Positions 1 through 64,000 of a stretch of 64,000 nt of DNA are shown piece after piece. The stretch is taken from NCBI GenBank assembly GCA_046328575.1, contig JAXLWI010000003.1:52-64051 (forward strand). Reading direction: 5' to 3'. Origin of the DNA: Anaerolineae bacterium. GTDB lineage: Bacteria > Chloroflexota > Anaerolineae > Fen-1058. The notes below the pieces were generated by a model. The model saw nothing but the letters and a program-made list of their open reading frames with translations, was not told where the DNA came from and ran no database searches. The number at the start of each line of letters is the position of its first letter. Positions within the stretch are counted from its first letter, which is position 1. The position numbers and the translations under genes are program-made.

Positions 1-137
1 ATGCCGTTATTCCGCCGGCGGTGCCGCCAAACAAGAGTCTGCTGCGCACCTCGTATATGGCGACGCACACCGAAGAGCAAATGGACTTTGTGCTGGATAC
101 GTTCTACAGGGTGGGCAAGGAGTTGGAACTGATTTAG
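1..137 (+). CDS. 3' end of a PLP-dependent class II aminotransferase (2-amino-3-ketobutyrate CoA ligase / 8-amino-7-oxononanoate synthase family); 5' part lies outside the window
   Basis: Frame 3 reads ...LLRTSYMATHTEEQMDFVLDTFYRVGKELELI* with stop TAG 135-137. This C-terminal motif (Thr/His ... Glu-Glu ... Asp-Phe ... Val-Gly-Lys-Glu-Leu) is typical of KBL/BioF-type enzymes. Not in the ORF track because it has no start in the window. Confidence 0.45.
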   Translation, partial: AVIPPAVPPNKSLLRTSYMATHTEEQMDFVLDTFYRVGKELELI

Positions 138-176
138 TGGTTAGTCGTCAGTGATTAGTTGTCAGTGATCAGAAAA

Positions 177-215
177 GCCTCCGAAGCGCAGCATGCTCGG
201 GGGTTTTTTGTTTTT
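177..215 (+). terminator. Putative intrinsic terminator (imperfect GC-rich hairpin gcctccgaagcgcagcatgctcggggg followed by tttttgttttt) between convergent genes
   Basis: GC-rich imperfect inverted repeat (cctccg/cggggg with a G-U pair) followed by an 11-nt T-rich run, directly downstream of the aminotransferase stop. Confidence 0.35.
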
Positions 216-267
216 CATGACGCTCAAGGAAGCGTCCGCGACACCAGGCTAGTGGCTTGAGCACCTG

Positions 268-1599
268 TCAGAGGCTGAAATTCACGACTTCGACTCTCGG
301 CTGAAAAGCATGTGTTAAGGCTCGTTTCTGTTTCCACCAAGTAAAGAATGCATATGGAAGCACGCCAAATAGACAGTAAACGAGGGTCAAACTCAGCAAA
401 CGACCATTGATGGCGACAAAGTGCTGCATCTCTGCTATGAACTGTGAAATAGGCAGTAGAGACAGATTGATCGACGGATCACTCAGCACTTCCCAGATCG
501 CAGTTAAATACACGCCTAGTACAGCACTAACTATCGCCAGACCACTGGCAATCAGCAAGCTGGTAATCGTTCGTTTTGTTCTGACTCGATCCATCGCTTT
601 GACGATCCCAACGAACGTAGCCATTCCGATGACGGCGGCGGCAGCCTGAAACACCACAGCGAGTGCGGCCCAAGCTAATGCGCCTAATATGGCTATGCCC
701 AGCCCGACCAATATGCCGCGCTTCAAGCCGGATGGTGCAGCCTGATAACGTCGTTGGGCGTCTGAAGTCATTTCTGGCAATTGTTCTAAACAACTGTGGC
801 ATAACCAGGTTGGCGTTCCATTGATTAACACCAATTGCACAGGTTCGCCATTCTTAACTTTGCAGGTTCGACCTTCGCATTCAGTCAAAGGTTGGGCATA
901 TTTCGAAATGACTTTGACGAGTTGGATCGCTCTAGCCGCAACAGCCTCTGCCGTTTCTTTCTTCGGCTCATATGGTACGATGAACCAGGCGTAATCGTCG
1001 CCAATGGTGTAGGTAAAACCTCGCCGCTTATGCGTCTTGTCAGAGAAGAACTGAAGATCAGAATCTTGCCGAATTGCTTCTTGGGTAGCCGCCTTGTCCA
1101 GGCCTGAGCGAAAGCGAATTAGTATCCCTATAATCGGGCGAAGTGTCTGTTCATGTTGGCCGTAAACGATCATGGTTACGTACTGGTTGATGCGTCCAAT
1201 CAGTCGGTATTGCCAGAGACCCGGTTGATCATTACGTAGAAAGGGTTTCAGGCCTGTTAATTCGGCCAGCTTACGCCAATACTCTCCATACGTGAGGCGA
1301 TTTCGGATTACCTTGCTTTGTAGCGTCCCCACGCGGCCACCATCTTCAAGTGCCGTTTGTGGCTCATCGCCAACCCAGAGCAGGTAGCGATACACAAAGC
1401 CATTCGTAACGATCTCGAAGGTCGCGGGCTGCCCATCGACGTTGAAGGTGTGCCGCGTCCCATATTCAAGAAGTTTTCGGTCAGACACGACCACTCGCTC
1501 GTCGAGCCAGACCGTTCGCTGGCCAGTCCAGTAGGAATGCTGCGCGCGAACAGTGTGCGATTGTCCGTTGATCTGAATCTGCCAAGTACGTTTGGCCAT
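268..1599 (-). CDS. Hypothetical membrane protein: ~250-aa N-terminal soluble domain, Cys-x2-Cys...Cys-x2-Cys zinc-ribbon-like cluster, 4-5 C-terminal TM helices
   Basis: 443-aa ORF. CEGRTC...WLCHSC cysteine pairs. C-terminal hydrophobic stretches (GILVGLGIAILGALAWAALAVVF..., LLIASGLAIVSAVLGVYLTAIW...). No family recognised. Confidence 0.45.
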   Translation of the reverse strand: MAKRTWQIQINGQSHTVRAQHSYWTGQRTVWLDERVVVSDRKLLEYGTRHTFNVDGQPATFEIVTNGFVYRYLLWVGDEPQTALEDGGRVGTLQSKVIRNRLTYGEYWRKLAELTGLKPFLRNDQPGLWQYRLIGRINQYVTMIVYGQHEQTLRPIIGILIRFRSGLDKAATQEAIRQDSDLQFFSDKTHKRRGFTYTIGDDYAWFIVPYEPKKETAEAVAARAIQLVKVISKYAQPLTECEGRTCKVKNGEPVQLVLINGTPTWLCHSCLEQLPEMTSDAQRRYQAAPSGLKRGILVGLGIAILGALAWAALAVVFQAAAAVIGMATFVGIVKAMDRVRTKRTITSLLIASGLAIVSAVLGVYLTAIWEVLSDPSINLSLLPISQFIAEMQHFVAINGRLLSLTLVYCLFGVLPYAFFTWWKQKRALTHAFQPRVEVVNFSL

Positions 1600-1629
1600 T
1601 GCGCCTGATCCCTGATCCCTAATCCCCGA

Positions 1630-2730
1630 TTAACTGATAACCACCAACTCCCGATTGTACGTTGTAAGGCTTTCCGCCCCATCTGCGGTGATCAGCACAT
1701 CATCTTCGATGCGCACACCGCCGACGCCGGGAATGTAGATGCCGGGTTCGACGGTGAAGGTATTGCCGGGCACAAGTGGCACCGCGTTGCCTTCCACCAT
1801 GTACGGCGGCTCGTGACCTTCCAGGCCCAGGCCATGCCCGGTGCGATGTGTGAAGTACTGCCCGTAACCCGCCTCGACGATGACTTTGCGCGCGGCCCGA
1901 TCGATGTCCTGGCCGGTCGCACCCGGCTTGGCCGCAGCGCGACCAGCGGCATTGGCTTGCTTCACCACCTCGTAGATGCGTTTGAATTCATCGGATACGG
2001 CACCCACCGCAAACGTCCGCGTGATGTCGCTGTTGTAGCCATCGACGATGATGCCGAAATCCATCAACAATCCTTCACCCGCCTGAATGACGCCCTCGCC
2101 CGCGGCGAGATGCGGCAGCGCCGCGTGCGGTCCGGCCTGAATCAGCGGCTCAAACGCGATCGCTTCCGCGCCGCGGCGGAGCAGCGCCACCAGCAATTCA
2201 TTTGCCACCTGTCGCTCGGTCATGCCCACGCGGACGACGTCCAACACATCGTCAAGGGCCTGCTCGGTGATGGCGATCGCCCGCCGCATCGCAGCGATCT
2301 CGTCGGCATCTTTGATCGTGCGCGACGCCGCGATGCTGTCTTCCGCGTTCTCGATCTTGACGTGCGCCGCCGCTTGCTCCAACAACCGCAGTTCGAGCAC
2401 GCGCATCTTCAACGCTTCCACGCCGATCGTCGCGGTGCCTAGGTTCAAGGCTGTACTGGCCGCGCGAAATGCATCGAGCGGATCTTGTCCATCGCGATAG
2501 GTGAAAATCTGCCAATCGATGGGGCTGTTATCGGCTTTGCTGGCTTCAAACGCAGGCACGATCAACACCGGACGACCATCTACCGGCAGCAAAGCCAGCG
2601 TCGGTCGTTCCGATAGATGAAAGTGTAGCCCGGTGTAATACACCAGATTCGGACCGGGCACCAGCGCGATGCAATCCAACTTGGCCGCGGCGGCAAATTG
2701 GCTCAGTTTGGTCAGACGCGAGTTGGTCAT
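1630..2730 (-). CDS. M24 family Xaa-Pro aminopeptidase / prolidase
   Basis: 366 aa. Creatinase/prolidase N-terminal region plus pita-bread C-terminal domain with HGLGLEGHEPPY, GNTFTVEPGIYIPGVGGVRIEDDVLIT metal-ligand motifs. Confidence 0.8.
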   Translation of the reverse strand: MTNSRLTKLSQFAAAAKLDCIALVPGPNLVYYTGLHFHLSERPTLALLPVDGRPVLIVPAFEASKADNSPIDWQIFTYRDGQDPLDAFRAASTALNLGTATIGVEALKMRVLELRLLEQAAAHVKIENAEDSIAASRTIKDADEIAAMRRAIAITEQALDDVLDVVRVGMTERQVANELLVALLRRGAEAIAFEPLIQAGPHAALPHLAAGEGVIQAGEGLLMDFGIIVDGYNSDITRTFAVGAVSDEFKRIYEVVKQANAAGRAAAKPGATGQDIDRAARKVIVEAGYGQYFTHRTGHGLGLEGHEPPYMVEGNAVPLVPGNTFTVEPGIYIPGVGGVRIEDDVLITADGAESLTTYNRELVVIS

Positions 2731-2752
2731 GGATATCCTTTCGAGTGGGGCG

Positions 2753-2782
2753 TTTTACGCATTAAGCAATACGCATTATAAT
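2753..2782 (+). promoter_or_regulatory. Sigma70-like promoter candidate (TTACGC - 18 nt - TATAAT) upstream of the YtxH-like gene; SD GGAGGTGG at 2800-2807
   Basis: TATAAT at 2777-2782, TTACGC at 2753-2758, strong Shine-Dalgarno 7 nt before ATG 2815. Confidence 0.35.
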
Positions 2783-2814
2783 CGCATCGATCCAATTCCG
2801 GAGGTGGAAGTCCG

Positions 2815-3024
2815 ATGGGAAAGTTTCTGGCATTCCTGAGCGGCGTGTTAAGCGGAGCGGTGGTCGGCGCCGTCACGGCGTTACTGTTGACGCCGCAAAG
2901 TGGCGAAGGCCTAAAAGGTCAAGCGCGCCAACGGTACAACGATATGTTGGAAGAAGGTCGCAAAGCGGGCGAGGCCCGTCGGCAGGAAGTGCTGGCCGAA
3001 TTTGAGGCCATGAAGCACGGTTAA
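2815..3024 (+). CDS. YtxH-like small membrane-associated stress protein
   Basis: 69 aa. N-terminal hydrophobic helix then charged helical tail (GKFLAFLSGVLSGAVVGAVTALLLTPQSGEGLKGQARQ...), the typical YtxH/DUF948 pattern. Confidence 0.55.
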   Translation: MGKFLAFLSGVLSGAVVGAVTALLLTPQSGEGLKGQARQRYNDMLEEGRKAGEARRQEVLAEFEAMKHG

Positions 3025-3035
3025 ACAGACACCCG

Positions 3036-3061
3036 CCCCGACGTTGACTGTAACGTCGGGG
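3036..3061. terminator. Hairpin (ccccgacgtt-gactgt-aacgtcgggg, 10-bp perfect stem) between convergent ytxH-like (+) and metalloprotease (-) genes; candidate bidirectional terminator
   Basis: Perfect 10-bp inverted repeat seen directly. No strong T-run on the + side, modest T content on the - side. Confidence 0.4.
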
Positions 3062-3120
3062 CTGGTGTGTTACTTCAGTGTGAGACTCTAATGCTCTAAG
3101 CTCGCGTCCCCGCGGGCGCG

Positions 3121-5199
3121 CTATTTTGTCGTGATATTCCAGTTGAAGTCGGCTTCTTCCGTGGTCTTGGGCGCCATCGCACTGATGACGATCTCCGCCC
3201 GCTTCAACTGACTCAGCGGCACCGTCCACTGCGCGGTATTATCGGCGGTGAGTGGCAACCGCGTCACCGTAGTCTGGCCGTCCTGTCCAAAACTGATCAG
3301 CTGCACCGCATAGGTTTGCGGCACAAAGTTATTGGTGCGCAGCCAGCCACCCGCCTGCCAGCCCGCCGAGCCGTTTTCGAAATCATCGTGATAGTTGATC
3401 TCCGGGATCGACACATCGTCGATGGCCATGCCGGGCAGGTTCACGGCTAGATCGTTGATCACCTCAAACCCGATCGTGATCTTCTTCCCCGCGTAATCGC
3501 TGAGATCGACGGTTTCTTCAACCCACTGGGGTTTATCGCCACCGCCGCTGTTGCCGGTGTAGCCCCAACCGTAATTCGCATTGATGGGATTGGTGTCGGT
3601 AGTCGATGGTGCTTGCAAAATCTTCCACGTCTTGCCGCCATCTTCGGACACCGTCAGATACGCGTAATCCCAGTCTTTTTCCAGTGAATACCACGTCCAG
3701 TAGGTAAGCGTCGCTTTGTTCACGCTGGTCAGATCGAAGTCGCGTGTCAGCGTGAGATCGGTCGTGTCGCCGCGATTGCTCCACATGAAGTATTGCCCGC
3801 TGTGCGGCTCCGCGCCGATCATGCGCGCTTTTGTCGAGCCGGCAAAATCGATCGAGACGTCTTTAGCCCCCTGCAATTCGATATAACGCCCGGCGTATTG
3901 ATGCACGTTGCTGCGCTCGGCAAACGGAAAGCGCTTGATCGACTGCTCGGGTTCCACCTGCGCTCGATCGGTTTGGGCGTAGCCATAGCGGCCGTTGTCG
4001 ATTGAAGGATTATCGAGCGTGCGCGCCACCAACCAATCGGCGACAAAATCGTCGACGGTCTTGCCCGGCTCCAACTTGTCCAGAACTTTCTGGATGCCAA
4101 TGAGTCCATTGGCGGGTTCAGCGGCTAGTGCTTGCACGCCTTTATCGCCGAAACGATCCCAGAAGTACAACATGAACGAAAAGGCTGTGCCGTAATTCTG
4201 CGCGTCGGCCACGCCGCCATCTGGCCACGAGTTGAGTTGGATGTCGGGCGTCCGCGCAGCAACAAGGTCCGCACCCGGATCATCGCCGTTAAGGAAGATG
4301 GCCAATTCCGACATGCCTTCGCTGACCCAGGTGTCTTCGTTCTGATCATCGCGGAACAAAATCATATGCTGAAATTCATGCGCCAGCACGCCATCGTAAT
4401 AGCCTGACCCCACCGCTTCCGCGCCGCCTACACCTTCGATGTCGATGTAAAACATATCTTTCTCGTTGGAGTCGGCGCGCACGGCGCTAGTCACTTGATC
4501 GACGCTGGAGAAATAGCCGCCTGACGAAGTGCCAGAGGTATTGAGAATATGAATGCGCGGATCGCAATCGATGCCGGGATTTTCTTCTTCGCCGAAGAGC
4601 GCGTGATTACGCGGATAGATTTTGTCGTTGAACGTCTGCGCGGAGCGGATCAACGCCTGCCGATCGACCATCTGCTCCCAACGGTTGTCCAGCCACATAT
4701 ACGCGTGATCGGTTTTAGCCACCAGTGTGGCCTCTACATCAAACGTCTTGAGGTTGTCGAAACTGAACACTTGAAACTTCGTTTGATCGCCAACATTGTA
4801 ATCGGGCGCCGTGGTGCACGTCTTATCGGGCGCATCGGCGGGCAAGCCCTTGAACTTGATCGCTAAGGCGCGCAGATCGCCCGGCGGAATGTCGGTGGTC
4901 TCAACCAATTGGGCGTTCGTGCGATCGGCGTCGGTGACGGCATCGCGGATAAGGCCGACCGTGTCAAACGTCGCGCCGCTGTCAGATGGAGTCGTGGGGA
5001 CGGTGGTGGCATCGGGTGCGGCCGTGGCCGCCGGCTGCGCGGGATCCGATCGGGGCACAGAATTGATCGGCGCGCGGGTCGGTTCGGGTACAGGCTGAAT
5101 CGGCTGCACATTGGTACACGCTGCCAACAGCGTTGTTACGAGCAGCAACAGCGTTAGCGATCGTTTCAAGGTGACTCTAATGTTCACAATCTCCTCCAA
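3121..5199 (-). CDS. Secreted lipoprotein zinc metallopeptidase (HExxH)
   Basis: 692 aa. Signal peptide with lipobox (LLAAC). Pro/Thr/Ala-rich linker. VLAHEFQHMILF zinc-binding HExxH motif. Family (M6/InhA-like or other) not resolved from sequence alone. Confidence 0.6.
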   Translation of the reverse strand: MEEIVNIRVTLKRSLTLLLLVTTLLAACTNVQPIQPVPEPTRAPINSVPRSDPAQPAATAAPDATTVPTTPSDSGATFDTVGLIRDAVTDADRTNAQLVETTDIPPGDLRALAIKFKGLPADAPDKTCTTAPDYNVGDQTKFQVFSFDNLKTFDVEATLVAKTDHAYMWLDNRWEQMVDRQALIRSAQTFNDKIYPRNHALFGEEENPGIDCDPRIHILNTSGTSSGGYFSSVDQVTSAVRADSNEKDMFYIDIEGVGGAEAVGSGYYDGVLAHEFQHMILFRDDQNEDTWVSEGMSELAIFLNGDDPGADLVAARTPDIQLNSWPDGGVADAQNYGTAFSFMLYFWDRFGDKGVQALAAEPANGLIGIQKVLDKLEPGKTVDDFVADWLVARTLDNPSIDNGRYGYAQTDRAQVEPEQSIKRFPFAERSNVHQYAGRYIELQGAKDVSIDFAGSTKARMIGAEPHSGQYFMWSNRGDTTDLTLTRDFDLTSVNKATLTYWTWYSLEKDWDYAYLTVSEDGGKTWKILQAPSTTDTNPINANYGWGYTGNSGGGDKPQWVEETVDLSDYAGKKITIGFEVINDLAVNLPGMAIDDVSIPEINYHDDFENGSAGWQAGGWLRTNNFVPQTYAVQLISFGQDGQTTVTRLPLTADNTAQWTVPLSQLKRAEIVISAMAPKTTEEADFNWNITTK

Positions 5200-5251
5200 A
5201 TAGTTAACCTAAACGCGGCGATTATACCATTCACGTTCCCTATAAAATGCA

Positions 5252-5284
5252 CATCGCTCGACCTGGGCAAAGCGTCGAGCGATG
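5252..5284 (-). terminator. Hairpin catcgctcgac-ctgggcaaagc-gtcgagcgatg (11-bp stem) downstream of the PDZ gene; stem sequence is shared with the hairpins in the 6421-6700 tandem repeat
   Basis: Perfect inverted repeat followed on the minus strand by tgcattttat. Stem CGCTCGAC/GTCGAGCG is identical to copy 2 of the tandem-repeat hairpin. Confidence 0.45.
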
Positions 5285-5306
5285 CGATGTTGAAAGACGA
5301 TTGAGG

Positions 5307-6326
5307 TTAACCGGTGAAGCCGGGGTTATCGTTATTGAAGCCCGGCGGCATTTGGAATTGTCGTTCGGCGGGTCGCTGCCCTAAGGTGACTTTAACTTCG
5401 CGCGAATCGGTCGGGCCGTTGGCCGTCCCTTTGACTACTGTCAGCGTGATCTCATCGCCAACTTTGAACTGCTGCACGGCATCGCGCAGTGTGTGCTGAT
5501 CATCGACGGCTGTGCCGTTAACGGCGGTGATGACGTCGCCCTTCTTCAGACCCGCCTTCGCCGCCGGACTGCCCGCCACAACGACCCGGATCAATGCGCC
5601 GGTTGTGCCGGTAATGCCTTCGCGCGCGGCCACATCAGCCGTGATCGATTCGAACTCCACACCCAGATATGGGCCGTTCGCCGCTGGCGCTGTTTGATCT
5701 TGCCCGTTGCCAAACGGCATCGGTACCTGCGAACCATCGGGCAATTGGAAATTGAAGTCTTGTGTCGCGGGCCGTTCGCCCAACTTCACTTTAACGTCGT
5801 GCGAATCGGTCGGACCATTGGCAGTACCTTTTACAATCGTCAACGTGATCTCATCGTTGGGCTTAGAATTCGCTACGCGGCTGCGGAGATCGTTCTGCGC
5901 GTCGACCGTCTGGCCATCGACAGCGGTGATCACCTCGCCCGCTTTGAGACCTGCCGTGGCGGCGGGGCTGCCCTCCACCACCGATCGGATCAACGCGCCC
6001 GTCGTGCCCGTGATGCCTTCGGTCGCGGCGAGTTCCGGTGTGATCATTTGATACTCAACACCCAAATACGCGCCGCCCGCCTGTGTCGGCTGTACCTGTC
6101 CAAAGGGTAAGGTAAAGCCCTGCGGGCCGTTGGAGTTGCCGCGATTCTGATCGGGTACAGGTGCGGCCGCGGCCGCCTGATTGGACGCCGCTTGCCGTGC
6201 GCCCTCGGCCTGACCCCAGCGATAGCCGATCAAACCGCCCGCGCCCAGTCCGGCGCCTAATAGCACCAATGCGCCAATGACAATCCCTAAGACTTGTTTG
6301 CCGCTGAATCGTGACTCGGTGGTCAT
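5307..6326 (-). CDS. Membrane-anchored protein with two tandem PDZ domains (no protease domain)
   Basis: N-terminal TM helix (VLGIVIGALVLLGAGLGAGGLIGY). Two near-identical PDZ units (GITGTTGALIRSVVEGSPAATAGLKAGEVITAVDGQTVD / GITGTTGALIRVVVAGSPAAKAGLKKGDVITAVNGTAVDD). Start placed at ATG 6326 (MTTESRF), preceded by GGAGG; the ORF-track start at 6371 lacks an SD. Confidence 0.7.
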   Translation of the reverse strand: MTTESRFSGKQVLGIVIGALVLLGAGLGAGGLIGYRWGQAEGARQAASNQAAAAAPVPDQNRGNSNGPQGFTLPFGQVQPTQAGGAYLGVEYQMITPELAATEGITGTTGALIRSVVEGSPAATAGLKAGEVITAVDGQTVDAQNDLRSRVANSKPNDEITLTIVKGTANGPTDSHDVKVKLGERPATQDFNFQLPDGSQVPMPFGNGQDQTAPAANGPYLGVEFESITADVAAREGITGTTGALIRVVVAGSPAAKAGLKKGDVITAVNGTAVDDQHTLRDAVQQFKVGDEITLTVVKGTANGPTDSREVKVTLGQRPAERQFQMPPGFNNDNPGFTG

Positions 6327-6420
6327 ACTCTTTTCGCCTCCAAATTTCTGGTCGAAGTATGCCACGCGCACGTTAAGATTTCGTAAGAAGGACTTGAAAG
6401 TTGCTTGAAAAGTGCGCTAA

Positions 6421-6700
6421 AACGCAAACCGCCCGACCTTGCCTAAGGGTCGGGCGATCTGCGTAGGAGGAAGGAAGTTGATGATAGTATCGATCCGTTG
6501 GCTTAAGCGCACATGAAAAAGAGTTGAAGGTTGATTGAGAGTTGGCCAACTTTCAAAGTTCGTGCCGTATAACGCAAATCGCTCGACCTTGCCTAAGGGT
6601 CGAGCGATTTGTGTAGGAGGAAGGAAGTTGATGATAGTATCGATCTGTTGGCTTAAATTCATATGAAAACGAGTTGAAAGTTGATTGAGAATTCGAGAGA
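6421..6700. repeat. Tandem direct repeat, 2 copies, period 150 bp (120 bp near-identical core). Each copy holds a 9-bp-stem hairpin and, on the + strand, AGGAGG followed by an 11-codon mini-ORF
   Basis: Copy 1 6421-6540, copy 2 6571-6690, ~93% identical. Hairpins are cgcccgacc-ttgcctaag-ggtcgggcg (6430-6456) and cgctcgacc-ttgcctaag-ggtcgagcg (6580-6606). The c->t change in the left arm is matched by a g->a change in the right arm (compensatory). Mini-ORFs MIVSIRWLKRT (6481-6516) and MIVSICWLKFI (6631-6666) lie 8 nt after AGGAGG. Confidence 0.8.
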
Positions 6701-6758
6701 CTGCGAACGCAGAATTCAGAACAGCGACTGCGTACGAACCCATCTACTCTCGATTGAC

Positions 6759-7655
6759 CTACAACTCCCGAGCGATCAGTGTGGCGACGCGGGCATTGTT
6801 GGCCAGCAGCGCAATGTTGGTCTTCATGCTCTCGCCGCCCGTCAGTTCGGCGACGTGCGCCAGCAGGAACGGCGTAATGGCCTTACCGCGCACACCCTGA
6901 TCTTCAGCCATTTTCAGCGCGGCGAGGATGGCTGGCTCGATGTCTTCGTTGGGGATGGCGAGTTCGGCAGGCACCGGGACACCGATCAGCACGCCGCCTT
7001 CCAGACCAAGTTGATACTTAGCGCGAATGATCGCCGCCGCGTCCGCCGCTGTATCGACGCGGGCATCGACGGGCAGGCCGCTGCTGCGCGAATAGAACGC
7101 CGGAAAGGTATCTGTGCCAAAGCCCAGCACGGGCACGCCGCGCGTCTCCAGCCATTCGAGCGTGAGCGGCAGATCGAGGATGGCCTTTGCGCCCGCGCAC
7201 ACGACAGTGACGGGCGTCTGCGCCAGTTCGGGCAAATCGGCGGACACATCGAACGGCTGCCCGCGGTGCACCCCGCCGATGCCGCCGGTGGCAAACACCT
7301 TGATGCCAGCCTGCGCGGCCACCCACATCGTCGCGGCGACGGTCGTCGCGCCATGGCCGCGCTGCGACACCACAATAGGCAAATCGCGGCGGCTGACCTT
7401 GCGGACACCGTCGGTGTTAGCTAGCAATTCCAGTTCGTGCGGCTCCAGCCCGGCGTGAATTTCGCCGTTCAAAATCGCGATGGTGGCGGGGACAGCACCG
7501 TTGTCACGGACCACAGCCTCAAGCTGGCGGGCCACGTCGAGATTGACAGGGCGCGGCAGACCGTGCGTGATCAGTGTCGATTCCAGCGCGACGACGGGCT
7601 GATGGTTGGTCAGCGCCTCGCGGACGGAGGCAGAGAGATGGAGGGTAATGGGCAT
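6759..7655 (-). CDS. psuG: Pseudouridine-5'-phosphate glycosidase
   Basis: 298 aa, MPITLHLSASVREALTNHQPVVALESTLITHGLPRP... Full-length match to the PsuG/indigoidine synthase A-like family. Confidence 0.9.
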   Translation of the reverse strand: MPITLHLSASVREALTNHQPVVALESTLITHGLPRPVNLDVARQLEAVVRDNGAVPATIAILNGEIHAGLEPHELELLANTDGVRKVSRRDLPIVVSQRGHGATTVAATMWVAAQAGIKVFATGGIGGVHRGQPFDVSADLPELAQTPVTVVCAGAKAILDLPLTLEWLETRGVPVLGFGTDTFPAFYSRSSGLPVDARVDTAADAAAIIRAKYQLGLEGGVLIGVPVPAELAIPNEDIEPAILAALKMAEDQGVRGKAITPFLLAHVAELTGGESMKTNIALLANNARVATLIAREL

Positions 7656-7994
7656 GATGAGGGGCCTCGTTTCGATAGATTCTAAACTATGCCGATTGTA
7701 ACTCGATTGTAATATGCTGAATAGTCAAACCCCAATGGATTTGAACAAACCGAGTCACGTTCAAGCAAAACACCAAGATCTCCTACCATTACTTCCAGTC
7801 TGCTGAAGGCAGCCATGCCTTGATGCCTGTAATCATTGTAAGAAAACCGCAACCATTTTGAAAGGCTTGAGTTATGCATTTTACAAGCATTACGCATATA
7901 ATTACAACACAGAATCGGTCCTATCATACAACTAGAAGTCTGATTACACTTTCTAGTCGTGTGAGGAGGAAGATTCTGACGTTACGGAGATGAC
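7656..7994. promoter_or_regulatory. 340-bp AT-rich divergent intergenic region: promoters for psuG (-) and the kinase operon (+); TATAAT at 7896-7901; palindrome ctagaa-N13-ttctag at ~7932-7956; SD GGAGA at 7985-7989
   Basis: Marked AT-richness compared with flanking coding DNA, -10-like hexamer, inverted repeat directly upstream of the operon start. Confidence 0.4.
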
Positions 7995-10900
7995 GTGATG
8001 TTAAACAAATCTAGATCCTCTTCCTCAGAATCACAAGATTTTGCCAATGGCCTCAGTCTGATGAGCCAGATTGGTCAGGCGATTGTTGCCACACTGGAGC
8101 CAGGTAAACTGATTGAGGAAATCTACCATCAGACACACAAAGTCATCCCGGCCAACATCTTTACCCTTTCTCTGTTTACCGATGACCCGAATTGGATAGA
8201 TATGTTTGCGGTGGATAAGGGGCAAGTCGTCCAGGAGCGGCGTCGCATCGGCACCCTCACCCGATGGGTGGTCGAGCAGCGCACGCTGTTTTCTACGCCC
8301 GATGATCAAGTACAACTTCCTCCTGTACCAGTCACACGAATCGAAACCGACACCGTTGAAGAACCGCGTGCCTATATATTGATCCCGATGATCACCCACG
8401 ACAAAGTTGTAGGCGTCATCTCAGTTCAAAGTTATGAGCCGGATGCTTTCAATGACATGCATCTTGCCATGCTATCGGCCATCGCCAGCCACTCGGCGAT
8501 TGTGATTGAGAATAACCGTCTACTGGCCCAAGCGCAACACCGTGCCGCCGAACTGGCCAGTTTGGAACGGATCGGCTACGAACTGGCACGCCTGACGAAC
8601 ATTGAGGATGTGCTGAAGAAGATCATTACTGAGGCCAAAGACCTGCTCACAGCCGATTCCATGTCGATTTTTGCGTATGATGAGCGGCGCGGCAAGTTTC
8701 GCCCCCCGGCTTTTATTCTCAGGCCTGGAGCCGCCGGGCCTGTCGCGCGTGAACGACCACCGCGCGAGATTGGTCTGACCATCAGGGTTGTTCGACTTCA
8801 CTGTGCCATTTTTACCGAAGTCGCGGCGGACGGTCAAGTACTGTTTGCGGAGACCCCGATCGGCCAAAACGTCGAAGTGGCTCAACGGAAGACCTTTGAG
8901 TTTACCGACCAGGACACGCTCGAATTCTTGCAGGCGCAGAATGTGCGCTCATCCATTGGCTTTCCACTTAGCGCGGGTCGGGATATTGTAGGCGTGCTGT
9001 ATATTAACTACCAACGGCCGCATACCTTCGGCCAGGATGAGTTCCAAACCATCGGCCGATTGGCGCAATATGCGGGCACGGCGATCCAACGGGCCAACGT
9101 CTACGGCGAGATCCGAGCGTTGCATCAGGCGGGCCATGCGCTGACCGGGCAAACCGAGATGCGAGCCGTGCTCAACAAACTCGTCGAGTATGGACATGAA
9201 GTGCTGGGGGCCGATCTGATTACGGTCTTTCCCTATCATGCCGGGGCGGACGAGTTTGAACTGCCGCCGGTCGTGTCAGGCGTGGCCCTGAAACCGGACC
9301 AACTTTTGCCGCCGCAAATCAAGTCCGATGATACTGTACGCCGGATCGTAACAGAGAAAAGCGCCCACTTCAGTCGAGACGCGCAGATAGATCCTTTGCT
9401 GGCAGGGTCCGATCCGGCTCTGCGGGAGTCTCGCTTTGTGAGTCGGGAGCAGATTGTCTCGGCGGCGGCGATTCCTTTACGTACCAACGATGATGTCGTA
9501 GGCGCACTGTTTTTCAATTATCGAACCCGGCAACGATTTGGCTCTCATCAGCGGACACTGATCGAAACCTTTGCGGCGTATGCGGCGACGGCCATTCAAC
9601 GGGCTCGATTGCTAGACCGCCGCCTCAAGGAGTTGCGGGCGCTGGCTGAGATTGATGCGGCGATCACATCGGGCAGTCTGCGAGATGTGTTGGACAAAAT
9701 CATTCAGTCAGCGTGTGAGATCGTGGGCGCCAAAGATGGCAATATTCTCTTGTTACATGAAAGTGGAGAGTATCTGTATCTTGCCGCTCGGCAGGGTGAG
9801 GCGTGGCGCAGTGGGGCGCCGGAACGATTTGAAACTGGTACGAGCAGTGTGACTGGCTGGGTTGCCGCGCACAAAAAAACAGCCCGGATTGGCAATGTCC
9901 GTACCGAGGAACCGTGGAAGGACATCTACCTCGAAGTAATCCCTGACATCCAATCGGAATTGAGTGTGCCAATCCTTGATGAGCAGAAGCAGCTGGTTGG
10001 GATCATCTTTTTAGACAGCAAGGCGGCTCACGCTTTTTCGGCCGACGACGAGCGGCTGCTGGAGGCTCTGGCCGGGCAAGCCTATATTGCCATTCGCAAC
10101 CGGCGTCAATTTGAAGCCGAGCAACGCGCACTCCGAGAACTGCACCTGTTGAGAGAGATCGATAACGCCGTCAGTTCGACGCTGAATACCCAAGAAGTCT
10201 TGCAGCTGATTGTGGACAAGATCGATACGTTAATTGATGCCCCGATCTTCGTCGTGATGCTGGCTGATGAACGGCGAGGAGATTTGTATCAAGCCGCCGG
10301 GCGAGGAGTAGTTGCAGATCTCAAGTATCATCGTCAGAAGATAGGTACAGGGATCGTAGGCCAGGTGGCGCTGACCCATCAAAGTGTGCGGATTGGAGAT
10401 GTTAATGCATTAGTAGGAGAGGTGGATTATCTGCAAGTCGTATCAGACACTCGCTCGGAGTTGGCGGTTCCCATCCTGCAAGGTGACCAACTGGTGGGGG
10501 TGCTGAACGTTGAAAGTCCTCAAGTGAACGCGTTCAATGCGGACGATGAGCGACTGTTGAACAGCCTAGCCTCACTGGCAGTCGTCGGGATCCAAAACTC
10601 ACGTCTCTATGAACAGGAGCAGCGTTCCCGAAAGGTGATAGACATCTTGCGCGACGTCGATAAAGCGATCGCTTTCTTGGCTGTTAATCCGCCCGATCAT
10701 CCCGTGCAAAGCCTCGCGGAGGCATTGAGTCCGGTGCTCCAAATTATCCTCAACCGTGGCCTGGAAGCTGTCGGTGCGGTGGTAGGTAGTATCATGTTGT
10801 ATGATGAGGCGACCGATGACTTATATATGGCGGCCGAGCAGGGAGTCTTGTCAGAGTATCGAAACGCGCGACAGAAGATCGGCCAAGAAAAAGGTATCAT

Positions 10901-12887
10901 TGGAAAGGTAGCGTTAGAGAGACAAATATTGCGGATAGATGACGTAACCGCTACACCTTGGAACACCCAGTATCAAGAGTATACGCCCGGAATGCGTTCA
11001 GAATTGGCTGTACCGCTGATGCACCAAAACCGATTAGTGGGTGTCCTCAACGCTGAAAGCCCTCGGATGAGCGCTTTCGGACCTGACGAGGAAAACCTGT
11101 TCGAGACCTTAGCCGGGCAGGCCGTGATCGCATATTTGAATGCGGAAAGATATCAAGCCCTGCAAACGCTCCGAGATATCAATCAATTGCTAGCTTCAGG
11201 CTATGATACCAGTGAAGTGCTGAAGTTGATCTTGGAGTATGCCTGCACCTTCTTCCGGGTCAAGTGGGGAAACCTACGGGTATATGATCCCAGTGGCCGC
11301 CCTACGCGTGACTACGTACTGGTCACGTCAGCCTTGGATCACGCTCCTGACATCCGGGTGATTGATTTACGATTGGCCACTCATGAACGTTGGCTCGATA
11401 GAGGCATCGTGGACTGGGTTGCGCAGCATCGCACGCTGTTTCGCTCTCAGGGTGATGTGCGCAACGATCAACGCTTTTTGAGCTTTCCAGGCCTTGAGAT
11501 TCGTTCGGAGATGACCGCGCCGCTTTCAGTTGGGCCGGATCTAGTGGGCGTGCTGAACCTGGAGAGCGAACGTCCCGGTGCCTTTGATGAAGAGGATGAA
11601 AATCGAATGGGGGACTTCAGCGCGCAGGCCGCGCTGGCCGTGCAGAATGCACGTAACCTGGCCGAGTTGCAAGAGACACAGGAGCGCTTTTCAGCCCTCT
11701 ATGAAGTGGGGAGCGAGATTATCACGGCTCCCTTGAATGAACAGAAGATTCTTGAAATTGCCCTGAATGCCGGGCTAAACCGCACCGGGGTCTTCCACGC
11801 AATTGCCTGGCAACCCGATCGAGACGGCAAACAATTGGAAGCGCGTCTGGTGCTGGGCGAGCAGCAATCCGAGCCGCACGAGCCTATTCCCCGCGATGGC
11901 ACACTTGTTAACAGCGTGGCATGGCAAAAGCGGTCAGAGATCCTGGTCGACGACGTGACAGCGCCACCGGAGGGAGTAAAGCATCGGCCCGGATATACGC
12001 GGACAGGCTCAATGCTGGTTATGCCGATGATGGCAGGCGGCGAGTATTTCGGCAACCTGGACTTTCGGCACAAAGACCCTCACGGATTCAAACAGGAGGA
12101 AATCCGCCTGCTCAATGGCTTGACTGCGCAAGCGGCCAATGCAATACGTCGCATCCGCCATGAAAGAGAACTGGACCAATTCCGACAACGTGAGCACGAA
12201 GCGCGAGCCATGACAGATATTGGTATGGCTGCCGGCGAATTGGGGCACCGGATTGGTAATAAACTTGGCCTATTCAAAACTCATATTGAGGCAATCAAAG
12301 AACAGATTGGCTCGAGTTATCAAGATATCACTCGACGACTGGACTATATGTCAACAAATGTGCAATACTTGCTAACGTTAACCCAACAGTTGAAGCAAGA
12401 ATTGAATGACCGAACGAGTGGAGTTAAGAAGCAGAAAAAGGATTATTCTGCAGCAGTTGTGTTATTTGAAGCATGTAACTCGAAGACTCCGTCGGAATTC
12501 ATTCATGTGCAAATGGACCCTCCAACAGACGACCTTATAGTGAGGGCGGATGATAGCATTTTTGATGCTTTCATTAATATCTACAGTAATGCAATTGAAG
12601 CGCTTGAGTTGCAGGGCGGCACAATCTATATGAGTGCCTGTCAAATTAATGGTTGGATTGAATTCAGGATAGCAGATGATGGCCCGGGCATAGAAGCAGG
12701 AAAACTCGACAAGATCTTTAACTTGTTCTATTCGACCAAGCAAAATAGTCTGGGTTTTGGATTGTTTAGCGCTAAACAACGGGTATTGGCCAACGGTGGA
12801 CAAATCGAAGTACACAGTAAGATTGGAGAAGGGACCACGTTTATAATTCGACTGCCGTCAGCGTTAGCCAAAGAGGTGCGATCATGA
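7995..12887 (+). CDS. Sensor histidine kinase with eight tandem GAF domains and an NtrB-like kinase core (H-box GELGHRIGNKLG, N/G1/G2 boxes NIYSNAIEA/DDGPGI/GFGLF)
   Basis: 1630 aa. Repeated GAF signature (SELAVPIL.GD.LVGVLNVES.....F...DE.LL) about 8 times. C-terminal HATPase_c. Probable start ATG 7998 (GTG 7995 in the ORF track). Stop overlaps the next start (ATGA). Confidence 0.85.
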   Translation: MMLNKSRSSSSESQDFANGLSLMSQIGQAIVATLEPGKLIEEIYHQTHKVIPANIFTLSLFTDDPNWIDMFAVDKGQVVQERRRIGTLTRWVVEQRTLFSTPDDQVQLPPVPVTRIETDTVEEPRAYILIPMITHDKVVGVISVQSYEPDAFNDMHLAMLSAIASHSAIVIENNRLLAQAQHRAAELASLERIGYELARLTNIEDVLKKIITEAKDLLTADSMSIFAYDERRGKFRPPAFILRPGAAGPVARERPPREIGLTIRVVRLHCAIFTEVAADGQVLFAETPIGQNVEVAQRKTFEFTDQDTLEFLQAQNVRSSIGFPLSAGRDIVGVLYINYQRPHTFGQDEFQTIGRLAQYAGTAIQRANVYGEIRALHQAGHALTGQTEMRAVLNKLVEYGHEVLGADLITVFPYHAGADEFELPPVVSGVALKPDQLLPPQIKSDDTVRRIVTEKSAHFSRDAQIDPLLAGSDPALRESRFVSREQIVSAAAIPLRTNDDVVGALFFNYRTRQRFGSHQRTLIETFAAYAATAIQRARLLDRRLKELRALAEIDAAITSGSLRDVLDKIIQSACEIVGAKDGNILLLHESGEYLYLAARQGEAWRSGAPERFETGTSSVTGWVAAHKKTARIGNVRTEEPWKDIYLEVIPDIQSELSVPILDEQKQLVGIIFLDSKAAHAFSADDERLLEALAGQAYIAIRNRRQFEAEQRALRELHLLREIDNAVSSTLNTQEVLQLIVDKIDTLIDAPIFVVMLADERRGDLYQAAGRGVVADLKYHRQKIGTGIVGQVALTHQSVRIGDVNALVGEVDYLQVVSDTRSELAVPILQGDQLVGVLNVESPQVNAFNADDERLLNSLASLAVVGIQNSRLYEQEQRSRKVIDILRDVDKAIAFLAVNPPDHPVQSLAEALSPVLQIILNRGLEAVGAVVGSIMLYDEATDDLYMAAEQGVLSEYRNARQKIGQEKGIIGKVALERQILRIDDVTATPWNTQYQEYTPGMRSELAVPLMHQNRLVGVLNAESPRMSAFGPDEENLFETLAGQAVIAYLNAERYQALQTLRDINQLLASGYDTSEVLKLILEYACTFFRVKWGNLRVYDPSGRPTRDYVLVTSALDHAPDIRVIDLRLATHERWLDRGIVDWVAQHRTLFRSQGDVRNDQRFLSFPGLEIRSEMTAPLSVGPDLVGVLNLESERPGAFDEEDENRMGDFSAQAALAVQNARNLAELQETQERFSALYEVGSEIITAPLNEQKILEIALNAGLNRTGVFHAIAWQPDRDGKQLEARLVLGEQQSEPHEPIPRDGTLVNSVAWQKRSEILVDDVTAPPEGVKHRPGYTRTGSMLVMPMMAGGEYFGNLDFRHKDPHGFKQEEIRLLNGLTAQAANAIRRIRHERELDQFRQREHEARAMTDIGMAAGELGHRIGNKLGLFKTHIEAIKEQIGSSYQDITRRLDYMSTNVQYLLTLTQQLKQELNDRTSGVKKQKKDYSAAVVLFEACNSKTPSEFIHVQMDPPTDDLIVRADDSIFDAFINIYSNAIEALELQGGTIYMSACQINGWIEFRIADDGPGIEAGKLDKIFNLFYSTKQNSLGFGLFSAKQRVLANGGQIEVHSKIGEGTTFIIRLPSALAKEVRS

Positions 12888-13303
12888 GAGTGCTAATAAT
12901 AGACGAAGATCGGTATTGGCGTGAGATGGCCTGGATGTGCCTGCGACAGGTGGGGTACCGTGTAGACGCGGTTGCTGATTCTCTCCGGCTACAACAGTTT
13001 CTCGCAAAGTGTCCGGATATCATCTTATTGGGATTCTCAGTCATTCGGCCACATGACGAAGATCTAGTCGCCTGTGTACGCAGAACCTGCCCTCAGGCCA
13101 TGACGCTGGTGTTCTCGACATCTTGGCCGATTGCCCAGGCAATCGAGAGACGTTTGCTGCGTAGCGGAGTTGTTGATGTAATGGGGCGCTCTAGCTTCGA
13201 CTGTGATCTGGTTAGCCTTGTCGAGAATGAATATGCTAATCAAACTCAAGAGACGGCTTTGCTCTCAATCTATGGGCGATTCCGTCTACAGGGAGCGAAG
13301 TGA
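12884..13303 (+). CDS. Degenerate (pseudo-)receiver domain protein; phospho-acceptor Asp replaced (PDIILLGFSV)
   Basis: 139 aa with CheY-like fold signature (MRVLIIDEDRYW..., LVFSTS) but Gly at the phospho-acceptor Asp position and no conserved Lys. ATG overlaps the kinase stop. Confidence 0.55.
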   Translation: MRVLIIDEDRYWREMAWMCLRQVGYRVDAVADSLRLQQFLAKCPDIILLGFSVIRPHDEDLVACVRRTCPQAMTLVFSTSWPIAQAIERRLLRSGVVDVMGRSSFDCDLVSLVENEYANQTQETALLSIYGRFRLQGAK

Positions 13304-14910
13304 TGGCGGAACGACGAGTATTAATCGTTGACGATGAAATCGAATGGCAGGAAGAACTGCGTCACATTCTTGTCGGAGGGGGCTATCAAGTTGACACGGC
13401 AGGAAGCCTGGAAGTTGCCTTTGCGTATCTCAACAATCGTCTTTATCACCTGGTCATCATTGACATACGACTGGCAGATCGGGATGTAGACAATGTTGAA
13501 GGCATGAGGATCCTTGAAGAATTACATGCACGTTACGATGATACGACGTTGTCGAAAATCATGATTTCTGCCTATGGCACGCGCGAGCAGATGCGAAAGG
13601 CATTTAAGCAGCACAAGGTCGCCGATTTCATTTCTAAACAAGAATTTGACAAATGCGAGTTTCTGACAATCGTTGAAGACACCTTCATTCAAAATGTTAG
13701 AGTGAATCCGAAACTTGACATTGTTTTAGAGGATGGTTTGTCTTTCGAGAATATGATTGTCGGTATCATTTCCCGCGATGGCAAGCGCGTTAAGAGCGCC
13801 GATGCCGATGTGCCGCGGCTTGTCATGGAACTCGAAGATTTGTTTTGCCGTTTGTTTTATGACGATATGCGCATTATCGTACGAAGGGTTACCTTGGGTC
13901 GTGGCAAAGCGGGTGTTGTCAAGGTGGCACCATTCTCGCATGATGGACATGATGAAACTGTGATTGTTAAGTATGGCGATCATGAAGAAATCGCTCGCGA
14001 GTGTCAAAACTATGAGGACTGCGTCAAGGGCAAGATCGGCATGTTATCCACCAATGTCCTCAATTTGAAAAGAACTCCGTTGTTGGGTGGTGTCGTCTAT
14101 TCGCTGATCGGCACACGTGTTGAAGAGATTGTCGACTTTGCCGAGTTTTATCACAAGCACCCGACTGACCGGATCAAGACAGTTCTCGACCACTTGTTTA
14201 AAGAAACATGTGGCAACTGGTATACTGACCGTGGTAAAGTTCAATACTGCCACCTTGACGACATGTATGAAAAGGCTCTTGATTTTCGGCACTCTCAATT
14301 AATAGATGCTCTGGAAGATAACTTTCCGCATTACCTGGATCAAAAAATACTTGCCTTTCGCGATCTTCCCGACGTGCACGTTCCAAATCCGGCCTATGCG
14401 GTCAAAGGATCAGCGTTCTCTCAGTTGACCTTTGCTTGCACGACCCACGGCGATCTCAATGCTAACAATATCCTAATTGATGTCAATGATCACACGTGGC
14501 TGATCGACTTCTATCGCACAGGTGCAAGCCACATCCTGCGGGATTGCATCCAGTTGGAAACAGTCATCAAATTCGTCTTATTGCCGGGGGTCTTGCAATC
14601 AGGCGAGGAACTAACTGCACGCTATCATCTCGAAAGGGCATTGCTGAACATGAATCGTCTTAAAGAGGCCGACACTTTACATTATGAAGCGCCCCACGAA
14701 GAATATGCGAAGGCCTTTGAAGTTTGTCGCCGATTGCGACAGATTGCCCGCGATTTGGTGCATCCCAACGATGACTTTGCCGAGTACGCAATTGGCCTCT
14801 TATACTGTAGCATGAACACACAGCGTTTCTACAAGCTGCCTAAAATTAACCGCTTGCATGCGCTGCTTGCAGCGGGTATGTTGTGCCAGAAATTGGGGAT
14901 CAACGCCTGA
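13300..14910 (+). CDS. Response regulator: canonical receiver domain fused to a protein-kinase-like / aminoglycoside-phosphotransferase-like domain
   Basis: N-terminal receiver (VLIVDDE..., LVIIDIRLAD, IMISAYGT, FISKQ). C-terminal PKL motifs: Gly-rich loop GRGKAGVVKV, VIVKYG Lys, catalytic HGDLNANNILID, DFG-like LIDFYRTG. Confidence 0.6.
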   Translation: MMAERRVLIVDDEIEWQEELRHILVGGGYQVDTAGSLEVAFAYLNNRLYHLVIIDIRLADRDVDNVEGMRILEELHARYDDTTLSKIMISAYGTREQMRKAFKQHKVADFISKQEFDKCEFLTIVEDTFIQNVRVNPKLDIVLEDGLSFENMIVGIISRDGKRVKSADADVPRLVMELEDLFCRLFYDDMRIIVRRVTLGRGKAGVVKVAPFSHDGHDETVIVKYGDHEEIARECQNYEDCVKGKIGMLSTNVLNLKRTPLLGGVVYSLIGTRVEEIVDFAEFYHKHPTDRIKTVLDHLFKETCGNWYTDRGKVQYCHLDDMYEKALDFRHSQLIDALEDNFPHYLDQKILAFRDLPDVHVPNPAYAVKGSAFSQLTFACTTHGDLNANNILIDVNDHTWLIDFYRTGASHILRDCIQLETVIKFVLLPGVLQSGEELTARYHLERALLNMNRLKEADTLHYEAPHEEYAKAFEVCRRLRQIARDLVHPNDDFAEYAIGLLYCSMNTQRFYKLPKINRLHALLAAGMLCQKLGINA

Positions 14911-14921
14911 GAGGATGAACC

Positions 14922-16487
14922 ATGCGGGTTCTCATAGTAGATGACGAGCAAGAATGGCGCGAGAATCTTTGTGACACCGTTCGATTGGCTATTCACCAAA
15001 CCGTCGAGTGTGTGTTAGCCGCCAGTCTTGAAACGGCTCAAGCCGAACTCAAGCAGGCATCATTTGCGCTTATTCTTAGCGACCTTGGTATTCCGTCCCG
15101 TGATGGCATTTCTGACATATCCCCTGAAAACGGCATGTTGCTCTTGCGACTGATTCGAAGCAACGGGCTTAATCAAGGGGCCATTGGTATCGTCGTTACA
15201 TCTCGTGGAACGCCGACTCGCATGCGGGAAGTGCTTCTTAGGCTCAATTTCTCTGATTTCCTAGAAAAAGACAAATTCGATCAAAAAGAAGCTCAGGAAG
15301 TCATTCGCGCGGCACTTTTCACTGGAGCGTATCAACGTGTTGCCGCGTCACAAGCAACCAAATTTGATTTAACATTTGTGTTGACGAATACCCACTGCGT
15401 CTTCGCAGAGTTGTCTGGTCCGGAACGGTTTGGAGATGTAATTCCCGATCAGCCACTGGTCTTTGAGGCGGAGGAATCGATCCGCCGAGCAGACCGTATT
15501 CGCAAGCTCGTCACTGGTGATCTGCGCCGTGAGATGATTGATGAATGGCGGACTGATGCGCGTGAGACTGGAATGGGCCTCTATCGAAGTCTGTTCGGCG
15601 ACTTGTCATTTGGCGGCATTTTGCGGGCTGGCTCCGAAGGCCCGAAACAGTTTCGCGATCTCCGGCTGTGTTTTCGTGGCACACGCCGTTCGTTGGCTGT
15701 GCCCTTTGAACTCCTACATAATAATTCGGAATACCTGGCGTTAAATCATCCCCTTGTCCGCCAGGTCACCTCGGATCACGCGTCGGCTCGCAAGGCTGCC
15801 GCTTTTCGGACTTCACTTCTCAAACTGCACGAGTCGGATAAGACCCTCAACGTACTCCTGCTTGCTTCAAACGGTGGCGATGATCTGGAGGCGGCTGATC
15901 AGGAAGTGACCCAACTTAAGACCCGCATCGATGACCGTTTAGCCGAGACGGGGGTCCGTCGTAATGTATTAGCTATCTCTACGGCTGAGGCGACCTATAC
16001 ACGCGTCGAGTCAGTGCTGCGCGAACGAAAATGGCATGTCATTCACTATGCCGGGCATGGCCGTTGGAATCCGGATCTCCCGGAGGATAGTGCGTTAATC
16101 TTCATGCATAACGACAAGCCACGGTCGATGCCGGCCAGTGTGTTGCATGATCTTCTGAAAGATTCAGAGACTCTGCTGTTCTTCCTAAATGGGTGCTGGG
16201 GTGCGCGCACGGCCGAACATTCAGAGCAAGGCGACTTGTATGGGTTGATGGACAGCCTAGTACAGGCAGGCACGCCCATTGTTTTGGGCCACCGCTGGAG
16301 TGTATCAGACGGCGCCGCCCGTGATTTAGCGTTGACCTTTTACAATGACCTGCTCCAAAATTGGTCGGCTGAGGATGCGCTCCTCTTGGCGCGGAAAGCC
16401 GTCGTGAGCGAGTCCCCATTCCACGGAGACGACCCGGGTTGGGCCTCGCCTATTTTGGTGGTACAGACTGCATACACCCGCTGCTAA
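14922..16487 (+). CDS. Response regulator: receiver domain fused to a CHAT (caspase-like) peptidase domain
   Basis: Receiver motifs (VLIVDDEQEW, LILSDLGIP, VVTSRGT). C-terminal CHAT signature: VIHYAGHGRW (catalytic His) and LLFFLNGCWGART (catalytic Cys). Confidence 0.75.
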   Translation: MRVLIVDDEQEWRENLCDTVRLAIHQTVECVLAASLETAQAELKQASFALILSDLGIPSRDGISDISPENGMLLLRLIRSNGLNQGAIGIVVTSRGTPTRMREVLLRLNFSDFLEKDKFDQKEAQEVIRAALFTGAYQRVAASQATKFDLTFVLTNTHCVFAELSGPERFGDVIPDQPLVFEAEESIRRADRIRKLVTGDLRREMIDEWRTDARETGMGLYRSLFGDLSFGGILRAGSEGPKQFRDLRLCFRGTRRSLAVPFELLHNNSEYLALNHPLVRQVTSDHASARKAAAFRTSLLKLHESDKTLNVLLLASNGGDDLEAADQEVTQLKTRIDDRLAETGVRRNVLAISTAEATYTRVESVLRERKWHVIHYAGHGRWNPDLPEDSALIFMHNDKPRSMPASVLHDLLKDSETLLFFLNGCWGARTAEHSEQGDLYGLMDSLVQAGTPIVLGHRWSVSDGAARDLALTFYNDLLQNWSAEDALLLARKAVVSESPFHGDDPGWASPILVVQTAYTRC

Positions 16488-16513
16488 AGTCAAACCGTAG
16501 TCAGTATTGCCCA

Positions 16514-19500
16514 ATGAAAACTACCTCTATAGCATCTAACTCGAGGGCGCAAGGTCTTGCCGACGGCCTCAGCCTAATGAGCCAGATTGGTCAGGCGATC
16601 GTTGCCACGCTGGAGCCAGGTGAACTCATCGAGGAAATCTACCATCAGACCCACAAGGTCATCCCGGCCAACACCTATACCCTCTCTTTGCTCACCGATG
16701 ACCCAAATTGGATAGACATGTTTGCGGTCGATGAAGGACAAATTGTCCAGGAGCGGCGGCATATCGGCACCCTCACCCGATGGGTGGTCGAGCATCGCAC
16801 ACCGTTTGCTACGCCCGATGATCAAAGGCAACCTCCTCCGGTAGCGGTCACGCGAATCGAGACTGGTGTCGCTGATGAACCGCGGGCCTACATTCTCATC
16901 CCGATGGTTACCCACGATAAAGTCGTCGGCGTCATCTCGGTTCAAAGTTATGAGCCGGATGCTTTCAATGACGTGCATCTTGCCATGCTGTCGGCCATCG
17001 CCAGCCACTCGGCGATTGTGATAGAGAATAACCGTCTGCTGGCGCAGGCCCAGCATCGTGCTGCCGAACTGGCCAGTTTGGAGCGGATCGGCTACGAACT
17101 GGCGCGCCTGACGAACATCGAGGATGTGCTCAAGAAGATCATTACCGAGGCCAAAGACCTGCTCAACGCCGACTCCATGTCGATCTTTGCGTATGATGAG
17201 CGGCGCGGCAAGTTTCGACCCCCGACCTTTCTTCTCAAACCCGGAGCCGTCGGGCCGGTCGCACGTGAACGACCACCGCGCGAGGCTGGTCTGACGATCA
17301 GGATTGTTCGACATCACTGTGCCATTTTTACCGAAGTCAAGGCGGACGGTCAAGTGCAGTTTGCAGAGATCCCGATCGGTCAAAACTTCGAAGTGGCACA
17401 ACGGAAGACCTTTGAGTTTACCGACCAGGACACACTCGAATTCTTGCAGGCGCAGAATGTTCGCTCGTCCATCGGCTTTCCACTCAGCGCGGGTCGGGAT
17501 ATTGTGGGCGTGCTGTACGTCAACTACCAGCAGCCGCATGCCTTTGGCCAGGATGAGTTGCAGACCATTGGTCGATTGGCGCAATATGCGGGCACGGCGA
17601 TCCAACGGGCCAATGTGTATGGTGAGATCCGAGCGCTGCATCAAGCGGGCCACGCGCTGACCGGGCAAACCGAGATGCGGGCCGTGCTCAACAAACTCGT
17701 GGAATATGGGCACGAGGTGCTAGGGGCCGATCTGATTACGGTCTTCCCTTATCATGCCGGGGCGGACGAATTCGAACTGCCGCCGGTCGTGTCGGGCACG
17801 GCTTTGGCCCCCGACAATCTCTTACCGCCACAAATCAGGTCCGATGATACTGTACGCCGGATCGTGACCGAGACAAGCGCCCACTTCAGTCGGGATGCGC
17901 AGACGGATCCTTTGTTGGCAGGGTTCGATCCGGTCTTGCGGCAGTCCCGCTTCGTCACTCGCGAGCAGATTGCATCGGCGGCGGCGATTCCCTTGCGAAC
18001 CAATGGTGATGTCGTCGGCGCTCTGTTCTTCAATTATCGCACCCGGCAACGATTTGGTTCTCATCAGCGTACGCTGATCGAAACCTTTGCGGCGTATGCG
18101 GCGACGGCTATTCAACGGGCCCGATTGCTAGACCGCCGCCTCAAGGAGTTGCGTGCGCTGGCCGAGATTGATGCGGCGATCACATCGGGCAGTCTGCGAG
18201 ATGTGCTGAACAAAATCATTCAGTCAGCGTGTGAGATCGTGGGCGCCAAAGATGGCAACATTCTGTTGTTGCACGAAAGCGGGCAGTATCTGTATCTTGC
18301 TGCCCGTCAAGGTGAGGTGTGGCGCAGTGGCGCGCCGGAACGATTTGAGATTGGTAAGACCGGCGTGCAGGGCTGGGGCGCCGTGCACAAGAAACCAGCC
18401 CGGATTGGCAATGTGCATACCGAGGAACCGTGGAAGAATATTTACCTCGAAGTGATCCCCGGCATCCAATCGGAATTGAGTGTGCCGATCTTGGACGAGG
18501 AGAAGCAACTGGTTGGGATCATCATTTTGGAAAGTAAGGCGGCTCACGCCTTTTCGGCGGACGATGAGCGGTTGCTCGAGGCCTTGGCCGGGCAAGCCTA
18601 TATTGCCATTCGCAACCGGCGTCAATTCGAGGCTGAGCAGCGCGCGCTCCGCGAACTGCATCTGCTGAGAGAGATTGACAGCGCCGTCAGTTCGACACTC
18701 AACCATCAGGCGGTGCTGCAATTTATTGTAGACAAGAGCGATGTTCTGATTGATGCGCCTATCTTCACAGTGATGCTGTATGACGAACGGCGCGGCGATT
18801 TGTATCAAGCAGCGGGACGAGGCATAGTTGCAGATCACAAGTATCATCGTCAGAAGATGGGTACGGGGATCGTAGGGCAAGTGGCGTTGACACGCAGGAG
18901 CGTGCGGGTCGGTGATGTCACTACACTTGCGCAGAATGAAGGCTTTCTACCAGATATGCTCGATACTCGTTCAGAGCTAGCGGTTCCCATCCTGCAAGGT
19001 GACCAATTTGTTGGCGTGCTGAACGTCGAAAGCCCTGAAGTTGACGCGTTCAATGCGGACGATGAACGACTGTTGAAAAGTCTGGGATCGCTGGTCGCTG
19101 TCGCGATCCAAAACAGCCGCCTCTATGAACAGGAACAGCGCGCCCGCCAGGTGATTGATATCTTGCGCGAAGTCGACCAGGCGATTGCCTTCTTAGCAGT
19201 GACTCAACCGGAGAACCTGGCAGACGAATTGAGCCCCATACTGCAAATCCTCCTCAATCGTGGCTTGGATGCGGTGCACGCGCCGGCTGGCAATATTATG
19301 CTGTATGATGATGCCACCGATGATTTATACATGGCGGTCGAGCGTGGTGTGCTGCCCGAACACCGCACCGCCCGCCAGAAGATCGGCGAGGGCGTCGTGG
19401 GCCGCGTCGCAATTGATAAACGAACGTTGCGTATAGATGATGTGAATGTGCCGCCGTGGGATACAGTCTATCAAGGCTACATCTCCGACGTTCGATCTGA

Positions 19501-21430
19501 ACTCGCCGTGCCACTGGTATACAAAGACCGCCTGGTCGGCGTCCTCAACGCCGAAAGCCCACTGGTAAGCGCGTTCGGACCTGAAGATGAGGACCTCTTC
19601 GAAGCCCTGGCCGGGCAAGCCGTGATTGCCTATTTGAACGCCGAACGGTATCAGGCCTTGCAAACCCTTCGCGAAGTCAACCAATTGTTGGCCTCAGGCC
19701 ATGACTCCAACGACGTGCTGAAGTTGATCCTTATCTATACCTGTACCAACTTCCGAGTGGAGTGGGGGAACTTGCGGCTATTTGACCATACAGGACAGCC
19801 GATCCTCGATTACGTCCTGGTTACCTCGGCGCTGGGCATTGACCCGGAAGTACGGGTGATTGAAATTCGACGCGCAACTCATGAAAAATGGCTAGAGAAG
19901 GGCATCGTCAGCTGGGTCGCACAACAACGTGAACTGTTCCGCTCGCAGGGCAATGTGCAGGCAGATCCGCGCTTTCAGAGCTATCCTGGCCTCGAGATTC
20001 GTTCGGAAATGGCTGCGCCGCTGTTGGTTGGCTCAGATCTAGTTGGCGTGTTGAACCTGGAAAGCCAACGTCTAAATGCATTTGATGCAAACGATGAAGA
20101 CCGCATGCGCGACTTCAGTGCGCAGGCCGCACTGGCCGTGCAGAATGCGCGTAATTTGGCCGAGTTGCAAGAGAGCGAGGGGCGCTTTTCAGCCCTCTAT
20201 GAAGTAGGGAGTGAGATTATCACGGCTCCTTTGGATGAACTCAAGATCCTTGAGATTGTTCTGAGTGCCGGACTGAACCGCACGGGGGGCTTCCACGCAA
20301 TTGCCTGGCAACCCGATCGAGAGGGCAAACAATTGGAGGCGCGTCTGGTGCGGGGCGAGCAGCAAGCCGAGCCGCATGAGCCTATTGCACGCGACAGCAC
20401 ACTCGTTAACAGCGTGGCATGGCAAAAGCGGTCAGCGATCCTGGTCGACGATGTGACCGTGCCACCGGAAGGGACAAAGCATCGGCCTGGACATACGCGG
20501 ACCGGCTCAATGCTGGTGGTGCCGATGATGGCAGGGGAAGAGTATTTCGGTAACCTGGATTTTCGGCACAAAGACCCGCACGGATTCAAACAGGAAGAGA
20601 TTCGATTACTCAATGGCTTGGCCGCGCAGGCCGCCAATTCGATACGCCGTATCCGCCGTGAGAATGAGTTGAAGTCAATCTTACAGAAACAGTTTAACGA
20701 ATTACAAGATGCTTATGATGAATTAAGGATCGCTGACCGGCAAAAGTTGGAGTTTCTCGCGATTGCCTCTCACGAGCTGCGCAAACCATTAACTCCACTT
20801 CGTGTTGTCTTAGAACGGGCCGTTTTGGGTGAATACTCGCCATTAGAATTGCTGGATAAAATGCGGCTCGCCCTTGATCGTACCCAGCATCTAACAGGTA
20901 TCGTCGATCAACTTCTGAATATCGCTAGGATTGAAGCTGGCAAGATTAAGCCTGAGTTTGGAACTCATAGTGTAGTTGACTTGATAAAAAGATCGTTAAC
21001 AAGTATTCAGCATGTTGCCGAGAATAAAGGCATTCAGCTAATATCTGAATTGCCAACCGAATCGATCACCGCCGAAATCGATCAAGGTAAAATTAGCCAA
21101 GTGCTTGATAACCTCCTAGACAATGCTCTCAAACATACCGAGGCAGGCGGTTGTATTACAGTTTCATGTATTCACCTCAAGCCTGAAGACGACGTCATCC
21201 TCTGCGTCCGTGACACTGGAGAAGGAATACCAGAGAAGGAATACAAGCGAATCTTTGACTGGTTTTATCAGGTCGATCCTTCCCTGACGCGCTCCATTGA
21301 AGGTTTGGGCGTTGGGTTGTATGTCGCTAAAAAGTATATCGATATGCATGGCGGTCAGATCACGGTGAAAAGCGAGGTCGGCAAAGGCAGCACCTTCACT
21401 GTCTTGTTGCCGGCACGTCAGAAGGCATAA
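16514..21430 (+). CDS. Sensor histidine kinase, paralog of 7995-12887 with eight GAF domains but a classical HisKA (LEFLAIASHELRKPLTPL) + HATPase_c core
   Basis: Residues ~1-1340 are ~85-90% identical to the first kinase, then diverge into a PhoR/EnvZ-type core. Start set at ATG 16514 (MKTTSIAS...) by alignment with the paralog; the ORF-track start at 16439 overlaps the previous gene. Confidence 0.85.
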   Translation: MKTTSIASNSRAQGLADGLSLMSQIGQAIVATLEPGELIEEIYHQTHKVIPANTYTLSLLTDDPNWIDMFAVDEGQIVQERRHIGTLTRWVVEHRTPFATPDDQRQPPPVAVTRIETGVADEPRAYILIPMVTHDKVVGVISVQSYEPDAFNDVHLAMLSAIASHSAIVIENNRLLAQAQHRAAELASLERIGYELARLTNIEDVLKKIITEAKDLLNADSMSIFAYDERRGKFRPPTFLLKPGAVGPVARERPPREAGLTIRIVRHHCAIFTEVKADGQVQFAEIPIGQNFEVAQRKTFEFTDQDTLEFLQAQNVRSSIGFPLSAGRDIVGVLYVNYQQPHAFGQDELQTIGRLAQYAGTAIQRANVYGEIRALHQAGHALTGQTEMRAVLNKLVEYGHEVLGADLITVFPYHAGADEFELPPVVSGTALAPDNLLPPQIRSDDTVRRIVTETSAHFSRDAQTDPLLAGFDPVLRQSRFVTREQIASAAAIPLRTNGDVVGALFFNYRTRQRFGSHQRTLIETFAAYAATAIQRARLLDRRLKELRALAEIDAAITSGSLRDVLNKIIQSACEIVGAKDGNILLLHESGQYLYLAARQGEVWRSGAPERFEIGKTGVQGWGAVHKKPARIGNVHTEEPWKNIYLEVIPGIQSELSVPILDEEKQLVGIIILESKAAHAFSADDERLLEALAGQAYIAIRNRRQFEAEQRALRELHLLREIDSAVSSTLNHQAVLQFIVDKSDVLIDAPIFTVMLYDERRGDLYQAAGRGIVADHKYHRQKMGTGIVGQVALTRRSVRVGDVTTLAQNEGFLPDMLDTRSELAVPILQGDQFVGVLNVESPEVDAFNADDERLLKSLGSLVAVAIQNSRLYEQEQRARQVIDILREVDQAIAFLAVTQPENLADELSPILQILLNRGLDAVHAPAGNIMLYDDATDDLYMAVERGVLPEHRTARQKIGEGVVGRVAIDKRTLRIDDVNVPPWDTVYQGYISDVRSELAVPLVYKDRLVGVLNAESPLVSAFGPEDEDLFEALAGQAVIAYLNAERYQALQTLREVNQLLASGHDSNDVLKLILIYTCTNFRVEWGNLRLFDHTGQPILDYVLVTSALGIDPEVRVIEIRRATHEKWLEKGIVSWVAQQRELFRSQGNVQADPRFQSYPGLEIRSEMAAPLLVGSDLVGVLNLESQRLNAFDANDEDRMRDFSAQAALAVQNARNLAELQESEGRFSALYEVGSEIITAPLDELKILEIVLSAGLNRTGGFHAIAWQPDREGKQLEARLVRGEQQAEPHEPIARDSTLVNSVAWQKRSAILVDDVTVPPEGTKHRPGHTRTGSMLVVPMMAGEEYFGNLDFRHKDPHGFKQEEIRLLNGLAAQAANSIRRIRRENELKSILQKQFNELQDAYDELRIADRQKLEFLAIASHELRKPLTPLRVVLERAVLGEYSPLELLDKMRLALDRTQHLTGIVDQLLNIARIEAGKIKPEFGTHSVVDLIKRSLTSIQHVAENKGIQLISELPTESITAEIDQGKISQVLDNLLDNALKHTEAGGCITVSCIHLKPEDDVILCVRDTGEGIPEKEYKRIFDWFYQVDPSLTRSIEGLGVGLYVAKKYIDMHGGQITVKSEVGKGSTFTVLLPARQKA

Positions 21431-21448
21431 ACAAGCTGGAGGCTTCAC

Positions 21449-22963
21449 TTGTCGCAAAATCTCCGGATCCTCATCATCGATGATGATCTCATTGCAACTC
21501 AAGAACTCAAAGAAGCCCTTGAATATGAAGGGTATTCAGTCAGCATAGCATCCGGTGGAGTGGATGGTGTGCGCCTTGCAGAAGAGCTGCTTCCGAGCCT
21601 CATCATCTTGGATGTGATGATGCCGGGAATGGACGGCTTTGAAGTCTGCCGCCTGCTTCAAGCAGGGGCTGAAACGGCGAAAATTCCGATTCTCATGTTG
21701 ACCGCTCGCACTGAAGTACAGGACAGGATCAGCGGGCGCGACCGGGGTGCAATCGTTTATATGACCAAGCCGTACTCGATAAGCGAGCTGCGCGCTCAGG
21801 TCAGGGTTCTGCTCCATCGTTTCCCTAACCCACACCGCTCAGAGTTATCGATCACATACAATAGTCAGCAGGTATTCTCCTTCCAGCTACTGGGTGTTAC
21901 AACGTATGCCAGTGACGGGCGGCATATTCCCCTCGCTCTGGTGGATCTCAATCAAGAACTCGTAGACGTGGGAGATCGAATCAGTGCCTTCCAGAAACTC
22001 CTGGCAGATGCTCCTTCTGACGAACAAAGTGCGCAGTACCATGAAAAACGTGATGTCTGGCGACGGCAAGTTAAGAAGCGCGGCAAAGAACTCCACGATC
22101 AATTCGTCGCCGCCAACTCGGATCTGGTCGAGCAGTTTGGCTTGGCGAAACAAGTATTACGATCAGATGACTTACTTGTCCGCTTTATTGGGCCGCGAGC
22201 GCATCTTGGCCTGCCGTGGGAGCTGCTCCATGACGGCGAGCACGTGCCGTTGGTAATCATGCATCCATCCTGTCGGACAGTAACAAGTATTCATTCTCGT
22301 CACAAGCACGATTCATGGAGTGCCTTCCTCGACAGACTAGATTCCGAGCCGCTGCGTGTTCTGTTGCTTGCTTCGAGTTCAGGCACACCGCTTGAAGAAA
22401 TTCAATATTTAGGTCAATGGTTTAAGCAAGCATTTCGAGATAGGGTAGTTGTCGAACCTGATCCGCCGATAGTTTTGTCCCGACAACAGGCTGAAATCTT
22501 GCTGCGCAAAAAGTCGTTCCACCTCATTCACTACGCCGGTCATAGCAGCTTTGACGGGGTGCGCCCAGATCAAAGCGGGTTACGATTTGGCTCAAAGAGG
22601 GACGATCTGATCACGGCTGGGTGTCTATATGATCTGCTGCTTGATTCGCCGGCCCGGTTGGTTTTCTTGAATTCGTGCGCAGGCGCGCAAGTTGGTGATC
22701 TTGAACGACTCAAAGACAATGATTTTCTGGGCCTAATTGATGTAGCGGTCGTGGCCGGCGTGCCCGCTGTCTTGGGTTTTCGCTGGAATGTGACGAATGC
22801 CGCATCGTTCGAGTTCGCCAAACAGTTCTATGGTCACCTGCTTGAAACTCGGTCTTTGGAGCAAGCGACCTGGCTGACTCGCAAGAGCATCTATCGTGCT
22901 AACGGATGGGACGAAACCTGGCTCTCTCCTATCTTGGTCGTCCAAAATCCTCAATCCTTCTAA
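21449..22963 (+). CDS. Response regulator: receiver domain fused to a CHAT (caspase-like) peptidase domain (second copy)
   Basis: TTG start with SD GCTGGAGG. Canonical receiver (ILIIDDD, LIILDVMMPGMDG, LMLTART, YMTKPY). CHAT motifs HLIHYAGHSSF (His) and LVFLNSCAGAQ (Cys). Confidence 0.75.
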   Translation: MSQNLRILIIDDDLIATQELKEALEYEGYSVSIASGGVDGVRLAEELLPSLIILDVMMPGMDGFEVCRLLQAGAETAKIPILMLTARTEVQDRISGRDRGAIVYMTKPYSISELRAQVRVLLHRFPNPHRSELSITYNSQQVFSFQLLGVTTYASDGRHIPLALVDLNQELVDVGDRISAFQKLLADAPSDEQSAQYHEKRDVWRRQVKKRGKELHDQFVAANSDLVEQFGLAKQVLRSDDLLVRFIGPRAHLGLPWELLHDGEHVPLVIMHPSCRTVTSIHSRHKHDSWSAFLDRLDSEPLRVLLLASSSGTPLEEIQYLGQWFKQAFRDRVVVEPDPPIVLSRQQAEILLRKKSFHLIHYAGHSSFDGVRPDQSGLRFGSKRDDLITAGCLYDLLLDSPARLVFLNSCAGAQVGDLERLKDNDFLGLIDVAVVAGVPAVLGFRWNVTNAASFEFAKQFYGHLLETRSLEQATWLTRKSIYRANGWDETWLSPILVVQNPQSF

Positions 22964-22974
22964 GGAGAACTAAC

Positions 22975-23331
22975 ATGTCTGACCAGCAACCTTCCGATAG
23001 TATCATCGTTTACACCATGCCAGACGTAAGCGAAAAGACCAATGATTATGATCAGATGCGCGGTGATTATGATCAAGAGAGAAAGTGGTTTGGTTCTCCA
23101 AAGCCAACTACAGTCTCATCCGTGAAACTTCAACAGCAGATCAATGTCTTTCTAGTCCAAATGGGCGAAGCGTTGAAAGAAACACCGGCTGAAGTAGGCG
23201 GATTCAAATTAAATGAAATCGAAATCTCGGCCGGAATCACGGCCGGCTTGGAGATTGCGCTGATTGGGTTGGGCAGCGCCAAAGGTGAACTCACGGGGGG
23301 ATTACGCTTTACGTTTAAGCGTTCAGAATGA
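22975..23331 (+). CDS. Small (118 aa) protein resembling the Trypco2 / CU044_2847-type domain that co-occurs with trypsin/CHAT peptidases in conflict systems
   Basis: Strong SD AAGGAGA 6 nt before ATG 22975. C-terminal half (FKLNEIEISAGITAGLEIALIGLGSAKGELTGGLRFTFKR) matches the alternating beta-strand pattern I recall for Trypco2; from memory, not a search. Stop overlaps the next start (ATGA). Confidence 0.4.
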   Translation: MSDQQPSDSIIVYTMPDVSEKTNDYDQMRGDYDQERKWFGSPKPTTVSSVKLQQQINVFLVQMGEALKETPAEVGGFKLNEIEISAGITAGLEIALIGLGSAKGELTGGLRFTFKRSE

Positions 23332-24743
23332 AGTCTGAAGTCCCACTCACCGCCTCGTATCGATACGCCGAGGTAACCCAAATCTTTCGCCGGGTGAAAG
23401 CCGGCGATTCATGCATGGTCGTCGGCGTGAGCGGCATGGCCAAATCGAATCTGTTTCGACATATCGCTAGACCTGAGATAAGAGAAATATTCTTGGGCTT
23501 GACCTGGCAAAACTACGGGTTTGCGTCGACGGATGTGCATGCCCTCGCGAATCCCAATGAGGCGGGATTATATGAATCTATCTTGCGTAATCTGATACGA
23601 GACACCAAGGAATTAGGCCTAGCAGGCAACGACCTACTCACTTCTGTACAGACTCAGTTTGTGCAACTAGAACGCTTGACGACTGACCGTGAGTTGCCTC
23701 AAGCGCAACGCGCTTTTTTGACGGCGATGGATCTATTCGCGACTAACAGGCAACTACATTTCGTCATACTGCTTGATCAATTCGATGAGATTTTTCCACA
23801 TTTGTCCGCCCGCTGCTTTACCACCTTACGGCATTTGCGAGATCAGCTAAAGTATCGGCTGTCATATATAGTCTTTACACGTGAAGATCTGTCTCGCCGA
23901 GGTCACAATGCAGGAGTTGAAGAATTCACTGAACTACTCACGCCCGCAGTCCTCTGGCTAGGGACCTACTCGCGAGAAGACGCCCAAACTGAAATACGGC
24001 GTGTAGCGGCACGATATGGGATCAAGCCCGATTTTCGCGTAAGTGATCGCTTGATCGATCTCACAGATGGTCATTCCGGGTTGCTGAAGGCAGCTTATCA
24101 GGCTGTAATCGATGGGCGTGCAAACATAGAACTGAATGACAGCGCCATCAGTCTACTAAAGGATTCCAATGTTCAGACGGAATGCATGAAACTCTGGAGT
24201 AGCCTCACCTCAAAAGAGCAGACAACGTTAGTCAGAGCTGCGCTCGGGGGTGAGGTCGGTTCTCCAGTTAACGATACTATCGAGTATCTTGAGCGCAAGT
24301 CTCTACTAACAAAATCCGGTGGTCACTATAAGATTTTCTGCTCATTGTTCGCTGACTTTCTCGTTCAGCAAGCCAGTGGTTCATTTCAAAATCTCACTCC
24401 AGCAGCGGTAAAAACTCACCAAGGTACGCCCAGGAATTTGAAACTCCGTATTGAGACTGAAACGCGGACCGCCTGGCTTGGCTATCAGGAACTCAAGCTA
24501 ACTCCCAATGAGTACAAACTGCTGGACTTGTTGTATCACCGCCGAGGAGCCGTTTGTAGTCGAGACGAGATCGTCCGGCAGGTTTACTCTGTTCGAGTGG
24601 TCGATCCTGCTACGGGTATTGACGATAGTCGTGTCGATACGTTGGTAAGCCGGCTACGAGGAAAGATAAAGGGCGCGGGAGGCGATCCGCACATTGTTAC
24701 GACAGTGTGGGGACAAGGCTTCAAATTAGAAAACGACGAGTAA
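23328..24743 (+). CDS. P-loop NTPase (AAA/STAND-like) fused to a C-terminal OmpR/PhoB-type winged-helix DNA-binding domain
   Basis: Walker A-like VVGVSGMAKSN, Walker B HFVILLDQFDE. C-terminal ~100 aa with trans_reg_C pattern (LTPNEYKLLDLL...VDTLVSRLRGKI...IVTTVWGQGFKL). Confidence 0.65.
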   Translation: MKSEVPLTASYRYAEVTQIFRRVKAGDSCMVVGVSGMAKSNLFRHIARPEIREIFLGLTWQNYGFASTDVHALANPNEAGLYESILRNLIRDTKELGLAGNDLLTSVQTQFVQLERLTTDRELPQAQRAFLTAMDLFATNRQLHFVILLDQFDEIFPHLSARCFTTLRHLRDQLKYRLSYIVFTREDLSRRGHNAGVEEFTELLTPAVLWLGTYSREDAQTEIRRVAARYGIKPDFRVSDRLIDLTDGHSGLLKAAYQAVIDGRANIELNDSAISLLKDSNVQTECMKLWSSLTSKEQTTLVRAALGGEVGSPVNDTIEYLERKSLLTKSGGHYKIFCSLFADFLVQQASGSFQNLTPAAVKTHQGTPRNLKLRIETETRTAWLGYQELKLTPNEYKLLDLLYHRRGAVCSRDEIVRQVYSVRVVDPATGIDDSRVDTLVSRLRGKIKGAGGDPHIVTTVWGQGFKLENDE

Positions 24744-24764
24744 CGCTAGTTTCGCGTTGCCGAA

Positions 24765-25628
24765 TCAATCTAGTTGACTTCGTGGTCGTTTGCGAGGGGA
24801 AGTAGATGGGGGAGTTGGTGCCGTTCCCTCAGCTGGCAACGATGATGGGAAGGATGTTGCAGCCGGACGGGCAATCTTACGTGGTATAGACTGGCTGTCT
24901 TTATCGGGTACAACTATATCCGTTAGGTCAGGCATATTGATGTATTGCTTTCCACCTGCCATAGCTTGCATTGCCTCAATAGCTTCTGTACGCATCGCCT
25001 GTGTTAATTCATAGGGCTCATATTGGCTGAGATCTTGAACATTGACGCCCCGCTGTACCACCGCCTCAAATCGGCTTTGTAGCGCTAGGGGAACCTTAAC
25101 TCGGAGCACCATACCAAAGAGCGGCTTTAATGCTAGTGGCTGAAGACGGCTGGTCAAAACGGCCAAGAATTTCTGCTCCAGCGGCACAAACACTTCTCCT
25201 CGACAAACCTGTTCGGCGTAGAATTCTGGCATTGCCGCCTGCAGCGCTCGCTGAGCGTTGTCTGTCACAATTGCCCGGCGAACAAGCTGCGGCCACTTGA
25301 CGAAGAGAGCTATCTTTTCATGTGGCACTGAGAATGGCTCAAAAACGTAAGCCAGCGCGATTGATAGATCGAGTTGTAGGGCATCGCGAGTTTGGACACT
25401 CGGAATAGGGACTGAGATGAAATCTGGCGCTACGCTGATGACAGAGCGTACTGTCTGAGTAAACGGATTAATCCGGAAAAAACCAGGCCCCATTACTTTG
25501 TCATACTGTTCTAGACGATAAATTACGGCGAGCTCATAGTCACCGACCCAACGTATACCAAAGGGACGTCCAAGGCGAAGTAACAACCGATAAACCATCG
25601 GGGGCCGAGTGTCATGTGAGTCCTTCAT
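24765..25628 (-). CDS. SPFH/band-7-like domain protein with low-complexity Pro/Ser/Thr-rich C-terminus
   Basis: YRLEQYDKVMGPGFFRINPFTQTVRSVISVAPDFISVPIPSVQTRDALQLDLSIALAYV resembles the prohibitin-homology core. Start placed at ATG 25628 (MKDSHD) after CTAGGAGGG. Confidence 0.45.
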   Translation of the reverse strand: MKDSHDTRPPMVYRLLLRLGRPFGIRWVGDYELAVIYRLEQYDKVMGPGFFRINPFTQTVRSVISVAPDFISVPIPSVQTRDALQLDLSIALAYVFEPFSVPHEKIALFVKWPQLVRRAIVTDNAQRALQAAMPEFYAEQVCRGEVFVPLEQKFLAVLTSRLQPLALKPLFGMVLRVKVPLALQSRFEAVVQRGVNVQDLSQYEPYELTQAMRTEAIEAMQAMAGGKQYINMPDLTDIVVPDKDSQSIPRKIARPAATSFPSSLPAEGTAPTPPSTSPRKRPRSQLD

Positions 25629-25682
25629 AGAATACCCTCCTAGCATACCAAAAGAATGTCTTTGTGCTCGTTAAGCCCTGAC

Positions 25683-27053
25683 TCATTCTTTCTGCAAACA
25701 AATAATTCGATAAGCGCCATTGGGTTCGAAGATAATATACTGTTGTTGCGGCGAATCAATCTTGCGCTTGATCTCCATCATATAGCTGTCGAGACGGTGA
25801 TCGGGCGGACCAGGGAAGCGCCGTTGCTTAACTTCACCTGCTAGCATTTCACCGATCAACTCTTGACGTGTGATAGATTGTCCGCAACGCTTGTATAAAT
25901 AGGCCAGAAGTCGATATTCGACAGCGTCTAGGCTCTTAACGGTCTGATCTGCCAATCGGACCCCTTGACGACTAGGAATCAATTCAATCGCCGGTTGGTT
26001 ATCCTGCGACCTATCCAGAATATATCTAGCAAAAACTGGCGAAAAGATCTCGTAGCCTTCCTTGGATCTGGGTCGTATTAGGCCCTTTCGCTCAAGCCTC
26101 CGCGTAGCCACACCTTGCAGCCGTCCTTGATCGGCTAAGATTTGTAGACAGGCTATTTCCTCCTCTTCTAAGCTCTTCCAAATCTCGTCACATTCTGACT
26201 GTATCCGAGGGTGTTCACGAAGTTTTTCAAGAATCTCGGAAGACAATAAGTCCGTGGTTTCTTTACGACCAGTGACTTGTAGAATTGCTTTTATTAAACC
26301 AGCATGGCGACCTGAAATCTTTAGAAGGCGCTGTCGTTCCACCTCACTAAGAGAAAAATTCCACCGGGCAACTAGCCGGTCTATCATGAAGTTTGCATCT
26401 ACTTCTCGATAGGGGCCAATTGCGATGGTCGTGGGAGTAACAATCTCGTAGAAATCCTTGCGTTCATCTTCATCACCCAAGAACGCCAATTCGTGACGGG
26501 TCACCGTCACGTACATCAGATGGAATTTGTGATTATCTCGCAAGACGCGTAGGCCATTCAAGACCTGAGCCGGCAAATTCTGAACAACATGGTCAAAATC
26601 GTCAAAGATCACAAAAATCTGAGACACGTCGGCTTTCAATATAGTCGTGATCACATCTTCCAAGGCTTGCCCCATCATTTCGGATGAGGTACTTTCAGCA
26701 GCTTGTCTCCACATTTCCTCTATCTTCGGTCGCAAGGCCATCGTTTTAGGGCCAGCCTGCTGAGTAGCCTGCGGTAAAGCCTGTAATATTAAACTATGCA
26801 TTGCCAGAGCTGAGTACTTAGATAGTTTTGTACAAGGCACTAGGATACTGAGGGTATCTTGTGCGCGATCGCCTAGATGATGCGCCCGTACGTCGTAGCG
26901 CTCCAAGTGGCGTGCTACATTTGACTTGCCCGAACTGCCAACGCCAACTAAGGAACATGATTCACCGCTCGTCAAGGCCGTCAATACTGGCTTAATGACT
27001 TCACTTCGAAATTCAACTGAAAGTGGAAGATCCAGCATGTTGCCCCCAATCAT
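25683..27053 (-). CDS. P-loop NTPase + C-terminal OmpR-type winged helix (paralog of 23328-24743)
   Basis: Walker A LVGVGSSGKSN, Walker B IFVIFDDFDH. C-terminal LDAVEYRLLAYLYKRCGQSITRQELIGEM... winged helix. Same architecture as the + strand paralog. Confidence 0.6.
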   Translation of the reverse strand: MIGGNMLDLPLSVEFRSEVIKPVLTALTSGESCSLVGVGSSGKSNVARHLERYDVRAHHLGDRAQDTLSILVPCTKLSKYSALAMHSLILQALPQATQQAGPKTMALRPKIEEMWRQAAESTSSEMMGQALEDVITTILKADVSQIFVIFDDFDHVVQNLPAQVLNGLRVLRDNHKFHLMYVTVTRHELAFLGDEDERKDFYEIVTPTTIAIGPYREVDANFMIDRLVARWNFSLSEVERQRLLKISGRHAGLIKAILQVTGRKETTDLLSSEILEKLREHPRIQSECDEIWKSLEEEEIACLQILADQGRLQGVATRRLERKGLIRPRSKEGYEIFSPVFARYILDRSQDNQPAIELIPSRQGVRLADQTVKSLDAVEYRLLAYLYKRCGQSITRQELIGEMLAGEVKQRRFPGPPDHRLDSYMMEIKRKIDSPQQQYIIFEPNGAYRIICLQKE

Positions 27054-27311
27054 CGGCTTTGAAGGGAGCAGTATCTAATTAAAGAGATACTACTCTTTCG
27101 CTCATCTCTTAGAAATCATACAACTAGGTCGGTGATTGTCAAGAACAGCCTTGCGAAAGCGCGCATTCTGTGGGTACTGTGCCATTGAGGTTGAGGATCA
27201 ATCTCACACCGATGAGGCGCTGTACGCTGTGATGAACCAGATGCCAGAGAAGTTCGATTGGCCTGAGCTACCGACGCTCATCAATGCGCAAGGTTGGCTA
27301 CCGTGCGCAGT

Positions 27312-28391
27312 CTAGGTAGCACCGCATTGTCGAATAAACTCTTCGAAAACCGTCGCGAAGACTCCATCAGGGCGTCCACGCACCAAGCCCTTATGTCGCA
27401 GCTGCAACAGATCCGCATAATTGACATCCTCGTGTCGATTGTAGACTAGTGCGACTAAAGTTGCCTGTTCACTGCTTTCTAGATCATTCCACATATCGTA
27501 ACAAAGATTGTGTAACGTCGGTTCATCGTGCAGGATGCACGAAACGCTAGACCACGGCAGGTCTCGCTGGTTGAGACATGCCAGTGCAGCAACCAAGAGC
27601 TTGGCATGCCCGCCTGTCACTCGATAGAGATCTGCCTGTTGATCGTCGTCGAGATGCACGCGCCCGTCGACCGTTCGACGCTCGACCAGCGCGCGCGCAT
27701 CACGCTCAGAGTACGGCGGCACCCAGAACTGAACGCGAAATATCTCTGTGAATTTTTCGCTCAACGGCTCAGACGCACCCTGCCGCGCGGCTAACGCCAC
27801 GAGAGAGCTACGCGTACCGGTAACATATGTGAGCGAGTGCTTGTGATTGTCGCGCAGCCGGCGTAACGCTCGCAACGTGGCGGTGGGGAGTGTCACGAGC
27901 AATTGATCGAAGTCGTCGAAGATCAACGCTATGCGTGATTGCCCCGCGTGCCCCACCCCCCCCAACATGTCGGAAAGCATCACCTCCGCTTCAATGTCGT
28001 TTTTGCAGGCCGCAAGCTGCGTTGCATAGTTTTGAGCCAGCCTGCGATCGGCGATTGACCATTGCAACGCCCGTAGCTGAAGATAAACGCTGTCGGCGAT
28101 AACACGGCATAAAACAAGCGTGGTGTCGAGCGTGTCGTACCGCGGATCAGCCCCGAGATAAACGGGCAAGAGGGTTGTAGTGGCCATCTCGCCAAGGTGG
28201 TAGGCAATGGCGCGGCGTTCACATATGAAACGCAATAGGTTTGAGAGGCCCACTCCGCGGATGCCGATGATTTGGTTTGCATCGTAGCCATGATACATCG
28301 AAGTGAAAAGAGGGGCAACGATCTCGCGCCGGAATGACAGCGCCAATTCGCGCGACAGAACAGACGACCGGGCTTGACTGTCGGTGTCCAT
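27312..28391 (-). CDS. NTPase-like paralog with a degenerate P-loop and no winged helix
   Basis: Collinear with the two NTPases above (IALIFDDFDQ Walker B retained), but Walker A reads IGIRGVGLSNLL (Lys lost). Confidence 0.5.
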   Translation of the reverse strand: MDTDSQARSSVLSRELALSFRREIVAPLFTSMYHGYDANQIIGIRGVGLSNLLRFICERRAIAYHLGEMATTTLLPVYLGADPRYDTLDTTLVLCRVIADSVYLQLRALQWSIADRRLAQNYATQLAACKNDIEAEVMLSDMLGGVGHAGQSRIALIFDDFDQLLVTLPTATLRALRRLRDNHKHSLTYVTGTRSSLVALAARQGASEPLSEKFTEIFRVQFWVPPYSERDARALVERRTVDGRVHLDDDQQADLYRVTGGHAKLLVAALACLNQRDLPWSSVSCILHDEPTLHNLCYDMWNDLESSEQATLVALVYNRHEDVNYADLLQLRHKGLVRGRPDGVFATVFEEFIRQCGAT

Positions 28392-28409
28392 GGTTTGTGG
28401 TCCACGTAA

Positions 28410-29504
28410 CTAGGCGATGTCGTCGGGCGGCGCCCTCAGAATCGCTTCAACTACGCCGAATACCCGCAGCGGATCATCGTCTAGTTCGCGCTCAGAACCG
28501 TCGTGGATATTCCATTCTCTGCCCAGGCCAATGATATGAACTCTCGTGTGAGGTGCGGTAGATTCGGCCGAGTCGATCCATGCTTCTTGCTTGATCGTAT
28601 CGACTATGACGAGATGTTGTCGATTCTGATCGGGCCGACTTTGTTGGCGAACGATGATATAACATTCATCATCCATGTCAGGCTGATCTGGATCAATCTG
28701 TAAAAACGCATACACCTGTCGCGACCACATGGGATACGTTTCGCCAGTCACTGCAGGATCGAGTGGCTGAATGTTGAAGCGCCGCCCACCAAGTGCTAGA
28801 TGGCTGATTTCTAGAAAATCGGGAGCCGTCCCCCCCGAGGGCGGTAGTAGCCCCAGACCGGTTCGCCGATTGTCCGGCCAAACAATTCGCGTCGGCACAT
28901 GGATGTTGAACGGCGGCAAATGCCGACGCGATTGCGAATACTGCCTGGCCCCGTATCGGTTTGTAGCTGGGGGCGTTCGCTTGCCATCGGGCGGCTCGAT
29001 CTGCACGTGGCGCAATTCTCGTATTACCGCACGTTGTAGTTCCCAATAGGCGCGTTCTTGCTTCGGTTGTTTGGCATACGCGCTGCGTTGTGCTAAACGA
29101 ACCAAGACCAGTGCCGCCTGTTGATAATATTCAAGCGCAGCCGTACTTCGCCCGTCGTTTAGCAGGAAGCGCGCTTGAATCAAAGTCGCGATTACCCATT
29201 GATGATCATTGCGCTTTAGCCAACCGATCGCAGTGCTGCCGTCGATCGGCGCCACATCTCGTTCGTCCTTGAGACCGGATGAATGACGAACAACCGCAAG
29301 GTACAAAAAGGCCACACCGATTGTCAACGGTTGCCGTGCAGCGACCGCTAAGCTGGCGGCTGCACGTGCGATGTGAATAGCAGGTTGAACTTCGCGTTGT
29401 CGACACAAGCGTTCGGCGTCAACGCAGCGCTGGTGAATATCGGCGTCTATCAGCGATAGGTCGAGCCGTCTAAGTAACTCATCAATCGAAAGGGGGTCTG
29501 TCAA
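28410..29504 (-). CDS. Hypothetical protein (helical N-terminal half; beta-rich C-terminal half of unknown fold)
   Basis: 364 aa, no recognisable motifs; ends 19 nt upstream of the next gene start (same operon). Confidence 0.4.
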   Translation of the reverse strand: MTDPLSIDELLRRLDLSLIDADIHQRCVDAERLCRQREVQPAIHIARAAASLAVAARQPLTIGVAFLYLAVVRHSSGLKDERDVAPIDGSTAIGWLKRNDHQWVIATLIQARFLLNDGRSTAALEYYQQAALVLVRLAQRSAYAKQPKQERAYWELQRAVIRELRHVQIEPPDGKRTPPATNRYGARQYSQSRRHLPPFNIHVPTRIVWPDNRRTGLGLLPPSGGTAPDFLEISHLALGGRRFNIQPLDPAVTGETYPMWSRQVYAFLQIDPDQPDMDDECYIIVRQQSRPDQNRQHLVIVDTIKQEAWIDSAESTAPHTRVHIIGLGREWNIHDGSERELDDDPLRVFGVVEAILRAPPDDIA

Positions 29505-29523
29505 TCTTTACTCCTTGTGATGA

Positions 29524-31374
29524 TCATCGCTGGCTAATCTGGTTGCCAGGTCCCATCATCTTTCGCAACTTCTCCAGCAACTTCTCCATCTCCGCGCGCG
29601 AGTTGTCACTGGGCGCTTCGCGGAGTTGTCGTTCGAGCATACGCGCCATCGTATCCATGAAGACGTATGCCAGCGGATGGACCACTTCGCCTGATTCGGC
29701 GGTCTGATTGACGGTGCGGACGGCTTGCGTCAACGCCTGCACCAGCTCGGCTTTGGCTTCGGCCTGCGCGAATTGGATTTGCTGAATCGCTTCTGCTTCG
29801 CCACGTGACTGCGTGATGGCCGATTCCTTTTCCCACACCACGCCCCAACTCTTCTGGCGTTGCTCGGTCACTTCCAATGGCACGGTAATGTTGCCAAAGC
29901 CGCTGTCGAGCAAGTCGATACCGCGTTTGGCTAAGGCCTGCTTGCCGTTGGTGTCGAGCAGTTGCGCGATCTCTTTGCGCGGATTTTGGGCTGAATCGTC
30001 GGGCGCAAACAGCTGATCGAGCAGGCGCTTGGACATGAAATCGCCCACTTCGCCGGCGGCAACTTTGAACGCTGCATCACTCCACTTAATCGGCGGGTTC
30101 GCTTTGGGACTATGGTGAACTTCATATACGGCGGCGCGCAGCGCCTCGGGTGAGGCCGGAAAACTGCCCACGGCTTTGGCCGGATTTGGACCGCGAAAAA
30201 AGGCGCGTAGCACGGTCGAGAAACCGGGTTTGGGCGGCGGTGGTGGTGTTTCACCCGGCATCTTCCGCGCGAATTTGAAGATCGCCCCGACACTGACTCG
30301 GATCGGCACACCATCTTTGGTCAAGACGGCAGTGTCTTCACTGTTGCTCTGAGCGCGCAAATCCAACACGGCCCGCGGATATTCAAACGCTTGGAGTTCA
30401 TATTCGCCAGGGCCGTACATACCCGCGTAGCTGCCACCATGTTCGGTGATCACTGCCGTGCCCGATCGCACATCGAGTATGCCCGGCCCGCCGATGCGCA
30501 TCGCCACTTCATTCTTAGGCGCCTCGACCGCTTTCTTAAGTGCCGCTAGGCCTTTCGAAGGAGGCGGTGGTTCTGCGCCTTCGATCGCGCCGCTCTTGGC
30601 GACGATGACGGTGCCGTTGCCGATGCCAAACGTGGTCGCGAGCACAAACTCGATCGCGTGGCTCAGCGATTGCAAGCTGTACATCTGCGCGACAAATCGC
30701 CCGGCGCGAAAGACAGCAAACGCCACGCCCAAGATCGCCGGCGCGACGAACCAAATATCGAACGGGAACGTCGTGGTTGTAGCCGTGGCCGGTGCCGGCC
30801 CAACGTAGGTCTGAATGCTGAAGTTAACCAACGGGCCAAAGGGCTGACCATTAGGCGCATGCAACCGCCAGGCATTCGTATACTGTCCCAGCCGATTGGG
30901 AGCCGACATGCCAATCGTGGGTCCAAATATGCCACCCGGTGGAATCTCTAGCGGGCCGAGATCCGTTCGGACAACATAGGTTGGCGCGGTCACTGTGGAA
31001 GTGACTTCGGCCAATGGCCCTTCCTCATGTCGGAACGTCACCGTTTCCGTCCACACACAGGTGCCGGCATTAACCATGTATATCCAGTCGGCATCAAAAG
31101 ACTGACCAGCTGGTTTGAGTCGAATCGCTTGTGCCTCGTCGGGATTGCCGACGATCTGCGCGGCGTACGTGCAGCCTATCTCTGGATCGCGCTGAGTGAT
31201 AGTCGGCGGGGGCATCCGCCGCATGAGCCACGAGCCCAGCACACCCATCAAGAGGACGGCGGCCGCGACGAAGACGCTCCGCCCGAGTGCGCGCAGCTGT
31301 TCGCTATGCAAGCGGCGGTTGAGCGAACGCCAGAAGGCTTGATTTAGTTCACTGAGACTGGGTCGATGATCCAC
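29524..31374 (-). CDS. Membrane protein with N-terminal TM, extracytoplasmic domain and SPFH/band-7 (flotillin/HflK-like) domain with C-terminal coiled coil
   Basis: TM (VFVAAAVLLMGVLGSWL). SPFH-like core (...LTKDGVPIRVSVGAIFKF...). C-terminal helical region (AEAIQQIQFAQAEAKAELVQAL). Confidence 0.55.
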   Translation of the reverse strand: MDHRPSLSELNQAFWRSLNRRLHSEQLRALGRSVFVAAAVLLMGVLGSWLMRRMPPPTITQRDPEIGCTYAAQIVGNPDEAQAIRLKPAGQSFDADWIYMVNAGTCVWTETVTFRHEEGPLAEVTSTVTAPTYVVRTDLGPLEIPPGGIFGPTIGMSAPNRLGQYTNAWRLHAPNGQPFGPLVNFSIQTYVGPAPATATTTTFPFDIWFVAPAILGVAFAVFRAGRFVAQMYSLQSLSHAIEFVLATTFGIGNGTVIVAKSGAIEGAEPPPPSKGLAALKKAVEAPKNEVAMRIGGPGILDVRSGTAVITEHGGSYAGMYGPGEYELQAFEYPRAVLDLRAQSNSEDTAVLTKDGVPIRVSVGAIFKFARKMPGETPPPPPKPGFSTVLRAFFRGPNPAKAVGSFPASPEALRAAVYEVHHSPKANPPIKWSDAAFKVAAGEVGDFMSKRLLDQLFAPDDSAQNPRKEIAQLLDTNGKQALAKRGIDLLDSGFGNITVPLEVTEQRQKSWGVVWEKESAITQSRGEAEAIQQIQFAQAEAKAELVQALTQAVRTVNQTAESGEVVHPLAYVFMDTMARMLERQLREAPSDNSRAEMEKLLEKLRKMMGPGNQISQR

Positions 31375-32653
31375 TGCTGTTTCCGGTATCTTTGGGCGCG
31401 ATCAGCCCCATGATCTGAACGTTCTCACCCAACATCAGGGGTGGTTGCTCGTCGGCGATCTTTTGCAGTGTTTCCAAAAAGCGCCGCGCCACTTGATCGG
31501 TGCTGTCGGCGATGGCGGGTGCGCCTTGTTCCAATGCCTGAGTCACGCGCATGATCAGATCCATGTACGCTTGCGTGCGAGCTAATGCCCGGCGGCGCTG
31601 CACCTCGGCCTCGGCCTCGGCGTTGACACGGATCATACGGCTTTCCCATTCGGCACGCCATGCTTTGACGCGCTGTTGGGTGATCTTGTCGAGCTCGGCC
31701 GTCTTCGGATTCTGATCGAACGCTTTAGCTTGATCAAAACCGGCCGGGAAGAAGATGCCCACACTCACGCTCAGCACGTTGATGCCGCTGGGGGCTAACG
31801 CCGCTTTTACCGCTTTATTCAGCCGTGCTTTGATGTCACTGCGCGGATCTTTGCGCGGCTCCAACGGCTCGGTCAATTGATCGAAGGTGTATTCGGCGAT
31901 GATGCCGCGTAACATTCCGGCGGCGATGCCCAACGGCACATCATCCCATTTGGTCTGACCATCTTTGCCGACGGTTTGCAGCCCCAGGGCGCGCTTGATA
32001 GTGCGCGGTGTCCAACTCAACGGGCGCGGCCAACGCAGCACGCTCCGATCGATCTCCTGCACCTTAACGAACTGCACCTGATCGATCTGGAAGCGGACGG
32101 CAACGTTGGTTTTGATCAGAATGCCATCGCGTGTGGTGTATTCGAATCTGTCGCTGCGCAGTTGGATGCGCAGATCGATAATCGGGCCGATCTTTTCTGT
32201 TTCCGAAGTGAATACGACGCCCTGGCCCTTAAGTCGACTCAGCCCGGTGTCTGTAGCGAGTCCAACGATACTAGTGCTGTCGACATCGATCACACCGGTG
32301 CCGCCGGTGCCGGCGCGCGGCTTGCCGTCCGGCCCGTCCAGCACTTTGCCTTCACGCACCACGGCCGTCAGCGTCGGCGTACCGAGGGCGAACTGGTTGA
32401 GAACGCGCCGGGCACTGCTGCGCTCGCGCCGATCGCGCGTATTGATTGGCAGAACGTGTGGGCCGATCAGCCACAACGCCAGTAAGAAGAAGATCGCGGC
32501 AATGGCGGCCATCACGATTAGGCCATAGATTGTGCCCGTTATCACATCGCCGTACCAACGGATGGGACCGACGGCGGCCGCCCAAGCGATCACGAAAATG
32601 ATCAGCAAGGGGAGGGCAACTCCGCGGGCGAGGATTTGGCGAATTTGGCGCAT
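31349..32653 (-). CDS. SPFH/band-7 domain membrane protein
   Basis: Two N-terminal TM helices then TTRDGILIKTNVAVRFQI... SPFH core and C-terminal coiled coil. Start placed at ATG 32653 (MRQIRQI); the ORF-track start 32800 would overlap the divergent methyltransferase gene. Confidence 0.5.
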   Translation of the reverse strand: MRQIRQILARGVALPLLIIFVIAWAAAVGPIRWYGDVITGTIYGLIVMAAIAAIFFLLALWLIGPHVLPINTRDRRERSSARRVLNQFALGTPTLTAVVREGKVLDGPDGKPRAGTGGTGVIDVDSTSIVGLATDTGLSRLKGQGVVFTSETEKIGPIIDLRIQLRSDRFEYTTRDGILIKTNVAVRFQIDQVQFVKVQEIDRSVLRWPRPLSWTPRTIKRALGLQTVGKDGQTKWDDVPLGIAAGMLRGIIAEYTFDQLTEPLEPRKDPRSDIKARLNKAVKAALAPSGINVLSVSVGIFFPAGFDQAKAFDQNPKTAELDKITQQRVKAWRAEWESRMIRVNAEAEAEVQRRRALARTQAYMDLIMRVTQALEQGAPAIADSTDQVARRFLETLQKIADEQPPLMLGENVQIMGLIAPKDTGNSSGSSTQSQ

Positions 32654-32753
32654 GTAAGGAAGCCTACCTAAGCATAAGGTAATATAGCATAAACTCTCGA
32701 CAAAGACCAACGCCCGATAGACGCTGAGCCTGACTTGGCAGTATAATGCAGCC

Positions 32754-33917
32754 ATGACCACGCGGTTGTCGCCATCTCGATTGACTGAAACATCCCCCAC
32801 GGTTACCGTTCAGTTGGAAACGATGATCTACGGCGGCGAAGCGTTGGGCCGCGTAGACGGTCAGGCTATCTTCGTGACGGGCGGCCTAGCCGATGAAACG
32901 GTGCGCGTGGTGATCACGGAGCGGCGCAAGAACTTTGCGCGAGGCATAGTCACGGAGGTGTTGGAGCCGTCGCCAGAGCGCGTAACACCGCGCTGCCGTC
33001 ACTTTGGCTTTGACGCCGAAGCTTGCGGCGGCTGTCACTGGCAGCACATCGACTATGCGGCACAGCTGCGCTTTAAGCGCGACATTGTGCGCGAACAACT
33101 GGCGCGGCTGGGCAAGATTGCGGATGCGCCCGTGCGCGACGTGATCGCCAGCCCGCAGCCGTGGGCGTATCGTAACCACGCCCAATTCGGTTTAACTCCC
33201 GATGGGCAGCCCGGTTTTCAAGCGGCACACAGTCATCGGGTGATCCCGATTGACGAGTGCCACATCGTGCGGCCTGAAATCCTCGATTGGCTGCTGACCC
33301 ATCAGCACATTGCTAAGCCAGACACAGCGCGGATCGATATTCGCTTCCCGCCAGCGGCCTTCCACGTGCGGGACGCAGTGTTTCAGGTTGCGCCTGAAGG
33401 TTTCTTTCAAGTGAATACGTCACTGCTGGACACACTGGTCGAACAGGTCTTGACGAAGTTGGACTTGCGCGGTGGCGAGGCGGTGATCGACGCGTATTGC
33501 GGCGTCGGGCTGTTTACGCGTTTCATCGCGCCACTTGCCGATCGGGTGGTGGGCATCGAGTCGAGCCGCAGCGCGATCGAGGCGGCGCGGCAAAACCTGA
33601 CTGAGTTCAAGCACGTACAGTTTGATGTAGGTCGTGTGGAAGAGATCTTGCCCAAGCTTGTTGGTCGCTTTGATGCAATTGTGGTCGATCCTCCGCGTGC
33701 GGGCTGCGGCCAGCTGGTGATCCAAACCGTGATCGATCGGAAGATCGATCGGGTGGTCTACGTGAGTTGCGATCCGGCGACGCTGGCGCGCGATGCCCGG
33801 CAGTTGATCGAAAGCGGCTATCGCTTGATCGAGGTGCAGCCGCTCGACATGTTTCCGCAAACGTTTCATATCGAGACCGTCACTTTGTTCCTAAAGTCAG
33901 ATCACGCTATACTGTAA
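32754..33917 (+). CDS. 23S rRNA (uracil-C5)-methyltransferase RlmD/RumA family with N-terminal TRAM domain and Fe-S cluster cysteines
   Basis: TRAM (GEALGRVDGQAIFVTGGLADETVRVVI). CRHFGFDAEACGGCHWQH 4-Cys cluster. SAM-binding VIDAYCGVGLFT. Catalytic DAIVVDPPRAGC. Confidence 0.8.
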   Translation: MTTRLSPSRLTETSPTVTVQLETMIYGGEALGRVDGQAIFVTGGLADETVRVVITERRKNFARGIVTEVLEPSPERVTPRCRHFGFDAEACGGCHWQHIDYAAQLRFKRDIVREQLARLGKIADAPVRDVIASPQPWAYRNHAQFGLTPDGQPGFQAAHSHRVIPIDECHIVRPEILDWLLTHQHIAKPDTARIDIRFPPAAFHVRDAVFQVAPEGFFQVNTSLLDTLVEQVLTKLDLRGGEAVIDAYCGVGLFTRFIAPLADRVVGIESSRSAIEAARQNLTEFKHVQFDVGRVEEILPKLVGRFDAIVVDPPRAGCGQLVIQTVIDRKIDRVVYVSCDPATLARDARQLIESGYRLIEVQPLDMFPQTFHIETVTLFLKSDHAIL

Positions 33918-33927
33918 CGCGGAGGCT

Positions 33928-36189
33928 ATGGTGCGGCGCACATTCGCGTTCCAATACACGCTCATTGCATTCCTGGTGGCGCTGTTGTTCGTCGTGGTCC
34001 ATGCCGCCTTGGACGTGTGGGAAACCGGCTCGCCGTTGACGCTGGACGCGTTGCGCCGTTCGGTGGGATGGGGCGATTTGTTGGTGATGACGACGCCGCT
34101 CTCGTTTGGGCTGTTTGCTTTCCTCGCCGGCCGTCAGCGCGATCAAGTCGACGCGCAAACGCGCTATTTAACCGCCCTCAATCAAGTAACTCGTACGCTA
34201 GCGCACTCGTTGGATCTGGATCAGACTTTGCCAGAAGCGTTGTCGCGCACGGTGCGCGCGCTGCGGGTCGATCATGCCACGCTCTATCTGTTTAACCGCG
34301 ATCAGCTAAATCTGCGAGCAACAACGCCCGATCTGCCAGATGTGCTGACAGATTTTGTTCAGCGCTTGCAGCTGGAACAATGGCTGCCGATGCTGCTGCC
34401 CCGGACCGAAGGCGAACAGTTAGTTACGGTCAATTTTGCGGATATGCCGAATGTGTCGGCGAGCCTGCTGCGCAGCGACTATCGGCAGCTGGTCAGCATG
34501 CTCGTTCAATCAGAAGACGAGAGTCTGGGGCTGATGCTGATTTTCGCCCGCCGCACAGTGAGCTGGTCGGCCGAGCAGAAGAGCTTCCTAGCGGTCGTGG
34601 CTAATCAAATCGGCGGGGCGGTTGCCCGGATGCGGCCCTATGCGGAACTTCGTCGGCGCGCGCGTGACTTGGATGCCGTGGCACAGGTTAACCGCACCCT
34701 GCTGGCAGGCATGGGGCTGGACGATCTGTTGACCATGATCGTTAGTGCCGCTCAAGTCCGGTTTGGTCTGCCGTATGTGGCTGTGATGTGGGTGGACGAA
34801 GCGGACCAGGAATTTTTCATCCGCGCACAGGCTGGCCCGTTGGCGGTTAAGGCGTCGTCAACTCATCGCCAAAAACTGACCGAAGGTTTGTCAGCGCAGG
34901 TGTATCAGACGGGGCAGCCCTATCTGGCCCGCGATGTGCGCACGGAGCCAGACTACATTCCCGCATCAGAGGCGCCGGTGCTGTCGTCACTGTTGACGCC
35001 GATGAAAGCCTCCGGCAAAGTGATCGGTATCATGGCTTTTGACAGCCTGGCGCTGGACGGCTTCAGCGAAGCCGATGTTGCAGCGTTAACCACGTTGACC
35101 GATCAGATGACGATCGCGGCGGAGAATGCACGTTTGTATGCCGAAGCGCAAGTCGAGCGCCGCCGCATCGCCGCGATCTTGCATAGCACGCGCGATGTGG
35201 TGATGTTGATTGGGCCGGAAGGCTGCGTGCAGCTGATGAATCCGGCCGCGGAACGCGTGCTGGGTGTCGCGGAGGCCGATGGGATCGGTGTGCCGATCGA
35301 GCAGGTGTTGATCGAGCCGTCGTTCCGTGAGGCGTATCAGTGGGCTAGCTCGCACTCACCTGACGAGGACAGCCCGCCGCGTGAAGTGATGTTGAGCAAT
35401 AACACCGTCTATCTGTTTACGGTGACGAATGCGCGAGACGAGACTGGTGCTTTCTTCGGGCGCGTGATCGTCATGCAGGATATTACGTATCTAAAGCAGT
35501 TGGATCAGTTCCGTACTCAAATGATTCAGATGGCTACCCACGACTTGCGCAATCCGCTGGGCGTGGCGATGGGCTACCTGGATCTGTTGCATGCCGACTT
35601 GCAACCGTTAGCGCCCATGCAAGCGCAAGTGTTGAATGGTATCGAAGGCGCGCTGATACGCATGCAGAACCTGATCAAAGATTTGCTGGATATGGAGCGC
35701 ATCGAAGCCGGGGTTGACCGACGGCGCGAGCCAGTCTCGGTCAATGCGGTGACGTTGGCCGTCGTTCAGGAGTTGCGTGATCAGGCTGAAGCCAAACGCC
35801 AGTCTTTGGAAACCGCGTTGAGGCCGGTGCCCAACGTGTTGGGCGATCCGGTGCGGTTGAAGCAGGCGCTGATGAATTTGGTCGGCAACGCGATTAAGTA
35901 CACACCCGATGGTGGTCACATTTGCGTGCGGTTATCCGCCACCGATCGACGGGTGGTGTTTGAAGTACAAGATAATGGTTACGGCATTTCCAAAGCCGCA
36001 CAAGCCAAATTATTCCAGCGGTTCTATCGCGTCAAGGCGCGCGGTACCGAACACATCGACGGCACTGGCCTGGGCCTGAGTCTGGTGAAAGCCGTCATCG
36101 AACAGCATGGCGGGCGCATTTCGGTTGAGAGCGATGAGGGACAGGGCAGCACTTTCCGCGTGGAGTTGCCCGCAGCGAATGACAGTTAG
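33928..36189 (+). CDS. Membrane sensor histidine kinase (2 TM, GAF x2, PAS, HisKA, HATPase_c)
   Basis: H-box MIQMATHDLRNPLGV. N/G boxes LMNLVGNAIKYT, DNGYGI, GTGLGLSLV. Upstream GAF and PAS regions. Confidence 0.8.
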   Translation: MVRRTFAFQYTLIAFLVALLFVVVHAALDVWETGSPLTLDALRRSVGWGDLLVMTTPLSFGLFAFLAGRQRDQVDAQTRYLTALNQVTRTLAHSLDLDQTLPEALSRTVRALRVDHATLYLFNRDQLNLRATTPDLPDVLTDFVQRLQLEQWLPMLLPRTEGEQLVTVNFADMPNVSASLLRSDYRQLVSMLVQSEDESLGLMLIFARRTVSWSAEQKSFLAVVANQIGGAVARMRPYAELRRRARDLDAVAQVNRTLLAGMGLDDLLTMIVSAAQVRFGLPYVAVMWVDEADQEFFIRAQAGPLAVKASSTHRQKLTEGLSAQVYQTGQPYLARDVRTEPDYIPASEAPVLSSLLTPMKASGKVIGIMAFDSLALDGFSEADVAALTTLTDQMTIAAENARLYAEAQVERRRIAAILHSTRDVVMLIGPEGCVQLMNPAAERVLGVAEADGIGVPIEQVLIEPSFREAYQWASSHSPDEDSPPREVMLSNNTVYLFTVTNARDETGAFFGRVIVMQDITYLKQLDQFRTQMIQMATHDLRNPLGVAMGYLDLLHADLQPLAPMQAQVLNGIEGALIRMQNLIKDLLDMERIEAGVDRRREPVSVNAVTLAVVQELRDQAEAKRQSLETALRPVPNVLGDPVRLKQALMNLVGNAIKYTPDGGHICVRLSATDRRVVFEVQDNGYGISKAAQAKLFQRFYRVKARGTEHIDGTGLGLSLVKAVIEQHGGRISVESDEGQGSTFRVELPAANDS

Positions 36190-36206
36190 GTGTAAGCAAG
36201 GGGAAG

Positions 36207-37586
36207 ATGGCTACTAAAGCGAAGACTAAAACTCAATTCGTTTGTCAGCAGTGCGGCTCAGTCCAGTTGAAGTGGATGGGCCGCTGTCCTGATTGCGGCG
36301 AATGGAATTCATTCGTCGAGGTAGTGGAAGAACGCGCGAGCCACAAAGATCGATCGGGCAGTGGGTTGCCGCGCGCGGCGCCGATCAAACTGAGCGATAT
36401 CCAAACCGATCGGGCCGATCGCATCCCGATGGCGATGCAAGAGTTCAGCCGCGTGTTGGGCGGCGGCATCGTGCCTGGTTGTCTGGTGTTGGTCAGTGGT
36501 GATCCCGGCATCGGTAAATCGACGCTGTTGATGCAGGTGGCTGTGCAGATCGCGGAGGCGCATGGACCGGTGCTGTATGTGTCCGGCGAAGAGAGCGCGC
36601 AGCAGATCAAGATGCGGGCCGAGCGCTTGGGTGGCGGCGATAGTTCGCTGTATTTGCTCACAGAAACCGATCTCGACGAGATCGTGCTGCACATTGCGCA
36701 GCTCAAGCCGCGCCTTGCCATCATCGACTCGATCCAGACGATGCAGGTCAATGAACTTACGTCGGCGCCAGGCTCGATCTCGCAAGTGCGCGAGTGTGCG
36801 TCGCGTTTGCAGGCCATCGCCAAATCGAGCGGCACGAGCGTGTTCATCGTCGGGCATGTAACCAAATCGGGGTCGATTGCCGGGCCGAAGGTGCTGGAGC
36901 ATATCGTCGATACGGTGTTGTACTTAGAGGGCGATCGTTTTCATACCTATCGGTTGTTGCGCTCGATCAAGAATCGCTTCGGCGCGACCGATGAAGTGGG
37001 CGTGTTTGAAATGCGCGGCACGGGCATGGCCGAAGTGGCCAATCCGAGTGAGGCGTTTTTGGCCGAACGGTTGCCCAATGCGCCCGGCTCGGCGATTGCG
37101 GTGACGCTGGAAGGTACGCGTCCATTGCTGGTGGAAGTTCAGGCGTTGTGCAGTACCAGCGCGTTTGGCTTACCGCGCCGCACGGCCAACGGCCTCGATA
37201 TGAATCGCTTGTTGTTGATTGCGGCGGTATTAAGCAAACGCATCGGGTTGAAGCTGGGCGATCAAGATGTGTTCGCCAATGTGATCGGCGGCTTGCACGT
37301 CGGCGAACCGGCCGCCGATCTCGCCGTAGCGTGCGCCATCACGTCGTCGATGCGCGATGTGCCGGTAGCGACGGATATGGCCATCATCGGCGAAGTGGGG
37401 TTGAGCGGCGAACTGCGCACCGTGGGTCAACTCGCGGCCCGCTTGAACGAAGCGGCGAAACTGGGCTTTGCGCGGGTATTGATGCCCAAGACCCATCGTA
37501 TGGCTGATCTGCCAAAGGATAAAATCGAAATCGTCACGGCGCGGAGTGTCGGTGAAGCGTTAGCAATTGCATTGATGAAAAAGTGA
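36207..37586 (+). CDS. radA: DNA repair protein RadA/Sms
   Basis: N-terminal C4 zinc finger (CQQCGSVQLKWMGRCPDCGEW). RecA-like Walker A GDPGIGKST. KNRFG motif. C-terminal Lon-like domain. Confidence 0.9.
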   Translation: MATKAKTKTQFVCQQCGSVQLKWMGRCPDCGEWNSFVEVVEERASHKDRSGSGLPRAAPIKLSDIQTDRADRIPMAMQEFSRVLGGGIVPGCLVLVSGDPGIGKSTLLMQVAVQIAEAHGPVLYVSGEESAQQIKMRAERLGGGDSSLYLLTETDLDEIVLHIAQLKPRLAIIDSIQTMQVNELTSAPGSISQVRECASRLQAIAKSSGTSVFIVGHVTKSGSIAGPKVLEHIVDTVLYLEGDRFHTYRLLRSIKNRFGATDEVGVFEMRGTGMAEVANPSEAFLAERLPNAPGSAIAVTLEGTRPLLVEVQALCSTSAFGLPRRTANGLDMNRLLLIAAVLSKRIGLKLGDQDVFANVIGGLHVGEPAADLAVACAITSSMRDVPVATDMAIIGEVGLSGELRTVGQLAARLNEAAKLGFARVLMPKTHRMADLPKDKIEIVTARSVGEALAIALMKK

Positions 37587-37620
37587 GAGCTAGTGCGGTA
37601 GTGTGTTTGTGCTTTATAAA

Positions 37621-37660
37621 TAGGACTGGTCAGCTTGGGCGCCAAGCTGACCAGTCTTTT
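37621..37660. terminator. Bidirectional intrinsic terminator: 15-bp perfect stem (gactggtcagcttgg / ccaagctgaccagtc), loop gcg, followed by TTTTCT
   Basis: Perfect inverted repeat between convergent radA (+) and the 621-aa gene (-), T-run on the + side and TATTTA on the - side. Confidence 0.7.
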
Positions 37661-37688
37661 CTATCGCAGCAACGACGCAGCTATTGCA

Positions 37689-39554
37689 CTACTTTCCCAC
37701 TCCAATGTGCACCTCGGATTTCACCAACTTGTCCGTCGGCACACCACTGCCGGTCGAAACCCACTGGAAGTGGCCCAGATAGTTGAGCACAGCACTGGTC
37801 GTCGTGTCACCCTGTTTGGCCTCCGACTTGATCATCGTCCATAGCGGCTGCAAGTTGAGATAGCCGGTTTGGACGCGATTGCCCGGCAGTAAGCCGACCG
37901 CTGTCTTGAACGTCGCATCATTTGTGATCGGTGACGGTTTGGCGTTTTGGACGCGCAACAAGGTGTCCGAAGTTGAGCCGATGACCAGTCGACCGTCAAC
38001 CACGCCGTAAATGAAGGCAGGTGTGGAGCTGTTGTCGAGCAGCACTGCACTGTAAGGCAAACCACTCAGGGGCTGCCACTTCACATCGCCCTTGCTCTGT
38101 TCCGCAACGGCCTGCACCAGCTTATCAAGCGTGGCCGAGGCGCGGGCTGCATCGCTGCTATCGAACAGCAGTGCGAATTCAAATGGCATGTCTTTTAGGG
38201 CACTGTCAGGACTATCGCTGACTGTTTGGACCTTGGGGCTGACGATAAAGGCAAACTCACCGTTGAGCAAGTCAATCAGATCGGTCTTGAGGTTGACGCC
38301 TGCCAGCTTCTCCAACTGCGCGATCTTGTCGCGGAACGTTTCGCTTCCCATGCCGGGGAGGTTGGCAAACGGATCGGGTTGGTTGGGATCGAAGAACGGG
38401 TTGAGGTAGCCCGCCGGATTGTTGCCACTCAGCACGGCCATAGCCACCTGCGGAATCGATTCGAAGACCTTGTTGGCTGCGGCTTTATAACTCGCCTCAT
38501 ACATTTGGCGCTGCGCTTCCGGCAGTTTTGCCAAATCGATCTGCGCTGCTGTATCAAAGCGCAAGCCGGTCGGCTCGTAGGTCATTGCCACACCGATGCC
38601 GCCCATGGCATTCAGCGTGTCTTGGGCTTTTTGCAACTGTTCCAACTGCTTTGAGACATTCGGTGTAGCAGCGTCACCCAGATTGCCAAACTGCTGAGAA
38701 ATACCCAAGGTCATCGTCATCACGGCTTGCATGTACTGGTTGAAGTCCATGTACATGGCGAAGGCCGTTTGGCCGGGTAGCGAGTTCATCGTCGTCTGAT
38801 ACTTGGCATTGAGGGACAAGTTATTGCCGTCCAGCGACGCGTCGATGGCTTTCTTCAAGTTGTCGGCGTTTGTGGTCACGACGATCACGTCGTTGACGGT
38901 GGCGTAAGCGACCACATCGCTGGTCGTGGATTTTTCCGCGCCAAACCAGTGACTCTCGGACGTGAGCGAGACGATCGCGACGCCGCGATAAGTGTCGTCG
39001 TGAAGCGTGGTTGTCACGTAGTCACTGGGCGTGAGCTTGCTTTCGATCTCTTTGCGGACGTTGACCAAGAATGCATCGGACTTAGCTCGATCGCGCGTCT
39101 GCACGACCGCGTAATACGTTGGCCCGTGCACCTCGCTTGTGGTTATCAGTCGCGTGTAGTTGCCCAGATCAAGCAGGCCAAAGGTGATCCGCTCGCCCAA
39201 CCACGGCTGGATGTCGTCTTCCCAATTAAAACCGGCTTGAATGATCGCCAGTTTTAGCGCGCTTTCGATCTGCTTGGCTTCGGGTGAGCCTTTCCACGCG
39301 TCGGCCACGACGTTGTAATTGGGCAGCTGATCCGATCGGGTGTTGAGCGACATTAGCAGCATTGTGTCGGGCGGCAGCACTTTGACTGTCGGATCGACGA
39401 CGGGCGCCGCGGTGCGACTGACGACGACGGCCACAATCGCGCCGACGAGCGCCAGCACGCCGATACCGAAGACTAGCTTGGCCAGCACACTGACCGGACG
39501 CGACTTCGGTAAGTTAACGTCAAATTCTACAGATTGGGTTACGGGCTCTTCCAT
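37689..39554 (-). CDS. Hypothetical membrane-anchored extracytoplasmic protein (possibly DUF3352-like)
   Basis: 621 aa, single N-terminal TM (VLAKLVFGIGVLALVGAIVAVVV), large hydrophilic domain, no catalytic motif recognised. Confidence 0.4.
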   Translation of the reverse strand: MEEPVTQSVEFDVNLPKSRPVSVLAKLVFGIGVLALVGAIVAVVVSRTAAPVVDPTVKVLPPDTMLLMSLNTRSDQLPNYNVVADAWKGSPEAKQIESALKLAIIQAGFNWEDDIQPWLGERITFGLLDLGNYTRLITTSEVHGPTYYAVVQTRDRAKSDAFLVNVRKEIESKLTPSDYVTTTLHDDTYRGVAIVSLTSESHWFGAEKSTTSDVVAYATVNDVIVVTTNADNLKKAIDASLDGNNLSLNAKYQTTMNSLPGQTAFAMYMDFNQYMQAVMTMTLGISQQFGNLGDAATPNVSKQLEQLQKAQDTLNAMGGIGVAMTYEPTGLRFDTAAQIDLAKLPEAQRQMYEASYKAAANKVFESIPQVAMAVLSGNNPAGYLNPFFDPNQPDPFANLPGMGSETFRDKIAQLEKLAGVNLKTDLIDLLNGEFAFIVSPKVQTVSDSPDSALKDMPFEFALLFDSSDAARASATLDKLVQAVAEQSKGDVKWQPLSGLPYSAVLLDNSSTPAFIYGVVDGRLVIGSTSDTLLRVQNAKPSPITNDATFKTAVGLLPGNRVQTGYLNLQPLWTMIKSEAKQGDTTTSAVLNYLGHFQWVSTGSGVPTDKLVKSEVHIGVGK

Positions 39555-39676
39555 GTTGATTGCTCCTTACGTGGGAAAATACAACTCGGCTACATTGACG
39601 CTTCCATTATGCGCCGCGTTGAAGTGAAGTCAAGCACCTGAGTGTGCCGGTAGGCTGACAATTGTCGGACGAAGGG

Positions 39677-41212
39677 CTAATCGGCGATGGGTTGTTCCGC
39701 GGCCGACATCAATAACGCCGGCAGTAGCGCAATGACGCACGCTGTCACAGCAAATAACAAAAACGATTCGCCTACCGCCTGCGCCGTGGCGCGTCGAAAG
39801 ACCTCAAAGGTGTTGCCGGAAAACTGACTGGTTCCGGCGGCGAATTCGGCGGCCAGCGTTTGCACGCGCTGCGTGCCCCACGACAGCGCGATTGATCCAC
39901 CGAGGCTCATACCGACCAACCGCAGAATGATCACTAAGGCCGAAGCCACGCCGCGTTCTTGCAGCGGCGCGCTGTTGACGACGGCGGTCGCGATCGGAGA
40001 CAGGATCAAACCAAAGCCCGCACCCGCCACAATCAAGCCGGGCGTCATTTCGAGATAGGTCGTAGTCGCTTGCCATTGACTGGCGATGACAAAACCGATC
40101 GCGGCGATGATCAATCCCAGTAACGTCGGCGCGCGGTAGCCAAACCGATCGACGATCCGACCGATCACGAGCGACATCAAGGCCATCGTCACGGTTAACG
40201 CCGACAGCACCCAGCCTGTAAACCACGCGCCATCGCTGAGGATCTGTGCCACAGTGGCGTTGGGCTGACTCGACGCCACCACGGCGTTGATGAACAACGG
40301 CACCACGCCCAGCGCGACGATCAACGCAAAGCCTACCCCAAGATTAACCAACGCTGCGCCCGTAAACATCCGTTGTTTGAACAGACGCAGATCGAGCAGC
40401 GGTTGTTCCGCGCGGAGTTCCCAGACGATGAAGGCGACGAACAGCCCGATCGACGCGATGAGTAACGGCGTTTGATAAGAAGGCGTAGTCTGCTCGACAA
40501 ACTGCGACACTTGCCCCGACTCTGCGCCACCACCCAGGCCGATATTGAAGGCGGCCAACGCCGCGCCGATCAGCACCGCGCCGATCCCGTCCAGTTTCCC
40601 GACGACTTGCGGTTGTGGTAAATGGCGCAGTGCGCGCCAGCACAACGCAAAGGTGATCAGGCCGATCGGGATGTTGAGCCAGAAGATGATGCGCCAATCG
40701 GTGAACAGGCGGATCATGATACCGCCGTAGAGATGTCCGACGACCCAGCCCGCGGTATCGACCGCGGCGACAAAACCGAGAGGCGTCGCGCGCCGATCGG
40801 GCGGAAACAGATCGGCGACCAGCGCCATCGAAACTGGCACCATCGCGCCTGCGCCCAACGCCTGAATCACGCGGCTGACCACCAGCCATTCGAGCGTGAA
40901 CGACGGCGTGAAGCCCGTCGTGCGCGTCAACGCCACCAACAACGATCCACCGATGAAGATGCCGAGACACACCAGATACGCGGTGCGCCGCCCGTAGAGA
41001 TCGCTGAGGCGACCTGCGAACGTCATGCTCACTGCATACGCGGCGAGGTACATCGTGACGACCCAGCCCGCCAGCGCGAACTGCTGCGTGTTCAACTCAA
41101 AATCGACGACAACTTGCGGCAGAAACGCCGAGGCCACCGTCAAGTCCATCGCGCCGATAAAGATGGCGATCGACACGAGTGCGATGGTCCGTTTGGGGTT
41201 AGGTGAAGTCAT
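39677..41212 (-). CDS. MFS transporter, 14-TM drug:H+ antiporter (DHA2/EmrB-QacA-like)
   Basis: 511 aa, 14 predicted hydrophobic segments, MFS motif A region (GRLSDLYGRR). Confidence 0.8.
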   Translation of the reverse strand: MTSPNPKRTIALVSIAIFIGAMDLTVASAFLPQVVVDFELNTQQFALAGWVVTMYLAAYAVSMTFAGRLSDLYGRRTAYLVCLGIFIGGSLLVALTRTTGFTPSFTLEWLVVSRVIQALGAGAMVPVSMALVADLFPPDRRATPLGFVAAVDTAGWVVGHLYGGIMIRLFTDWRIIFWLNIPIGLITFALCWRALRHLPQPQVVGKLDGIGAVLIGAALAAFNIGLGGGAESGQVSQFVEQTTPSYQTPLLIASIGLFVAFIVWELRAEQPLLDLRLFKQRMFTGAALVNLGVGFALIVALGVVPLFINAVVASSQPNATVAQILSDGAWFTGWVLSALTVTMALMSLVIGRIVDRFGYRAPTLLGLIIAAIGFVIASQWQATTTYLEMTPGLIVAGAGFGLILSPIATAVVNSAPLQERGVASALVIILRLVGMSLGGSIALSWGTQRVQTLAAEFAAGTSQFSGNTFEVFRRATAQAVGESFLLFAVTACVIALLPALLMSAAEQPIAD

Positions 41213-41286
41213 GAGAAGGTTAGTTGGTCCAACAGCGCATAGTCTGATAGTCTGCTGATTGACTGTGTGACTACAAGACGATAAGT

Positions 41287-42030
41287 CTATTTGACTTGTG
41301 GCGCAGCGATATTGACCGTCTTGCCGTACGAGCCGAACGTTAACGTCCAGGTCGTGGGCTTTTGCGGATCGGCAGTGGGATCAACAACGACGGCTTTGCG
41401 CGGCAGGAAGGTGCTGCCTTCGACCCAGACTTCTGCGTCCACCCGGCCTGTGCCGATGAGTCCGCCGCTCATGCCTTGCACGCGCGCGCCATCGAGTTGA
41501 CCTTTGACGTGATAAACGTTTACGTTGTCGAGCGATTCCACGCCGACCAATTGAGCATTGTCGATGCCGCCGCTCAATACTTGCTCCAGCCCTACTTTCG
41601 GATCGAACATCACAGCGGGATTGAAGCCAAATTCAGGCGGCAGCACTTCCCACTGATGTGTGAGGATATTGGTGAGGTACTGCTCATTGCCGATGGCGAT
41701 CATGTCCAACTCGGCGGCGGCGACGGCGGCGATGACTTTGAGGTGCACGCCCATCCGATCGGGACGGCTGAAGTCCCCTTCGGCGCTGCGGAGTTGAAGT
41801 GACGTCGCACGATTGAGATACACCGCCGAGCCTGCGATCTCGATCTTGAAGTGAAACGCAGGCACTTGCAGCATGGCCTGACCGGCGCGCGTGACAATGT
41901 CGTTGGGCGGCAAGTCCGGCAGGGACGGACCGCAGGCCGAAAGCACCAGCAGCAGACCGATTAGTATTTGTCGTATTTTCAAGTGACACCACCTGGCAAG
42001 TATTGTAAGCGAGCGATGAAGCAGTGTCAA
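41287..42030 (-). CDS. LppX/LprAFG-like lipoprotein
   Basis: Lipobox LLVLSACG followed by a ~220-aa domain resembling LppX_LprAFG lipid-binding lipoproteins. Confidence 0.5.
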   Translation of the reverse strand: MTLLHRSLTILARWCHLKIRQILIGLLLVLSACGPSLPDLPPNDIVTRAGQAMLQVPAFHFKIEIAGSAVYLNRATSLQLRSAEGDFSRPDRMGVHLKVIAAVAAAELDMIAIGNEQYLTNILTHQWEVLPPEFGFNPAVMFDPKVGLEQVLSGGIDNAQLVGVESLDNVNVYHVKGQLDGARVQGMSGGLIGTGRVDAEVWVEGSTFLPRKAVVVDPTADPQKPTTWTLTFGSYGKTVNIAAPQVK

Positions 42031-42070
42031 ACGTCGGTAGGGGCACGCATCGAGCTGTTATAATCGCGAT

Positions 42071-45000
42071 ATGCGTATTTATCGAATAGGTCTGGTCCTG
42101 GTCATTGCTCTGGTCGCGATTGGTTGGCTGTTGCCTGCGACATCTGCCCGAAGTGAAGTCGGAACTGAAAACGCCACGACTTTGCCGCTGCCGCCGGAAT
42201 TGCTCCGCAAACTGCATCCTTCTTTGACGAAGCAACTACTATCGTCCTCAGTAAGTGACGCGGCCGATCTGCGTGTGCAGATTGTGATGCGCGATCAGGC
42301 GGATGTGCGCTCGTTGGCGGCGCTCAATCGCGTCGCGTTGGTTGCCGATTTACGGACGCGAGCCGAGCGATCACAGGCGGGCGTGCTGTCCGTGCTCGCT
42401 CAGGCGCAGCTGGCCAATCGGGCTGGCGATGTGCGCGCGTTGTGGATCAACAACTCGATCGCCGCGCGGCTCGATCGAGCAACCCTGTTGACCATCGCCG
42501 CCCGCGATGACGTCGCGTTGATCAAACTCGACGAGTATCGCCAATGGGTGAATCCCACCGAGTTTGCCGATCAACCGCTTGATATTCAATCGCCAACTTC
42601 AGTGGAATGGGGTGTCGCACGCATTCAGGCCGATAAGGTCTGGGCGGCGTTGAATATCACCGGCACGGGTGTCGTCGTCGCCAACATGGACACCGGCGTG
42701 GATTGGCAACATCCGGCTTTGCAAGCCGCGTATCGCGGCAATCTGGGCAAGGGCTTGGTGTCGCATGTCGGCAACTGGTTTGATGCGACGGACTTTCCCA
42801 CGCAATATCCTTACGATGCCTTTGGCCACGGTACGCATACGATGGGCACGCTGGTCGGCAGCGGCGGCATCGGCGTGGCGCCGGGTGCCAAGTGGATCGC
42901 GGTGCGCGTGCTGAACAATCAAGGCTACGGCTTGTACAGTTGGATTCACACGGGTTTCCAATGGATTCTGGCACCTGGCGGCGATCCGTCGCGCGCGCCG
43001 GATGTGTTCAATAACTCGTGGGGATCGTCGATTGGCGGGGACGCCGAATTCCGATCGGATGTGCAGCTGCTCAACGCCGCCGGGATTTTTGCGGTGTTTA
43101 GTAATGGTAATGATGGCCCGTCAGTGGGGACTGTCGGATCGCCCGCTTCGTATCCAGAAGCATTCAGCGTTGGCGCGACCGATCAAGCTGAGTTCATCAC
43201 GAGTTTTTCCAGTCGTGGGCCATCGCCATTTGGTGTCATCAAACCCGATCTTTCTGCGCCGGGTCTCAAAGTCCGATCGAGTTTTGCGGGTGGCGGTTAC
43301 GTCATTGCCAGTGGCACATCAATGGCTGCGCCGCATGTGGCGGGTGTGGCCGCGCTGATGCATTCGGCGGTGCCGGGTCTGTCGATTCAAGCGACACGTT
43401 ACGCGTTGACCAGCACGGCGATGCGTCTTACCAGCCTGACTTATCCCAACAACGATTACGGCTGGGGGCGCGTCGATGCGCTGCGAGCCGTGTTGAGTGT
43501 GGCCCATCCTGGTTCGATCAGTGGGACGATCACACGCGCCGATAACGGCCTACCGATCAGCGACGTCACCGTTCACGCCGAGTCCGGCACTGGACTGCTA
43601 GCCGAAACAACCACTGATACGGCGGGACACTATCGCGTCTACAGCGCGGCTGGCTATTACACGCTGACGCTCGCGGCGTTTGGATACGAATCGCAAGTGC
43701 GCCCCAATGTTTTCGTTCTTACCGACACGGTTACGCCGCGCGATTATGCCTTGACGCCGTTGCCGACCGGTACATTATTTGGCCGCGTGACCGATATCAC
43801 CGGCACGCGGTTACTCAGCGGCACACTCATCGTGCGGCAGTCGCCGGTAAAGGTCGATATTTCGGGCACATATACCCTCGTCTTGCCAATTGGCACGCAC
43901 GTGATTGAGATGCGTTCACCGGGACATCGCGTGATGAAGACGACGATCACGATCGAGGCGGGCAAGTTACTACAGCTGGATTTTGCACTGCCCGACGCGC
44001 CCAGCATTTTAGTGATCGATAGCGGCGCATGGTATGCCGAAAGCCAAATTGGTTACTATCAACAGGCGCTGGATGATCTCGGTTATCTCCACACCGATTG
44101 GACTATCCGCGACCCGTCGATTGATCTCCCGACGACGCCCACGCTGCGCGCCTATGACACCGTGATTTGGTCGTCGCCGTTCGATTCGCCGGGAGTGGTG
44201 GGCGCGTCCGAAGTGCTGAGTGATTACCTGTCGAATGGCGGCCACTTGTTAATCAGCGGCCAGGACGTGGCGTACTTCGATGCGTACTGGGGCAGCGGGA
44301 CTTATTTGACCGATCAGATTTTGGCGCGATTTGTCGCCGACGACGGACCAACGCGGGTGTTGACCGGTCAGCATGGCTATGCAGGGCGCGTCGTTAACTT
44401 GACGGGCGGTGACGGTGCCGACAATCAGCTGTATCCCGATGTCATTACATCCACCGATCCGTTTTTGGCCGATACGGCTTTTGAATATGCCGCCGGTCAA
44501 TCGGGCGGTCAGACCAGCGGTTTATGTCGGCGCTATCGAACAGCGTATCTGGCCTATGGGTTTGAATCGATCAGTGATGCCGCTTCCCGCCGCGCGGTGA
44601 TGTCGGACAGCTTGCGGTGGTTGGCGCATCCGCCGATTACGCAATACTATGCGCTCGATCCGCAAACTGAGCCGTTGATCGGCGTCGTCGGGATGCGCGT
44701 GACTCGCACCCTGCAACTCCACAATCTCGACGAAGTTGCGCCGTCAACGACGTTCGCGCTCAGCATTGATCCGGCCTGGTCGGCGACGATCACGCCGACA
44801 CAAGTTACGCTAGCTAGCTGTCAAAGTAAGGTAATAACCGTTACGGTCGATGTGCCAATCGGAACGGCTTTTGGTACGTTGCAGACGCTGAACATCGAAG
44901 CGACTCCGCTGTCGGTGCCGTCCGCCGCAGTGTCTACCACGCTCGTTGCTAAGGCCCCGGGCAGCGTGCTGCTTGTCGACGATGATCGCTGGTATGCCGT

Positions 45001-46282
45001 CGACGCGCCTTATCGCGAGGCTTTGGCCGCGCACAACATCTCCTATGATTTGTGGCGCGTGCCGGTCAATTGGGCGGGGCCGGAAGCGGCCGCCCCAGAC
45101 GCCGATCGGCTAAGTTGGTATCCAGCCGTGATTTGGTTTACGGGCTACGATTGGTATGACACGCTGTCGGCTGGCAATGAAGCTGCGCTGCGCTCCTACT
45201 GGCAGAATGGCGGTCGCTTTGCGCTCTCGTCGCAGGATTATCTGGGCCAACGCGGCTACAATCTGTTCGGACGTGATGTGTTGGGCGTAGGTGCGTTTTC
45301 CGGCGATGTGCAAGATCCAGCGATGGGCGGCGTCGCACCGCGCTTCGGCGATGTATATTGGCAGCCGTTTGTGCCACCGTATCCCAACTACAGCGATGCG
45401 CTTGTGCCGCTGCCGGGCGCGCAGGTCGCCATGGTCGGTGCACACGGCTGGCCGACCGCCTTGGCGAACGCATCCACTTCGAACAAGGGCAAATCCGTAT
45501 TCATGGCGTTTGGCTTTGAGGGGCTGACGGCAACGGCGCGCCTCGAACTGATGAATGCCACGTTGGGTTATTTATCGTGGCTCGGCTCGTCGAGTGTGAG
45601 TTTCGATCGGGATCAAGCGCAGAGCGGCGACGTTATTACAGCCACGATCGCTGCGGTGAATGACGGCCCGCGTCCGATCGATCTAGCTGCCTTGACGGTT
45701 ACTCTCCCCGCCAACGTCAGTGATCCAGATGGCGCCTTGACCTGGCAGGGTTCGCTGTTGCCCGGCCAGCGCGTGACGCAGACCCTGGCGATGACGGTGA
45801 CCAACGGTGACCGGGTCGAGTTGCCCGTGCACTTTGAGGATATCGATCACCAGTTGCATTTCACGCTGACGGCGCGTTTGCCGCTCACTGCGCCGCAACT
45901 CGACTTGAACGTACAACCGGCCCCAGCGTCGGTGTTGGCTCGTGAAGTCATGACGTGGACGGTAACGGCCCACAATCGTGGCCCGCTTGATGAGGCAACG
46001 ACGATTACGAGCGTTGTGCCGTTCAATCAAAGCATCATCTCAACTTCTGTGCAGGCCAGTTCGGGTGCGCTCGGTCTTTACACCGACACGCTTGATTGGA
46101 ACGGCATCATCTCGGCCGGGCAGACCATCACGCTGACGTATCAGATGACGGCGCCGCGCACTTTGTACGCGCAGGACTATTATGCCAGCGCTATCGCAGT
46201 GATTGGCGATGAGGTCTGGCAGGCCCACGCCTGGCTCAATGTGCAGCCGCGCCGCGCCTACTTGCCCATTGTCCGAAAATAG
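42071..46282 (+). CDS. Large secreted subtilisin-like serine protease (S8) with long C-terminal beta-rich domains
   Basis: Signal peptide. Catalytic triad motifs VANMDTGVDWQHP (Asp), HGTHTMGTLVG (His), GTSMAAPHVAGVAALM (Ser). 1403 aa. TATAAT at 42059-42064 only 6 nt before the ATG (leaderless-like). Confidence 0.8.
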   Translation: MRIYRIGLVLVIALVAIGWLLPATSARSEVGTENATTLPLPPELLRKLHPSLTKQLLSSSVSDAADLRVQIVMRDQADVRSLAALNRVALVADLRTRAERSQAGVLSVLAQAQLANRAGDVRALWINNSIAARLDRATLLTIAARDDVALIKLDEYRQWVNPTEFADQPLDIQSPTSVEWGVARIQADKVWAALNITGTGVVVANMDTGVDWQHPALQAAYRGNLGKGLVSHVGNWFDATDFPTQYPYDAFGHGTHTMGTLVGSGGIGVAPGAKWIAVRVLNNQGYGLYSWIHTGFQWILAPGGDPSRAPDVFNNSWGSSIGGDAEFRSDVQLLNAAGIFAVFSNGNDGPSVGTVGSPASYPEAFSVGATDQAEFITSFSSRGPSPFGVIKPDLSAPGLKVRSSFAGGGYVIASGTSMAAPHVAGVAALMHSAVPGLSIQATRYALTSTAMRLTSLTYPNNDYGWGRVDALRAVLSVAHPGSISGTITRADNGLPISDVTVHAESGTGLLAETTTDTAGHYRVYSAAGYYTLTLAAFGYESQVRPNVFVLTDTVTPRDYALTPLPTGTLFGRVTDITGTRLLSGTLIVRQSPVKVDISGTYTLVLPIGTHVIEMRSPGHRVMKTTITIEAGKLLQLDFALPDAPSILVIDSGAWYAESQIGYYQQALDDLGYLHTDWTIRDPSIDLPTTPTLRAYDTVIWSSPFDSPGVVGASEVLSDYLSNGGHLLISGQDVAYFDAYWGSGTYLTDQILARFVADDGPTRVLTGQHGYAGRVVNLTGGDGADNQLYPDVITSTDPFLADTAFEYAAGQSGGQTSGLCRRYRTAYLAYGFESISDAASRRAVMSDSLRWLAHPPITQYYALDPQTEPLIGVVGMRVTRTLQLHNLDEVAPSTTFALSIDPAWSATITPTQVTLASCQSKVITVTVDVPIGTAFGTLQTLNIEATPLSVPSAAVSTTLVAKAPGSVLLVDDDRWYAVDAPYREALAAHNISYDLWRVPVNWAGPEAAAPDADRLSWYPAVIWFTGYDWYDTLSAGNEAALRSYWQNGGRFALSSQDYLGQRGYNLFGRDVLGVGAFSGDVQDPAMGGVAPRFGDVYWQPFVPPYPNYSDALVPLPGAQVAMVGAHGWPTALANASTSNKGKSVFMAFGFEGLTATARLELMNATLGYLSWLGSSSVSFDRDQAQSGDVITATIAAVNDGPRPIDLAALTVTLPANVSDPDGALTWQGSLLPGQRVTQTLAMTVTNGDRVELPVHFEDIDHQLHFTLTARLPLTAPQLDLNVQPAPASVLAREVMTWTVTAHNRGPLDEATTITSVVPFNQSIISTSVQASSGALGLYTDTLDWNGIISAGQTITLTYQMTAPRTLYAQDYYASAIAVIGDEVWQAHAWLNVQPRRAYLPIVRK

Positions 46283-46298
46283 GTTGTGCGATACAGAC

Positions 46299-47217
46299 AT
46301 GAACGATTTTTTACAGCATCTCCAAGCGGGTAAGCCGTTGATTCTGGATGGCGCGACGGGCACCGAACTCGATCGGCGCGGCGTAGATACCTCGTTGCCG
46401 CTCTGGTCGGCGCGGGCGCTCATCACCGCCCCCGAAATCGTGAAGCAAATTCATGTGGATTACATTCAGGCCGGAGCGGACATCGTCACCACTAACACCT
46501 TTCGCACGCATCGCCGCACGCTGACCCGCGCCGGAATTGGCGCACGTGCGCACGAACTGACGCAACTCGCCGTGCGGTTGGCGCGGGAGGCCGCGGCACA
46601 GGCGGGGCGTACCGTCTTTGTGGCAGGATCGATGTCGCCGCTGGAGGATTGTTATGCGCCAGACTTAGTGCCGCCTGACGCTGAACTGCGCGCCGAACAT
46701 CGCGAAATTGCGACGGATTTGGCCGATGCAGGCTGCGATGTGCTGTTGGTGGAAACGATGAACTCGATCCGCGAGGCGGTGCTGGCGGTTGAAGCGGCCA
46801 AAGCCACCGGGCTACCGGTGCTGGCCAGTTTCGTCGTTGGCCCCAACGGCCAGCCGCCCGATCGTGTGGTGGTGAACGCTTCAGCGGCGAATGCGCCGTT
46901 GAGATTACTCAGCGGCGAATCGATTACAGCGGCCGTGCAGGCTGTTAAAGCGCTGAAGCCGGCTGCGATCATGGTGAACTGTGTGCCACTGGCTTTCATC
47001 GACGGCGCGTTGGAGGAACTCGCGCGGCTTTGCCTTGATCGGCTTGTATGCCAACGTCGGGCACGCCGACGACGCGATCGGGTGGACGCTCACCGACGAC
47101 GTGCGGCCCGAAGCGTACGCGCAGCACGCGCGGCACTGGCTCGAACACGGCGCGACCATCGTCGGTGGGTGTTGCGGCACTTCACCCGCACATTGCCGCT
47201 TTGAAGAAACTCATTGA
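46299..47217 (+). pseudogene. Homocysteine S-methyltransferase family gene with a +/-1 frameshift near 47020
   Basis: N-terminal 240 aa in one frame (LILDGATGTELDRRG...). Conserved C-terminus (GLYANVGHADDAIGW...IVGGCCGTSPAHI) in another frame (ORF 46981-47217). Arg-rich out-of-frame tail in ORF 46203-47204. Confidence 0.6.
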
Positions 47218-47235
47218 TAAGGAAATAGCGACCAG

Positions 47236-47890
47236 ATGATAAAAGCACTGATTACAGATTATGGCGGCGTACTGATGCGCACTCGCACCGATCGCGCGCG
47301 CGGCGCGAGTTGGAACAACGTCTGGGCTTGCCGCCGCGCACGATCGAGGATCGCGTCTTTTCGAGCGATCTGTTCACACGCGCGCAGAGCGGTGAGATCA
47401 GCGAACCGGAGTTTTGGTCGTCGTTGGGGCGCGACCTAAATCTAGCGCAATTTGATCTCAGCCCTCAAACATTCCGGCTGGAATTCTTCGCGGACGATTT
47501 TCTGGACGGAGAATTGATTCAGTTCTTTCGCAACGCACGCGGCACGTTCAAGACCGGCCTGATCAGCAATGCGTGATGGACTGCGCGATGCTGTTGACGG
47601 ACCTGTGGCACATCGACGACGCGTTTGATGTCATCACGATCTCGGCCGAAGAAAAGGTAATGAAACCGGATGCCCGCATCTTTCACACGGCGCTCGAACG
47701 GCTGGGCGTGCAGGCTGTTGAAGCGATCTTCCTCGACGACTTCAAAGTCAACGTCGATGCCGCGAATGCGCTGGGCTTGATCGGTGTCCACTTCCGATCG
47801 AGCGAGCAGGCCCAGCGTGATATTCGCGCACTATTGGATGGAAAAAGGGTTAACGTCGGATTCGCGTTCGAGGTGAAATCCGTAGGGCTT
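47236..47890 (+). pseudogene. HAD-IA family hydrolase gene split over three reading frames (>=2 frameshifts)
   Basis: Motif I MIKALITDYGGVL (47236 frame). Middle segment ...FWSSLGRDLNL...KTGLISNA (47310 frame). Motifs III/IV VITISAEEKVMKPDARIF...EAIFLDDFKVNVDAANALGL (47573 frame). Confidence 0.55.
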
Positions 47891-47894
47891 ACTC

Positions 47895-48438
47895 ATGGCG
47901 ACGATTGGGATCGTAGCAGATACGCATGCCGCAGCGATTGGCGCGGCTGCCGCAGAACTTGGCGGCGGCGCTGCGTGGCGTCGATCTAATTCTGCACGCC
48001 GGCGACCTCAATTCGCGCCGGGTGCTGATTTATTGGCGGAAATCGCGCCGGTGCAGGCCGTAGCGGGCAACGCCGATCTTTTCGGACACGGCTTGCCGTT
48101 GACGCGGCTGATCGAGATTGAAGGCAAGCGCATCGGGTTGGTGCATGGCCACGGCGGCTGGGCCAAGTATCTGGCGGGCAAAGTGTGCGATCGGCTAGGC
48201 TATCGCGAAGAGTACTATGTGAACATTGTGGTGGAGTCGTTTGGCCACGTGGACGCGATCGTGTTTGGGCACACGCACCGTCCGCATTGCGAAGTCCGGA
48301 TCGAGTGTATTGTTGTTCAATCCCGGACCAATCGCGCCCACGTATTACACCACGTCCGGTCCGCAAATCGGCTTGCTGCACGTGTCGGCGCAGGGCTTAA
48401 CGACTGAAATCGTCAGCTGTAACGGCTTCGTAACCTGA
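47895..48438 (+). pseudogene. YfcE/MJ0936-type metallophosphoesterase gene with >=2 frameshifts
   Basis: MATIGIVADTHA, GVDLILHAGDL (other frame), AVAGNADLFG, LVHGHG, VFGHTHRP, then LLFNPGPIAP in a third frame (ORF 48226-48438). Confidence 0.55.
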
Positions 48439-48483
48439 TTGTTCTGAAAGGCAAATTGGCTGTTGACTTGATTTGTTGTACAA

Positions 48484-49300
48484 TGCTGCGTGTTGCATTG
48501 ATTATGATTGATCGTGCGCTAATTTCCGTCGAACATTTCCGGCGACCTGGCTGAGCATCTAGCAGTCGCTCGACAAAACGGTCTGGGCTTGGAACTCCAG
48601 GAATTTTCTGATCCCAACGTGCTGGACGGCGATTGGCGCGGTCTCCTCGATCGGTATCGGCGTGCTTTGAAGGATTTCCCTGGGCTGTTGTCGATGCACG
48701 GCGCGTACATCGATCTGGTCAGCGGCAGCCCTGATTTGCGGCTAGTGGCACTGACCCGCGAACGCTATTTACACAACCTGGAAATCGGCCGCGAGTTGGG
48801 TGTGAAGTACATCGACTTTCACGCCAACTATTTGCCGCTCGTCGATCATCCCAGTTATCTGCCCGGCTGGGTGGAACTGGCAGGTGGCCTCTGGTCTCTG
48901 CTGGCCGAACAGGCGGCGCAGTCAGGCATTGTGTTGTTGCTGGAAAATATGTGGGAGCCGGGATCCCGCTATCATCGTGCGCATCCTCGAACGTGTCCAA
49001 TCGCCGTATTTGCGGGCTTGCCTCGACGTGGGACATGCGGTGTTGTATTCACATCTGCTGATCAGCGCGTGCGGATCCGTGAACTGGGCGGGGACCTAGT
49101 CTATACGCACCTACACAATAATCACGGCACCACCGACGAGCACTTGGCTTTTGGCGACGGCGTGATCGATTTTCCGGAGTTGCTCACTTTGATGCGGGCG
49201 TTGCCACAACCACCCTTGTTCAGCCAAACTACCCAACCTCACACTGATCAAAGACAGTCTGCCCTATTTGAAACTGACACTCTAAATCTGCCTATAAGAA
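48484..49300 (+). pseudogene. Sugar phosphate isomerase/epimerase (xylose-isomerase-like TIM barrel) gene with >=3 frameshifts
   Basis: Segments GDLAEHLAVARQNGLGLELQEF, YIDFHANY..., LLLENMWEP, IVRILERVQSPYLRACLDVGHA, LVYTHLHNNHGTTDEHLAFGDGVIDF occur in alternating frames. The ORF-track version reads through the terminator at 49300. Confidence 0.5.
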
Positions 49301-49329
49301 AACGCGACCCACTTTCGGGTCGCGTTTTT
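49300..49329. terminator. Strong bidirectional intrinsic terminator: aaacgcgaccc-actttc-gggtcgcgttt + TTTTT
   Basis: 10-11 bp perfect GC-rich stem flanked by A-run and T-run, between convergent genes. Confidence 0.7.
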
Positions 49330-49344
49330 GTTGAGATTACTTTT

Positions 49345-49635
49345 TCACTGAGTTTTACGGGCTAAGCCTTTGGGCCAGTCCACCACTTTGCGTTTTGGCT
49401 CGGCTTCGACCATATGCTTCATCGCCTGGGCGATCTCTTCTGGATCATAGTTTCCCGACTGCGCTGCCAACTCGTCGAGCGCAGCACGTTCTTCGTTGTA
49501 ATCGGCCGGCCAAACTTGCACATCGAGGTCGGCCATCGCCAACAGCAGGGCGCGTTGATCGGGCGTTAACTTGCGCGCATTCTCCAACAACCACTTGGCT
49601 TTGCCGGATGCAAACAGGGATTTTTTCTGGGCCAT
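49345..49635 (-). CDS. Small hypothetical protein (96 aa), intact
   Basis: MAQKKSLFASGKAKWLLENARKLTPDQRALLLAMADLD... No family recognised. Starts right after the terminator on the opposite strand. Confidence 0.4.
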   Translation of the reverse strand: MAQKKSLFASGKAKWLLENARKLTPDQRALLLAMADLDVQVWPADYNEERAALDELAAQSGNYDPEEIAQAMKHMVEAEPKRKVVDWPKGLARKTQ

Positions 49636-49831
49636 GCCGATCGTCCTTTTGACGCTCGCGGTGTTACTTTCATTATACGCTAAGCCGGGGCTGAGTCAAA
49701 GCCTAATCCTTGCTTCAGGATTGACAATCGTACCAGGCACATGCACACAATAGGACCACGCCGATTGCCTAATCCTGCACGGGATAGCCTGCGGACTTTG
49801 CGGCGCATTCAAATCGCTAGAGGAAGGAATC

Positions 49832-51587
49832 GTGAACGCTGGTCAGTTTCGAGTTCGTGTAGCAATAATTGTTGCTTTATTATCGACGGCGGTTTTGGGT
49901 GCGGCTGGTGCCGCCGACCAATCATGCGCTGCAGGCTGCCGATGCGGATCGGGGCCGGCTTCTGTTCCCGGACCAGAAGTGATTGTGCGTGCCGTGAATA
50001 ACCCAGGTAGCCGCCTTTTCAGCGCCGCCGCCGTCTCCGGCACTTCGACTCAATCCTAATGCGCCCAGCGCAAGCTACGTTCAATGTCACGTATAACGGC
50101 TTCCGGCCAACGCTCAGGCGGCTTTCCAATACGCCGTCGATATTTGGGCCGGGCTGCTGGATTCATCGGTGACGATCAACATCACCGCCACGTGGACACC
50201 ACTTGCGACGGGTGTATTGGGTTCCGCCGGAGCGATCAGTCTCTATCGGAACTTTCCGGGCGCGCCTGCTGCTAACACGGGAAGTTCTCTGACGCACTGG
50301 CCGATCGGCGGGCGTGCGGCAATCGCGGCGGCACGTATGACATCAATGCCAACTTCAACAGTAATTTTGCCGATTGGTATTTCGGTACCGACGGTAACGT
50401 GCCCTTCACCAATGGGATTTTGTCTCGGTGGTCTTACATGAGATCGGGCACGGTCTGGGCTTTGCTGGATCTTTCACGACGGTAAGCGCGGGCATTGGCC
50501 AATGGGATCATCCCTCATTTCCCGGCACACCCACGATCTACACGCGTTTCGTCCGCGACGGTTTGGGCAATCCGATTATCTCTTATGCCAGTCCATCGGC
50601 CGCGCTTCTGGTACAGCGCCGTAAGGCGGGGCTAGTGGCCTGTTTTGACTGGCCCGTTTGGCACGGCCGGTAACAGTGGTACACAGCCCACGCTGTATTC
50701 ACCCAATCCGTGGAAGCCGGCTCCAGTTTCTCGCACTTTGATCAAGCCACGTACGCGGTTGAACTGATGAAGCCTGCGCTGCCCAACGGCACGGCGATTC
50801 ACTCGCTCGGCACACGCACGCTGGGCGCGTTGCGCGACATCGGCTGGGGTGACGAACTGGTGATTCAGGCCTTCGGCTACAACACCACTGGCGTTGTCGA
50901 ATGGATATGTTTCAGAAATAACTCGTCGGTGTCGGTGAACCTGAGCGACTATGCCATTGGCGACGAAGAGCGGCAAGGCGGCACAGAAGGCATGTTCCTG
51001 CTGCCCAACGTCAATCTGGCGGCGGGTGCATTGTTCACCATGCGCGCGCAGCGATGGCACGTGGGCGACCGCTTATATCCGGGCGATCCCAATCCGACCT
51101 ATTGCTGGAATTGCACGAGCGGCTATACAAATCTGACCAACTACAGTCTGTGGGGCGGCACGGCTGGCGATCTGGCTAACACGGGCGACGAAATCGTCTT
51201 GCTGCGCACCAACGGCGGCCAAGCCGACACGGACGGCGTTACCGATGACTTTATCATCGACGCGATGCTATGGAACCGGACAAAACGTACATCGATACCG
51301 ATGGCAGCGGGATCAGCGAAACGGCCGATCGCAACATCTTCACCAACGGCACCCGCCTGAGCACGCTGGCGTCAGGCAGTTTTCAGCGTGCGTCGACCGT
51401 AGAGACGTGCGTGCCGTCCACTGCCTTGACCGATAATCCCACGGCCGTCACAGTGAACTCATTAGAGGCGGCGCGCTCAACCACCGACCCAGATTCGGCG
51501 GCCAACTCCAGCCGATTGCTGATCGCGGCGACTGCGTTGCTGTTGGCGGGCGGCGTGGCCGTTTATCGGCGGCGACCGGCGCGTTAG
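49832..51587 (+). pseudogene. Secreted zinc metallopeptidase (HEIGHGLGF) with C-terminal TM + Arg-rich anchor, fragmented by >=4 frameshifts
   Basis: Signal peptide ORF 49832-50059. HExxH in ORF 50428-50673. Further collinear fragments 50169-50441, 50710-51360. C-terminal LLIAATALLLAGGVAVYRRRPAR in 51270-51587. Confidence 0.5.
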
Positions 51588-51679
51588 GCGTTAGTTCCAC
51601 TTCGACTTACTACATCGCCCCGCTGGCTTTGAATTTTCCAGCGGGGCGATGTGTTAATTCTCAACGGCTTTCCAGTTTC

Positions 51680-53374
51680 GCGCGTGCAAGTCGCGCTTCA
51701 GGATTTTGCCAACGGGATCAGCGCGGCAGCGCCTCGACGATCAGCAGTTTCTTCGGCATCTTGTAAGACGCCATGTCTTTGGATTTCAAGAAGTCGCGCA
51801 GTTCGTCGATGGTGATCGACTGATCCTTTTTCTGGCGCGATCGGCGCGCAGATCCGTTCGTCGTCCAACCGCTGATCGGTGATGCCGACCACGGCGACCT
51901 CGGCCACTTTGGGATGCTCGACCAGCAGCGCTTCGATCTCCTCCGGCGCGATCTTCATGCCGCCGCGAATGATCAAATCTTTAGCCGCCCCACAAAGCGA
52001 TACCGATTCAACTCGCCGCCTTCGCCCGCGATTTCGAATAGATCGCCGGTGTAGAAGTAACCGTCGACATCGAAGGACTTAGCGGTCAAGTCGGGCCGCG
52101 CGTAGTAGCCGGTAAATACCGTCGGGCCTTTGATGGATTAACTCGCCCGCGCATTCGGCTCGGTGATCGTCGCTTTCGTGATCGGGTCGACCAGCCTTGG
52201 TAGACATGCTCGCACCGCGCGATTGGTCCACGCGAAGGGCACGCCGTAACGCGGAAAGTAGCGGGCGCGCTCGGCGGCATCGGGAATCTCATCGGGCGCG
52301 CTGATCAACGCAGTGCCTTCGTTGTTGCCAAAGAAATTCAACACGTTGATGTGGTGCTGTTCCTTCCAACTGCGCGTCATCCATTCGGACAACGGCGCCG
52401 AACCAGACCCGATGTTTTTGATCGAACTCAGATCGGCGTTAGCGAGGATGGCGGGATTGAGCAGCAGCATGTTCAACAGCACTGGCGGCACAACGGTGTA
52501 GTTGACGCGCTCGCATTTCTTTGATTTGGCCTAAAAACAAGCCCAAATTCAACGGGTGATGCATCACCAACTTGCCACCTGTCAACAGCCATGGTACCAG
52601 CATTCCGCCGATGGCGCTCATGTTCACCATCGGAAAGGGGTTGAGCAGTGTGTCGCCGCGCTCGATCTGCGCGCCGTCGGTGGTGGTGGCATACGCGATG
52701 CTGATCCAGTGATTGTGGCTGCGCGGTACGCCCTTCGGTTCGGCCTCAGTGCCTGATGTCCAGCAGATGGTAAAGACCTCATTAGCGGTGATCGGGTAGG
52801 CGGCCCGTTGTATCGCCAAGCCCGGATAATCGGCGGGCGCGGCGACCAGGTCCGTCCACGCGATCACATCCACTGGCAAGTCGTCGCCGAGCGCGATGAT
52901 CGTTGAGGCTGGGCACTTCGGGTTGCAGATGCTGCACCATCTCGACGTAGCGTTGAAGCCGCCGAAGTGGTTCGTCGTAATGAAGGCTTTGGGCGCGACG
53001 TTCAACGTTTGGCGCAGTTCGTGCGTCCGATACTGCACGGGCAGTGGACTGACGATCAGGCCGAGCCGTGCGGCAGCCAGATACACGATCGGCAGTTCGA
53101 CGATGTTGGGCAATTGCACCATGATCACGTCGTCTTTGGTGAGGCCCAACTTCAGCAGGCTGCTCGCCAGTCGATCGACTTGTTCCGCGAGTTCGGCATA
53201 GGTGAAGCGCTGCGGCTGGCCAACAGTCAATTCTGCGCGATTCGGCGGATCAACTAGCGCGACAGAGTGCGGTGTAGCAGCCGCATTGCGGCGGAACAGA
53301 TCATCCAGCGTGTCTGTTCCCCAATAACCAGCGGTGGTATACGCCTGAATTTGTTCGGGGGCAACTAACAACAT
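51680..53374 (-). pseudogene. AMP-dependent synthetase/ligase (acyl-CoA synthetase) gene with >=4 frameshifts
   Basis: N-terminal segment 53374-52439 including TSGTEAEPKGV. Middle 52491-52138 (IGSGSAPLS). C-terminal IIRGGMKIAPEEIE (51976-51698). Correct C-terminal tail ...ITIDELRDFLKSKDMASYKMPKKLLIVEALPR is only in another frame, shifting at an A5/T5 homopolymer near 51830. Confidence 0.5.
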
Positions 53375-53454
53375 TGACTACTCCTCCCAGGGTAGATTGA
53401 GAAACTCAAAGGCTGAGTTTTCTGACAAACAGATTGCATGTTGCCGCGCAACGC

Positions 53455-54294
53455 TCAGGCGCCTCGCGTTGCACCGCTCCCGGAGGTCAACACGCAGCGA
53501 TTAGTTTTCAGCGCGTTGGCCCCGGCGCGGTGGCCAGGGAATGAACGCGCCTGTCGTGTCCATATAATTTTTGTAACCAGGCTTCTTGTCTTCGCTAAAG
53601 TTTTTTCCAGCAAACCTACGCCCGATACTTTTACCAGAAACAACGTCATGATGATGGGACCGAAGATCGACCACCAGCCGCCCGCACTGCCGCGATTAGG
53701 TAGTAGCCCCACCATTGCGCACTATCGCCAAAGTAATTGGGATGACGCGCATGGTCGGCGAAACCGGTGTTGAGCAACTTGCCTTTGTTCGCTGGATTCG
53801 CTCTGAAGGCGCCTTGAGTTGCGCATCGCCGCATTGTTGAAATAGAACCCGATGATCCACGCCAGCACGCCGAAGCCATCCACCAACCCGATCGGACTGG
53901 CCCCGACTGCGCGATCAATAGCGGCGCGCCGGGATCACAAACATCAGCACACCTTGCAGCAGAAAGACCTGAAAGAAACTCACCCACCAGTAGCGTTCCG
54001 GCCCGTACTGAGGCGAAACCCTGGTAGCGAAAGTCTTCCGGCTTGCCGCCAGGTTGCGTTGATGAATGTGAAGCTCCCAAACGCAAGCCCCAGATCGTGA
54101 CCAGCGCGGCGATTAGTAGTTTGCGTGGCAGATGACCATCGGGCGTGAGCAGGAAATACACCCATACTTGCAGCACGAAGCCGGGTCCCCAGTACGTATC
54201 GACGATGCTGGCATTTGATGCGGACGCTGTAAATCCACAGCAGCGTCATCATGAGCAGAATTGCGCCGAAACCGATTAAGTAATTTTGTAACAT
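53455..54294 (-). pseudogene. DUF1295 / steroid-5-alpha-reductase-like membrane protein gene, frameshifted
   Basis: N-terminal TM segment in ORF 54294-53980. RHPNYFGD...WWGYYLIA family signature in ORF 54176-53646. Fragments in different frames. Confidence 0.4.
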
Positions 54295-54742
54295 GAGTAT
54301 CTCCGAGTGAAATGACCAAAGACCAATGAAAAATGACGACCGCTGAATGCTTTAGACTAACTTTTGAAACTCTTCTGAAAAATGCATTACCCTGCTTATC
54401 GATGAGCATGAGTTTGACGCTGCCGGTGACCAAGCGTAGGCGCGTATCGGCGTTGATGATCTCGTAGCCGAACGTCAGCGCGCGGCTGCGCAGTGAGTCG
54501 ATCCACGTGTGCGGACGGTGATCCGTTCGTTGTAGTGCGCGGGCGACAGGTAACGGCACGTTCACATCGGTGACGGCCAGCGATAAGCCGCTCCGCTCCA
54601 CGGCGACGTAGTCGAGATGTTTCTGCCGCATAAATTCCGAGCGGCCTTCTTCCATCCACACCACGTAGTTACTGTGATGGACGATGCCCATCTGATCGGT
54701 CTCGGCGTAACGCACGTAAAAAGAACTTAACAACTTTGTCAT
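54113..54742 (-). CDS. Hotdog-fold acyl-CoA thioesterase (YbgC/4HBT-like); the 3' ~200 nt of this ORF is probably read-through
   Basis: YVRYAETDQMGIVHHSNYVVWMEEGRSEFMRQ active-site region typical of 4HBT thioesterases. Expected size ~135 aa, so the true stop is probably near 54330. Confidence 0.5.
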   Translation of the reverse strand: MTKLLSSFYVRYAETDQMGIVHHSNYVVWMEEGRSEFMRQKHLDYVAVERSGLSLAVTDVNVPLPVARALQRTDHRPHTWIDSLRSRALTFGYEIINADTRLRLVTGSVKLMLIDKQGNAFFRRVSKVSLKHSAVVIFHWSLVISLGDTHVTKLLNRFRRNSAHDDAAVDLQRPHQMPASSIRTGDPASCCKYGCISCSRPMVICHANY

Positions 54743-54789
54743 CAGTCATTTAGCGATACCCTTCGGCTTGAATCGTAAACAGTTTAGCG

Positions 54790-56470
54790 TACATGCCGCC
54801 CTTCGCCAGCAAGTCGGCGTGCGTGCCGGGATCCAGATCGCGCCATCTTCCAGCACGATGATGCGATCGGCCATGCGGACGGTGCTAAACCGATGGCTGA
54901 TCAAGATCGCAATCTTGTTATCGGTCAGTTCGCGAAAGCGCTGAAAACGGCATATTCGTTCAACGCGTCGAGCGCGGCCGTTGGTTCATCCAGCACCAGC
55001 ACTTCAGCATCGCGCATGAAGGCGCGGGCTAGCGCCACCTTCTGCCACTCGCCGCCAGATAGATCGTTGCCGCGCTCGAACCACTTGCCCAGCATCGTGT
55101 CATAGCCTTGCGGCAGCGAGGTGATCGTCGGGTGAGCACCGAGCGCTGCGCCGAATCGACGATACGCGGCTCGTTCTCCAACTGATCGATCTGGCCGAAG
55201 CCGATGTTCTCTCTCTCGCCGGCAGGAAGTACTTCACAAAGTCTTGGAATATCACCCCGATCCGCTTTTGCAGTTCCTTTTGATCGACTTCGCGCAGATC
55301 AACGCCGTCAATCAACACCTGGCCTTCGGTTGGATCGTACAGGCGCGTGAGCAGTTTAACGAGCGTGGTCTTGCCCGCGCCGTTGGCGCCCACCAACGCG
55401 ATCTTTTTCGCCGGGTTTGATCGTGAGATTAACATCACGCAGAGCGTAGTCGCTGCGATCGGCGTAGCGGAACGAAAACGTTCTTGAATTCCGATGCCGC
55501 GCTCGATCGGGTGTGGGAGCGCGATCGGAGTGACTGAGATCGGCATCAGCGGTTTCCTAAATCGAGAAACGCAGGCGAGATTGCTCATGAACAGCGCGTT
55601 TTCGTACAGATCGCTCAAGCCGAAGAACAAACTTTGAAAGACGTTCTGGCTCTGGCGAAAGATCGACAGATACAGCGCGTCATATCGCCGAGCGTGATGC
55701 CGCCTTCGATGGTGCGGTAGACGATCCAGCCGTAGGCGAAGTAGTAACTGAGCGGCCAGCAAGCCCCAGCCAAATGAGGCAAACTGCGCTTGCGCCAGCG
55801 CTTGATCTTCGCGCATGAACTTCCAGAACAGATCGGCATAGCGTCCCAACAGCGGCTCGCCCAAACCGAAGAGCTTGACTTCCTTCACGCTGGTATCGAC
55901 GGTAAGCAAGTATTCCAGATAATTCATGCGCCGCGCTTCAGGCGCGCGCCACGACAGCAAGCGGAAGTTCAACTGCGCGTATTGCGACCGCGCGATGAAG
56001 GCCGGAATCGTCGCGCCGAAAGAAAGGGATGAGGGCGAGCAGCGCGTTGAAGCGGAAAAGCAGGGCCGCAAATGAGAGCAGCGTGATCGTGTTCTGAACG
56101 AAATAGAAGCCGTTGTTCATGATCTGCAGCGCGCGCCAATCGGCTTCGCGACGAGCGTTTTGCAGCTTGTCGTAGAACTCGGCGTTCTCAAAGTGCGAGA
56201 GATCGAGCCATTGTGCGCTTGCGGATCAGACGCGTGTTGAGCGTGAAGTTGAGGCGTGTGCAAGATGTGCTCGGTCAACGAACGTGCCTGACCGACACCT
56301 GCTGACGCGAGGATCAACACGAACTCGATCGCCAGATACGGCAACGTTGCGGTCAGGCCGGTTTGCGCGTCCACCTTCGCCCCGATCGAACTCACGACCG
56401 AATCGATGATCAACTCGTTTACCCATAGGCCTGCCCGGCCGGGATCAACGCACCAACGATCGTCAACGCC
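54790..56470 (-). pseudogene. ABC transporter (fused permease + ATPase, MsbA-like exporter) gene with multiple frameshifts
   Basis: Walker A LVGANGAGKTTLVKLLTRLYDPTEGQVLIDGVDL in ORF 56071-55100. TM-domain fragments in ORFs 56413-56117 and 56120-55938. C-terminal ATPase motifs in yet other frames. Confidence 0.5.
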
Positions 56471-56702
56471 GCCATCATCAACGTCGCGGGTTTATGCGCG
56501 TCCCACACCAACCGAAAGGCCGCCGGAATGTTCGCGGCGGCCTGTTTGAGATCTTGCCGATTCGGCAACTTGGATTCACTCGCCAAGGCCACACCTTTGA
56601 TCGCAGATTCAAATTACCTCCGCGCCCGATGACCCACGACTTGTCCATAAGGTCTGCGCCTGAACCTGTGCGTGAGGCAACGCCTATGGAGGCTTTGCTA
56701 TA

Positions 56703-57605
56703 ATGGGCTATCGAATTCCGATAGTGAAAAGGAAACAAACAAGCGCCAATCCCTTGCGCAGGTGGTGGCTGGTGCTCATCGTGGCGCTCGTCGCGTGCTC
56801 GATTAATGGGACCTCGACCTCGATCGGAGCGGGCACGCGTCCCCCGAGCACGTCGCCGTTACCGACGCCAACGATCGGTGTTAGCCCACTGAGCAGCCCG
56901 CAACCGATCCCAGTTTTCAGTTACCAGATCGTCAATACATATCCTCACGATCGAGCAGCGTTTACCGAAGGTCTGGTATTGGACGGGCAGACGCTGTATG
57001 AAGGCACGGGCCTTAACGGCCAATCGGTCTTACGCCGTGTCGATTTGACGACCGGCCAAGTCCTGCAAAATGTCGCCCTATCTTCGAAGTACTTTGGCGA
57101 AGGCATCGTCGTCTGGGGTGATCAAATTCTACAACTCACCTGGAAGTCGCACATTGGATTTGTCTACGACAAGGCGACTTTTCAACAGCTCAAGACGTTC
57201 AATTACGACACTGAAGGCTGGGGCTTTACGCACGACAGTCAACACTTGATCATGAGCGATGGCACTGCCACACTGCACTTCCTCGATCCAGAGACGCTGA
57301 CCGAAGTCGCGCAGCTGACAGTCATCGCGCAAGGTCAACCGGTGGTCAACATCAACGAATTGGAATATGTGCAAGGCGAAATCTGGGCGAACATTTGGCA
57401 GACCAATCGCATTGCCCGCATCGCGCCGGATACCGGCCAGGTCGTCGGCTGGATCGATCTCACTGGTCTGCTCACACCCGCCGAGCAGGCCGCGGGCGTC
57501 GACGTATTGAACGGCATCGCTTACGATGCCGAGCACGATCGCGTATTTGTCACAGGCAAGTTCTGGCCCAAACTGTTCGAAATCAAAGTCATACCCAGTC
57601 CATAA
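56703..57605 (+). CDS. Glutaminyl-peptide cyclotransferase (beta-propeller, plant/bacterial type)
   Basis: Signal peptide then YPHDRAAFTEGL...LYEGTGLNGQS...WKSHIGFVYD, characteristic of the Glu_cyclase_2 family. A TATAAT overlaps ATG 56703, so GTG 56724 (MKRKQTSANPLRRWWLVLIVALVAC) is a plausible alternative start. Confidence 0.8.
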   Translation: MGYRIPIVKRKQTSANPLRRWWLVLIVALVACSINGTSTSIGAGTRPPSTSPLPTPTIGVSPLSSPQPIPVFSYQIVNTYPHDRAAFTEGLVLDGQTLYEGTGLNGQSVLRRVDLTTGQVLQNVALSSKYFGEGIVVWGDQILQLTWKSHIGFVYDKATFQQLKTFNYDTEGWGFTHDSQHLIMSDGTATLHFLDPETLTEVAQLTVIAQGQPVVNINELEYVQGEIWANIWQTNRIARIAPDTGQVVGWIDLTGLLTPAEQAAGVDVLNGIAYDAEHDRVFVTGKFWPKLFEIKVIPSP

Positions 57606-57639
57606 CACAACCGGTCGTTATGATAGAATCTGATCGATC

Positions 57640-60600
57640 ATGGCCACTTCGCTGCCAACGCCGATCACTCGTTTCGTGGGGCGTACCCGCGAACTGCACG
57701 AACTGCGCGACCTGTTACAGACCGAGCGGCTGATCACGCTCACCGGTCCCGGCGGCAGCGGCAAGACTCGCCTCGCCGTGCAACTTGCTTCGGTTGTTTC
57801 TATCACAGTTCACTGGATCGATCTCAGCGCGCTGACCGAGCCCGATCAAGTAGCCGAGTGGGTGCGACGCGCGCTGGGGCTAGGTGAACAACCCGATCGA
57901 TCGGCCAGCGACCACGTGATCGATTTTCTGCGCGATCGATCGCTCTGGCTCATCCTCGATAACTGCGAACAAATCTCCACCGCACTAGCCCGCTTCGTTC
58001 ACACCCTGCTCGATCGGTGTCCTAACCTCAACGTGCTGGTGACCAGTCAACAGCCGTTGGGCCTGCCGTCTGAAAAAGTCTATGCGGTACTGCCGCTGTC
58101 CGTGATGGTGGGCGAGGGTCAATCGGACGCCGTTCAACTCTTCATCGAGCGTGCCCGCGAAGTTCTGCCCACGTTCGAAATTACCGCCGCTAACCTTGCG
58201 TTGATCGAGATGATCTGTCGCCGCCTCGACGGACTGCCGCTGGCCATCGAGTTGGCGGCTGCGCGCGTGAAGGTGCTCTCGCTCGCGCAGATCGCCGATC
58301 GGTTGGATGACGCCCTGAAGTTGTTGACGCGGGGCACTGCCGCGCAAGCCGCGCGGCATCAAACTTTGCGCGCCGTCATGGAGTGGAGTTATCGACTGCT
58401 GTCAGCGGCTGAGCAAACTTTGTTGCGGCGTTTAGCCGTTTTTGCAGGCTCGTTCACGCTGGACATGATCGAAGCCGTCGGCGCGGATAATGCAGTTGGC
58501 GTGCTTGATCTACTCACAGATCTGATCGACAAATCGTTAGTGGTGGTGGATGCGCCCATTACCGATCCTGCGCGCTACCATTTACTAGAAACGATTCGGC
58601 AGTATGTGCGGGAACAACTCGATGCGGCGGGCGAAAGTACCGAGTTGTTCACGCGCTTGTGGCAGTGGGCGGTGACGCTGGCTGAACAGTCTGAACCGGA
58701 ATTGATCGGGCCGCAGCAACGCAAGTGGCTGCAACGTTTGACGCTGGACTATGCCAACTTGCGCGCGGCGCTGTCCTTTACGCAGCGCCAGAACTTGATC
58801 GAGCGCGGACTGCGGTTGGGCGCGGCGCTGGGCCGTTATTGGTGGGCGCGCGGCGAATTTACCGAAGGGCTGTACTGGTTGGAGATGTTTTTGGCTCGAT
58901 CTGATAACGTGCCTGCCACGGCTGCTAGCCGCGCCAAAGCCTGTCAATATGCGGCTGGTTATTTATATCGACAAGGTAAATTGGAGCGCGCCGCGCTGTT
59001 AGCCAAACAGAGTTTAGCCTTGCGGCGTCCGCTGGGCAGCGAACGTGACATGGCCGAATCGCTGAACTTGCTGGGCATGATCGCGTCAGATGCCAGTGAA
59101 TTTGCCACAGCCGAAGCCTACTATCTGGAAGCGCTGCAGTTGCGACAAGCGGCGGGCGAGGTGCGCGGTACGGCGGTGGTGCTGGGCAATCTGGGTTACG
59201 TGCTGCGCTTGCAAGGCCAGTACGATCGGGCGCATGACTATTATCAACAAGCGCTGATCCACTATCGGCAGTGCGGCGATGTGCGCGGCATCGCCACTAT
59301 CTTGAACAACCTCGGCAACATCCACACGACTCGCGGCGATTTGAACGGCGCACGTCCGTTGTATGAAGAGAGTCTGGCGCTATCACAGCAACTCGGCGAT
59401 CAATGGGGGGCGGCGCGAGCCACATCGTCCATCGCCGCTTTAACGTTAAACGTGGGCGAGTACGATCGAGCCCAGACGTTGTTGCAAGAGACGCTGGCCC
59501 TGGGTCGAGCCATTCACGATGAATTGATCGTTGCTTCAACGCTGACCAATTTGGGACTGTTGGCTTATCTGCAAAACGATTATGGCCGCGCAGCCACTCA
59601 CTACGAAGAGGCGCGGCTGCGCTGGCAAACCCTAAAACATGATTGGGGCGAAGGGCAGGTGCTGGTCGGGCTGGGGCGGCTGGCCTGCGATCAAGGTGAC
59701 CTCGTGCGCGCTGCACACTGGTTGCGTGAGGGGTTACAACTTTATCAGCGCCTTCATCACCTCGAAGGTTTAGCCGATAGTTTTGAAGGACTCGCCGCGC
59801 TCGCGGCGCGACAATCCAACACTCCGCTCGCGGTGCAACGGTTAGCGCTGGCAGCGCGCTTGCGCACGCAGGCGCACGTCCCGGCGCTGCCGCCGCAGCA
59901 AGCGCAGATCGATCGATTGACGACGGCCGCGCGCGCCACGTTGGGTGACGCCGCGTTCGATCGGGCGTGGGCGGTTGGAGCCACGCTCGAATTAGACATG
60001 GCCGTAGCCGAGGCGCTGAGCGATCAGCCGCCGTCAATCCAGATCAGCCCGGCTGAACCCGCGCTGCGCATCTTTGCTTTAGGCCCAACGCGCGTGTTGA
60101 TTGGTGAGCGCGCGCTCACGTCAACGGATTGGACGTACACCAAAGCGAAGGAACTGCTCTTCTATTTCCTCGCCAATCCGCCTGCGACCAAAGCGCAAAT
60201 TGGCTTGGATGTGTGGCCGGAAGCCTCGGCCGATCACCTGCGTAACATCTTTCATCGCGCATTACATCATCTGCGCAAGGCGCTCGGCCAACTCGATTGG
60301 ATCGTCTTCGCCGACGACGCCTATTCATTCAATCGGACGTTGAATTACTGGTGCGATCTGCACGAGTTTGAAGTGCGGCTGGCGTCCAAGTCAACCGACC
60401 GCGCGGCGGAGATCAAACGGCTGGAAGCGGCCGTGCAATTGTGGCGCGGCGATTTCGCCGAAGATTTGGATGCCGCTGAATGGGTGATCTTCAAGCGCGA
60501 AGAACTCCGCAATCGCTACCTGCAAGCGTTGCTCGATCTCGGCGCGCTGCATTTTGGCACGGCACAGTACGATCGGGCGGCGGCAGTCTATCGGCGGTTG

Positions 60601-60792
60601 CTGGCGCTCGATACGTATTTTGAATTGGCGCATCGTGAGTTGATGCGCTGTCTCGTGCGGCAGGGCGAAGTCGGTCACGCGCTGCAGCACTATCAACATC
60701 TGCGCGAGATGCTGCGGCAGGAATTGCAGGCTGAGCCTTCGCCGGAGACGGTGCGCCTGAATGAGCGGATCAAACGCGGCGAGTCAGTCTGA
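57640..60792 (+). CDS. Large NB-ARC-like ATPase / TPR-repeat transcriptional regulator with C-terminal SARP-type winged helix + BTAD domain
   Basis: Walker A GPGGSGKTRLA. Central TPR repeats. C-terminal RIFALGPTRVLIGE...ELLFYFLANP (OmpR-like wHTH) and a BTAD helical region. Confidence 0.75.
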   Translation: MATSLPTPITRFVGRTRELHELRDLLQTERLITLTGPGGSGKTRLAVQLASVVSITVHWIDLSALTEPDQVAEWVRRALGLGEQPDRSASDHVIDFLRDRSLWLILDNCEQISTALARFVHTLLDRCPNLNVLVTSQQPLGLPSEKVYAVLPLSVMVGEGQSDAVQLFIERAREVLPTFEITAANLALIEMICRRLDGLPLAIELAAARVKVLSLAQIADRLDDALKLLTRGTAAQAARHQTLRAVMEWSYRLLSAAEQTLLRRLAVFAGSFTLDMIEAVGADNAVGVLDLLTDLIDKSLVVVDAPITDPARYHLLETIRQYVREQLDAAGESTELFTRLWQWAVTLAEQSEPELIGPQQRKWLQRLTLDYANLRAALSFTQRQNLIERGLRLGAALGRYWWARGEFTEGLYWLEMFLARSDNVPATAASRAKACQYAAGYLYRQGKLERAALLAKQSLALRRPLGSERDMAESLNLLGMIASDASEFATAEAYYLEALQLRQAAGEVRGTAVVLGNLGYVLRLQGQYDRAHDYYQQALIHYRQCGDVRGIATILNNLGNIHTTRGDLNGARPLYEESLALSQQLGDQWGAARATSSIAALTLNVGEYDRAQTLLQETLALGRAIHDELIVASTLTNLGLLAYLQNDYGRAATHYEEARLRWQTLKHDWGEGQVLVGLGRLACDQGDLVRAAHWLREGLQLYQRLHHLEGLADSFEGLAALAARQSNTPLAVQRLALAARLRTQAHVPALPPQQAQIDRLTTAARATLGDAAFDRAWAVGATLELDMAVAEALSDQPPSIQISPAEPALRIFALGPTRVLIGERALTSTDWTYTKAKELLFYFLANPPATKAQIGLDVWPEASADHLRNIFHRALHHLRKALGQLDWIVFADDAYSFNRTLNYWCDLHEFEVRLASKSTDRAAEIKRLEAAVQLWRGDFAEDLDAAEWVIFKREELRNRYLQALLDLGALHFGTAQYDRAAAVYRRLLALDTYFELAHRELMRCLVRQGEVGHALQHYQHLREMLRQELQAEPSPETVRLNERIKRGESV

Positions 60793-60830
60793 AGTGAAAT
60801 AGTCCAGCAGCACACACTCAAGGGGGAGAC

Positions 60831-61223
60831 ATGTCCGATCAAATCATCACCGTTCGACCTGAAGTTACGATCATGACCCGACAGCATCTGCCCAACTTCG
60901 TGGGTATTTCGGCGGCCACAGCGGGCGCGACCAGCATCTCGATGAACATGGTGATCATTCCGCCGGGCGGTTCGGCTGAACCGCACTTGCATCGCAACTA
61001 CGAAACCGCCATCTATCTGCTGCAAGGCCGTGTCGAAACGCGCTACGGGCCGGGGCTGAGCCAATCGGTGGTTAACGAGGCCGGGGATTTCATTTTCATT
61101 CCGGCGAATGTGCCGCATCAACCCATCAACCTCAGTGACACCGAGCCCGCGCGGGCGATCATCGCGCGCAACGATGCCAACGAGCAGGAACACGTGGAAG
61201 CCTATCATCCGCATGACGCTTGA
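60831..61223 (+). CDS. Cupin domain protein
   Basis: 130 aa with cupin motifs (PPGGSAEPHLHRNYETAIYLLQGR...GDFIFIPANVPHQPIN). Confidence 0.6.
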   Translation: MSDQIITVRPEVTIMTRQHLPNFVGISAATAGATSISMNMVIIPPGGSAEPHLHRNYETAIYLLQGRVETRYGPGLSQSVVNEAGDFIFIPANVPHQPINLSDTEPARAIIARNDANEQEHVEAYHPHDA

Positions 61224-61399
61224 GCGCACTGGGAGGCTGGCTCTGTCCAACATCCAACATCCAGCCTCCAACCTCCAATTTCCAACTTCCAATTTCTAAC
61301 CTGCCCTGTTAGCACTTCTAGAAGCACCGGGGTGCTATGCTGTACGACAATTCGCCGCAGGCGGACTTGTTGCCGCAGCGGTGATCAGGGGAGGATACT

Positions 61400-64000
61400 A
61401 TGCTGCGTCGACTGTCCGTCACGCTAGCGGTGAGTCTTGGACTGCTGCTAGCGCTCTTCGTTTGGCTGCAAACCCCGTTGGCCAACGCTCAACCTCAGCC
61501 CGCTGCCGCTGAGCCTCAAACGTTGCACGCGACTTCCGCGCAAACATACACCTTGTTTTTGCCGCTGGTCGCCAATAACTATCCTTTCTACACTCAATAC
61601 GGCGTGGGCTATGCCACTGGCAGCGATCGAACGCTGATCCGTTGGTTCTGGACCAAACCGATCGAGCCGTCGGCTTTTCGCGTGTATCGTCGGGTCGGTA
61701 ATGGAGCGGAAACGTTGATCGCCACGGTCGTATCGATGACTAATCCCACCGCCGCGATCAATCTGCTCAACAATACCGATCCGCGCTACAACAATCTCTA
61801 CAACTTTCTCATCACCAACTACGCGCCACTTGGCATCACCGATATCCCTGCGTTTCACGCGGTGATGAACAACAACAAACTCGCCGCGCAGCGCATGGCC
61901 GCCGACTTCTATCCCACCGCGCTCGTCATCGGCTGGGGTTATCTGGATAAGGCCATCTCGCCTGGGATCACGTATACCTATCGAGTTGAAGCGGTGCTGC
62001 CGACGGGCGCGCAAAACTTGGGCAGCGTATCGGCCCTCGCCGGACAGTTGACGCCCCTCACCAAACCGACCGGCCTGTCGGCGTTGTCGTTGGACGACAA
62101 CGATCCGTTGATCCGCGACAAGGCCGGTGATTGGGGCACGGCGCAGCAAAATCGCCGCTTCCATCAAACGGTGTATCTGTATTGGGATGCTGAACAACAA
62201 AGTAATTCGATCAACGGGCCGTGGCTGACGGGCTACGATATTTACCGCGCGCCCATCACCGCCTCGACCGCTTTTTCGCGCGTTAACGGTCTTCAACCGG
62301 TGCAGGCCTTGACGGCGACGATTCCCATTTCAGATACGCCTGTCACGACGAGTGTGCTGGCTTATGAAGAAGTGCCCTATTACTACGCCGACATCGCACC
62401 CGCGGTGGGGCAGTATGTTTATCGTGTGACGCCGCGCGATTTGTTGGGACAGATTCGCGCGTGGCCGACGGATCAAGCCCAGTTCAGCGATCCGATCACG
62501 GCGCGCGCCCGCGACTTCATGCCGCCCGATCCCCCCCTCAACGTCACAGCGACGGTCACCGCCACCGGCCCGATCTCAACCGTGATTGTTTCGTGGTCGA
62601 TGACGCCTACCGCCGATCTCAGCGGCTTCATCGTCTATCGCGCCTTCTCGATTTCGGTGACGCTGCAAACCAACTGTGTTGATGAACATCAATGTTGGCG
62701 CGAAGTGACACGCACGACGCAATTGCAGTGGCACGATCTCGATCCGCAAATGGAGCAAGTGCGCTGGTATCGCCTGCAAGCCGTCGATCAGGACGGTAAT
62801 CGCAGCCGCTACACATCACCCGTGCAAGCGATCTTGCACGATGTCACGCCGCCCACTCCGCCGACCGTGAATGTGATCCCGTGTGATACATCCGGCGGAC
62901 AAGAGGGTGGCTACTGCATCAGCGCCACGCCCACGACGACGGACACGACGCGCTATCGCGTCTATTGCCAGTTCAGTCCTGACGGTGTGATGATGCCGAT
63001 CAGTGACACCACGCAGATCAACAACTTCAAATTAGAGAGCGTCTATTCGCCGACGTATCCGCTGCAAAACGTGACGTGCCAGCTGCGCGCCGCCGATGCG
63101 CAGGGTAACCTCAGCGCGCCTGCATCGTTCAACGTGCCGTGGATGTTGTCGCTGCGTCCGATCGTTGCGCCGACGCCCATCATTACGACGATCAACACGG
63201 CGTTGGGCGGCGTCAACGGCTACAGCGCGCAGATCAACTGGGACGTGAACGATGCCGGAGGCCTATCGGGTTTTCGGATTGATCGGGAGGCGATCTATCG
63301 ACCCAACAATGGCCCCGTCGGCGATGTTGCAACGTTCAACGTCGCTAATCCCAGCGCGCGCGTTTACACTGATACCTCGATCGAATTGCAGACCGTTTAC
63401 AACTACACCGTGACCGCGCTGACACCGTCGGGCTTCCCGTTCTTTGGCAAAGAGGCCGCCTCGTTTCCGCGCACGTTTAAGGCGGTGATCAACGGACAGC
63501 GCCCCATCACCGAAGTTGATTGGATCACGATGACGTGGAGTGCGGGCTCAGGCACGTTCATGCATTGGGACCCTACCAGTGATTTTCTGCGCGGCTGGGC
63601 GATCTTCCGCAGCGTGCATCGCGATAGCGATTACATTCAACTGACGCCCATTGTCAACAGCGGACCGATTTACAGCGACAGCAGCGCGCAACACGATCGC
63701 TACTGGTACGTCGCGGTGGAATTCGATCTGCGCACGGGTGAGCCGATCCGCTACACGCGCCCGCGCAGTGTGGCCAATGGCATTTCTCCGACTACGCAAG
63801 ATCAGCTAGGAAGTAGGGCGGGTTTCTTACCCACCGCACGAGGCGGCTATGGAAAGCCGCCCTACACAATGACGGCGACCAAACCGATGACTGCGTGTTC
63901 GCCCATCATGCCAACTGCGGGCGAACCCTTACGCTTTGGTGAAGGCTTCGAGGTGGTCACCGTTACTCTCGGCGCGCCGATCATTCCCAGTAACTTAACG
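61400..64000 (+). CDS. 5' part (>866 aa) of a large secreted protein with repeated FN3/Ig-like beta-sandwich units; continues beyond the window
   Basis: SD AGGGGAGGA then ATG 61400. Signal peptide MLRRLSVTLAVSLGLLLALFVWLQTPLANA. Uninterrupted reading frame to 64000. Recurring ...YRV/.YTV.A. strand motifs (TYTYRVEAV, YVYRVTPRD, RWYRLQAVDQDGN, YNYTVTAL). Not in the supplied ORF track (no stop in window). Confidence 0.5.
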   Translation, partial: MLRRLSVTLAVSLGLLLALFVWLQTPLANAQPQPAAAEPQTLHATSAQTYTLFLPLVANNYPFYTQYGVGYATGSDRTLIRWFWTKPIEPSAFRVYRRVGNGAETLIATVVSMTNPTAAINLLNNTDPRYNNLYNFLITNYAPLGITDIPAFHAVMNNNKLAAQRMAADFYPTALVIGWGYLDKAISPGITYTYRVEAVLPTGAQNLGSVSALAGQLTPLTKPTGLSALSLDDNDPLIRDKAGDWGTAQQNRRFHQTVYLYWDAEQQSNSINGPWLTGYDIYRAPITASTAFSRVNGLQPVQALTATIPISDTPVTTSVLAYEEVPYYYADIAPAVGQYVYRVTPRDLLGQIRAWPTDQAQFSDPITARARDFMPPDPPLNVTATVTATGPISTVIVSWSMTPTADLSGFIVYRAFSISVTLQTNCVDEHQCWREVTRTTQLQWHDLDPQMEQVRWYRLQAVDQDGNRSRYTSPVQAILHDVTPPTPPTVNVIPCDTSGGQEGGYCISATPTTTDTTRYRVYCQFSPDGVMMPISDTTQINNFKLESVYSPTYPLQNVTCQLRAADAQGNLSAPASFNVPWMLSLRPIVAPTPIITTINTALGGVNGYSAQINWDVNDAGGLSGFRIDREAIYRPNNGPVGDVATFNVANPSARVYTDTSIELQTVYNYTVTALTPSGFPFFGKEAASFPRTFKAVINGQRPITEVDWITMTWSAGSGTFMHWDPTSDFLRGWAIFRSVHRDSDYIQLTPIVNSGPIYSDSSAQHDRYWYVAVEFDLRTGEPIRYTRPRSVANGISPTTQDQLGSRAGFLPTARGGYGKPPYTMTATKPMTACSPIMPTAGEPLRFGEGFEVVTVTLGAPIIPSNLT

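Follow-up and report, generated by a model that had tools for sequence, protein, structure and literature searches.

In an Anaerolineae genome, a sequence of 150 bp stands twice in tandem between psuG and a gene for a PDZ-domain protein, and each copy carries a stable hairpin. Does this repeat act as DNA, as RNA or as a short coding sequence, and on which strand? An initial annotation of the 64,000-nt stretch analysed here (the window) had raised several readings at once, among them tandem terminators after psuG, a pair of mini-genes on the plus strand and a dispersed family of hairpin repeats. We propose, with a probability of roughly 55%, that the repeat comprises two copies of a previously undescribed small RNA (sRNA) gene on the minus strand, whose promoter is shared with the PDZ gene. 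The genes that frame the repeat in the window all lie on the minus strand:

3121 to ~5187, minus strand: gene for an InhA-like_MAM lipoprotein
5307-6326, minus strand: gene for a membrane-anchored protein with two PDZ domains (Pfam PDZ_2/PDZ_6/PDZ; homologues and synteny)
6327-6758: intergenic region between the PDZ gene and psuG
6759-7655, minus strand: psuG (Pfam Indigoidine_A)

A tandem repeat confined to one locus

A repeat search delimited two 132-nt copies, at 6412-6543 and 6562-6693, with a spacing of 150 bp and 88% identity; an ungapped comparison of 6418-6544 with 6568-6694 (127 nt) gave 88.2%. The tandem repeat itself is therefore real, although the earlier figure of ~93% overstated the identity slightly. 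Tandem Repeats Finder returned nothing for this region. Between the unit nearer psuG (unit A) and the unit nearer the PDZ gene (unit B), the predicted RNA reaches 91.5% identity, as against 83.9% for the promoter-like part. Each unit contains an inverted repeat of 17 nt per arm around a 9-nt loop, with arms at 6422-6438/6448-6464 in unit B and 6572-6588/6598-6614 in unit A, and the GC-rich 17-bp stems have predicted folds of −25 to −32 kcal/mol. The hairpin had been described with a 9-bp stem, but it has 17 pairs; the compensatory exchange of C6433 for T6583 together with G6453 for A6603 is present in the sequence as claimed. These elements are not due to chance: 0.00 occurrences of the 33-nt core are expected in a shuffled window, and the 17-nt motif GTTGAAAGnnGATTGAG, which lies beside all three hairpins of the region and once more at 6393, has a shuffling expectation of 0.06. 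A near-perfect 22-bp palindrome, TTGAGAGTTGGCCAACTTTCAA, spans the junction of the two units (6535-6556); it was not seen at other loci and may be a by-product of the duplication junction.

Relatives were collected through homologues of the PDZ protein and through the 19-nt hairpin core in species genomes and metagenomes; about 16 of the 21 metagenome matches to this 19-mer were discarded as unrelated sequences, some of them adjacent to tRNA genes. The element occurs in about 17 distinct loci (designated below by L numbers), all of them in metagenome-assembled genomes of Anaerolineae/Thermoflexales, and the match of the window's PDZ protein likewise comes from Anaerolineae metagenome-assembled genomes. 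The gene order psuG, PDZ, InhA is conserved among relatives. Every true tblastn match lies at this psuG-(PDZ)-InhA locus, and the hairpin core is found in 5 of 185,579 species genomes, each time only there. Within the 64 kb, pattern and covariance-model searches found three copies, all within 1.5 kb. The element is thus specific to its locus and not REP/MITE-like, contrary to the suggestion of a dispersed repeat family.

The units are arranged in several ways around the PDZ gene. One to three independent units precede it in the window and in L002, L003, L007, L008, L009, L033 and L034; a single unit lies between PDZ and InhA in L035; and in L010/L017 and L019 a unit is retained without PDZ. 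PDZ protein identities among the relatives range from 51 to 82%. Unit B of the window is 89% identical to the unit of L002, and identity to L003a is 88%, much as between A and B (88%); five species have kept two or three diverged copies, so the duplication is old and maintained. Two of the collected loci have further features of their own. L001, a Logan contig of 1290 nt, corresponds to window 5241-6530 and represents a near-identical strain with several synonymous differences in PDZ; its 204 nt upstream of PDZ, comprising unit B and the PDZ promoter, are identical to the window, and it ends inside the repeat on one side and right after the tail of the PDZ terminator on the other. In L003, a gene for a LysR-type regulator and an IS1595 transposase in two pieces (5254-7262) are inserted between PDZ and the InhA-like gene.

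A covarying hairpin behind an anti-Shine–Dalgarno stretch

A covariance model of the family delimits one predicted RNA in each unit:

6570-6629, minus strand: predicted small RNA A (~60 nt); covariance model hit at 6568-6638(−), 89.3 bits
6419-6479, minus strand: predicted small RNA B (~61 nt); covariance model hit at 6418-6488(−), 90.1 bits

RNA A, whose start was placed by assumption 7 nt after the −10 hexamer and whose ends are predicted, contains the CU-rich anti-Shine–Dalgarno (anti-SD) sequence CUUCCUUCCUCCU at 6615-6627, the hairpin at 6572-6614 and the tail UAUAC; its predicted fold (−25.2 kcal/mol, z −6.7) leaves the CU-rich part unpaired. RNA B has its CU-rich stretch at 6465-6477, its 17-bp hairpin at 6422-6464 and the tail UUU, with a predicted fold of −32.2 kcal/mol (z −6.0). 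Across the family, the −10 hexamer is followed by 6 to 20 nt, the sequence UCCUUCCUCC, 4 to 6 nt, the 17-bp hairpin and a U-rich tail. The CU-rich stretch UCCUUCCUCC, an anti-SD, is nearly invariant in 24 sequences although it was never part of any search pattern, and it is unpaired, ahead of the hairpin, both in the predicted folds and in the consensus fold. Its flanks differ by subtype (CAACUUCCUUCCUCCUAC in type I, AAUCCUUCCUCCCAAUCU in type II).

The hairpin covaries. In the alignment of the 24 sequences, 95.1% of cells are paired and 8 of the 17 pairs show double compensatory changes; none of 500 shuffles reached the observed pairing, and controls with slid partners stayed at or below 46% paired. 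Selection on RNA structure, first suggested by a single compensatory pair in the window, is thereby supported across homologues. The lower stem differs by subtype (CGCAG/UUGCG versus UCUAA/UUAGA), and the upper stem varies in the members L033b, L009a and L036, which were found through their proteins. Most members were collected by exact match to the loop and upper stem, so the invariance of these two parts is partly a matter of ascertainment, a bias from which the lower stem and the four protein-anchored loci are free.

In the window copies the two strands differ little in how well they fold, so these copies alone cannot decide the strand. On the gene strand of the family, G-U pairs outnumber A-C pairs by 27 to 8; this bias, together with the U-rich tails and the orientation of the genes, assigns the structure to the minus strand, which is also the strand towards which the hairpins had originally been read. 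The U-tract is interrupted in unit B (UUUGCGUUUU), poor in unit A (UUUGCGUUAUAC, UUAUAC) and poor in the second subtype (AUUUAGAUCA). Hairpins with U-tails do follow psuG, in keeping with the idea of tandem terminators after that gene, but because each has its own promoter-like block upstream, they are better read as the ends of separate small transcription units. Intrinsic terminators are matched in part: in the direction of the preceding gene, a GC-rich stem is followed by a U-rich tail, with which an A-rich 5′ flank pairs. The differences are the interrupted or weak U-tract, the promoter that accompanies each hairpin, and the cross-species conservation of the loop and of the 10-nt CU-rich stretch upstream, which is not known from ordinary terminators.

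A search of Rfam, covering the window and 10 related loci, returned no family at its gathering score; the matches were chance ones to snoRNAs and sRNAs (E 2-8), and none was relevant at E ≤ 10 within 5100-6900. Pairing of the CU-rich stretch with the loop as a pseudoknot (AGGCAAGG) was dropped, as L036 and other forms have unrelated loops. When the window was searched for targets by duplex energy, the matches were self-antisense sites or else weak and non-specific. With the start regions of PDZ, InhA and psuG from seven loci, the duplexes with PDZ and InhA are only of SD length, and neither gene was kept as a specific target, the seed pairing being no better than that for other genes with a strong SD. 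The best non-self partner of the seed beside a start codon is GAGGAGGAAGA at 7961-7975 (+), at about −20 kcal/mol, in the 5′ region of a divergent giant ORF of 1630 aa (7995-12887); the neighbour in this position differs at other loci.

A promoter-like block in common with the PDZ gene

Upstream of each predicted RNA, and again upstream of the PDZ gene, the minus strand carries a homologous block:

6636-6694, minus strand: promoter-like block of unit A, nearer psuG (position weight matrix (PWM) score 71.8 bits)
6486-6544, minus strand: promoter-like block of unit B, nearer PDZ (PWM 82.0 bits; consensus)
6356-6414, minus strand: predicted PDZ promoter, a homologue of the promoters in the units (PWM 31.9 bits)

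The 59-nt matrix was built from 31 instances, taken from sRNA units and PDZ genes. A scan of the 64 kb with it gave exactly three sites, the two units and PDZ, with a maximum of −4.6 in the shuffled window. The consensus on the minus strand is CATCTTTCAAtCAACCTTCAACTCnnnTTTCATsTGnGnTTAAGCC, then 9 nt, then (G/C)ATACT. Within it, four pentamer boxes (TTCAA, TTCAA, TTCAT and TTAAG) follow one another with an exact period of 11 bp across the 31 instances, and the last lies 9-10 bp upstream of the (G/C)ATACT hexamer, a −10-like element whose second base (A) and sixth base (T) hardly vary among the instances. Unit A has the boxes CTCAA, TTCAA, TTCAT and TTAAG at the same 11-bp period, with GATACT at 6636-6641; in unit B the boxes occupy 6535-6539, 6524-6528, 6513-6517 and 6501-6506, with GATACT at 6486-6491; and PDZ has TTCAA, TTCAA, CTTAC and TTAAC, with CATACT at 6356-6361. 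Every genome has the block 30-35 nt ahead of the PDZ start codon, even L036, in which the upstream neighbour of PDZ is not psuG. RNAalifold predicts no base pair or consensus RNA structure in the block, which therefore behaves as a signal at the level of DNA. Since the PDZ gene carries this same promoter, the RNAs and the PDZ protein would be made on the same signal, and PDZ is apparently co-regulated with the small RNAs.

No canonical −35 element was found in the block, and a consensus promoter and terminator scanner called neither a σ70 promoter nor a terminator at the units, the latter partly because the 9-nt loop exceeds the scanner's limit. Instead, the boxes with their 11-bp period take the place of the −35 at a fixed distance from the −10, a layout typical of promoters activated by winged-helix (OmpR/PhoB-type) regulators. 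Readings as an ECF-sigma, sigma-B/F-type, FliA-type or sigma-54 promoter were rejected, as the spacings did not match their consensus sequences. The InhA-like gene has a canonical extended −10, TGGTATAAT, that is conserved across loci, so the sRNA/PDZ promoter represents a distinct class, probably one that needs an activator. In the window, the InhA-like promoter TGGTATAATCGCC lies at 5221-5229 (−), directly after the PDZ terminator, and the same extended −10 sequence is kept in L002, L010, L019, L035 and L036. The 5′ UTR of the InhA-like gene also holds a conserved hairpin, GACTTCCGAAGC...GCTTCGGAAGTTT, in L004 (5225-5265) and L034 (3745-3790), which resembles a leader terminator and is absent from the window.

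No candidate regulator accompanies the locus consistently. The window encodes several paralogous STAND NTPases (nSTAND1/AAA_16; 23328-24743(+), 25683-27053(−) and ~27327-28346(−)), with homologues among the relatives in L035 (16-1371) and L010 (2950-4299). The protein encoded at 23328-24743, the one that was scanned with Pfam, ends in an OmpR-type winged helix (Trans_reg_C), and a homologue of this STAND–winged-helix type adjoins psuG, directly upstream, only in L010/L017 and L035. On this weak link, regulation of the 11-bp-period promoter by such a protein is possible. Elsewhere in the window, a response-regulator receiver is fused to a CHAT protease-like domain (21449-22963 (+)) next to a 1663-aa ORF (16439-21430 (+)), which is unrelated to the sRNA finding. 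Octamer repeats of TCGCTGA(C/T)T occur just upstream of the sRNA promoters in L003 (3720-3790) and L009 (2525-2560 and 2700-2740) and are absent from the window.

The layout of the units recalls the CiaR-dependent csRNAs of streptococci, in which the −10 is preceded, at a distance of 10 bp, by an NTTAAG-N5-TTTAAG box (PMC3091779). Those RNAs come from short intergenic genes, often in several copies per genome, and combine an unpaired anti-SD with a terminator, and htrA belongs to the same CiaR regulon (PMC3091779). Here, too, hexamer direct repeats with an 11-bp period end about 10 bp upstream of the −10 with a TTAAG-like proximal box, an anti-SD stretch predicted to be unpaired precedes a putative terminator hairpin, and a PDZ-domain envelope protein (HtrA in Streptococcus) would stand under the same promoter. 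Set against the CiaR box, the block has the same hexamer-N5-hexamer form, a 9-10 bp gap and a proximal nTTAAG, but its upstream box is TTTCAT and it has two further boxes, so that there are four in all, the distal ones TTCAA/TTCAT rather than TTTAAG. There are other differences: the phylum is Chloroflexota and not Firmicutes, no sequence or Rfam similarity was found, the RNA has one stem-loop instead of two with its seed at the 5′ end, and the PDZ protein has no protease domain. Given the differences in model match, number of stem-loops, distal boxes and phylum, we do not claim membership of the csRNA family.

Alternative readings, 3′-UTR forms and a proposed origin of the units

Several other explanations would account for parts of these observations. 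It is unlikely that the units are inert leftovers of a PDZ-cassette duplication that lost its ORF, now serving only as a terminator or insulator after psuG and giving rise to a functionless short RNA. A unit does look like a PDZ-type promoter joined to a PDZ-type 3′ end, its hairpins would stop psuG transcripts, the third hairpin copy in the window resembles a decayed unit, and the CU-rich stretch of the 3′-UTR copy in L031 is degenerate; yet the CU-rich stretch is near-invariant in 24 sequences despite 51-82% PDZ identity, conservation is higher in the RNA than in the promoter spacer, five species keep two or three diverged copies, the unit survives where PDZ has been lost, and the psuG genes of several relatives seem, when read by eye, to have a terminator hairpin of their own upstream of the unit. 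Rather unlikely, too, is that the RNA works by binding protein instead of by base-pairing, with the CU-rich stretch or the loop CUUAGGCAA binding or titrating an RNA-binding protein, perhaps a pyrimidine binder such as S1, or a chaperone. The 9-nt loop is strongly conserved in most members and no specific mRNA target could be predicted, both of which fit such a role, but the loop conservation largely reflects how the members were collected, and L036, the 3′ UTR of L034 and L009a keep the CU-rich stretch with other loops. A perfect anti-SD is, moreover, the commonest type of seed in sRNAs of the Gram-positive type (PMC3091779), which favours base-pairing. In most loci the units lie directly upstream of PDZ, where they could form a cis-acting leader or attenuator in which transcription normally ends at the hairpin but continues into PDZ in certain circumstances. 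We consider this improbable because the last hairpin is followed by a complete promoter copy that belongs to PDZ itself, units are also found downstream of PDZ (L035) or without it (L010 and L019), and no alternative antiterminator pairing was predicted.

The remaining readings place the function on the plus strand or in the DNA, and both seem very improbable. The plus strand had been read as a Shine–Dalgarno sequence followed by a mini-gene for MIVSIRWLKRT or MIVSICWLKFI, and the elements themselves are there: the two window units, like the majority of type I units, have AGGAGG followed after 10 nt by an ATG that opens an 11-codon ORF, which might even form a type I toxin–antitoxin-like pair with the minus-strand RNA as antisense. 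However, AGGAGG is simply the CU-rich stretch in reverse complement, and the ORF corresponds in the same way to the segment between the −10 and the TTCAT box, both included. Only type I units keep the ORF, a mutation has removed its ATG in L009b, and type II and 3′-UTR forms have no ORF or unrelated ones, so that neither frame nor length nor residues are conserved across homologues as they would be for a small peptide or a type I toxin. The conserved residues MIVS, LK and T-stop map to the −10, TTAAG and TTCAT boxes, which also precede PDZ in the absence of any ORF, and the variable codons fall in the promoter spacer; because conservation is limited to one subtype and the conserved codons coincide with promoter boxes, we reject the mini-ORF. 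Inspection of the sequences revealed no conserved promoter on the plus strand, the G-U bias of the stem favours the minus strand, and typical type I toxins are longer and less polar than an 11-residue peptide of this kind. A perfect SD with a short ORF can thus mirror an anti-SD sRNA and its promoter. As for the DNA, three hairpin copies within 1.5 kb and a stem that is a near-perfect inverted repeat would suit a dispersed REP/MITE-like repeat or a palindromic protein operator. Against the former stand the confinement of the core to this locus in the window and in the five species genomes, and the lack of terminal repeats and target duplications; against the latter stand conservation that is compensatory and not base-specific, the G-U strand bias and the asymmetric conserved loop.

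The third hairpin of the region follows the PDZ gene:

5242-5305, minus strand: region of the PDZ terminator hairpin; covariance model 28.8 bits

A third copy of the stem, claimed from the start, is found at 5255-5281 with no mismatches, and it scores against the family model at 5243-5314 (−) (28.8 bits, E 5e-4). The hairpin at 5249-5286 has 13 bp, a tail AUUUUAU and a loop unlike that of the sRNA hairpin, to which it is homologous, and it has no CU-rich stretch, whereas relatives carry a CU-rich stretch plus hairpin in this position. The window copy is the PDZ terminator and has lost its CU-rich stretch. At 5289-5305, 2-6 nt from the terminator hairpin, stands GTTGAAAGACGATTGAG, a remnant of the distal promoter boxes, and the arrangement looks like a full unit with an internal deletion of about 85 bp.

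In L004, L028 and L036, and beside an upstream unit in L007 and L034, the element takes the form of the 3′ UTR of the PDZ mRNA: the CU-rich stretch and hairpin begin 5-8 nt after the PDZ stop codon and share the terminator of the mRNA, so that these five loci hold a conserved seed and terminator within an mRNA 3′ UTR. The covariance model also found 3′-UTR copies on which it had not been trained, in L031 (with the CU-rich stretch degenerate) and L007, and reading of the sequences confirmed them. The most distant locus, L036 (51% PDZ identity), has the 3′-UTR form only. CpxQ arises from the 3′ UTR of cpxP (PMC4817254), and by their position the 3′-UTR forms described here resemble such sRNAs released from the 3′ ends of envelope-quality-control mRNAs, CpxQ and MicL among them (PMC4817254, PMC4102768; overview in PMC9438474). 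The window and most relatives differ in that the RNA lies upstream of the gene and has a promoter copy of its own.

From these elements a mechanism can be outlined. Each 150-bp unit would be a small minus-strand gene consisting of a promoter, a transcript of about 60 nt and a hairpin with a U-rich tail. Its promoter, with no recognisable −35, would offer four boxes spaced by 11 bp to a winged-helix activator; the unpaired 5′ part of the transcript would expose the anti-SD UCCUUCCUCC, and the 17-bp GC-rich hairpin and U-rich tail would terminate it. The RNA would most likely pair with the ribosome-binding sites of target mRNAs and block their translation. As the CU-rich stretch and hairpin of relatives form the 3′ UTR of the PDZ mRNA, the units look like an sRNA born in a 3′ UTR. 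The sRNA may have started there and later come under a PDZ promoter copy of its own, probably through a cassette duplication in which the ORF was lost, before the tandem duplication. A 3′-UTR seed that acquired a promoter and was then duplicated would be the simplest history of the locus. Tentatively, and as something we hold to be possible rather than probable, we further suggest that a winged-helix regulator switches on the PDZ protein together with one to three anti-SD sRNAs, convergent with the CiaR–HtrA–csRNA arrangement, and that the series of loci captures the birth of an sRNA from an mRNA 3′ UTR by promoter duplication with all intermediates preserved in lineages alive today.

Judged from comparative sequence data, the element would be a new family within a familiar kind of sRNA, and the evolutionary series that it presents is unusually clear. 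Our search of the literature found no report of a regulatory RNA of such a kind in Chloroflexota, including Anaerolineae and Thermoflexales. For these lineages, known here only from metagenome-assembled genomes, the locus gives a well-supported candidate sRNA with a clear seed. The promoter motif could define a whole regulon by genome scanning, and the natural variants of the element (3′-UTR, promoter-bearing, tandem and PDZ-less) show how sRNA genes can arise from mRNA 3′ ends.

Follow-up and report, generated by a model that had tools for sequence, protein, structure and literature searches.

A putative histidine-kinase-controlled receiver-CHAT protease locus with a candidate Pepco toxin in an Anaerolineae bacterium

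Described relatives and layout of the locus

In the SAVED-CHAT proteins of type III CRISPR and CBASS-like systems, a small N-terminal signal-receiving domain is carried on a CHAT protease, and signal-induced oligomerisation is thought to activate the enzyme. Canonical receivers also govern fused enzymes in PleD (REC-GGDEF), CheB (REC-methylesterase) and PorX (REC-PglZ); phosphorylation drives receiver dimerisation in PleD and the OmpR family, and it usually activates the output of PleD, CheB and the OmpR-family receivers. In the locus described here a canonical receiver is likewise joined to an enzyme, but, unlike in PleD, CheB or PorX, the output is a clan CD peptidase, and the signal would be a phosphoryl group on the receiver, whereas in SAVED-CHAT it is a cyclic oligonucleotide at SAVED. 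We detected no sequence-level relationship between SAVED-CHAT and REC-CHAT, the PDB entry 8tl0 ("CHAT domain-containing protein") being an insignificant match only. The literature we searched contained no paper on REC-CHAT proteins, and no experimentally studied response regulator with a clan CD peptidase output.

Three further systems invite comparison. In the type III-E Craspase (Cas7-11/gRAMP), where the TPR-CHAT protease Csx29 cleaves Csx30, the sensor is crRNA-guided RNA binding acting through a protein complex, whereas here it would be His-Asp phosphotransfer to a fused receiver, and TPR, CRISPR and Csx30/31 components are absent. The SsPepco-SsAvs4 system (Evans et al., bioRxiv 2025, PMC12642450) resembles our locus in that a small Pepco lies beside a sensor-licensed Ser/Cys protease with a STAND NTPase nearby, and proteolytic activation of a pore toxin is expected here as well. 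It differs in that our CHAT protease sits on a phospho-receiver with a dedicated histidine kinase rather than on a STAND, FGE or peptidoglycan-binding sensor, and the main text of that paper never uses the word "receiver". Finally, the ternary and STAND systems of Kaur, Burroughs, Iyer and Aravind share with the locus a vocabulary of CHAT/caspase, Trypco/Pepco, TCAD9, nSTAND1, EAD7, TIR and PNP domains, as well as filamentous or social hosts and interchangeable effectors. The receivers of those conflict systems occur without histidine kinases, and a kinase-independent function has been predicted for them (Kaur et al. 2020, 2021). Here, in contrast, a multi-GAF kinase is the conserved first gene, and a Pfam scan of the genes between 268 and 41212 revealed no vWA, MoxR AAA+ or VMAP gene.

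The DNA comes from an Anaerolineae bacterium (Chloroflexota; Fen-1058; assembly GCA_046328575.1, contig JAXLWI010000003.1), and the window, by which we mean the whole stretch analysed, is 64,000 nt long. Eight co-directional, closely packed ORFs occupy 7995-24743 in the order of Table 1, from HK1 to nSTAND1-wHTH, all eight intact and with catalytic residues kept. An earlier, sequence-only reading of this stretch had proposed two multi-GAF kinases, each paired with a receiver-CHAT fusion, together with a pseudo-receiver, a receiver-kinase-like fusion and a flanking SPFH gene, and our profile searches and alignments bear out all of these. The translational coupling that it described is seen as well: ATGA overlaps are present at the HK1/pseudo-receiver and Pepco/STAND junctions and a GTGATG overlap joins the pseudo-receiver to REC-TCAD9. 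The remaining junctions, most of them with GGAG-type ribosome-binding sites, have gaps of 11, 26, 18 and 11 nt. The listed HK2 and Pepco ORFs open upstream (at TTG 16439 and at 22906, respectively) and overlap the preceding genes; ATG 16514 and ATG 22975 are the likelier starts, the second of which lies 11 nt past the REC-CHAT 2 stop.

Table 1. Genes of the locus and its flank, in window coordinates
Feature	Coordinates	Strand	Basis
HK1, predicted soluble 8-GAF histidine kinase, atypical DHp, HATPase_c	7995..12887	+	Pfam
Pseudo-receiver, 139 aa	12884..13303	+	CheY alignment, jackhmmer
REC-TCAD9, protein-kinase/APH-like output	13300..14910	+	Pfam Response_reg + TCAD9
REC-CHAT 1 (RC1), caspase/separase-like CHAT output	14922..16487	+	Pfam
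HK2, predicted soluble 8 GAF + HisKA + HATPase_c kinase	16514..21430	+	Pfam, junction sequence
REC-CHAT 2 (RC2), OmpR-family-like receiver + helical middle domain + CHAT	21449..22963	+	
Pepco-family small protein, 118 aa, candidate toxin	22975..23331	+	Pfam Pepco
nSTAND1 NTPase + OmpR-type winged helix	23328..24743	+	Pfam nSTAND1, Trans_reg_C
SPFH/Band 7 protein, convergent with the operon	24765..25646	-	Pfam Band_7
Second STAND-like NTPase + wHTH, paralogue of 23328-24743	25683..27053	-	Pfam AAA_16/AAA_22 + Trans_reg_C
Third STAND-like NTPase, without wHTH	27312..28391	-	jackhmmer link to STAND paralogues
Two membrane-anchored SPFH-related proteins, membership tentative	29524..32800	-	Pfam N_BRCA1_IG, Band_7; TM segments

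Proteases, kinases, receivers and the Pepco neighbourhood

Both REC-CHAT proteins match Pfam CHAT above its gathering score of 24 (RC1, 5.7e-29 and 101.9 bits; RC2, 6.4e-23 and 82.1 bits), and both match Response_reg (7.9e-24 for RC2). The His/Cys dyads that had been called intact are so: the motifs HYAGHG/LNGCWGA in RC1 and HYAGHS/LNSCAGA in RC2 map to columns H361-Y-A-G-H365 and C410 when 18 REC-CHAT sequences are aligned, and D55, K107, HYAGH and C410 are invariant among these sequences, whose identity is 27-61%. A structure model places H365 inside strand 359-367 and C410 directly after strand 404-409, and the CHAT fold, of the caspase-hemoglobinase type, matches separase and Csx29; the RC1 CHAT domain also weakly matches HetF. 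In both CHAT domains the catalytic dyad expected of the separase/Csx29-like fold is retained.

By Pfam, HK1 consists of eight GAF domains and a HATPase_c domain, with no HisKA/DHp model matched even in a lenient rescan. Its H-box reads GELGHRIGNKL, and an HR[IL]xN H-box is invariant, along with the N, G1 and G2 boxes, across 12 type-1 kinases orthologous or paralogous to HK1. HK2 has eight GAF domains, HisKA and HATPase_c, and both proteins possess the DHp histidine and the N/G1/G2-bearing CA domain of a histidine kinase. A convincing transmembrane segment was found in neither, and both are predicted to be soluble, cytoplasmic sensors, so that the "environmental" control once ascribed to them does not follow. 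HPt and receiver domains are likewise missing from both kinases, as is any HPt gene from the Pfam-scanned genes of the region. A multi-step His-Asp-His-Asp phosphorelay is rejected, since neither an HPt domain nor a hybrid kinase is present, and for the same reason the earlier label "phosphorelay" is a misnomer; the predicted domain content is that of a branched two-component system. The GAF arrays of HK1 and HK2 evolve in concert: most of their length is 83-92% identical at the nucleotide level, and GAF6-7 are 64-78% identical, while the kinase cores are unrelated, with only 19-41% amino acid identity.

The receivers of RC2, RC1 and REC-TCAD9 align with CheY D12/D13, D57, T87 and K109, all three retaining the full set of phosphorylation residues of a CheY-like receiver, and that of RC2 is closest to PleD, RpaA and PhoP-type (OmpR-family) receivers. 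The 139-aa protein has no Pfam match at E <= 0.01. With it as query, jackhmmer converges on receivers and, because equivalents of Asp57 and Lys109 are absent from its alignment with CheY, we regard it as a pseudo-receiver and not a CheY-like receiver; the Asp is also absent from the first small REC downstream of type-1 kinases in 12 of 12 loci examined. In REC-TCAD9 (TCAD9, 1.4e-39, with weak Kdo/APH matches), the VxK, HGDLxxxN and WLIDF motifs are conserved, and the TCAD9 domain is apparently an active kinase-like domain; this architecture, of about 535 aa, recurs in at least 120 clusters.

The last two genes of the series had been read as Trypco2-like and as an NTPase-wHTH. The second assignment stands, and the first does so under another name, the small protein matching Pfam Pepco (7.8e-13 for the ORF 22906-23331; 4.4e-13 over residues 10-116 of the 118-aa protein; 50 bits against a cut-off of 27); Pepco and Trypco2 are synonyms in Evans et al. 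(PMC12642450). The Streptomyces homologue was shown there experimentally to be a lethal pore-forming toxin activated by its neighbouring protease, and the cleavage-site Ile is conserved among serine-protease-associated homologues. A Pepco of such a module is expected to form a stable beta-barrel oligomer and to carry a disordered C-terminal tail that cleavage after the Ile takes off. Unlike SsPepco, the window Pepco has no Ile97-type cleavage site and, because its Pfam domain extends to residue 116 of 118, no C-terminal tail. Instead, a variable, charged segment rich in Pro lies at the N terminus, and within the subfamily the N-terminal 45 or so residues vary around an invariant R29-G30 and R36. 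The monomer model was weak (pLDDT 65) and gave no structural match.

The nSTAND1-wHTH protein (nSTAND1, 39.9 bits against a cut-off of 27.1; Trans_reg_C, 2e-16) is a STAND NTPase in which the Walker-type motifs GVSGMAKS and LLDQFDE are visible; it has no C-terminal repeat sensor, and a wHTH stands in that place. Its gene is kept after Pepco in the related loci L001/L008 and L088, where the SPFH gene (at the same position; 62% identity in L088), the second STAND-like NTPase gene (52% identity in L088) and the third, whose product has no Pfam match at 1e-3, are conserved as well. The SPFH-related pair further out (29524-31374, with an Ig-like domain, and 31349-32800) is absent from L001/L008 and L088 and has homologues beside type-1 operons in L023, L028 and L030.

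Conservation across related loci

In related loci, annotated from crude ORF calls and with profiles seeded from the window itself, a co-directional kinase lies no more than five genes upstream of 38 of the 42 REC-CHAT genes, as against 2 of 54 CHAT genes without a REC. In 26 of the 42 it is immediately upstream, as expected of a cognate kinase. The kinase-REC-CHAT linkage posited by the sequence-only reading is thus conserved, and it spans one archaeal MAG and no fewer than six bacterial phyla. In two lineages the type of kinase core varies together with that of the REC-CHAT: RC1-like proteins always occur with HK1-type cores, an intervening pseudo-REC and either REC-TCAD9 or REC-AlbA_2, and RC2-like proteins directly follow HisKA kinases. 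Three further genomes have the tandem arrangement, one of them as the remnant of a deletion. The full layout of type-1 module, type-2 module and Pepco is found in L004 and in the MAG SMAG_U7929 (L026 + L008); in L088, where HK2 and the bulk of RC2 have gone, the stretch separating RC1 from Pepco still contains a piece of the RC2 3' end. The tandem is kept in lineages of only about 36-60% identity, and L001-type contigs and many other loci have one module only.

The placement of Pepco beside a Ser/Cys protease, seen in the window, recurs in L001/L008, L004 and L088, where it adjoins REC-CHAT, and in L040 and L046, where it lies upstream of the kinase. Of some 43 loci in all, about 10 (about a quarter) have Pepco or Trypco1 next to REC-CHAT; because the other three quarters or so have no recognisable Pepco/Trypco partner, the REC-CHAT family may have other substrates. 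Relatives carry alternative receiver fusions, REC-SLFN_AlbA_2 (Schlafen/AlbA_2) and REC-PNP_UDP_1, as well as EAD7-REC-CHAT, and their neighbours include TIR and STAND/iSTAND genes. At the locus itself PADLOC-DB 2.0 identified no known defence system, giving weak receiver- or CHAT-level matches only (SduA, 1e-8; PDC-M60B/C and BovA, 3e-4), and no obvious defence-island or mobile-element genes flank it.

Proposed mechanism and alternatives

The locus seems to place a protease module of the cell-death type under ordinary two-component signalling, and with moderate confidence we favour a model in which the locus is a two-channel, histidine-kinase-gated protease/toxin system acting through CHAT cleavage of Pepco. 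Within it we infer the direction of control, the protease substrate and the cue as follows. The GAF arrays would read a cytoplasmic ligand or state and thereby switch both kinases, and phosphotransfer to Asp55 of REC-CHAT 2 and its equivalent in REC-CHAT 1 would induce receiver dimerisation, through which the CHAT domains would assemble in active form. One or both of the proteases would then cut an inhibitory tail, in this subfamily probably the N-terminal segment, off pre-formed Pepco oligomers. The cleaved oligomers would make the membrane permeable and the cell would die or be arrested, which in this filamentous bacterium would amount to abortive infection or programmed death. In the HK1 branch, the response may be shaped or given a threshold by the REC-TCAD9 kinase and the pseudo-receiver, and the STAND-wHTH paralogues and SPFH proteins would be conserved accessories, possibly serving transcriptional control or membrane targeting. 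The conflict or programmed-death reading, first put forward from the sequence, is strengthened by the demonstration that Pepco is a pore toxin (PMC12642450), by the recurrence of Pepco/Trypco1, by the swapped effectors and by the TIR and STAND neighbours.

The same parts could also serve a purpose other than killing. REC-CHAT might cut a regulator, such as the nSTAND1-wHTH protein or another transcription factor, with Pepco as an accessory or adaptor, much as in Csx29-Csx30 or as with HetF in cyanobacterial development. We consider such non-lethal proteolysis unlikely. In its favour, Pepco is absent from most REC-CHAT loci, wHTH-bearing STAND paralogues are conserved beside loci of the window type, the RC1 CHAT domain has its faint resemblance to HetF, separase and Csx29, the nearest relatives in structure, are regulatory proteases that cut at specific sites, and the locus lies outside any evident defence island. 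What speaks for killing is that Pepco is an experimentally lethal pore former activated by a neighbouring protease (PMC12642450), and that the REC-fused Schlafen/AlbA_2 and PNP proteins and TIR neighbours of the relatives are typical death or immune effectors. The sign of control could also be reversed, the kinases being active in healthy cells and phosphorylation holding CHAT off, so that dephosphorylation, brought on in infection or stress by the loss of ATP or of a GAF ligand, would release both protease and Pepco. The direction of control cannot be read from sequence, soluble kinases could monitor an internal metabolite, and eight GAF domains, a pseudo-receiver and additional receivers would be in keeping with a device that buffers or sets a threshold; nonetheless, the RC2 receiver is closest to the OmpR family, in which phosphorylation usually activates the output, and we regard this guard-like logic as quite improbable.

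The two remaining alternatives to a kinase-gated, two-channel system would dissolve one or other of its connections, and to each we give very little credence. If the receivers worked independently of kinases, as in vWA-MoxR/STAND conflict systems and as the conflict-effector receivers reported without histidine kinases by Kaur et al. (2020, 2021) would allow, the neighbouring kinases would serve other regulators. Such an arrangement fits poorly with a kinase closely upstream in 38 of 42 cases, with the co-variation of core and REC-CHAT types, with phosphotransfer residues that are all invariant and with the translational coupling of the genes. The two operons might, alternatively, be independent or decaying paralogous modules and their tandem a by-product of duplication, a view to which the loss of HK2 and most of RC2 in L088 and the single modules of L001-type contigs and many other loci lend some colour. 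In the window, however, all eight ORFs are intact with catalytic residues conserved, the tandem has persisted across lineages of low identity, and the sensor arrays stay alike while the kinase cores stay distinct.

Gene map and linkage of kinases to receiver-proteases

The ORF list and Pfam scans reproduce the plus-strand gene map of the sequence-only reading, and the motifs it had quoted are found in the translated proteins. The junctions are tight, as described there: ATGA overlaps join HK1 to the 139-aa protein and the Pepco gene to the STAND gene, and a GTGATG overlap joins the 139-aa protein to REC-TCAD9; the remaining intergenic gaps measure 11, 26, 18 and 11 nt, with GGAG-like sites before most. 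Judged from the sequence, ATG 16514 and ATG 22975 are the likelier starts of HK2 and Pepco. A promoter/terminator scan, uninformative for Chloroflexota, gave no clean internal terminators, and Rfam and tRNA scans returned no matches. G+C content falls from 0.57-0.60 in the flanks to 0.47-0.51 over the effector genes (12000-28000 in the window), the GAF arrays standing at ~0.55; this dip at 12-28 kb may reflect horizontal origin or gene-specific composition.

Genes of the kinase/REC-CHAT locus in the window, with their Pfam matches
Gene	Coordinates	Strand	Pfam matches
HK1	7995-12887	+	eight GAF + HATPase_c
Pseudo-receiver, 139 aa	12884-13303	+	none at E<=0.01
REC-TCAD9	13300-14910	+	Response_reg + TCAD9 (1.4e-39); weak Kdo/APH matches
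REC-CHAT 1	14922-16487	+	Response_reg + CHAT (5.7e-29)
HK2	16439-21430 (listed ORF)	+	eight GAF + HisKA + HATPase_c
REC-CHAT 2	21449-22963	+	Response_reg (7.9e-24) + CHAT (6.4e-23)
Pepco	22906-23331 (listed ORF)	+	Pepco (7.8e-13)
nSTAND1-wHTH	23328-24743	+	nSTAND1 + Trans_reg_C

Related loci were drawn from two sources: homologues of REC-CHAT 2, with gene neighbourhoods taken from the assembly index, and a scan of 185,579 species genomes, in which ~545 loci bear CHAT. The scan yielded 80 loci, and these 80 were annotated by means of profiles built on domains of the window itself. A co-directional histidine kinase lies within five genes upstream of 38 of the 42 REC-CHAT genes that are clear of contig edges, and immediately upstream of 26 of these 42; for receiver-less CHAT genes the first figure is 2 of 54. 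Homologous loci lacking the kinase-REC-CHAT linkage had been named as evidence against a functional unit; the opposite is found, and the linkage is conserved in related genomes. Two operon layouts co-vary with sequence type. In type 1, a multi-GAF kinase with an HK1-type core is followed by a pseudo-receiver, sometimes a second, true receiver, REC-TCAD9 or REC-Schlafen/AlbA_2, and then a REC-CHAT resembling REC-CHAT 1; in type 2, a GAF kinase with HisKA leads directly into a REC-CHAT resembling REC-CHAT 2. The hosts are Chloroflexota, Acidobacteriota, Desulfobacterota/Thermodesulfobacteriota, Bacteroidota, Planctomycetota, Pseudomonadota and one Altiarchaeota MAG.

Proteins of REC-CHAT and REC-TCAD9 architecture are plentiful in databases, where they are labelled merely 'response regulator'. 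For REC-CHAT 2, Pepco and REC-TCAD9 of the window there are 100%-identical entries, from an Anaerolineae MAG, while an exact look-up of REC-CHAT 1 returned no entry. In a representative library, whose top list was diluted by multi-receiver proteins, full-length REC-CHAT proteins form many 50%-identity clusters, as do non-REC relatives sharing the middle and CHAT domains. The literature searched contained no study of REC-CHAT or REC-TCAD9 architectures.

Receivers, proteases and tandem kinases

Alignment with CheY shows that none of the residues needed (the DD pair, the acceptor Asp, the Thr/Ser, the Lys) is missing from the receivers of REC-CHAT 1, REC-CHAT 2 and REC-TCAD9. The 139-aa protein has neither the acceptor Asp nor the Lys, and since a jackhmmer search seeded with it converges on receivers, it is a pseudo-receiver. 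The Asp is absent from the first small receiver after the kinase in all twelve related operons; the pseudo-receiver is a conserved component and not a product of decay. Across 18 aligned REC-CHAT proteins (27-61% identity), D55, K107, H361-Y-A-G-H365 and C410 are invariant. The AlphaFold model of REC-CHAT 2 (pLDDT 86.7) places the receiver at residues 1-125 and the CHAT domain at 242-498, with a hairpin and three helices forming a middle domain (131-236). The CHAT sequence alone had no significant match in the PDB, and a profile of the whole protein returned only receivers, so that fold comparison was needed instead. In TCAD9 a beta3-type Lys, the HGDLxxxN motif and WLIDF, which is DFG-like, are all retained, as would fit an active APH/protein-kinase-like enzyme.

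HK1 has no Pfam DHp match; in all twelve HK1-type kinases compared, the HR[IL]xN H-box is invariant, and so are the N, G1 and G2 boxes. Neither HK1 nor HK2 has a convincing membrane segment, and their sensors are thus cytoplasmic. The two sensor arrays (7995-12130 and 16514-20650) share 83-92% nucleotide identity over GAF1-5 and GAF8 and 64-78% over GAF6-7, whereas from residue ~1381, where the kinase core starts, amino acid identity falls to 19-41%. Between genomes the pattern is reversed: against their counterparts in MAG SMAG_U7929 (loci L026 and L008), the window sensors show 45-70% amino acid identity and each kinase core 50-70% identity to its own orthologue; within-genome sensor values for that MAG call for caution, as its contigs break inside the sensor repeat. 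Together these values are the signature that gene conversion, or concerted evolution, leaves on tandem paralogues. HK1 and HK2, with sensors this alike and divergent cores, therefore probably read the same cue and pass the signal to different receivers.

The tandem arrangement itself recurs. At 36% identity, locus L004 runs from a type-1 operon into a second kinase, a REC-TCAD9-kinase, a REC-CHAT and Pepco. In SMAG_U7929 (about 60% identity), one contig ends in a type-1 operon that leads into a GAF gene, and another opens within a GAF kinase, after which come REC-CHAT, Pepco and nSTAND1-wHTH. In locus L088, a 340-nt spacer separates the type-1 operon from Pepco and nSTAND1-wHTH, and this spacer (6625-6963), which begins after a REC-CHAT resembling REC-CHAT 1, encodes the last ~60 residues of a CHAT domain resembling that of REC-CHAT 2. 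This deletion scar shows that HK2 and most of REC-CHAT 2 were lost there, so that the tandem state is ancestral to the clade.

In NCBIfam, RpaB is the best match of both the receiver of REC-CHAT 2 (21449-21830) and the wHTH of the nSTAND1 protein (24440-24743). One could take them for the two parts of an OmpR-type regulator, divided up between protease and NTPase, but this may be coincidence.

Pepco and the proposed mechanism

A 2025 preprint (PMC12642450), whose authors use Pepco as a synonym of Trypco1/Trypco2, describes pre-assembled beta-barrel oligomers that become a lethal membrane pore when a neighbouring protease cuts off their tail. As sensors of the proteases linked to Pepco it lists FGE domains, transmembrane STANDs and domains that bind peptidoglycan, and neither 'receiver' nor 'response regulator' occurs in its main text. 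The window locus would work like this Pepco-protease module, and its logic resembles that of Craspase and SAVED-CHAT; what sets it apart from each is the two-component input. Pepco or Trypco1 lies one to three genes from REC-CHAT in the window and in loci L001/L008, L004, L088, L040, L046, L034, L024 and L011, about a quarter of the non-redundant loci.

Because its Pfam domain extends to residue 116 of 118, the window Pepco has no C-terminal tail. The eight close homologues have an amphipathic helix and a Gly-rich hairpin, both conserved, as well as a variable, charge- and proline-rich N-terminal stretch of ~45 residues in which Y25, R29-G30, R36 and P42 are invariant. The removable segment would thus appear to be N-terminal, possibly cut after Arg, the cleavage position for many clan CD peptidases. 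The Pepco monomer model is of low confidence and has no match in a PDB fold search. Homology to the Trypco1 of L034 is not claimed, HHalign giving a 29-column non-significant match confined to the Gly-rich hairpin.

Caspase-like proteases that trigger bacterial cell death are known to be switched on by CRISPR complexes, by cyclic-nucleotide sensors or by STAND NTPases, and no signalling chemistry is commoner in bacteria than the two-component one. In the chain that we find best supported, a cytoplasmic cue would act on the GAF arrays and the kinases would autophosphorylate; the receiver-proteases, joined in the HK1 branch by the TCAD9 kinase, would take over the phosphoryl group; receiver-driven assembly would then switch CHAT on, and CHAT would cut Pepco to permeabilise the membrane. 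The parts list, residue integrity, fold and conserved, co-varying linkage are demonstrated; we infer which cue acts, whether phosphorylation turns the protease on or off, what the protease cuts and with what physiological outcome. The locus had been labelled a phosphorelay, a term we drop since it contains no HPt domain; nor, despite the TCAD9 name, is it a vWA-MoxR ternary system. PADLOC made no system-level assignment for it, and NCBIfam none at family level.

The same parts would serve an inverted, guard-like logic in which phosphorylation holds the protease off, or a regulatory, non-lethal proteolysis, possibly of wHTH-STAND proteins. The receivers might also work independently of kinases. 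Kaur et al. state explicitly that no histidine kinases accompany such conflict-system receivers, and predict kinase-independent function; the kinase linkage speaks against this reading. A further rival is that the modules are unrelated or decaying. If kinase control is correct, that published expectation would be contradicted, classical two-component phosphorylation would join the known inputs to the death machinery, two large fields would be linked, and response regulators would gain a new output class. The putative function of the REC-CHAT locus is directly and easily testable, as a single kinase core, a single receiver-protease and a putative substrate of 118 residues would suffice, and a kinase-switched protease could serve synthetic biology as a phosphorylation-controlled proteolytic switch.

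Other effectors and neighbouring genes

Related multi-GAF-kinase operons carry REC-PNP_UDP_1, TCAD9-AAA and AAA-TIR proteins, with one TIR-iSTAND neighbour, and one operon carries EAD7-REC-CHAT; PNP, TCAD9, TIR, iSTAND and EAD7 are stock effectors in the conflict systems of Kaur et al. A ~300-aa REC-Schlafen/AlbA_2 gene before REC-CHAT takes the place of REC-TCAD9 in L018, L021, L023 and L031, and REC-PNP_UDP_1 closes the second module of L089 (16898-18184). Given these replacements, receiver-fused effectors appear interchangeable.

More broadly, soluble multi-GAF kinases could be the sensors of widespread, unrecognised immune or programmed-death systems that occur in Chloroflexota, Acidobacteriota, Desulfobacterota and further phyla. 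The licence for interchangeable receiver-fused effectors (CHAT protease, TCAD9 kinase, Schlafen/AlbA_2, PNP) would there come from His-Asp phosphotransfer, in place of NTPase oligomerisation or cyclic nucleotides, and, in window-type loci, two sensor arrays kept alike by gene conversion would feed two orthogonal channels converging on one Pepco, as a dual-key death trigger. As a joint claim we offer this tentatively, and think it somewhat likelier to fail in some part than to hold throughout.

In Desulfobacterota kinase/REC-CHAT pairs (L047, L058, L059, L066, L072, L074), REC-CHAT is followed by a conserved gene for a 430-475-aa protein with no Pfam match and a common motif, YF.VRLSEMFL...PF.VG...NTR..GP.PY.GDD; the protein could serve there as another substrate or effector. 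In L006/L009 (11944-14853) and L012, from an Anaerolineales MAG and a Blastocatellia MAG, the gene after REC-CHAT encodes an M16 (insulinase-type) peptidase. An MBL-fold gene downstream of REC-CHAT in L032 was not counted as a protease-activated nuclease, as it also matches tRNase Z.

A convergent SPFH gene and two further STAND-like NTPases (24765-28391 in the window) are kept in all three window-like loci, and SPFH2-like proteins (window 29524-32800) recur next to type-1 operons elsewhere. Just upstream of the multi-GAF kinase, the type-1 operons of seven relatives (L021, L023, L028, L030, L031, L034, L036) are preceded by a gene that is absent from the window; its ~446-aa product is paralogous to the catalytic domain of alanyl-tRNA synthetase (tRNA-synt_2c, 1.9e-61). 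Farther along the window are a third, smaller GAF-PAS-HisKA kinase (33928-36189, +) adjoined by a RadA/Sms-like gene with a zinc ribbon, KaiC-like ATPase and Lon_C (36207-37586, +), and a 1050-aa NB-ARC/AAA + TPR protein with a C-terminal BTAD, an AfsR-like STAND regulator (57640-60792, +). Near its start, the N-terminal part of a 443-aa protein (268-1599, -) matches FAIM1, the family of the Fas apoptotic inhibitory molecule (8.8e-10).

Follow-up and report, generated by a model that had tools for sequence, protein, structure and literature searches.

Two tandem histidine kinase cassettes

The window, a stretch of 64,000 nucleotides from an Anaerolineae MAG contig (JAXLWI010000003.1), carries two co-directional forward-strand genes for cytoplasmic histidine kinases with eight GAF domains each, HK-A (positions 7998..12887, 1629 aa) and HK-B (16514..21430, 1638 aa). 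Pfam detected eight GAF stretches and HATPase_c in HK-A, and eight GAF domains, HisKA and HATPase_c in HK-B. HK-A matches P0001, a protein of an Anaerolineae MAG, at 100% identity, and HK-B corresponds to P0002 in the protein database. The sensor (7998-12165 in HK-A, 16514-20663 in HK-B) is followed by a transmitter core, which is NtrB/FixL/ZraS-like in HK-A (12166-12887) and HisKA/HK853-like in HK-B (20664-21430). The closest solved structures are ZraS, FixL and NtrB for the former and HK853, SrrB and WalK (E = 7e-40) for the latter, and together with Pfam they show that the labels "NtrB-like" and "PhoR/EnvZ-like" of the initial annotation were broadly right. The HK-A core matched no Pfam DHp family; its H-box (GELGHRIGNKLG) aligned with the H-box of the FixL DHp domain. 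A DHp histidine and HATPase_c are accordingly present in both proteins, by Pfam in HK-B and by the FixL alignment plus the HATPase_c match in HK-A. Over the C-terminal ~240 codons the two kinases share 16-30% amino acid identity, which bears out the earlier remark that their last ~230 codons differ, and the similarity stops exactly at the sensor/DHp boundary, the module junction at which divergence had been proposed. Both kinases are modular chimeras, in which a common sensor is joined to unrelated transmitter cores of different classes.

In cassette A, HK-A is followed on the same strand by the genes for a pseudo-receiver, REC-TCAD9 and REC-CHAT-1. The pseudo-receiver (12884..13303, 139 aa) has a REC fold in which alignment with CheY shows the phospho-acceptor Asp57 replaced by Gly and Lys109 by Arg; it matched Response_reg weakly in Pfam (E = 0.08) and a response regulator model in NCBIfam (5e-5). 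Its orthologues adjoin the 3' end of every A-type kinase gene, those of the related kinases L1, L2, L3 and L5. REC-TCAD9 (13300..14910), recognised with Pfam, NCBIfam and the CheY alignment, combines a receiver with a kinase-like TCAD9 domain, in which weak APH and Kdo-kinase matches were also found. REC-CHAT-1 (14922..16487) combines a receiver with a caspase-like CHAT protease (Pfam and alignment), which keeps the catalytic His (HYAGHG) and Cys (FLNGC) residues. Each of these two proteins is 62% identical to its L5 orthologue, and REC-CHAT-1 is only 35% identical to REC-CHAT-2 of the other cassette. An exact-sequence look-up of REC-CHAT-1 gave no record.

In cassette B, HK-B is followed by forward-strand genes for REC-CHAT-2 (21449..22963), a Pepco-domain protein of 118 aa (22975..23331; PF24393, E = 8e-13) and an nSTAND1 NTPase with a C-terminal OmpR-type winged helix, Trans_reg_C (23328..24743). 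REC-CHAT-2 consists of an OmpR/PhoB-class receiver and a CHAT protease with the catalytic His and Cys. The three proteins are 60, 75 and 52% identical, respectively, to their orthologues beside the B-type kinase L6, and the start codon of the Pepco gene was set by comparison with the L6 orthologue. A literature search for the Pepco domain and for REC-CHAT response regulators gave no usable match. Downstream, on the reverse strand, lie genes for a Band_7/SPFH protein (24765-25646) and for a protein with AAA_16 and Trans_reg_C domains (25683-27053), both assigned by Pfam and both with GC3 of 0.45-0.46. The operon structure follows solely from 4-nt overlaps and 11-26-nt gaps between genes, and terminator-like sites were no commoner than in shuffled sequence in the promoter and terminator scan.

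With regard to the receivers, D12, D13, D57, T87 and K109 of CheY are all kept in REC-TCAD9, REC-CHAT-1 and REC-CHAT-2, and the CHAT His/Cys dyad is conserved in the alignment of REC-CHAT-1 and REC-CHAT-2. The REC-TCAD9 receiver belongs to the NtrC/NtrX/ZraR class (best NCBIfam match NtrX/ZraR), and the two cassette-A receivers are mutual closest relatives (E = 1e-14). The REC-CHAT-2 receiver is remote from both and belongs to the RpaB/PhoB class (NCBIfam, 1e-30). The predicted core class thus matches the predicted receiver class in each cassette, the A core with NtrC-like and the B core with OmpR/PhoB-like receivers, and from this class matching phosphotransfer from kinase to receiver may be predicted within each cassette.

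Mosaic sensor repeat and tree discordance

The sensor-coding DNA of the two kinases was joined by blastn in one HSP (A 8034-12163, B 16550-20661; 4134 nt with 26 gap positions, E = 0, 4161 bits) with a mean nucleotide identity of 82.4%. The initial annotation had described a repeat of ~4 kb with 85-90% identity; the length stands, and the similarity spans the whole block rather than short motifs, while the identity is lower and forms a mosaic of 61-96% by window. It reaches 0.87-0.96 at 8373-9700 and 11523-12050 and falls to 0.61-0.77 at 10100-11450. Base-level alignments place the 5' edges at codon ~12 and the 3' edges in the C-terminal helix of GAF8 ("IRRIR"), so that the homogenised tract covers ~8030..~12165 in copy A, which comprises three sub-tracts of unlike age, and ~16546..~20663 in copy B, both on the forward strand. 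Antisense open reading frames occur at matching offsets within both sensor copies, just as the initial annotation had noticed.

The same annotation called the repeat a segmental duplication. We rejected a recent tandem segmental duplication, because the block starts at codon ~12 and ends in the GAF8 helix, the neighbouring DNA is not duplicated and the divergence is not uniform. The similarity is confined to the interior of the open reading frames: alignments of the edges and comparison of the downstream genes, including the two dissimilar REC-CHAT genes, revealed no duplicated promoter, intergenic or downstream DNA beside the sensors. No tandem repeats were found, and an upstream repeat of 132 nt had no match in Rfam. 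It had also been suggested that the long direct repeats mediate deletion or amplification of the intervening cassette. This is possible in principle, but efficient recombination at present is unlikely, since exact matches extend to 49 nt at most and just 32 of them reach 20 nt or more; moreover, the predicted deletion product, a sensor joined to the B core with cassette A gone, was absent from the relatives examined.

Synonymous divergence between the copies (NG86) is 0.43 at codons 13-700 (8034-10097), 1.57 at codons 701-1150 (10098-11447) and 0.52 at codons 1151-1388 (11448-12161), and this heterogeneity is strong (chi-square 92.7, p = 7e-21). In the kinase core dS is saturated. dN/dS between A and B is ~0.1-0.17 throughout, thus both copies are under purifying selection. 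The youngest tracts in the window, with dS of 0.2-0.6 and the short exact matches given above, are not of very recent origin, and this lineage may no longer undergo conversion.

The same tandem layout of cassettes A and B occurs in SMAG_U7929, a second and distant Anaerolineae MAG. Its contig L005 carries the A-type kinase L5, a 140-aa protein, REC-TCAD9 and REC-CHAT, followed by the opening ~107 codons of the next kinase, which end at "EPPPV", where L005 and L006 both start ("PPPVQ"). Contig L006 carries the B-type kinase L6, REC-CHAT, Pepco, nSTAND1-wHTH, Band_7 and AAA_16. The first 141 nt are common to the two contigs, which is expected of a fork in a k141 assembly graph; the tandem arrangement in SMAG_U7929 is therefore a reconstruction from contig ends and not read directly. 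Cores and effectors are orthologous across the two genomes (47-75% amino acid identity). The comparison rests on two genomes with both cassettes, and all sequences compared are MAG or metagenome contigs. No close relative turned up when genomes were scanned with HK-A alone, and a metagenome scan with alignment A1 gave no matches. L013, the next-closest relative of REC-CHAT-2 on a long contig, was considered as a third example and rejected, because it has a B-like kinase core and no related GAF array; L015 and L016 from Thermoanaerobaculia were likewise set aside, since their REC-CHAT follows an ordinary HisKA kinase and the other components are missing.

A phylogeny of the GAF region against that of the kinase cores, as the initial annotation had proposed, separated the two parts of the proteins: cores sort by type and GAF1-4 by genome, which runs against a recent duplication. 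In the core tree HK-B groups with L6 (100% bootstrap) and HK-A with L3, L5 and L1, whereas the GAF1-4 tree unites A with B and L5 with L6 (100% bootstrap each). The amino acid identity of GAF1-4 is 91% for A-B and 89% for L5-L6 within the genomes, and 59-60% for all four pairs across genomes. In 100-nt windows, L5 and L6 alternate between 100% and 77% identity and drop to ~40% from nt ~1800. This edge lies just past "YIAIRNQRxFEAE", the end of GAF4, where dS in the window also jumps, so that one tract boundary coincides with the GAF4 end in both genomes. In GAF5-8, both copies in the window, A and B, are like the A-type L5 (0.44-0.83) and unlike the B-type L6 (0.14-0.58), which indicates that the native C-terminal GAF domains of B were replaced by A-type sequence. 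At A residues 895-1130, B pairs with L3, an A-type kinase of another MAG (96% bootstrap), and not with A. Simple conversion from A to B does not predict this patch, which points to a third donor or to faster change in A.

The duplication thus predates the split of the two genomes, as judged from the core tree, effector orthology and gene order; within GAF1-4 the paralogues of one genome are closer than the orthologues across genomes; and the similarity includes synonymous sites, in tracts of different age. We consider it probable that these are ancient tandem paralogous cassettes, the sensors of which are kept alike by interlocus gene conversion confined to the sensor region. Independent insertions in each lineage, by which illegitimate domain shuffling put the A sensor into B, would likewise give clustering of paralogues within a genome, and the 3' edge does coincide with the end of homology between the core families. 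On the other hand, the patchwork of tract ages would need many in-frame events at homologous positions, the GAF4 boundary is common to both genomes, and the alignment of the sensors has very few gaps; we therefore regard such insertions as highly improbable. An artefact or pure constraint, that is, mis-assembly or purifying selection on the GAF domains without recombination, might be raised because the window is a MAG contig and dN/dS is ~0.1. We give it practically no weight. The copies differ by 18%, both reading frames are intact and run into different genes, and the same layout occurs in an independent MAG; selection at the protein level cannot bring dS to 0.2-0.5 next to saturated cores, nor can it yield tree discordance.

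Base composition and history of the locus

GC content drops from ~0.55 to 0.42-0.45 at both sensor/core junctions, thus the profile is stepped and not uniform. The GAF modules of A and B have GC of 0.547 and 0.565 (GC3 0.59 and 0.63) and the cores 0.437 and 0.454 (GC3 0.43 and 0.47), whereas the flanking genes reach 0.57-0.65 (GC3 0.67-0.78). The genes downstream of the cores stay at 0.47-0.53 as far as ~27 kb, and this agrees with the initial annotation, in which the sequence from the divergence points on, REC-effector genes included, was called more AT-rich than the sensor modules and the flanks. The intergenic region upstream of HK-A and the start of this gene are AT-rich as well (0.43-0.44). 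The composition deviates from the surroundings in GC (0.42-0.53 against 0.57-0.60), GC3 (0.43-0.54 against 0.67-0.78) and codon usage, as that of a horizontally acquired island would. The locus is nevertheless syntenic in relatives and its borders lack mobility or tRNA genes: a search of the window revealed no tRNA gene, and there was no integrase or transposase Pfam family among the 24 neighbouring and flanking proteins scanned. The window, L002 and L004 share the chromosomal flanks, IndA on the left and Band_7, AAA_16 and N_BRCA1_IG on the right, and in L002, L004 and L005 the locus is bordered by these same flanks.

These data bear on the claim of the initial annotation that a host sensor module was grafted onto acquired cassettes. 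According to this explanation, a recent 4.1-kb copy of a native sensor was joined to two horizontally acquired, AT-richer sets of core and effector genes. The step in GC and GC3 exactly at both junctions, the AT shift that runs on to ~27 kb and the difference in codon usage between cassette and flank genes would fit, and the GC3 of 0.43 in the A core, against 0.79 in its L5 orthologue, is hard to reconcile with long residence in a background of ~0.70. But SMAG_U7929 has both cassettes in tandem, orthologous and in the same order, synteny of the flanks extends to L002 and L004, mobility and tRNA genes are lacking as stated, dS varies along the sensor where a single duplication would make it uniform, and the region upstream of HK-A and its start are themselves AT-rich. 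Moreover, the codon usage of the GAF modules, which had been taken as host-like, is intermediate between flank and cassette genes and not clearly that of the host. Grafting is therefore improbable. Since the orthologous cassettes are in tandem between shared flanks, the cores and effectors are old residents of the locus and the sensor is the part that was overwritten.

The GC step itself is real and lineage-specific, in a locus whose synteny extends to relatives. The dip is missing from the A-type orthologues L1 and L5, and in SMAG_U7929 only the B cassette has it. It partly reflects an AT shift of the whole locus (~7.7-27 kb) relative to the genome, and of this locus the GAF arrays are the most GC-rich part. 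Gene conversion does not account for the step, because segment 2, which looks old and unconverted, still has a GC3 of 0.56-0.61 against 0.43-0.47 in the cores; GC-biased gene conversion was rejected as a weak cause, since the GC3 of recently converted segments exceeds that of the old segment by just 0.02-0.06 and the step to the core amounts to 0.13-0.2. Alternatively, the entire A+B locus was imported by recombination from a lower-GC relative with the same architecture, with conversion in addition. This would explain the composition without grafting, and the sensor similarity would come from conversion either way. The AT shift covers everything from the region upstream of HK-A through AAA_16, L002 shows the same locus-wide shift between flanks of native GC, and GAF arrays are the GC-richest part of other low-GC copies too (L2, 0.58-0.63 vs 0.49; L6, 0.59 vs 0.54). 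However, no donor was identified, and the GAF modules (GC3 0.59-0.66) depart less from the background than other parts of the locus do. We regard this replacement as somewhat unlikely, though it deserves more weight than grafting.

Functional reading and known systems

Under the reading preferred here, of concerted evolution restricted to the sensors, the locus would consist of two tandem two-component cassettes that are old and have been maintained vertically, and the 4.1-kb similarity would be the product of repeated non-reciprocal copying between the sensor-coding regions and not the remnant of a recent duplication. Copying would have homogenised the sensors in patches of unlike age and would halt at the C-terminal helix of GAF8, because the kinase families differ beyond this point and no homology is left for recombination. 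Each core would have to stay matched to its own receiver class. In functional terms, one cytoplasmic multi-GAF input would be held identical for two insulated phosphorelay branches, and these would activate a kinase-like TCAD9 effector as well as caspase-like CHAT proteases. This domain content, on which the reading of one input with two outputs rests entirely, suggests a putative cell-fate or conflict-type response. Whether the sensor-restricted concerted evolution was selected, so as to tie two insulated branches to one eight-GAF input, is more speculative, and we consider it rather unlikely. If so, the first branch would lead from the NtrB-class core to REC-TCAD9 and REC-CHAT-1 and the second, which would include Pepco and a STAND-wHTH regulator, from the HisKA-class core to REC-CHAT-2, and a single signal would fire two caspase-like proteases via separate wires.

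Two-component kinases are thought to diverge after duplication in input and output alike; in the framework of Capra and Laub, sensors of duplicated kinases usually diverge or get swapped, and cores drift gradually. Here, in at least two distant genomes, the DNA that encodes the inputs of the tandem paralogues is kept alike, and the outputs stay in different kinase and receiver classes. As in classical insulated paralogues, the histidine kinases lie in operons with receivers, the phospho-acceptor residues are kept, and two core classes go with two matching receiver classes. Unlike them, the sensors are held alike and the cores come from unrelated families, and CHAT proteases and a TCAD9 kinase-like domain take the place of DNA-binding domains as outputs. 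Engineered sensor swaps at the sensor-DHp linker have a natural parallel in this arrangement, which marks where such junctions are tolerated. Such internal repeats also break short-read assemblies, as seen in SMAG_U7929, where both contigs start at the same 141-mer, and can mislead the dating of duplications and calls of horizontal transfer based on GC steps alone.

Long-lasting concerted evolution by interlocus gene conversion has been described in prokaryotes (Wang and Chen, 2018; PMC6053082), and the tandem mtrA-1/mtrA-2 pair is a particular case of it (PMC4632066). Our case resembles such evolution in that paralogues are closer within a genome, synonymous sites included, and the copies are in tandem. 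It resembles mtrA in that one copy has different fused or adjacent parts, which, as in mtrA, rules out independent duplications in each lineage. In the survey of 26 genes (PMC6053082) the terms "kinase", "sensor" and "two-component" appear nowhere in the text. In contrast to both reports, conversion here is limited to the sensor array within multidomain signalling proteins and ends at the sensor/transmitter junction of two kinase classes, in two genomes only.

With regard to the effectors, PADLOC-DB v2 gave no system-level match; it returned generic REC matches (region of the SduA model) and a weak match of the CHAT domain to BovA of Borvo (3e-4). HetF, a cyanobacterial CHAT protease, matched weakly in NCBIfam (2e-9), far below the cut-off, and the BovA score likewise falls well short of its family threshold. 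The protease fold with the His/Cys dyad is the sole feature shared with HetF and BovA, and the N-terminal receiver differs. More components are shared with the NTP-dependent conflict systems of multicellular prokaryotes (Kaur, Burroughs, Iyer and Aravind, 2020, PMC7159879; Kaur et al., 2021, PMC8195603), namely CHAT/caspase-like effectors, nSTAND1 STAND NTPases, TCAD9, receivers and APH-like kinases, and the host phylum Chloroflexota includes filamentous forms, a further likeness. The core triad of MoxR, vWA and VMAP was absent from the locus and the flanking genes scanned (the first ~46 kb), so that TCAD9 is the only effector-type domain in common with the MoxR-vWA-VMAP ternary systems from which the TCAD names come. 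In the related conflict systems, comparative genomics described receiver domains as acting without kinases, whereas the receivers here lie directly downstream of dedicated kinases. To judge from domain content, dedicated histidine kinases would here directly control caspase-like CHAT proteases and a TCAD9 kinase-like effector. If the selected form of the model is true, the two cassettes would represent CHAT/STAND cell-fate or conflict systems in a form driven by histidine kinases; such systems were earlier described as kinase-independent.

Two tandem kinases and their effectors

Two co-directional long open reading frames, HK-A (7998-12887) and HK-B (16514-21430), each encode, according to Pfam, eight GAF domains followed by HATPase_c at the C terminus; HisKA was matched in HK-B only, and no convincing membrane segment was found in either. 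They belong to eight genes spanning 7998-24743, whose neighbours overlap by 4 nt or sit 11-26 nt apart. In cassette A, HK-A is followed by a 139-aa pseudo-receiver with Gly in place of Asp57 (12884-13303), REC-TCAD9 with a kinase-like effector domain (13300-14910) and the caspase-like protease REC-CHAT-1 (14922-16487). In cassette B, HK-B precedes a second caspase-like protease, REC-CHAT-2 (21449-22963), the 118-aa Pepco protein (22975-23331) and a STAND NTPase with a winged helix (nSTAND1 + Trans_reg_C; 23328-24743). Residues D12, D13, D57, T/S87 and K109 are kept in all three full receivers, and the His (HYAGH) and Cys (FLNxC) motifs are retained in both CHAT domains. PADLOC defence models gave only generic REC or CHAT similarity to the locus, and the portion of the window that was scanned showed neither MoxR nor vWA genes.

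The C-terminal transmitter cores are of different classes. The closest solved structures for HK-A (NtrB/FixL class) are ZraS, FixL and NtrB, its H-box aligning to that of FixL, and those for HK-B (HisKA/HK853 class) are HK853, SrrB and WalK (E = 7e-40). The receivers correspond by class: that of REC-TCAD9 best resembles NtrX/ZraR and that of REC-CHAT-2 RpaB/PhoB (1e-30). The two cassette-A receivers are mutual closest relatives (E = 1e-14), both remote from that of REC-CHAT-2.

Extent and mosaic structure of the sensor repeat

The repeat between the two sensors is real and far beyond chance. Blastn returned a single HSP (8034-12163 vs 16550-20661; 4134 nt, 82.4% identity, 26 gap positions, E = 0), which confirms the ~4-kb repeat of the initial annotation at a lower identity than the 85-90% proposed there. 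Base-level alignments placed its edges at ~8030/16546 (codon ~12) and ~12165/20663, the latter at the helix 'IRRIR' exiting GAF8, and revealed no shared DNA 5' of either start codon. The sensor DNA is repeated, but the term segmental duplication does not suit a similarity lying wholly inside the open reading frames. Past the 3' edge the proteins are only 16-30% identical, and the kinase ends differ as had been noted.

Nucleotide identity within the repeat is mosaic: two stretches, 8373-9700 and 11523-12050, have 0.87-0.96, and 10100-11450 has 0.61-0.77. Nei-Gojobori dS was 0.43 for codons 13-700 (GAF1-4), 1.57 for codons 701-1150 (GAF5-7) and 0.52 for codons 1151-1388 (GAF8), heterogeneous over these three segments (chi-square 92.7, p = 7e-21), and saturated in the core (codons 1400-1629). 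The jump at codon ~700 falls at 'YIAIRNRRQFEAE', the end of GAF4. Both copies are functional, because dN/dS across the sensor is 0.09-0.17. Exact matches extend to 49 nt at most, with 32 of them at least 20 nt long. Unequal crossing-over between the genes could occur, though at 18% divergence it should seldom do so, and its expected product was not found among the relatives.

A 48-nt motif coding for the helix that closes GAF4, GAF6 and GAF8 recurs with a period of 1011-1041 nt in both HK-A (10044-10091, 11085-11132, 12096-12143) and HK-B (18560-18607, 19583-19630, 20594-20641), which suggests that the eight-GAF array was assembled from two-GAF super-repeats.

Histories of sensor and transmitter

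Close relatives are few. L001 carries an A-type kinase, a 141-aa protein and REC-TCAD9; L002 an A-type kinase, a 142-aa REC protein, REC-TCAD9, REC-CHAT and Pepco, then Band_7 and AAA_16, with IndA on the left; L003 a frameshifted A-type kinase with 75% identity to HK-A and the same genes downstream; and L004 (= L006) a B-type kinase, REC-CHAT, Pepco, nSTAND1-wHTH, Band_7 and AAA_16. The more distant L014 repeats the HK/REC-TCAD9/REC-CHAT/Pepco theme with other kinase variants, and metagenomes contain many REC-CHAT proteins of ~500 aa (115 matches at E <= 1e-30). Beside the locus, L002 (2302-8876), L003 (209-6238) and L014 (9989-16345) carry an extra conserved triad on the opposite strand, absent from the window, of an nSTAND1/AAA_16 NTPase, a GAF histidine kinase of only 785-1131 aa and a further REC-TCAD9. 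In L001 (19345-22965), an intein that contains a LAGLIDADG endonuclease domain splits gyrB.

An alignment-based genome scan gave two contigs, L005 (8041 nt) and L006, from one MAG, SMAG_U7929 (GCA_035292585.1). Both start within a kinase at the equivalent of HK-A residue 108 and have their first 141 nt in common, which a fork in a k141 assembly graph would produce. L005 encodes the remainder of an A-type kinase, then a protein of 140 aa, REC-TCAD9, REC-CHAT and the ~107 first codons of another kinase. These codons end in 'EPPPV', at the very point where the two contigs start ('PPPVQ'); the A-then-B tandem is therefore present in SMAG_U7929 as well. The cassette components of the two genomes are orthologous (REC-CHAT-1 62%, REC-CHAT-2 60%, TCAD9 62%, Pepco 75%, STAND 52%, A core 67%, B core 47%), and REC-CHAT-1 and REC-CHAT-2 are only 35% identical within the window.

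In GAF1-4, identity is 91% between HK-A and HK-B and 89% between the L005 and L006 kinases, and 59-60% in all four cross-genome pairs. Neighbour-joining united each within-genome pair with 100% bootstrap, and with cores it united HK-B and the L006 kinase across genomes, also with 100%. This discordance is the hallmark of concerted evolution. Otherwise, each of the two lineages would have needed a duplication of its own and the same core and effector replacements. We consider gene conversion, restricted to the sensors of two ancient tandem paralogues with different transmitter classes, well supported and quite probable. The window repeat is best read in this way, not as a host sensor recently grafted onto acquired cassettes; a graft was the initial proposal. 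Over nt 1-1809 the SMAG_U7929 kinases share 90.4% identity, with 100-nt windows switching between 100% and 77% and then falling to ~40%; the edge lies directly after 'YIAIRNQRxFEAE', the GAF4-ending helix, the same place as the dS jump in the window. The putative conversion boundaries fall at GAF-ending helices encoded by the 48-nt motif. Functionally, the two kinases would provide one shared input and two insulated outputs to caspase-like proteases.

GAF5-8 of both window copies resemble the A-type L005 kinase (0.44-0.83) and not the B-type L006 kinase (0.14-0.58); therefore, the native C-terminal GAFs of HK-B were probably overwritten by A-type sequence in the window lineage. On the other hand, in a patch at 10677-11377/19180-19870 (HK-A residues ~895-1130), HK-B groups with the A-type L003 kinase, not with HK-A (96% bootstrap; nucleotide identity 0.76-0.81 vs 0.65-0.73). 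Simple A-to-B copying is insufficient there, and either another donor or faster change in HK-A has to be invoked; the patch points to a reticulate history. The opening ~1.6 kb of the L002 kinase (9373-10986) is 75% identical in nucleotide sequence to both window kinases and the remainder gave no blastn match (36% aa identity in GAF6-8), reflecting either stronger constraint on GAF1-4 or between-lineage exchange of the N-terminal sensor.

Base composition, surroundings and known systems

The GC drop reported at the sensor/core junctions is real (0.547/0.565 to 0.437/0.454 for HK-A/HK-B) and the profile non-uniform, with 0.47-0.53 in downstream genes up to ~27 kb and 0.57-0.60 in the remaining window. 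The step is not general to these cores: GC3 is 0.75-0.79 throughout the A-type kinases of L001 and L005, and L006 has 0.775 in the tract common with L005, but 0.59 in the GAFs of its own, 0.54 in the core and 0.585 in REC-CHAT. The L002 kinase resembles the window (GAF 0.58-0.63, core 0.49). Part of the step is amino-acid composition, since GC12 falls as well (0.53 to 0.44), and FYMINK residues are commoner in the cores. Biased gene conversion explains little of it. The whole locus may have been imported from a relative of lower GC: the AT shift extends from the region upstream of HK-A through AAA_16. Within this interval the GAF arrays are the most GC-rich part and have intermediate codon usage.

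The locus occupies a conserved chromosomal position, because the window and L002 share IndA on the left and Band_7, AAA_16 and N_BRCA1_IG/Band_7 on the right. After the nSTAND1 gene, the minus strand (24765-32800) encodes Band_7/SPFH, AAA_16 + Trans_reg_C and a protein with a weak AAA_22 match, together with an unannotated protein of 364 aa, an N_BRCA1_IG protein and another Band_7 protein; this run also adjoins the locus in L002 and L004 and may be functionally part of the system. Upstream, a 132-nt direct repeat (6412-6543 and 6562-6693; 88% identity, spacing 150 nt) sits in the 387-nt gap separating a PDZ-protein gene and the IndA-like gene. A GC-rich hairpin (CGCCCGACC...GGTCGGGCG) is present in both copies; Rfam gave nothing for the repeat at E <= 1, Tandem Repeats Finder did not detect it, and a minus-strand 108-aa ORF covering both copies is probably spurious. 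A minus-strand gene at 268-1599 (GC 0.508, below its neighbours) encodes a protein of 443 aa whose N-terminal part matches the FAIM1 (Fas apoptotic inhibitory molecule) domain (E = 9e-10).

In the papers defining CHAT, STAND and TCAD-type conflict components, receiver domains occur 'independently of histidine kinases' (PMC7159879, PMC8195603). A survey of prokaryotic concerted evolution collected 26 long-lasting cases, mostly subunits of stable complexes, and its text contains none of the terms 'kinase', 'sensor' or 'two-component' (PMC6053082). In that survey the tandem mtrA pair comes nearest to the present case; its two copies, like HK-A and HK-B, differ in their fused parts.

Follow-up and report, generated by a model that had tools for sequence, protein, structure and literature searches.

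REC-TCAD9, a protein encoded on the forward strand at positions 13300 to 14910 of the window (the whole 64-kb stretch of Anaerolineae DNA that was analysed), is probably a bona fide response regulator that has, in place of a DNA-binding output, a predicted catalytically competent kinase of the aminoglycoside phosphotransferase (APH)/choline kinase/methylthioribose kinase class, and which acts as the dedicated, constant partner of a multi-GAF histidine kinase. This reading draws on profile alignments, a structural model and motif conservation. The receiver-TCAD9 architecture is that of a conserved family and not a one-off fusion, and the cassette of sensor kinase, dead receiver, REC-TCAD9 and caspase-like protease is conserved across two phyla.

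The receiver and its kinase-like output domain

The REC-TCAD9 gene has a GTG start and encodes 536 amino acids; an alternative ATG at 13303, one codon past the GTG, gives the 535-residue NCBI model, to which the protein is 100% identical (P0001). The preliminary description of this DNA had reported the same reading frame, which was recovered exactly, and all of the motifs it quoted were located in the protein. Minus-strand open reading frames inside the gene are all of 93 amino acids or fewer and are nested in the strongly conserved plus-strand gene.

The receiver domain (13315 to 13698, residues 6–133) matches the Pfam Response_reg profile PF00072 over residues 7–115 with 51.7 bits (cutoff 30.2, E 1.2e-13) and has the (beta-alpha)5 fold. 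In alignment, its D11, D12, D55 (nucleotides 13462–13464), S90, F110 and K113 correspond to D12, D13, D57, T87, Y106 and K109 of CheY; D11 and D12 lie in VDDE, D55 in IIDIRL and K113 in FISKQ, while F110 is the switch residue. With the profile match and D11, D12, D55, S90 and K113 all present, the earlier claim of a canonical receiver with a full set of phospho-chemistry residues is upheld.

The output domain (13705 to 14907, residues 136–536) has an APH/choline-kinase-type bilobal kinase fold and matches Pfam TCAD9 (PF19974) with 136.9 bits (cutoff 40, E 1.4e-39). This domain is carried by all 199 of the REC-TCAD9 homologs and belongs to a family of about 900 clusters at E ≤1e-10. The Pfam APH profile PF01636 scores 18.7 bits on REC-TCAD9, under its cutoff of 23.2, and a precomputed PF01636 match is present in most of the homologs; the domain is thus of the APH fold class and outside the Pfam family PF01636. 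Neither a Pkinase profile match nor the HRDxKxxN loop nor the APE-ending activation segment of Hanks-type Ser/Thr kinases was found in TCAD9. The AF2 model of the full-length protein has a pLDDT of 91.3 and a pTM of 0.88, and that of the output domain alone 94.8 and 0.92. The best non-receiver PDB matches in Foldseek were APH(3')-Ia/IIa/IIIa and APH(2''), with E about 1e-6.

The kinase motifs occur along the model in what is the canonical kinase order. The Gly-rich nucleotide loop GRGKAG (13897 to 13914, residues 200–205) lies between strands 191–196 and 205–213, which precede the strand (221–227) bearing the beta-3 Lys K224 (13969–13971, in VIVKYG); this strand leads directly into helix 228–242 with the helix-C Glu E234 (13999–14001), the pair spanning 13969 to 14001. 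Strand 374–382 is followed by the catalytic loop HGDLNANN (14446 to 14469, residues 383–390), which holds the predicted catalytic base D385 and N390 and was quoted earlier as HGDLNANNIL (383–392). The predicted metal-binding D403 lies in IDFY (402–405), at the beginning of an APH-type IDFxxTGxxHILRD segment (14503 to 14544) that is short, lacks an activation loop and ends at the invariant D415. When the TCAD9 family profile is aligned with Rio2 kinase, HGDLNxxNiL...wlIDF falls on the Rio2 catalytic and metal-binding loops (HGDLSQYNVL...IWIIDF). The six frames of the 64-kb window contain a single instance of the pattern HGDxxxxN...D[FLWY]. The beta-3 Lys, helix-C Glu, HGDxxxxN loop and Mg-binding Asp expected of an APH/choline-kinase-type enzyme are therefore all present at the sequence level. 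The preliminary description had proposed an output domain of about 400 residues resembling protein kinases or APH, and had named a non-kinase fold, or motifs lying off the ATP site, as findings that would speak against it. AF2 and Foldseek gave an APH-like kinase fold, the profile alignment and model gave the canonical motif order, and the proposal is supported by these, the TCAD9 profile and the invariant motifs.

Conservation points the same way. Across 46 homologs of 35–69% identity there is no variation at D55, K113, K224, E234, H383-G384-D385, N387, N390 or I402-D403-F404, and the kinase residues remain invariant in 33 TCAD9 domains with identities down to 21%, as does G200 of the Gly-rich loop. 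Together with the Response_reg and TCAD9 profile scores and the single occurrence of the HGDxxxxN pattern, this invariance goes well past anything expected by chance. Outside the ATP site, W307, Y308, K471, R480 and Y496 are invariant or nearly so in receiver-, GAF- and STAS-fused TCAD9 domains, which suggests one common substrate. Among tandem or fused TCAD9 copies the catalytic residues are intact in 11 of 13, the degenerate ones being second copies in tandem (L015b, D385N; L029a, D385M/D403H).

Gene neighbourhood and distribution

Upstream of REC-TCAD9 lies HK1 (7995 to 12887, plus strand), a cytoplasmic sensor histidine kinase with eight GAF domains and HATPase_c (Pfam). Its His box, ELGHRIGNKLGL, is non-canonical and gives no HisKA match in Pfam, and the His, N, G1, F and G2 boxes of HK1-type kinases are conserved in 26 orthologs. 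In 33 of 34 loci, spanning Anaerolineae, Chloroflexia, Ktedonobacteria, Caldilineae, Blastocatellia and Thermoanaerobaculia, the C-terminus of an HK1-type kinase is encoded no more than 550 nt upstream of REC-TCAD9, and HK1 is the predicted cognate kinase. The preliminary description had placed the gene between a histidine kinase and a caspase-like protease. The protease gene is indeed the next one downstream, but the kinase is separated from REC-TCAD9 by a gene for a 139-residue protein with a receiver-like fold and weak Pfam/NCBIfam receiver matches (12884 to 13303, plus strand). This pseudo-receiver gene overlaps that of HK1 by 4 nt (ATGA), and its stop codon overlaps the REC-TCAD9 start (GTGATG). 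It has a Gly in place of the phospho-acceptor Asp (LLGFS); in the 16 of 34 loci that contain it, the position of CheY D57 is G, S, N or W and never D, while the conserved Ser/Thr and mostly the Lys are retained.

The protease gene, REC-CHAT1 (14922 to 16487, plus strand), begins after an 11-nt gap with a GAGGA ahead of it, and encodes a response regulator with a caspase-like CHAT output (Pfam CHAT E 5.7e-29, plus a receiver). Its His/Cys dyad is intact, and the HYAGHG and LNGCWG motifs are conserved in 11 orthologs. The receivers of REC-TCAD9 and REC-CHAT1 are each other's closest paralogs (30% identity, E 1e-14), and REC-CHAT1 is predicted to be a second branch of the HK1 pathway. A REC-CHAT gene immediately follows REC-TCAD9 in about 11 of 37 loci; since this is only about a third, the kinase does not need the protease.

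A second module follows on the same strand. HK2 (16439 to 21430, its true start probably downstream of 16439) is an 8-GAF paralog of HK1 with canonical HisKA and HATPase_c domains (Pfam); the two share 82.6% nucleotide identity over 4.1 kb of the sensor, whereas their transmitters have only about 20–25% amino acid identity. REC-CHAT2 (21449 to 22963; Pfam receiver E 7.9e-24, CHAT E 6.4e-23) is a second receiver-CHAT protease whose receiver is dissimilar to those of the first module, and it is the likely partner of HK2. Beyond it, an nSTAND1 ATPase with an OmpR-type winged-helix domain (Trans_reg_C; Pfam) is encoded at 23328 to 24743 (plus strand), with a paralog at 25683 to 27053 on the minus strand. 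Homologs of this STAND-wHTH protein are encoded no further than 8 kb from REC-TCAD9 in L001, L010 and L034 and immediately after it in L037–39, and the protein is a possible associated component or target. Promoter-like sites (23 found, 13.2 expected) were scattered within genes, terminators (11 found, 17.9 expected) were fewer than chance would give, and the operon ends are not definable from them; Rfam and tRNA scans were empty.

In other genomes TCAD9 is joined to signalling domains in several ways, including direct multi-GAF-TCAD9 fusions (P0193, P0199, P0204 and P0215, on contigs too short for informative neighbourhoods), a HATPase-REC-TCAD9 fusion (P0171), REC-TCAD9-HisKA-HATPase fusions (L002 and P0121) and a TCAD9-AAA_22 fusion (P0180). 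The conserved neighbours of REC-TCAD9 are all signalling proteins, and conflict-type genes also occur in its neighbourhoods: REC-PNP_UDP_1, TIR-iSTAND, NB-ARC-WD40 and STAND-wHTH. At the loci examined, no metabolic, salvage, biosynthetic or resistance neighbour was conserved. PADLOC scans of all the module proteins gave no known defence system, with weak receiver- or ATPase-level matches only. The locus of a 56%-identical relative is syntenic with that of the window, Indigoidine_A and Band_7 neighbours being present in both, so that the cassette looks vertically inherited on the chromosome and not part of a mobile defence island. The cassette is also found in culturable Ktedonobacter species; Ktedonobacter racemifer DSM 44963 has an ortholog of REC-TCAD9 (L028).

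Proposed mechanism and alternative roles

A possible course of signalling begins with the 8-GAF array of HK1, which would sense an intracellular ligand or state, and with autophosphorylation of HK1 at the invariant His within its atypical box, ELxHRxxNxLGL. HK1 would hand the phosphoryl group on to both D55 of REC-TCAD9 and the REC-CHAT1 receiver, the two transfers running in parallel. Phosphorylation may then alter the receiver-kinase interface and switch an ATP-dependent phosphotransferase activity in which K224 and E234 would bind ATP, D385 would act as base and N390 and D403 would bind Mg, the CHAT protease being switched simultaneously. The Asp-less pseudo-receiver would be unable to take phosphate, and would probably serve as an adaptor or a brake on HK1. 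We infer that the phosphorylated receiver activates rather than inhibits the kinase; the specificity of phosphotransfer from HK1 and the proposed cross-talk of TCAD9 with the CHAT protease are of the same inferred standing. Judging by gene context, the most likely task of the cassette in filamentous Chloroflexota is to control a regulated response to stress or conflict, or one that decides cell fate.

The fold alone does not settle the class of substrate, since APH-fold enzymes include the protein or peptide kinases LxmK, TvaE, YihE and YtaA. Our best guess is a hydroxyl on a small molecule or short peptide that is common to all TCAD9 domains, and not a Hanks-type protein substrate. It is conceivable, if less probable, that D55-phosphorylated TCAD9 instead phosphorylates a Ser, Thr or Tyr of a protein of its own module and so gates a second output, candidate targets being the CHAT protease, the pseudo-receiver, HK1 and, by analogy with AfsK/AfsR, the STAND-wHTH regulator. 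The exclusively signalling character of the conserved neighbours, none of them metabolic, would suit such protein-kinase cross-talk, as would the REC-TCAD9-HisKA-HATPase fusions that place TCAD9 within a relay, the recurrence of STAND-wHTH genes beside REC-TCAD9 (directly downstream in L037–39) and the TCAD9-AAA_22 fusion. However, no candidate target is present in every locus (about 11 of 37 loci have CHAT, 16 of 34 the pseudo-receiver and about 7 STAND-wHTH), TCAD9 has no activation loop or APE-type substrate-docking segment, and the residues outside the ATP site are kept family-wide, even where TCAD9 domains of other phyla are fused to STAS or GAF.

We consider it unlikely that REC-TCAD9 is a metabolic or resistance enzyme under two-component control, that is, a receiver-tuned sugar or antibiotic kinase such as a methylthioribose/5-deoxyribose kinase or an aminoglycoside or peptide-antibiotic phosphotransferase. 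The nearest solved structures are methylthioribose kinases, antibiotic kinases (corramycin, amicoumacin, hygromycin, APH) and choline kinases, and one homolog was labelled a "thiamine kinase-like enzyme" by JGI annotators. In L040–43, STAS-X-TCAD9 genes come after MtnA-like (IF-2B) and class II aldolase genes, but these four loci are 85–90% identical and the association is absent from L044–51; as it comes from a single lineage, this substrate clue carries little weight. Salvage, biosynthetic and resistance genes are not conserved at any REC-TCAD9 locus examined, the Pfam APH score is below cutoff (18.7 against 23.2), and an 8-GAF kinase, a pseudo-receiver, CHAT/PNP effectors and tandem paralogs would be atypical company for a housekeeping or resistance kinase.

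It is quite improbable that TCAD9 is a non-catalytic, pseudokinase-like scaffold binding ATP or a ligand, or that the protein is mainly a competing phosphate sink setting the flux from HK1 to REC-CHAT, comparable to the buffer role proposed for DtcB of Detocs. In favour of such a role, some tandem second copies (L015b, L029a) have lost catalytic residues, many conflict-system kinase domains are inactive according to Kaur et al. (PMC7159879), and TCAD9 in fusions sits between receiver and histidine-kinase transmitter like a sensor or linker domain. Against it, the base, both Mg ligands, beta-3 Lys and helix-C Glu show no substitution in any of the 46 homologs or of the 33 domains (to 21% identity), and 11 of the 13 copies found in tandem or in fusions retain them; such constancy would be difficult to account for if catalysis were not selected for. 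REC-CHAT is also absent from two-thirds of loci, so REC-TCAD9 must be more than a sink for that branch.

Relationship to known systems and significance

Enzymatic outputs are familiar among response regulators, examples being the CheB methylesterase, the diguanylate cyclases PleD and WspR, the HD-GYP protein RpfG and the phosphodiesterase PorX. As in these proteins, the N-terminal receiver of REC-TCAD9 would control a C-terminal enzyme through phosphorylation-dependent changes at an interface, and PorX and GGDEF regulators were among the matches. To our knowledge, none of the characterised enzymatic-output response regulators has an APH-type kinase output, and a literature search found no description of a receiver-fused APH-like kinase. 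With APH, choline kinase and MtnK (PF01636 clan; 3csv, 2pyw, 2olc, 4ej7, 8agy) TCAD9 shares the bilobal fold, the helical insert between hinge and catalytic loop, the HGDxxxxN loop, the IDF...D metal and structural motifs and the lack of an activation loop. REC-TCAD9 differs in having only 9–17% identity to them, in its fusion to a receiver, and in the approximately 55 extra N-terminal residues and long C-terminal helical bundle of its TCAD9 domain. The APH-fold protein and peptide kinases YihE/SrkA, YtaA/CotI, LxmK and TvaE likewise lack a receiver fusion, and their neighbourhoods are lanthipeptide clusters or spore coat genes, whereas no precursor-peptide or lyase gene was found by Pfam near REC-TCAD9 in the window.

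TCAD9 has been described as an "aminoglycoside-like small-molecule kinase" effector of the vWA-MoxR-VMAP, iSTAND2 and TERNS3 conflict systems (Kaur, Burroughs, Iyer and Aravind 2020/2021; PMC7159879, PMC8195603), and receivers are mentioned there only as independent of histidine kinases (PMC8195603). The domain family and its predicted activity as an APH-like kinase are the same here, and some related loci have the TIR-iSTAND, STAND-WD40 or PNP neighbours of such systems. Here, however, TCAD9 is tied to a receiver and a multi-GAF histidine kinase and forms the constant core of a cassette, whereas there it is a variable effector. No vWA, MoxR or VMAP gene was found within 13 kb on either side in the window, nor in L001–L003, and among these three loci only L002 has a TIR-iSTAND gene nearby.

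The Detocs system consists of the histidine kinase DtcA, with a TPR sensor, the buffer receiver DtcB, in which the acceptor Asp is essential for function, and the receiver-PNP effector DtcC (bioRxiv 10.1101/2023.01.24.525353). Both systems encode, within a single operon, a cytoplasmic sensor kinase, a small receiver-like protein that stands alone and fusions of receivers to effectors, and REC-PNP_UDP_1 is present in the related locus L002. The cassette studied here nevertheless has a GAF-array sensor in place of TPR, a small protein without the acceptor Asp (Gly here, and never Asp in 16 loci) and two distinct enzymatic response regulators. The missing Asp and the GAF sensor set it outside Detocs; PADLOC returned weak matches only, from a release that may lack Dtc models. 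A bolder and tentative reading is that the GAF-kinase/pseudo-receiver/REC-TCAD9/REC-effector cassette could serve multicellular Chloroflexota and Acidobacteriota as a new two-component system for conflict or programmed cell death that resembles Detocs. If so, REC-TCAD9 might be a non-terminal signal-processing step which, by producing a phosphorylated small-molecule messenger or by licensing effectors through phosphorylation, gates interchangeable killing modules such as CHAT proteases, PNP nucleosidases and STAND regulators.

TCAD9 was already known as a Pfam domain; what appears to be new is a response regulator with a predicted APH-type kinase output, a kind missing from the catalogued enzymatic outputs, which include methylesterases, phosphatases and enzymes acting on cyclic-di-GMP. 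The cassette seems to link a His-Asp relay both to a second phosphorylation of different chemistry and to a caspase-like protease. Experiments on the system are made feasible by the fusions that join GAF directly to TCAD9 and by the pair of kinases with duplicated sensors in the window. Should the kinase prove active, identification of its substrate would establish a new class of signalling output and a first function for the Pfam family TCAD9, and might reveal by what route a cytoplasmic multi-GAF sensor is connected to cell-fate decisions made by proteolysis in filamentous bacteria.

Fold and active site of the REC-TCAD9 output domain

The REC-TCAD9 gene (13300..14910, + strand) encodes a response regulator of 536 aa from a GTG start, in which an N-terminal receiver (Pfam Response_reg, E 1.2e-13) precedes a kinase-like output domain, TCAD9 (PF19974). 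The NCBI model, P0001 ('MAG: response regulator [Anaerolineae bacterium]'), starts one codon downstream, from the ATG at 13303, and its 535 aa are 100% identical. Minus-strand ORFs within the gene are all nested and ≤93 aa, and no RNA families or tRNAs were found in 7-25 kb of the window. REC-TCAD9 has a G+C content of 0.469, below the 0.53-0.55 of the flanking kinase genes and the 0.55-0.60 of the window at large.

All of the motifs quoted in the preliminary description were found where it placed them: the phospho-chemistry residues D11/D12, D55, S90 and K113 in the receiver, the Gly-rich loop GRGKAG (aa 200-205), VIVKYG with K224, HGDLNANNIL (aa 383-392) and IDFY (aa 402-405). A six-frame search of the window for HGDxxxxN...D[FLWY] gives a single occurrence, and the catalytic loop of REC-TCAD9 is where the sub-threshold Pfam matches (Kdo, APH, EcKL and RIO1) all lie. 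The proposal that these motifs form the ATP site of a kinase fold is supported by confident AlphaFold2 models of the full-length protein (pLDDT 91.3, pTM 0.88) and of the output domain by itself (pLDDT 94.8, pTM 0.92). The modelled secondary-structure order is that of a kinase: two strands flank the Gly-rich loop, strand 221-227 holds K224, the next helix holds E234, and strand 374-382 is followed by HGD, N390 and D403. In Foldseek searches the best non-receiver PDB matches were APH(3')-Ia/IIa/IIIa and APH(2'') (E ~1e-6), with further fold-search matches to choline kinases, corramycin, amicoumacin and hygromycin kinases, maltokinase and FN3K, and a family profile aligned HGDLNxxNiL...wlIDF with the catalytic loop and the metal-binding loop of Rio2 (E 4.6e-5). 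The predicted structures thus show an APH-like kinase fold.

Across 46 REC-TCAD9 homologs (35-69% identity), D55, K113, K224, E234, H383-G384-D385, N387, N390, I402-D403-F404 and R414-D415 are invariant. A second alignment covers 33 TCAD9 domains, receiver-less relatives at 21-24% identity among them; here conservation holds for G200, K224, E234, HGD, N387, N390, I402-D403, T407, D415 and R480, while W307, Y308, K471 and Y496 are invariant or almost so. Judged by these alignments, the active site is evidently intact and under purifying selection.

The cassette and the two modules of the window

In 33 of 34 loci a multi-GAF histidine kinase with a transmitter like that of HK1, the first such kinase of the window, ends ≤550 nt upstream of REC-TCAD9; the comparison shows an obligatory pairing of the two genes. 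The HK1 transmitter has no Pfam HisKA match, and in transmitters of its type (26 sequences) the His of ELxHRxxNxLGL is invariant and N, G1, F and G2 boxes are present. Between kinase and REC-TCAD9, 16 loci carry a gene of ~140 aa whose product aligns to receivers. Since the position of CheY D57 is occupied by G, S, N or W in these proteins, and never by D, we regard them as pseudo-receivers; in that of the window (12884-13303, 139 aa) Gly replaces the phospho-acceptor Asp. Directly downstream of REC-TCAD9, ~11 loci encode REC-CHAT, a receiver fused to a caspase-like protease with an intact His/Cys dyad, and in six Ktedonobacteria/Chloroflexia loci a second, tandem REC-TCAD9 takes its place. 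The tandem copies are catalytically intact save L015b (L015 10037-11239; D385N) and L029a (L029 5711-6790; D385M/D403H), which could possibly be pseudokinase partners. A short ORF with receiver similarity follows REC-TCAD9 in L016 and L017, the latter (136 aa) being a Pfam Response_reg.

The window contains two modules in head-to-tail order: HK1 (7995-12887; eight GAF domains, non-canonical His box), the pseudo-receiver, REC-TCAD9 and REC-CHAT1, then HK2 (16439-21430; eight GAF domains, canonical HisKA) and REC-CHAT2 (21449-22963). The genes of the HK1 module form an operon and are translationally coupled, with ATGA at the HK1/pseudo-receiver junction, GTGATG at the pseudo-receiver/REC-TCAD9 junction and an 11-nt gap containing GAGGA before REC-CHAT1. 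Over 4.1 kb the HK1 and HK2 sensors are 82.6% identical in nucleotide sequence, and 100-residue blocks are 64-95% identical in amino-acid sequence, whereas the transmitters of the two kinases are unrelated and only ~20-25% identical; this is a recently duplicated sensor wired to two separate phosphotransfer channels, and a similar input read by both kinases would fit. REC-TCAD9 and REC-CHAT1 have receivers that are mutual closest paralogs (30%, E 1e-14) and the receiver of REC-CHAT2 differs, which, with the kinase comparison, fits HK1 signalling to REC-TCAD9 and REC-CHAT1 and HK2 to REC-CHAT2.

Downstream of the modules lie a Band_7 gene, an nSTAND1-Trans_reg_C gene (23328-24743, +) and its paralog, a second AAA-Trans_reg_C gene (25683-27053, -). 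The products of these paralogs combine a STAND-like ATPase (nSTAND1/AAA_16) with a C-terminal OmpR-type winged helix. Homologs immediately follow the REC-TCAD9 genes that diverge most (L037-39) and lie ≤8 kb away in L001, L010 and L034, and such a protein is a possible partner or target. Elsewhere in the window, 268-1599 (-) encodes a 443-aa bacterial protein matching Pfam FAIM1 (Fas apoptotic inhibitory molecule; E 9e-10).

Fusion architectures, mechanism and substrate

TCAD9 also occurs joined straight to a multi-GAF array, with no intervening kinase or receiver (P0193, P0199, P0204, P0215), and in HATPase_c-REC-TCAD9 (P0171), REC-TCAD9-HisKA-HATPase_c (P0121 and L002) and TCAD9-AAA_22 (P0180) fusions. 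In Verrucomicrobiota, Cloacimonadota, Desulfobacterota and Armatimonadota, the receiver-less relatives have a STAS-X-TCAD9 architecture and a length of ~780 aa (L040-L051, e.g. L042 6750-9146). In L040-43, which represent one lineage since they are 85-90% identical to each other, IF-2B (MtnA-like) and class II aldolase genes precede STAS-X-TCAD9. The variety of fusions shows that TCAD9 is a reusable output module behind several signalling inputs, and GAF domains are connected to it via predicted His-Asp transfer in the window and via covalent fusion elsewhere.

The best supported reading is a branched phosphorelay from a cytoplasmic 8-GAF kinase to an APH-type phosphotransferase. By presumed phosphotransfer, the kinase would phosphorylate D55 and so switch the phosphotransferase, with a presumed sign of regulation; in the window the CHAT protease would be switched in parallel. 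As the substrate we favour a small molecule or short peptide shared by the family, because most of the structural neighbours phosphorylate small molecules, an activation segment is absent, and residues outside the ATP site are conserved over REC-, GAF- and STAS-fused forms from different phyla. A protein substrate is a live alternative, consistent with the purely signalling neighbourhood, the fusions of TCAD9 to histidine kinases and the recurring STAND-winged-helix neighbour. A metabolic or resistance role, suggested by the MtnA/aldolase neighbours of a single lineage, is much less probable, and a non-catalytic role is hard to reconcile with the invariant catalytic base and Mg ligands.

Distribution and possible biological role

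A word-indexed search gave 199 clusters at E ≤1e-5; the 120 clusters listed carry PF19974, nearly all with PF00072 too, and almost all are ~530-545 aa, their sources being Anaerolineae, Chloroflexota, Caldilineaceae, Ktedonobacteraceae, Blastocatellia and Pyrinomonadaceae. An exhaustive phmmer search of 1.84 billion representatives with the TCAD9 part returned 1963 matches at E ≤1e-3, 911 at ≤1e-10 and 207 at ≤1e-30, and in most close matches the domain starts at ~residue 135-180, indicating that these are receiver-fused. The 36 full-length REC-TCAD9 loci in species-representative genomes include those of the cultured Ktedonobacter racemifer DSM 44963, K. robiniae and Ktedonospora formicarum. 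An in-frame stop occurs at L030 8388-9599, and tblastn matches are split in TCAD9/CHAT genes of several long-read MAGs (L030 8388-9599, L033 8406-9607, L036 8391-9580, L027 10033-11159); pseudogenes and assembly frameshifts are the two explanations.

CHAT proteases, REC-PNP_UDP_1 and PNP proteins (L002, L083), a TIR-iSTAND gene (L002), NB-ARC/WD40 STAND proteins and the presence of several loci per genome hint at regulated conflict or cell-fate systems as described for multicellular bacteria. At L002 15521-19184 a REC-PNP_UDP_1 gene, which has the architecture of a Detocs effector, comes after the REC-TCAD9-HisKA-HATPase fusion, near the TIR-iSTAND gene; at L083 8001-12916 the gene after that of a TCAD9-AAA_22 protein encodes a PNP_UDP_1 protein of 773 aa, near an NB-ARC-WD40 gene. 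Kaur et al. place an active APH-like small-molecule kinase among the effectors of vWA-MoxR and iSTAND2/TERNS3 systems (PMC7159879; PMC8195603). Detocs, with its kinase, buffer receiver and receiver-PNP, offers a functional analogy; however, DtcB needs its Asp, whereas the small receiver of the REC-TCAD9 cassette has none, and the Detocs sensor differs from the GAF sensor. As PADLOC gave no model match to cassette proteins beyond weak receiver- or ATPase-level matches, and the window locus shares synteny with a relative of 56% identity, these differences make a role in defence or programmed cell death rather unlikely.

TCAD9 is already catalogued in Pfam, and response regulators with enzymatic outputs are well known. 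The searchable literature yielded neither a description of an APH-type kinase fused to a receiver, or of the REC-TCAD9 cassette, nor an experimental study of any family member. REC-TCAD9 poses a clear, testable biochemical question.
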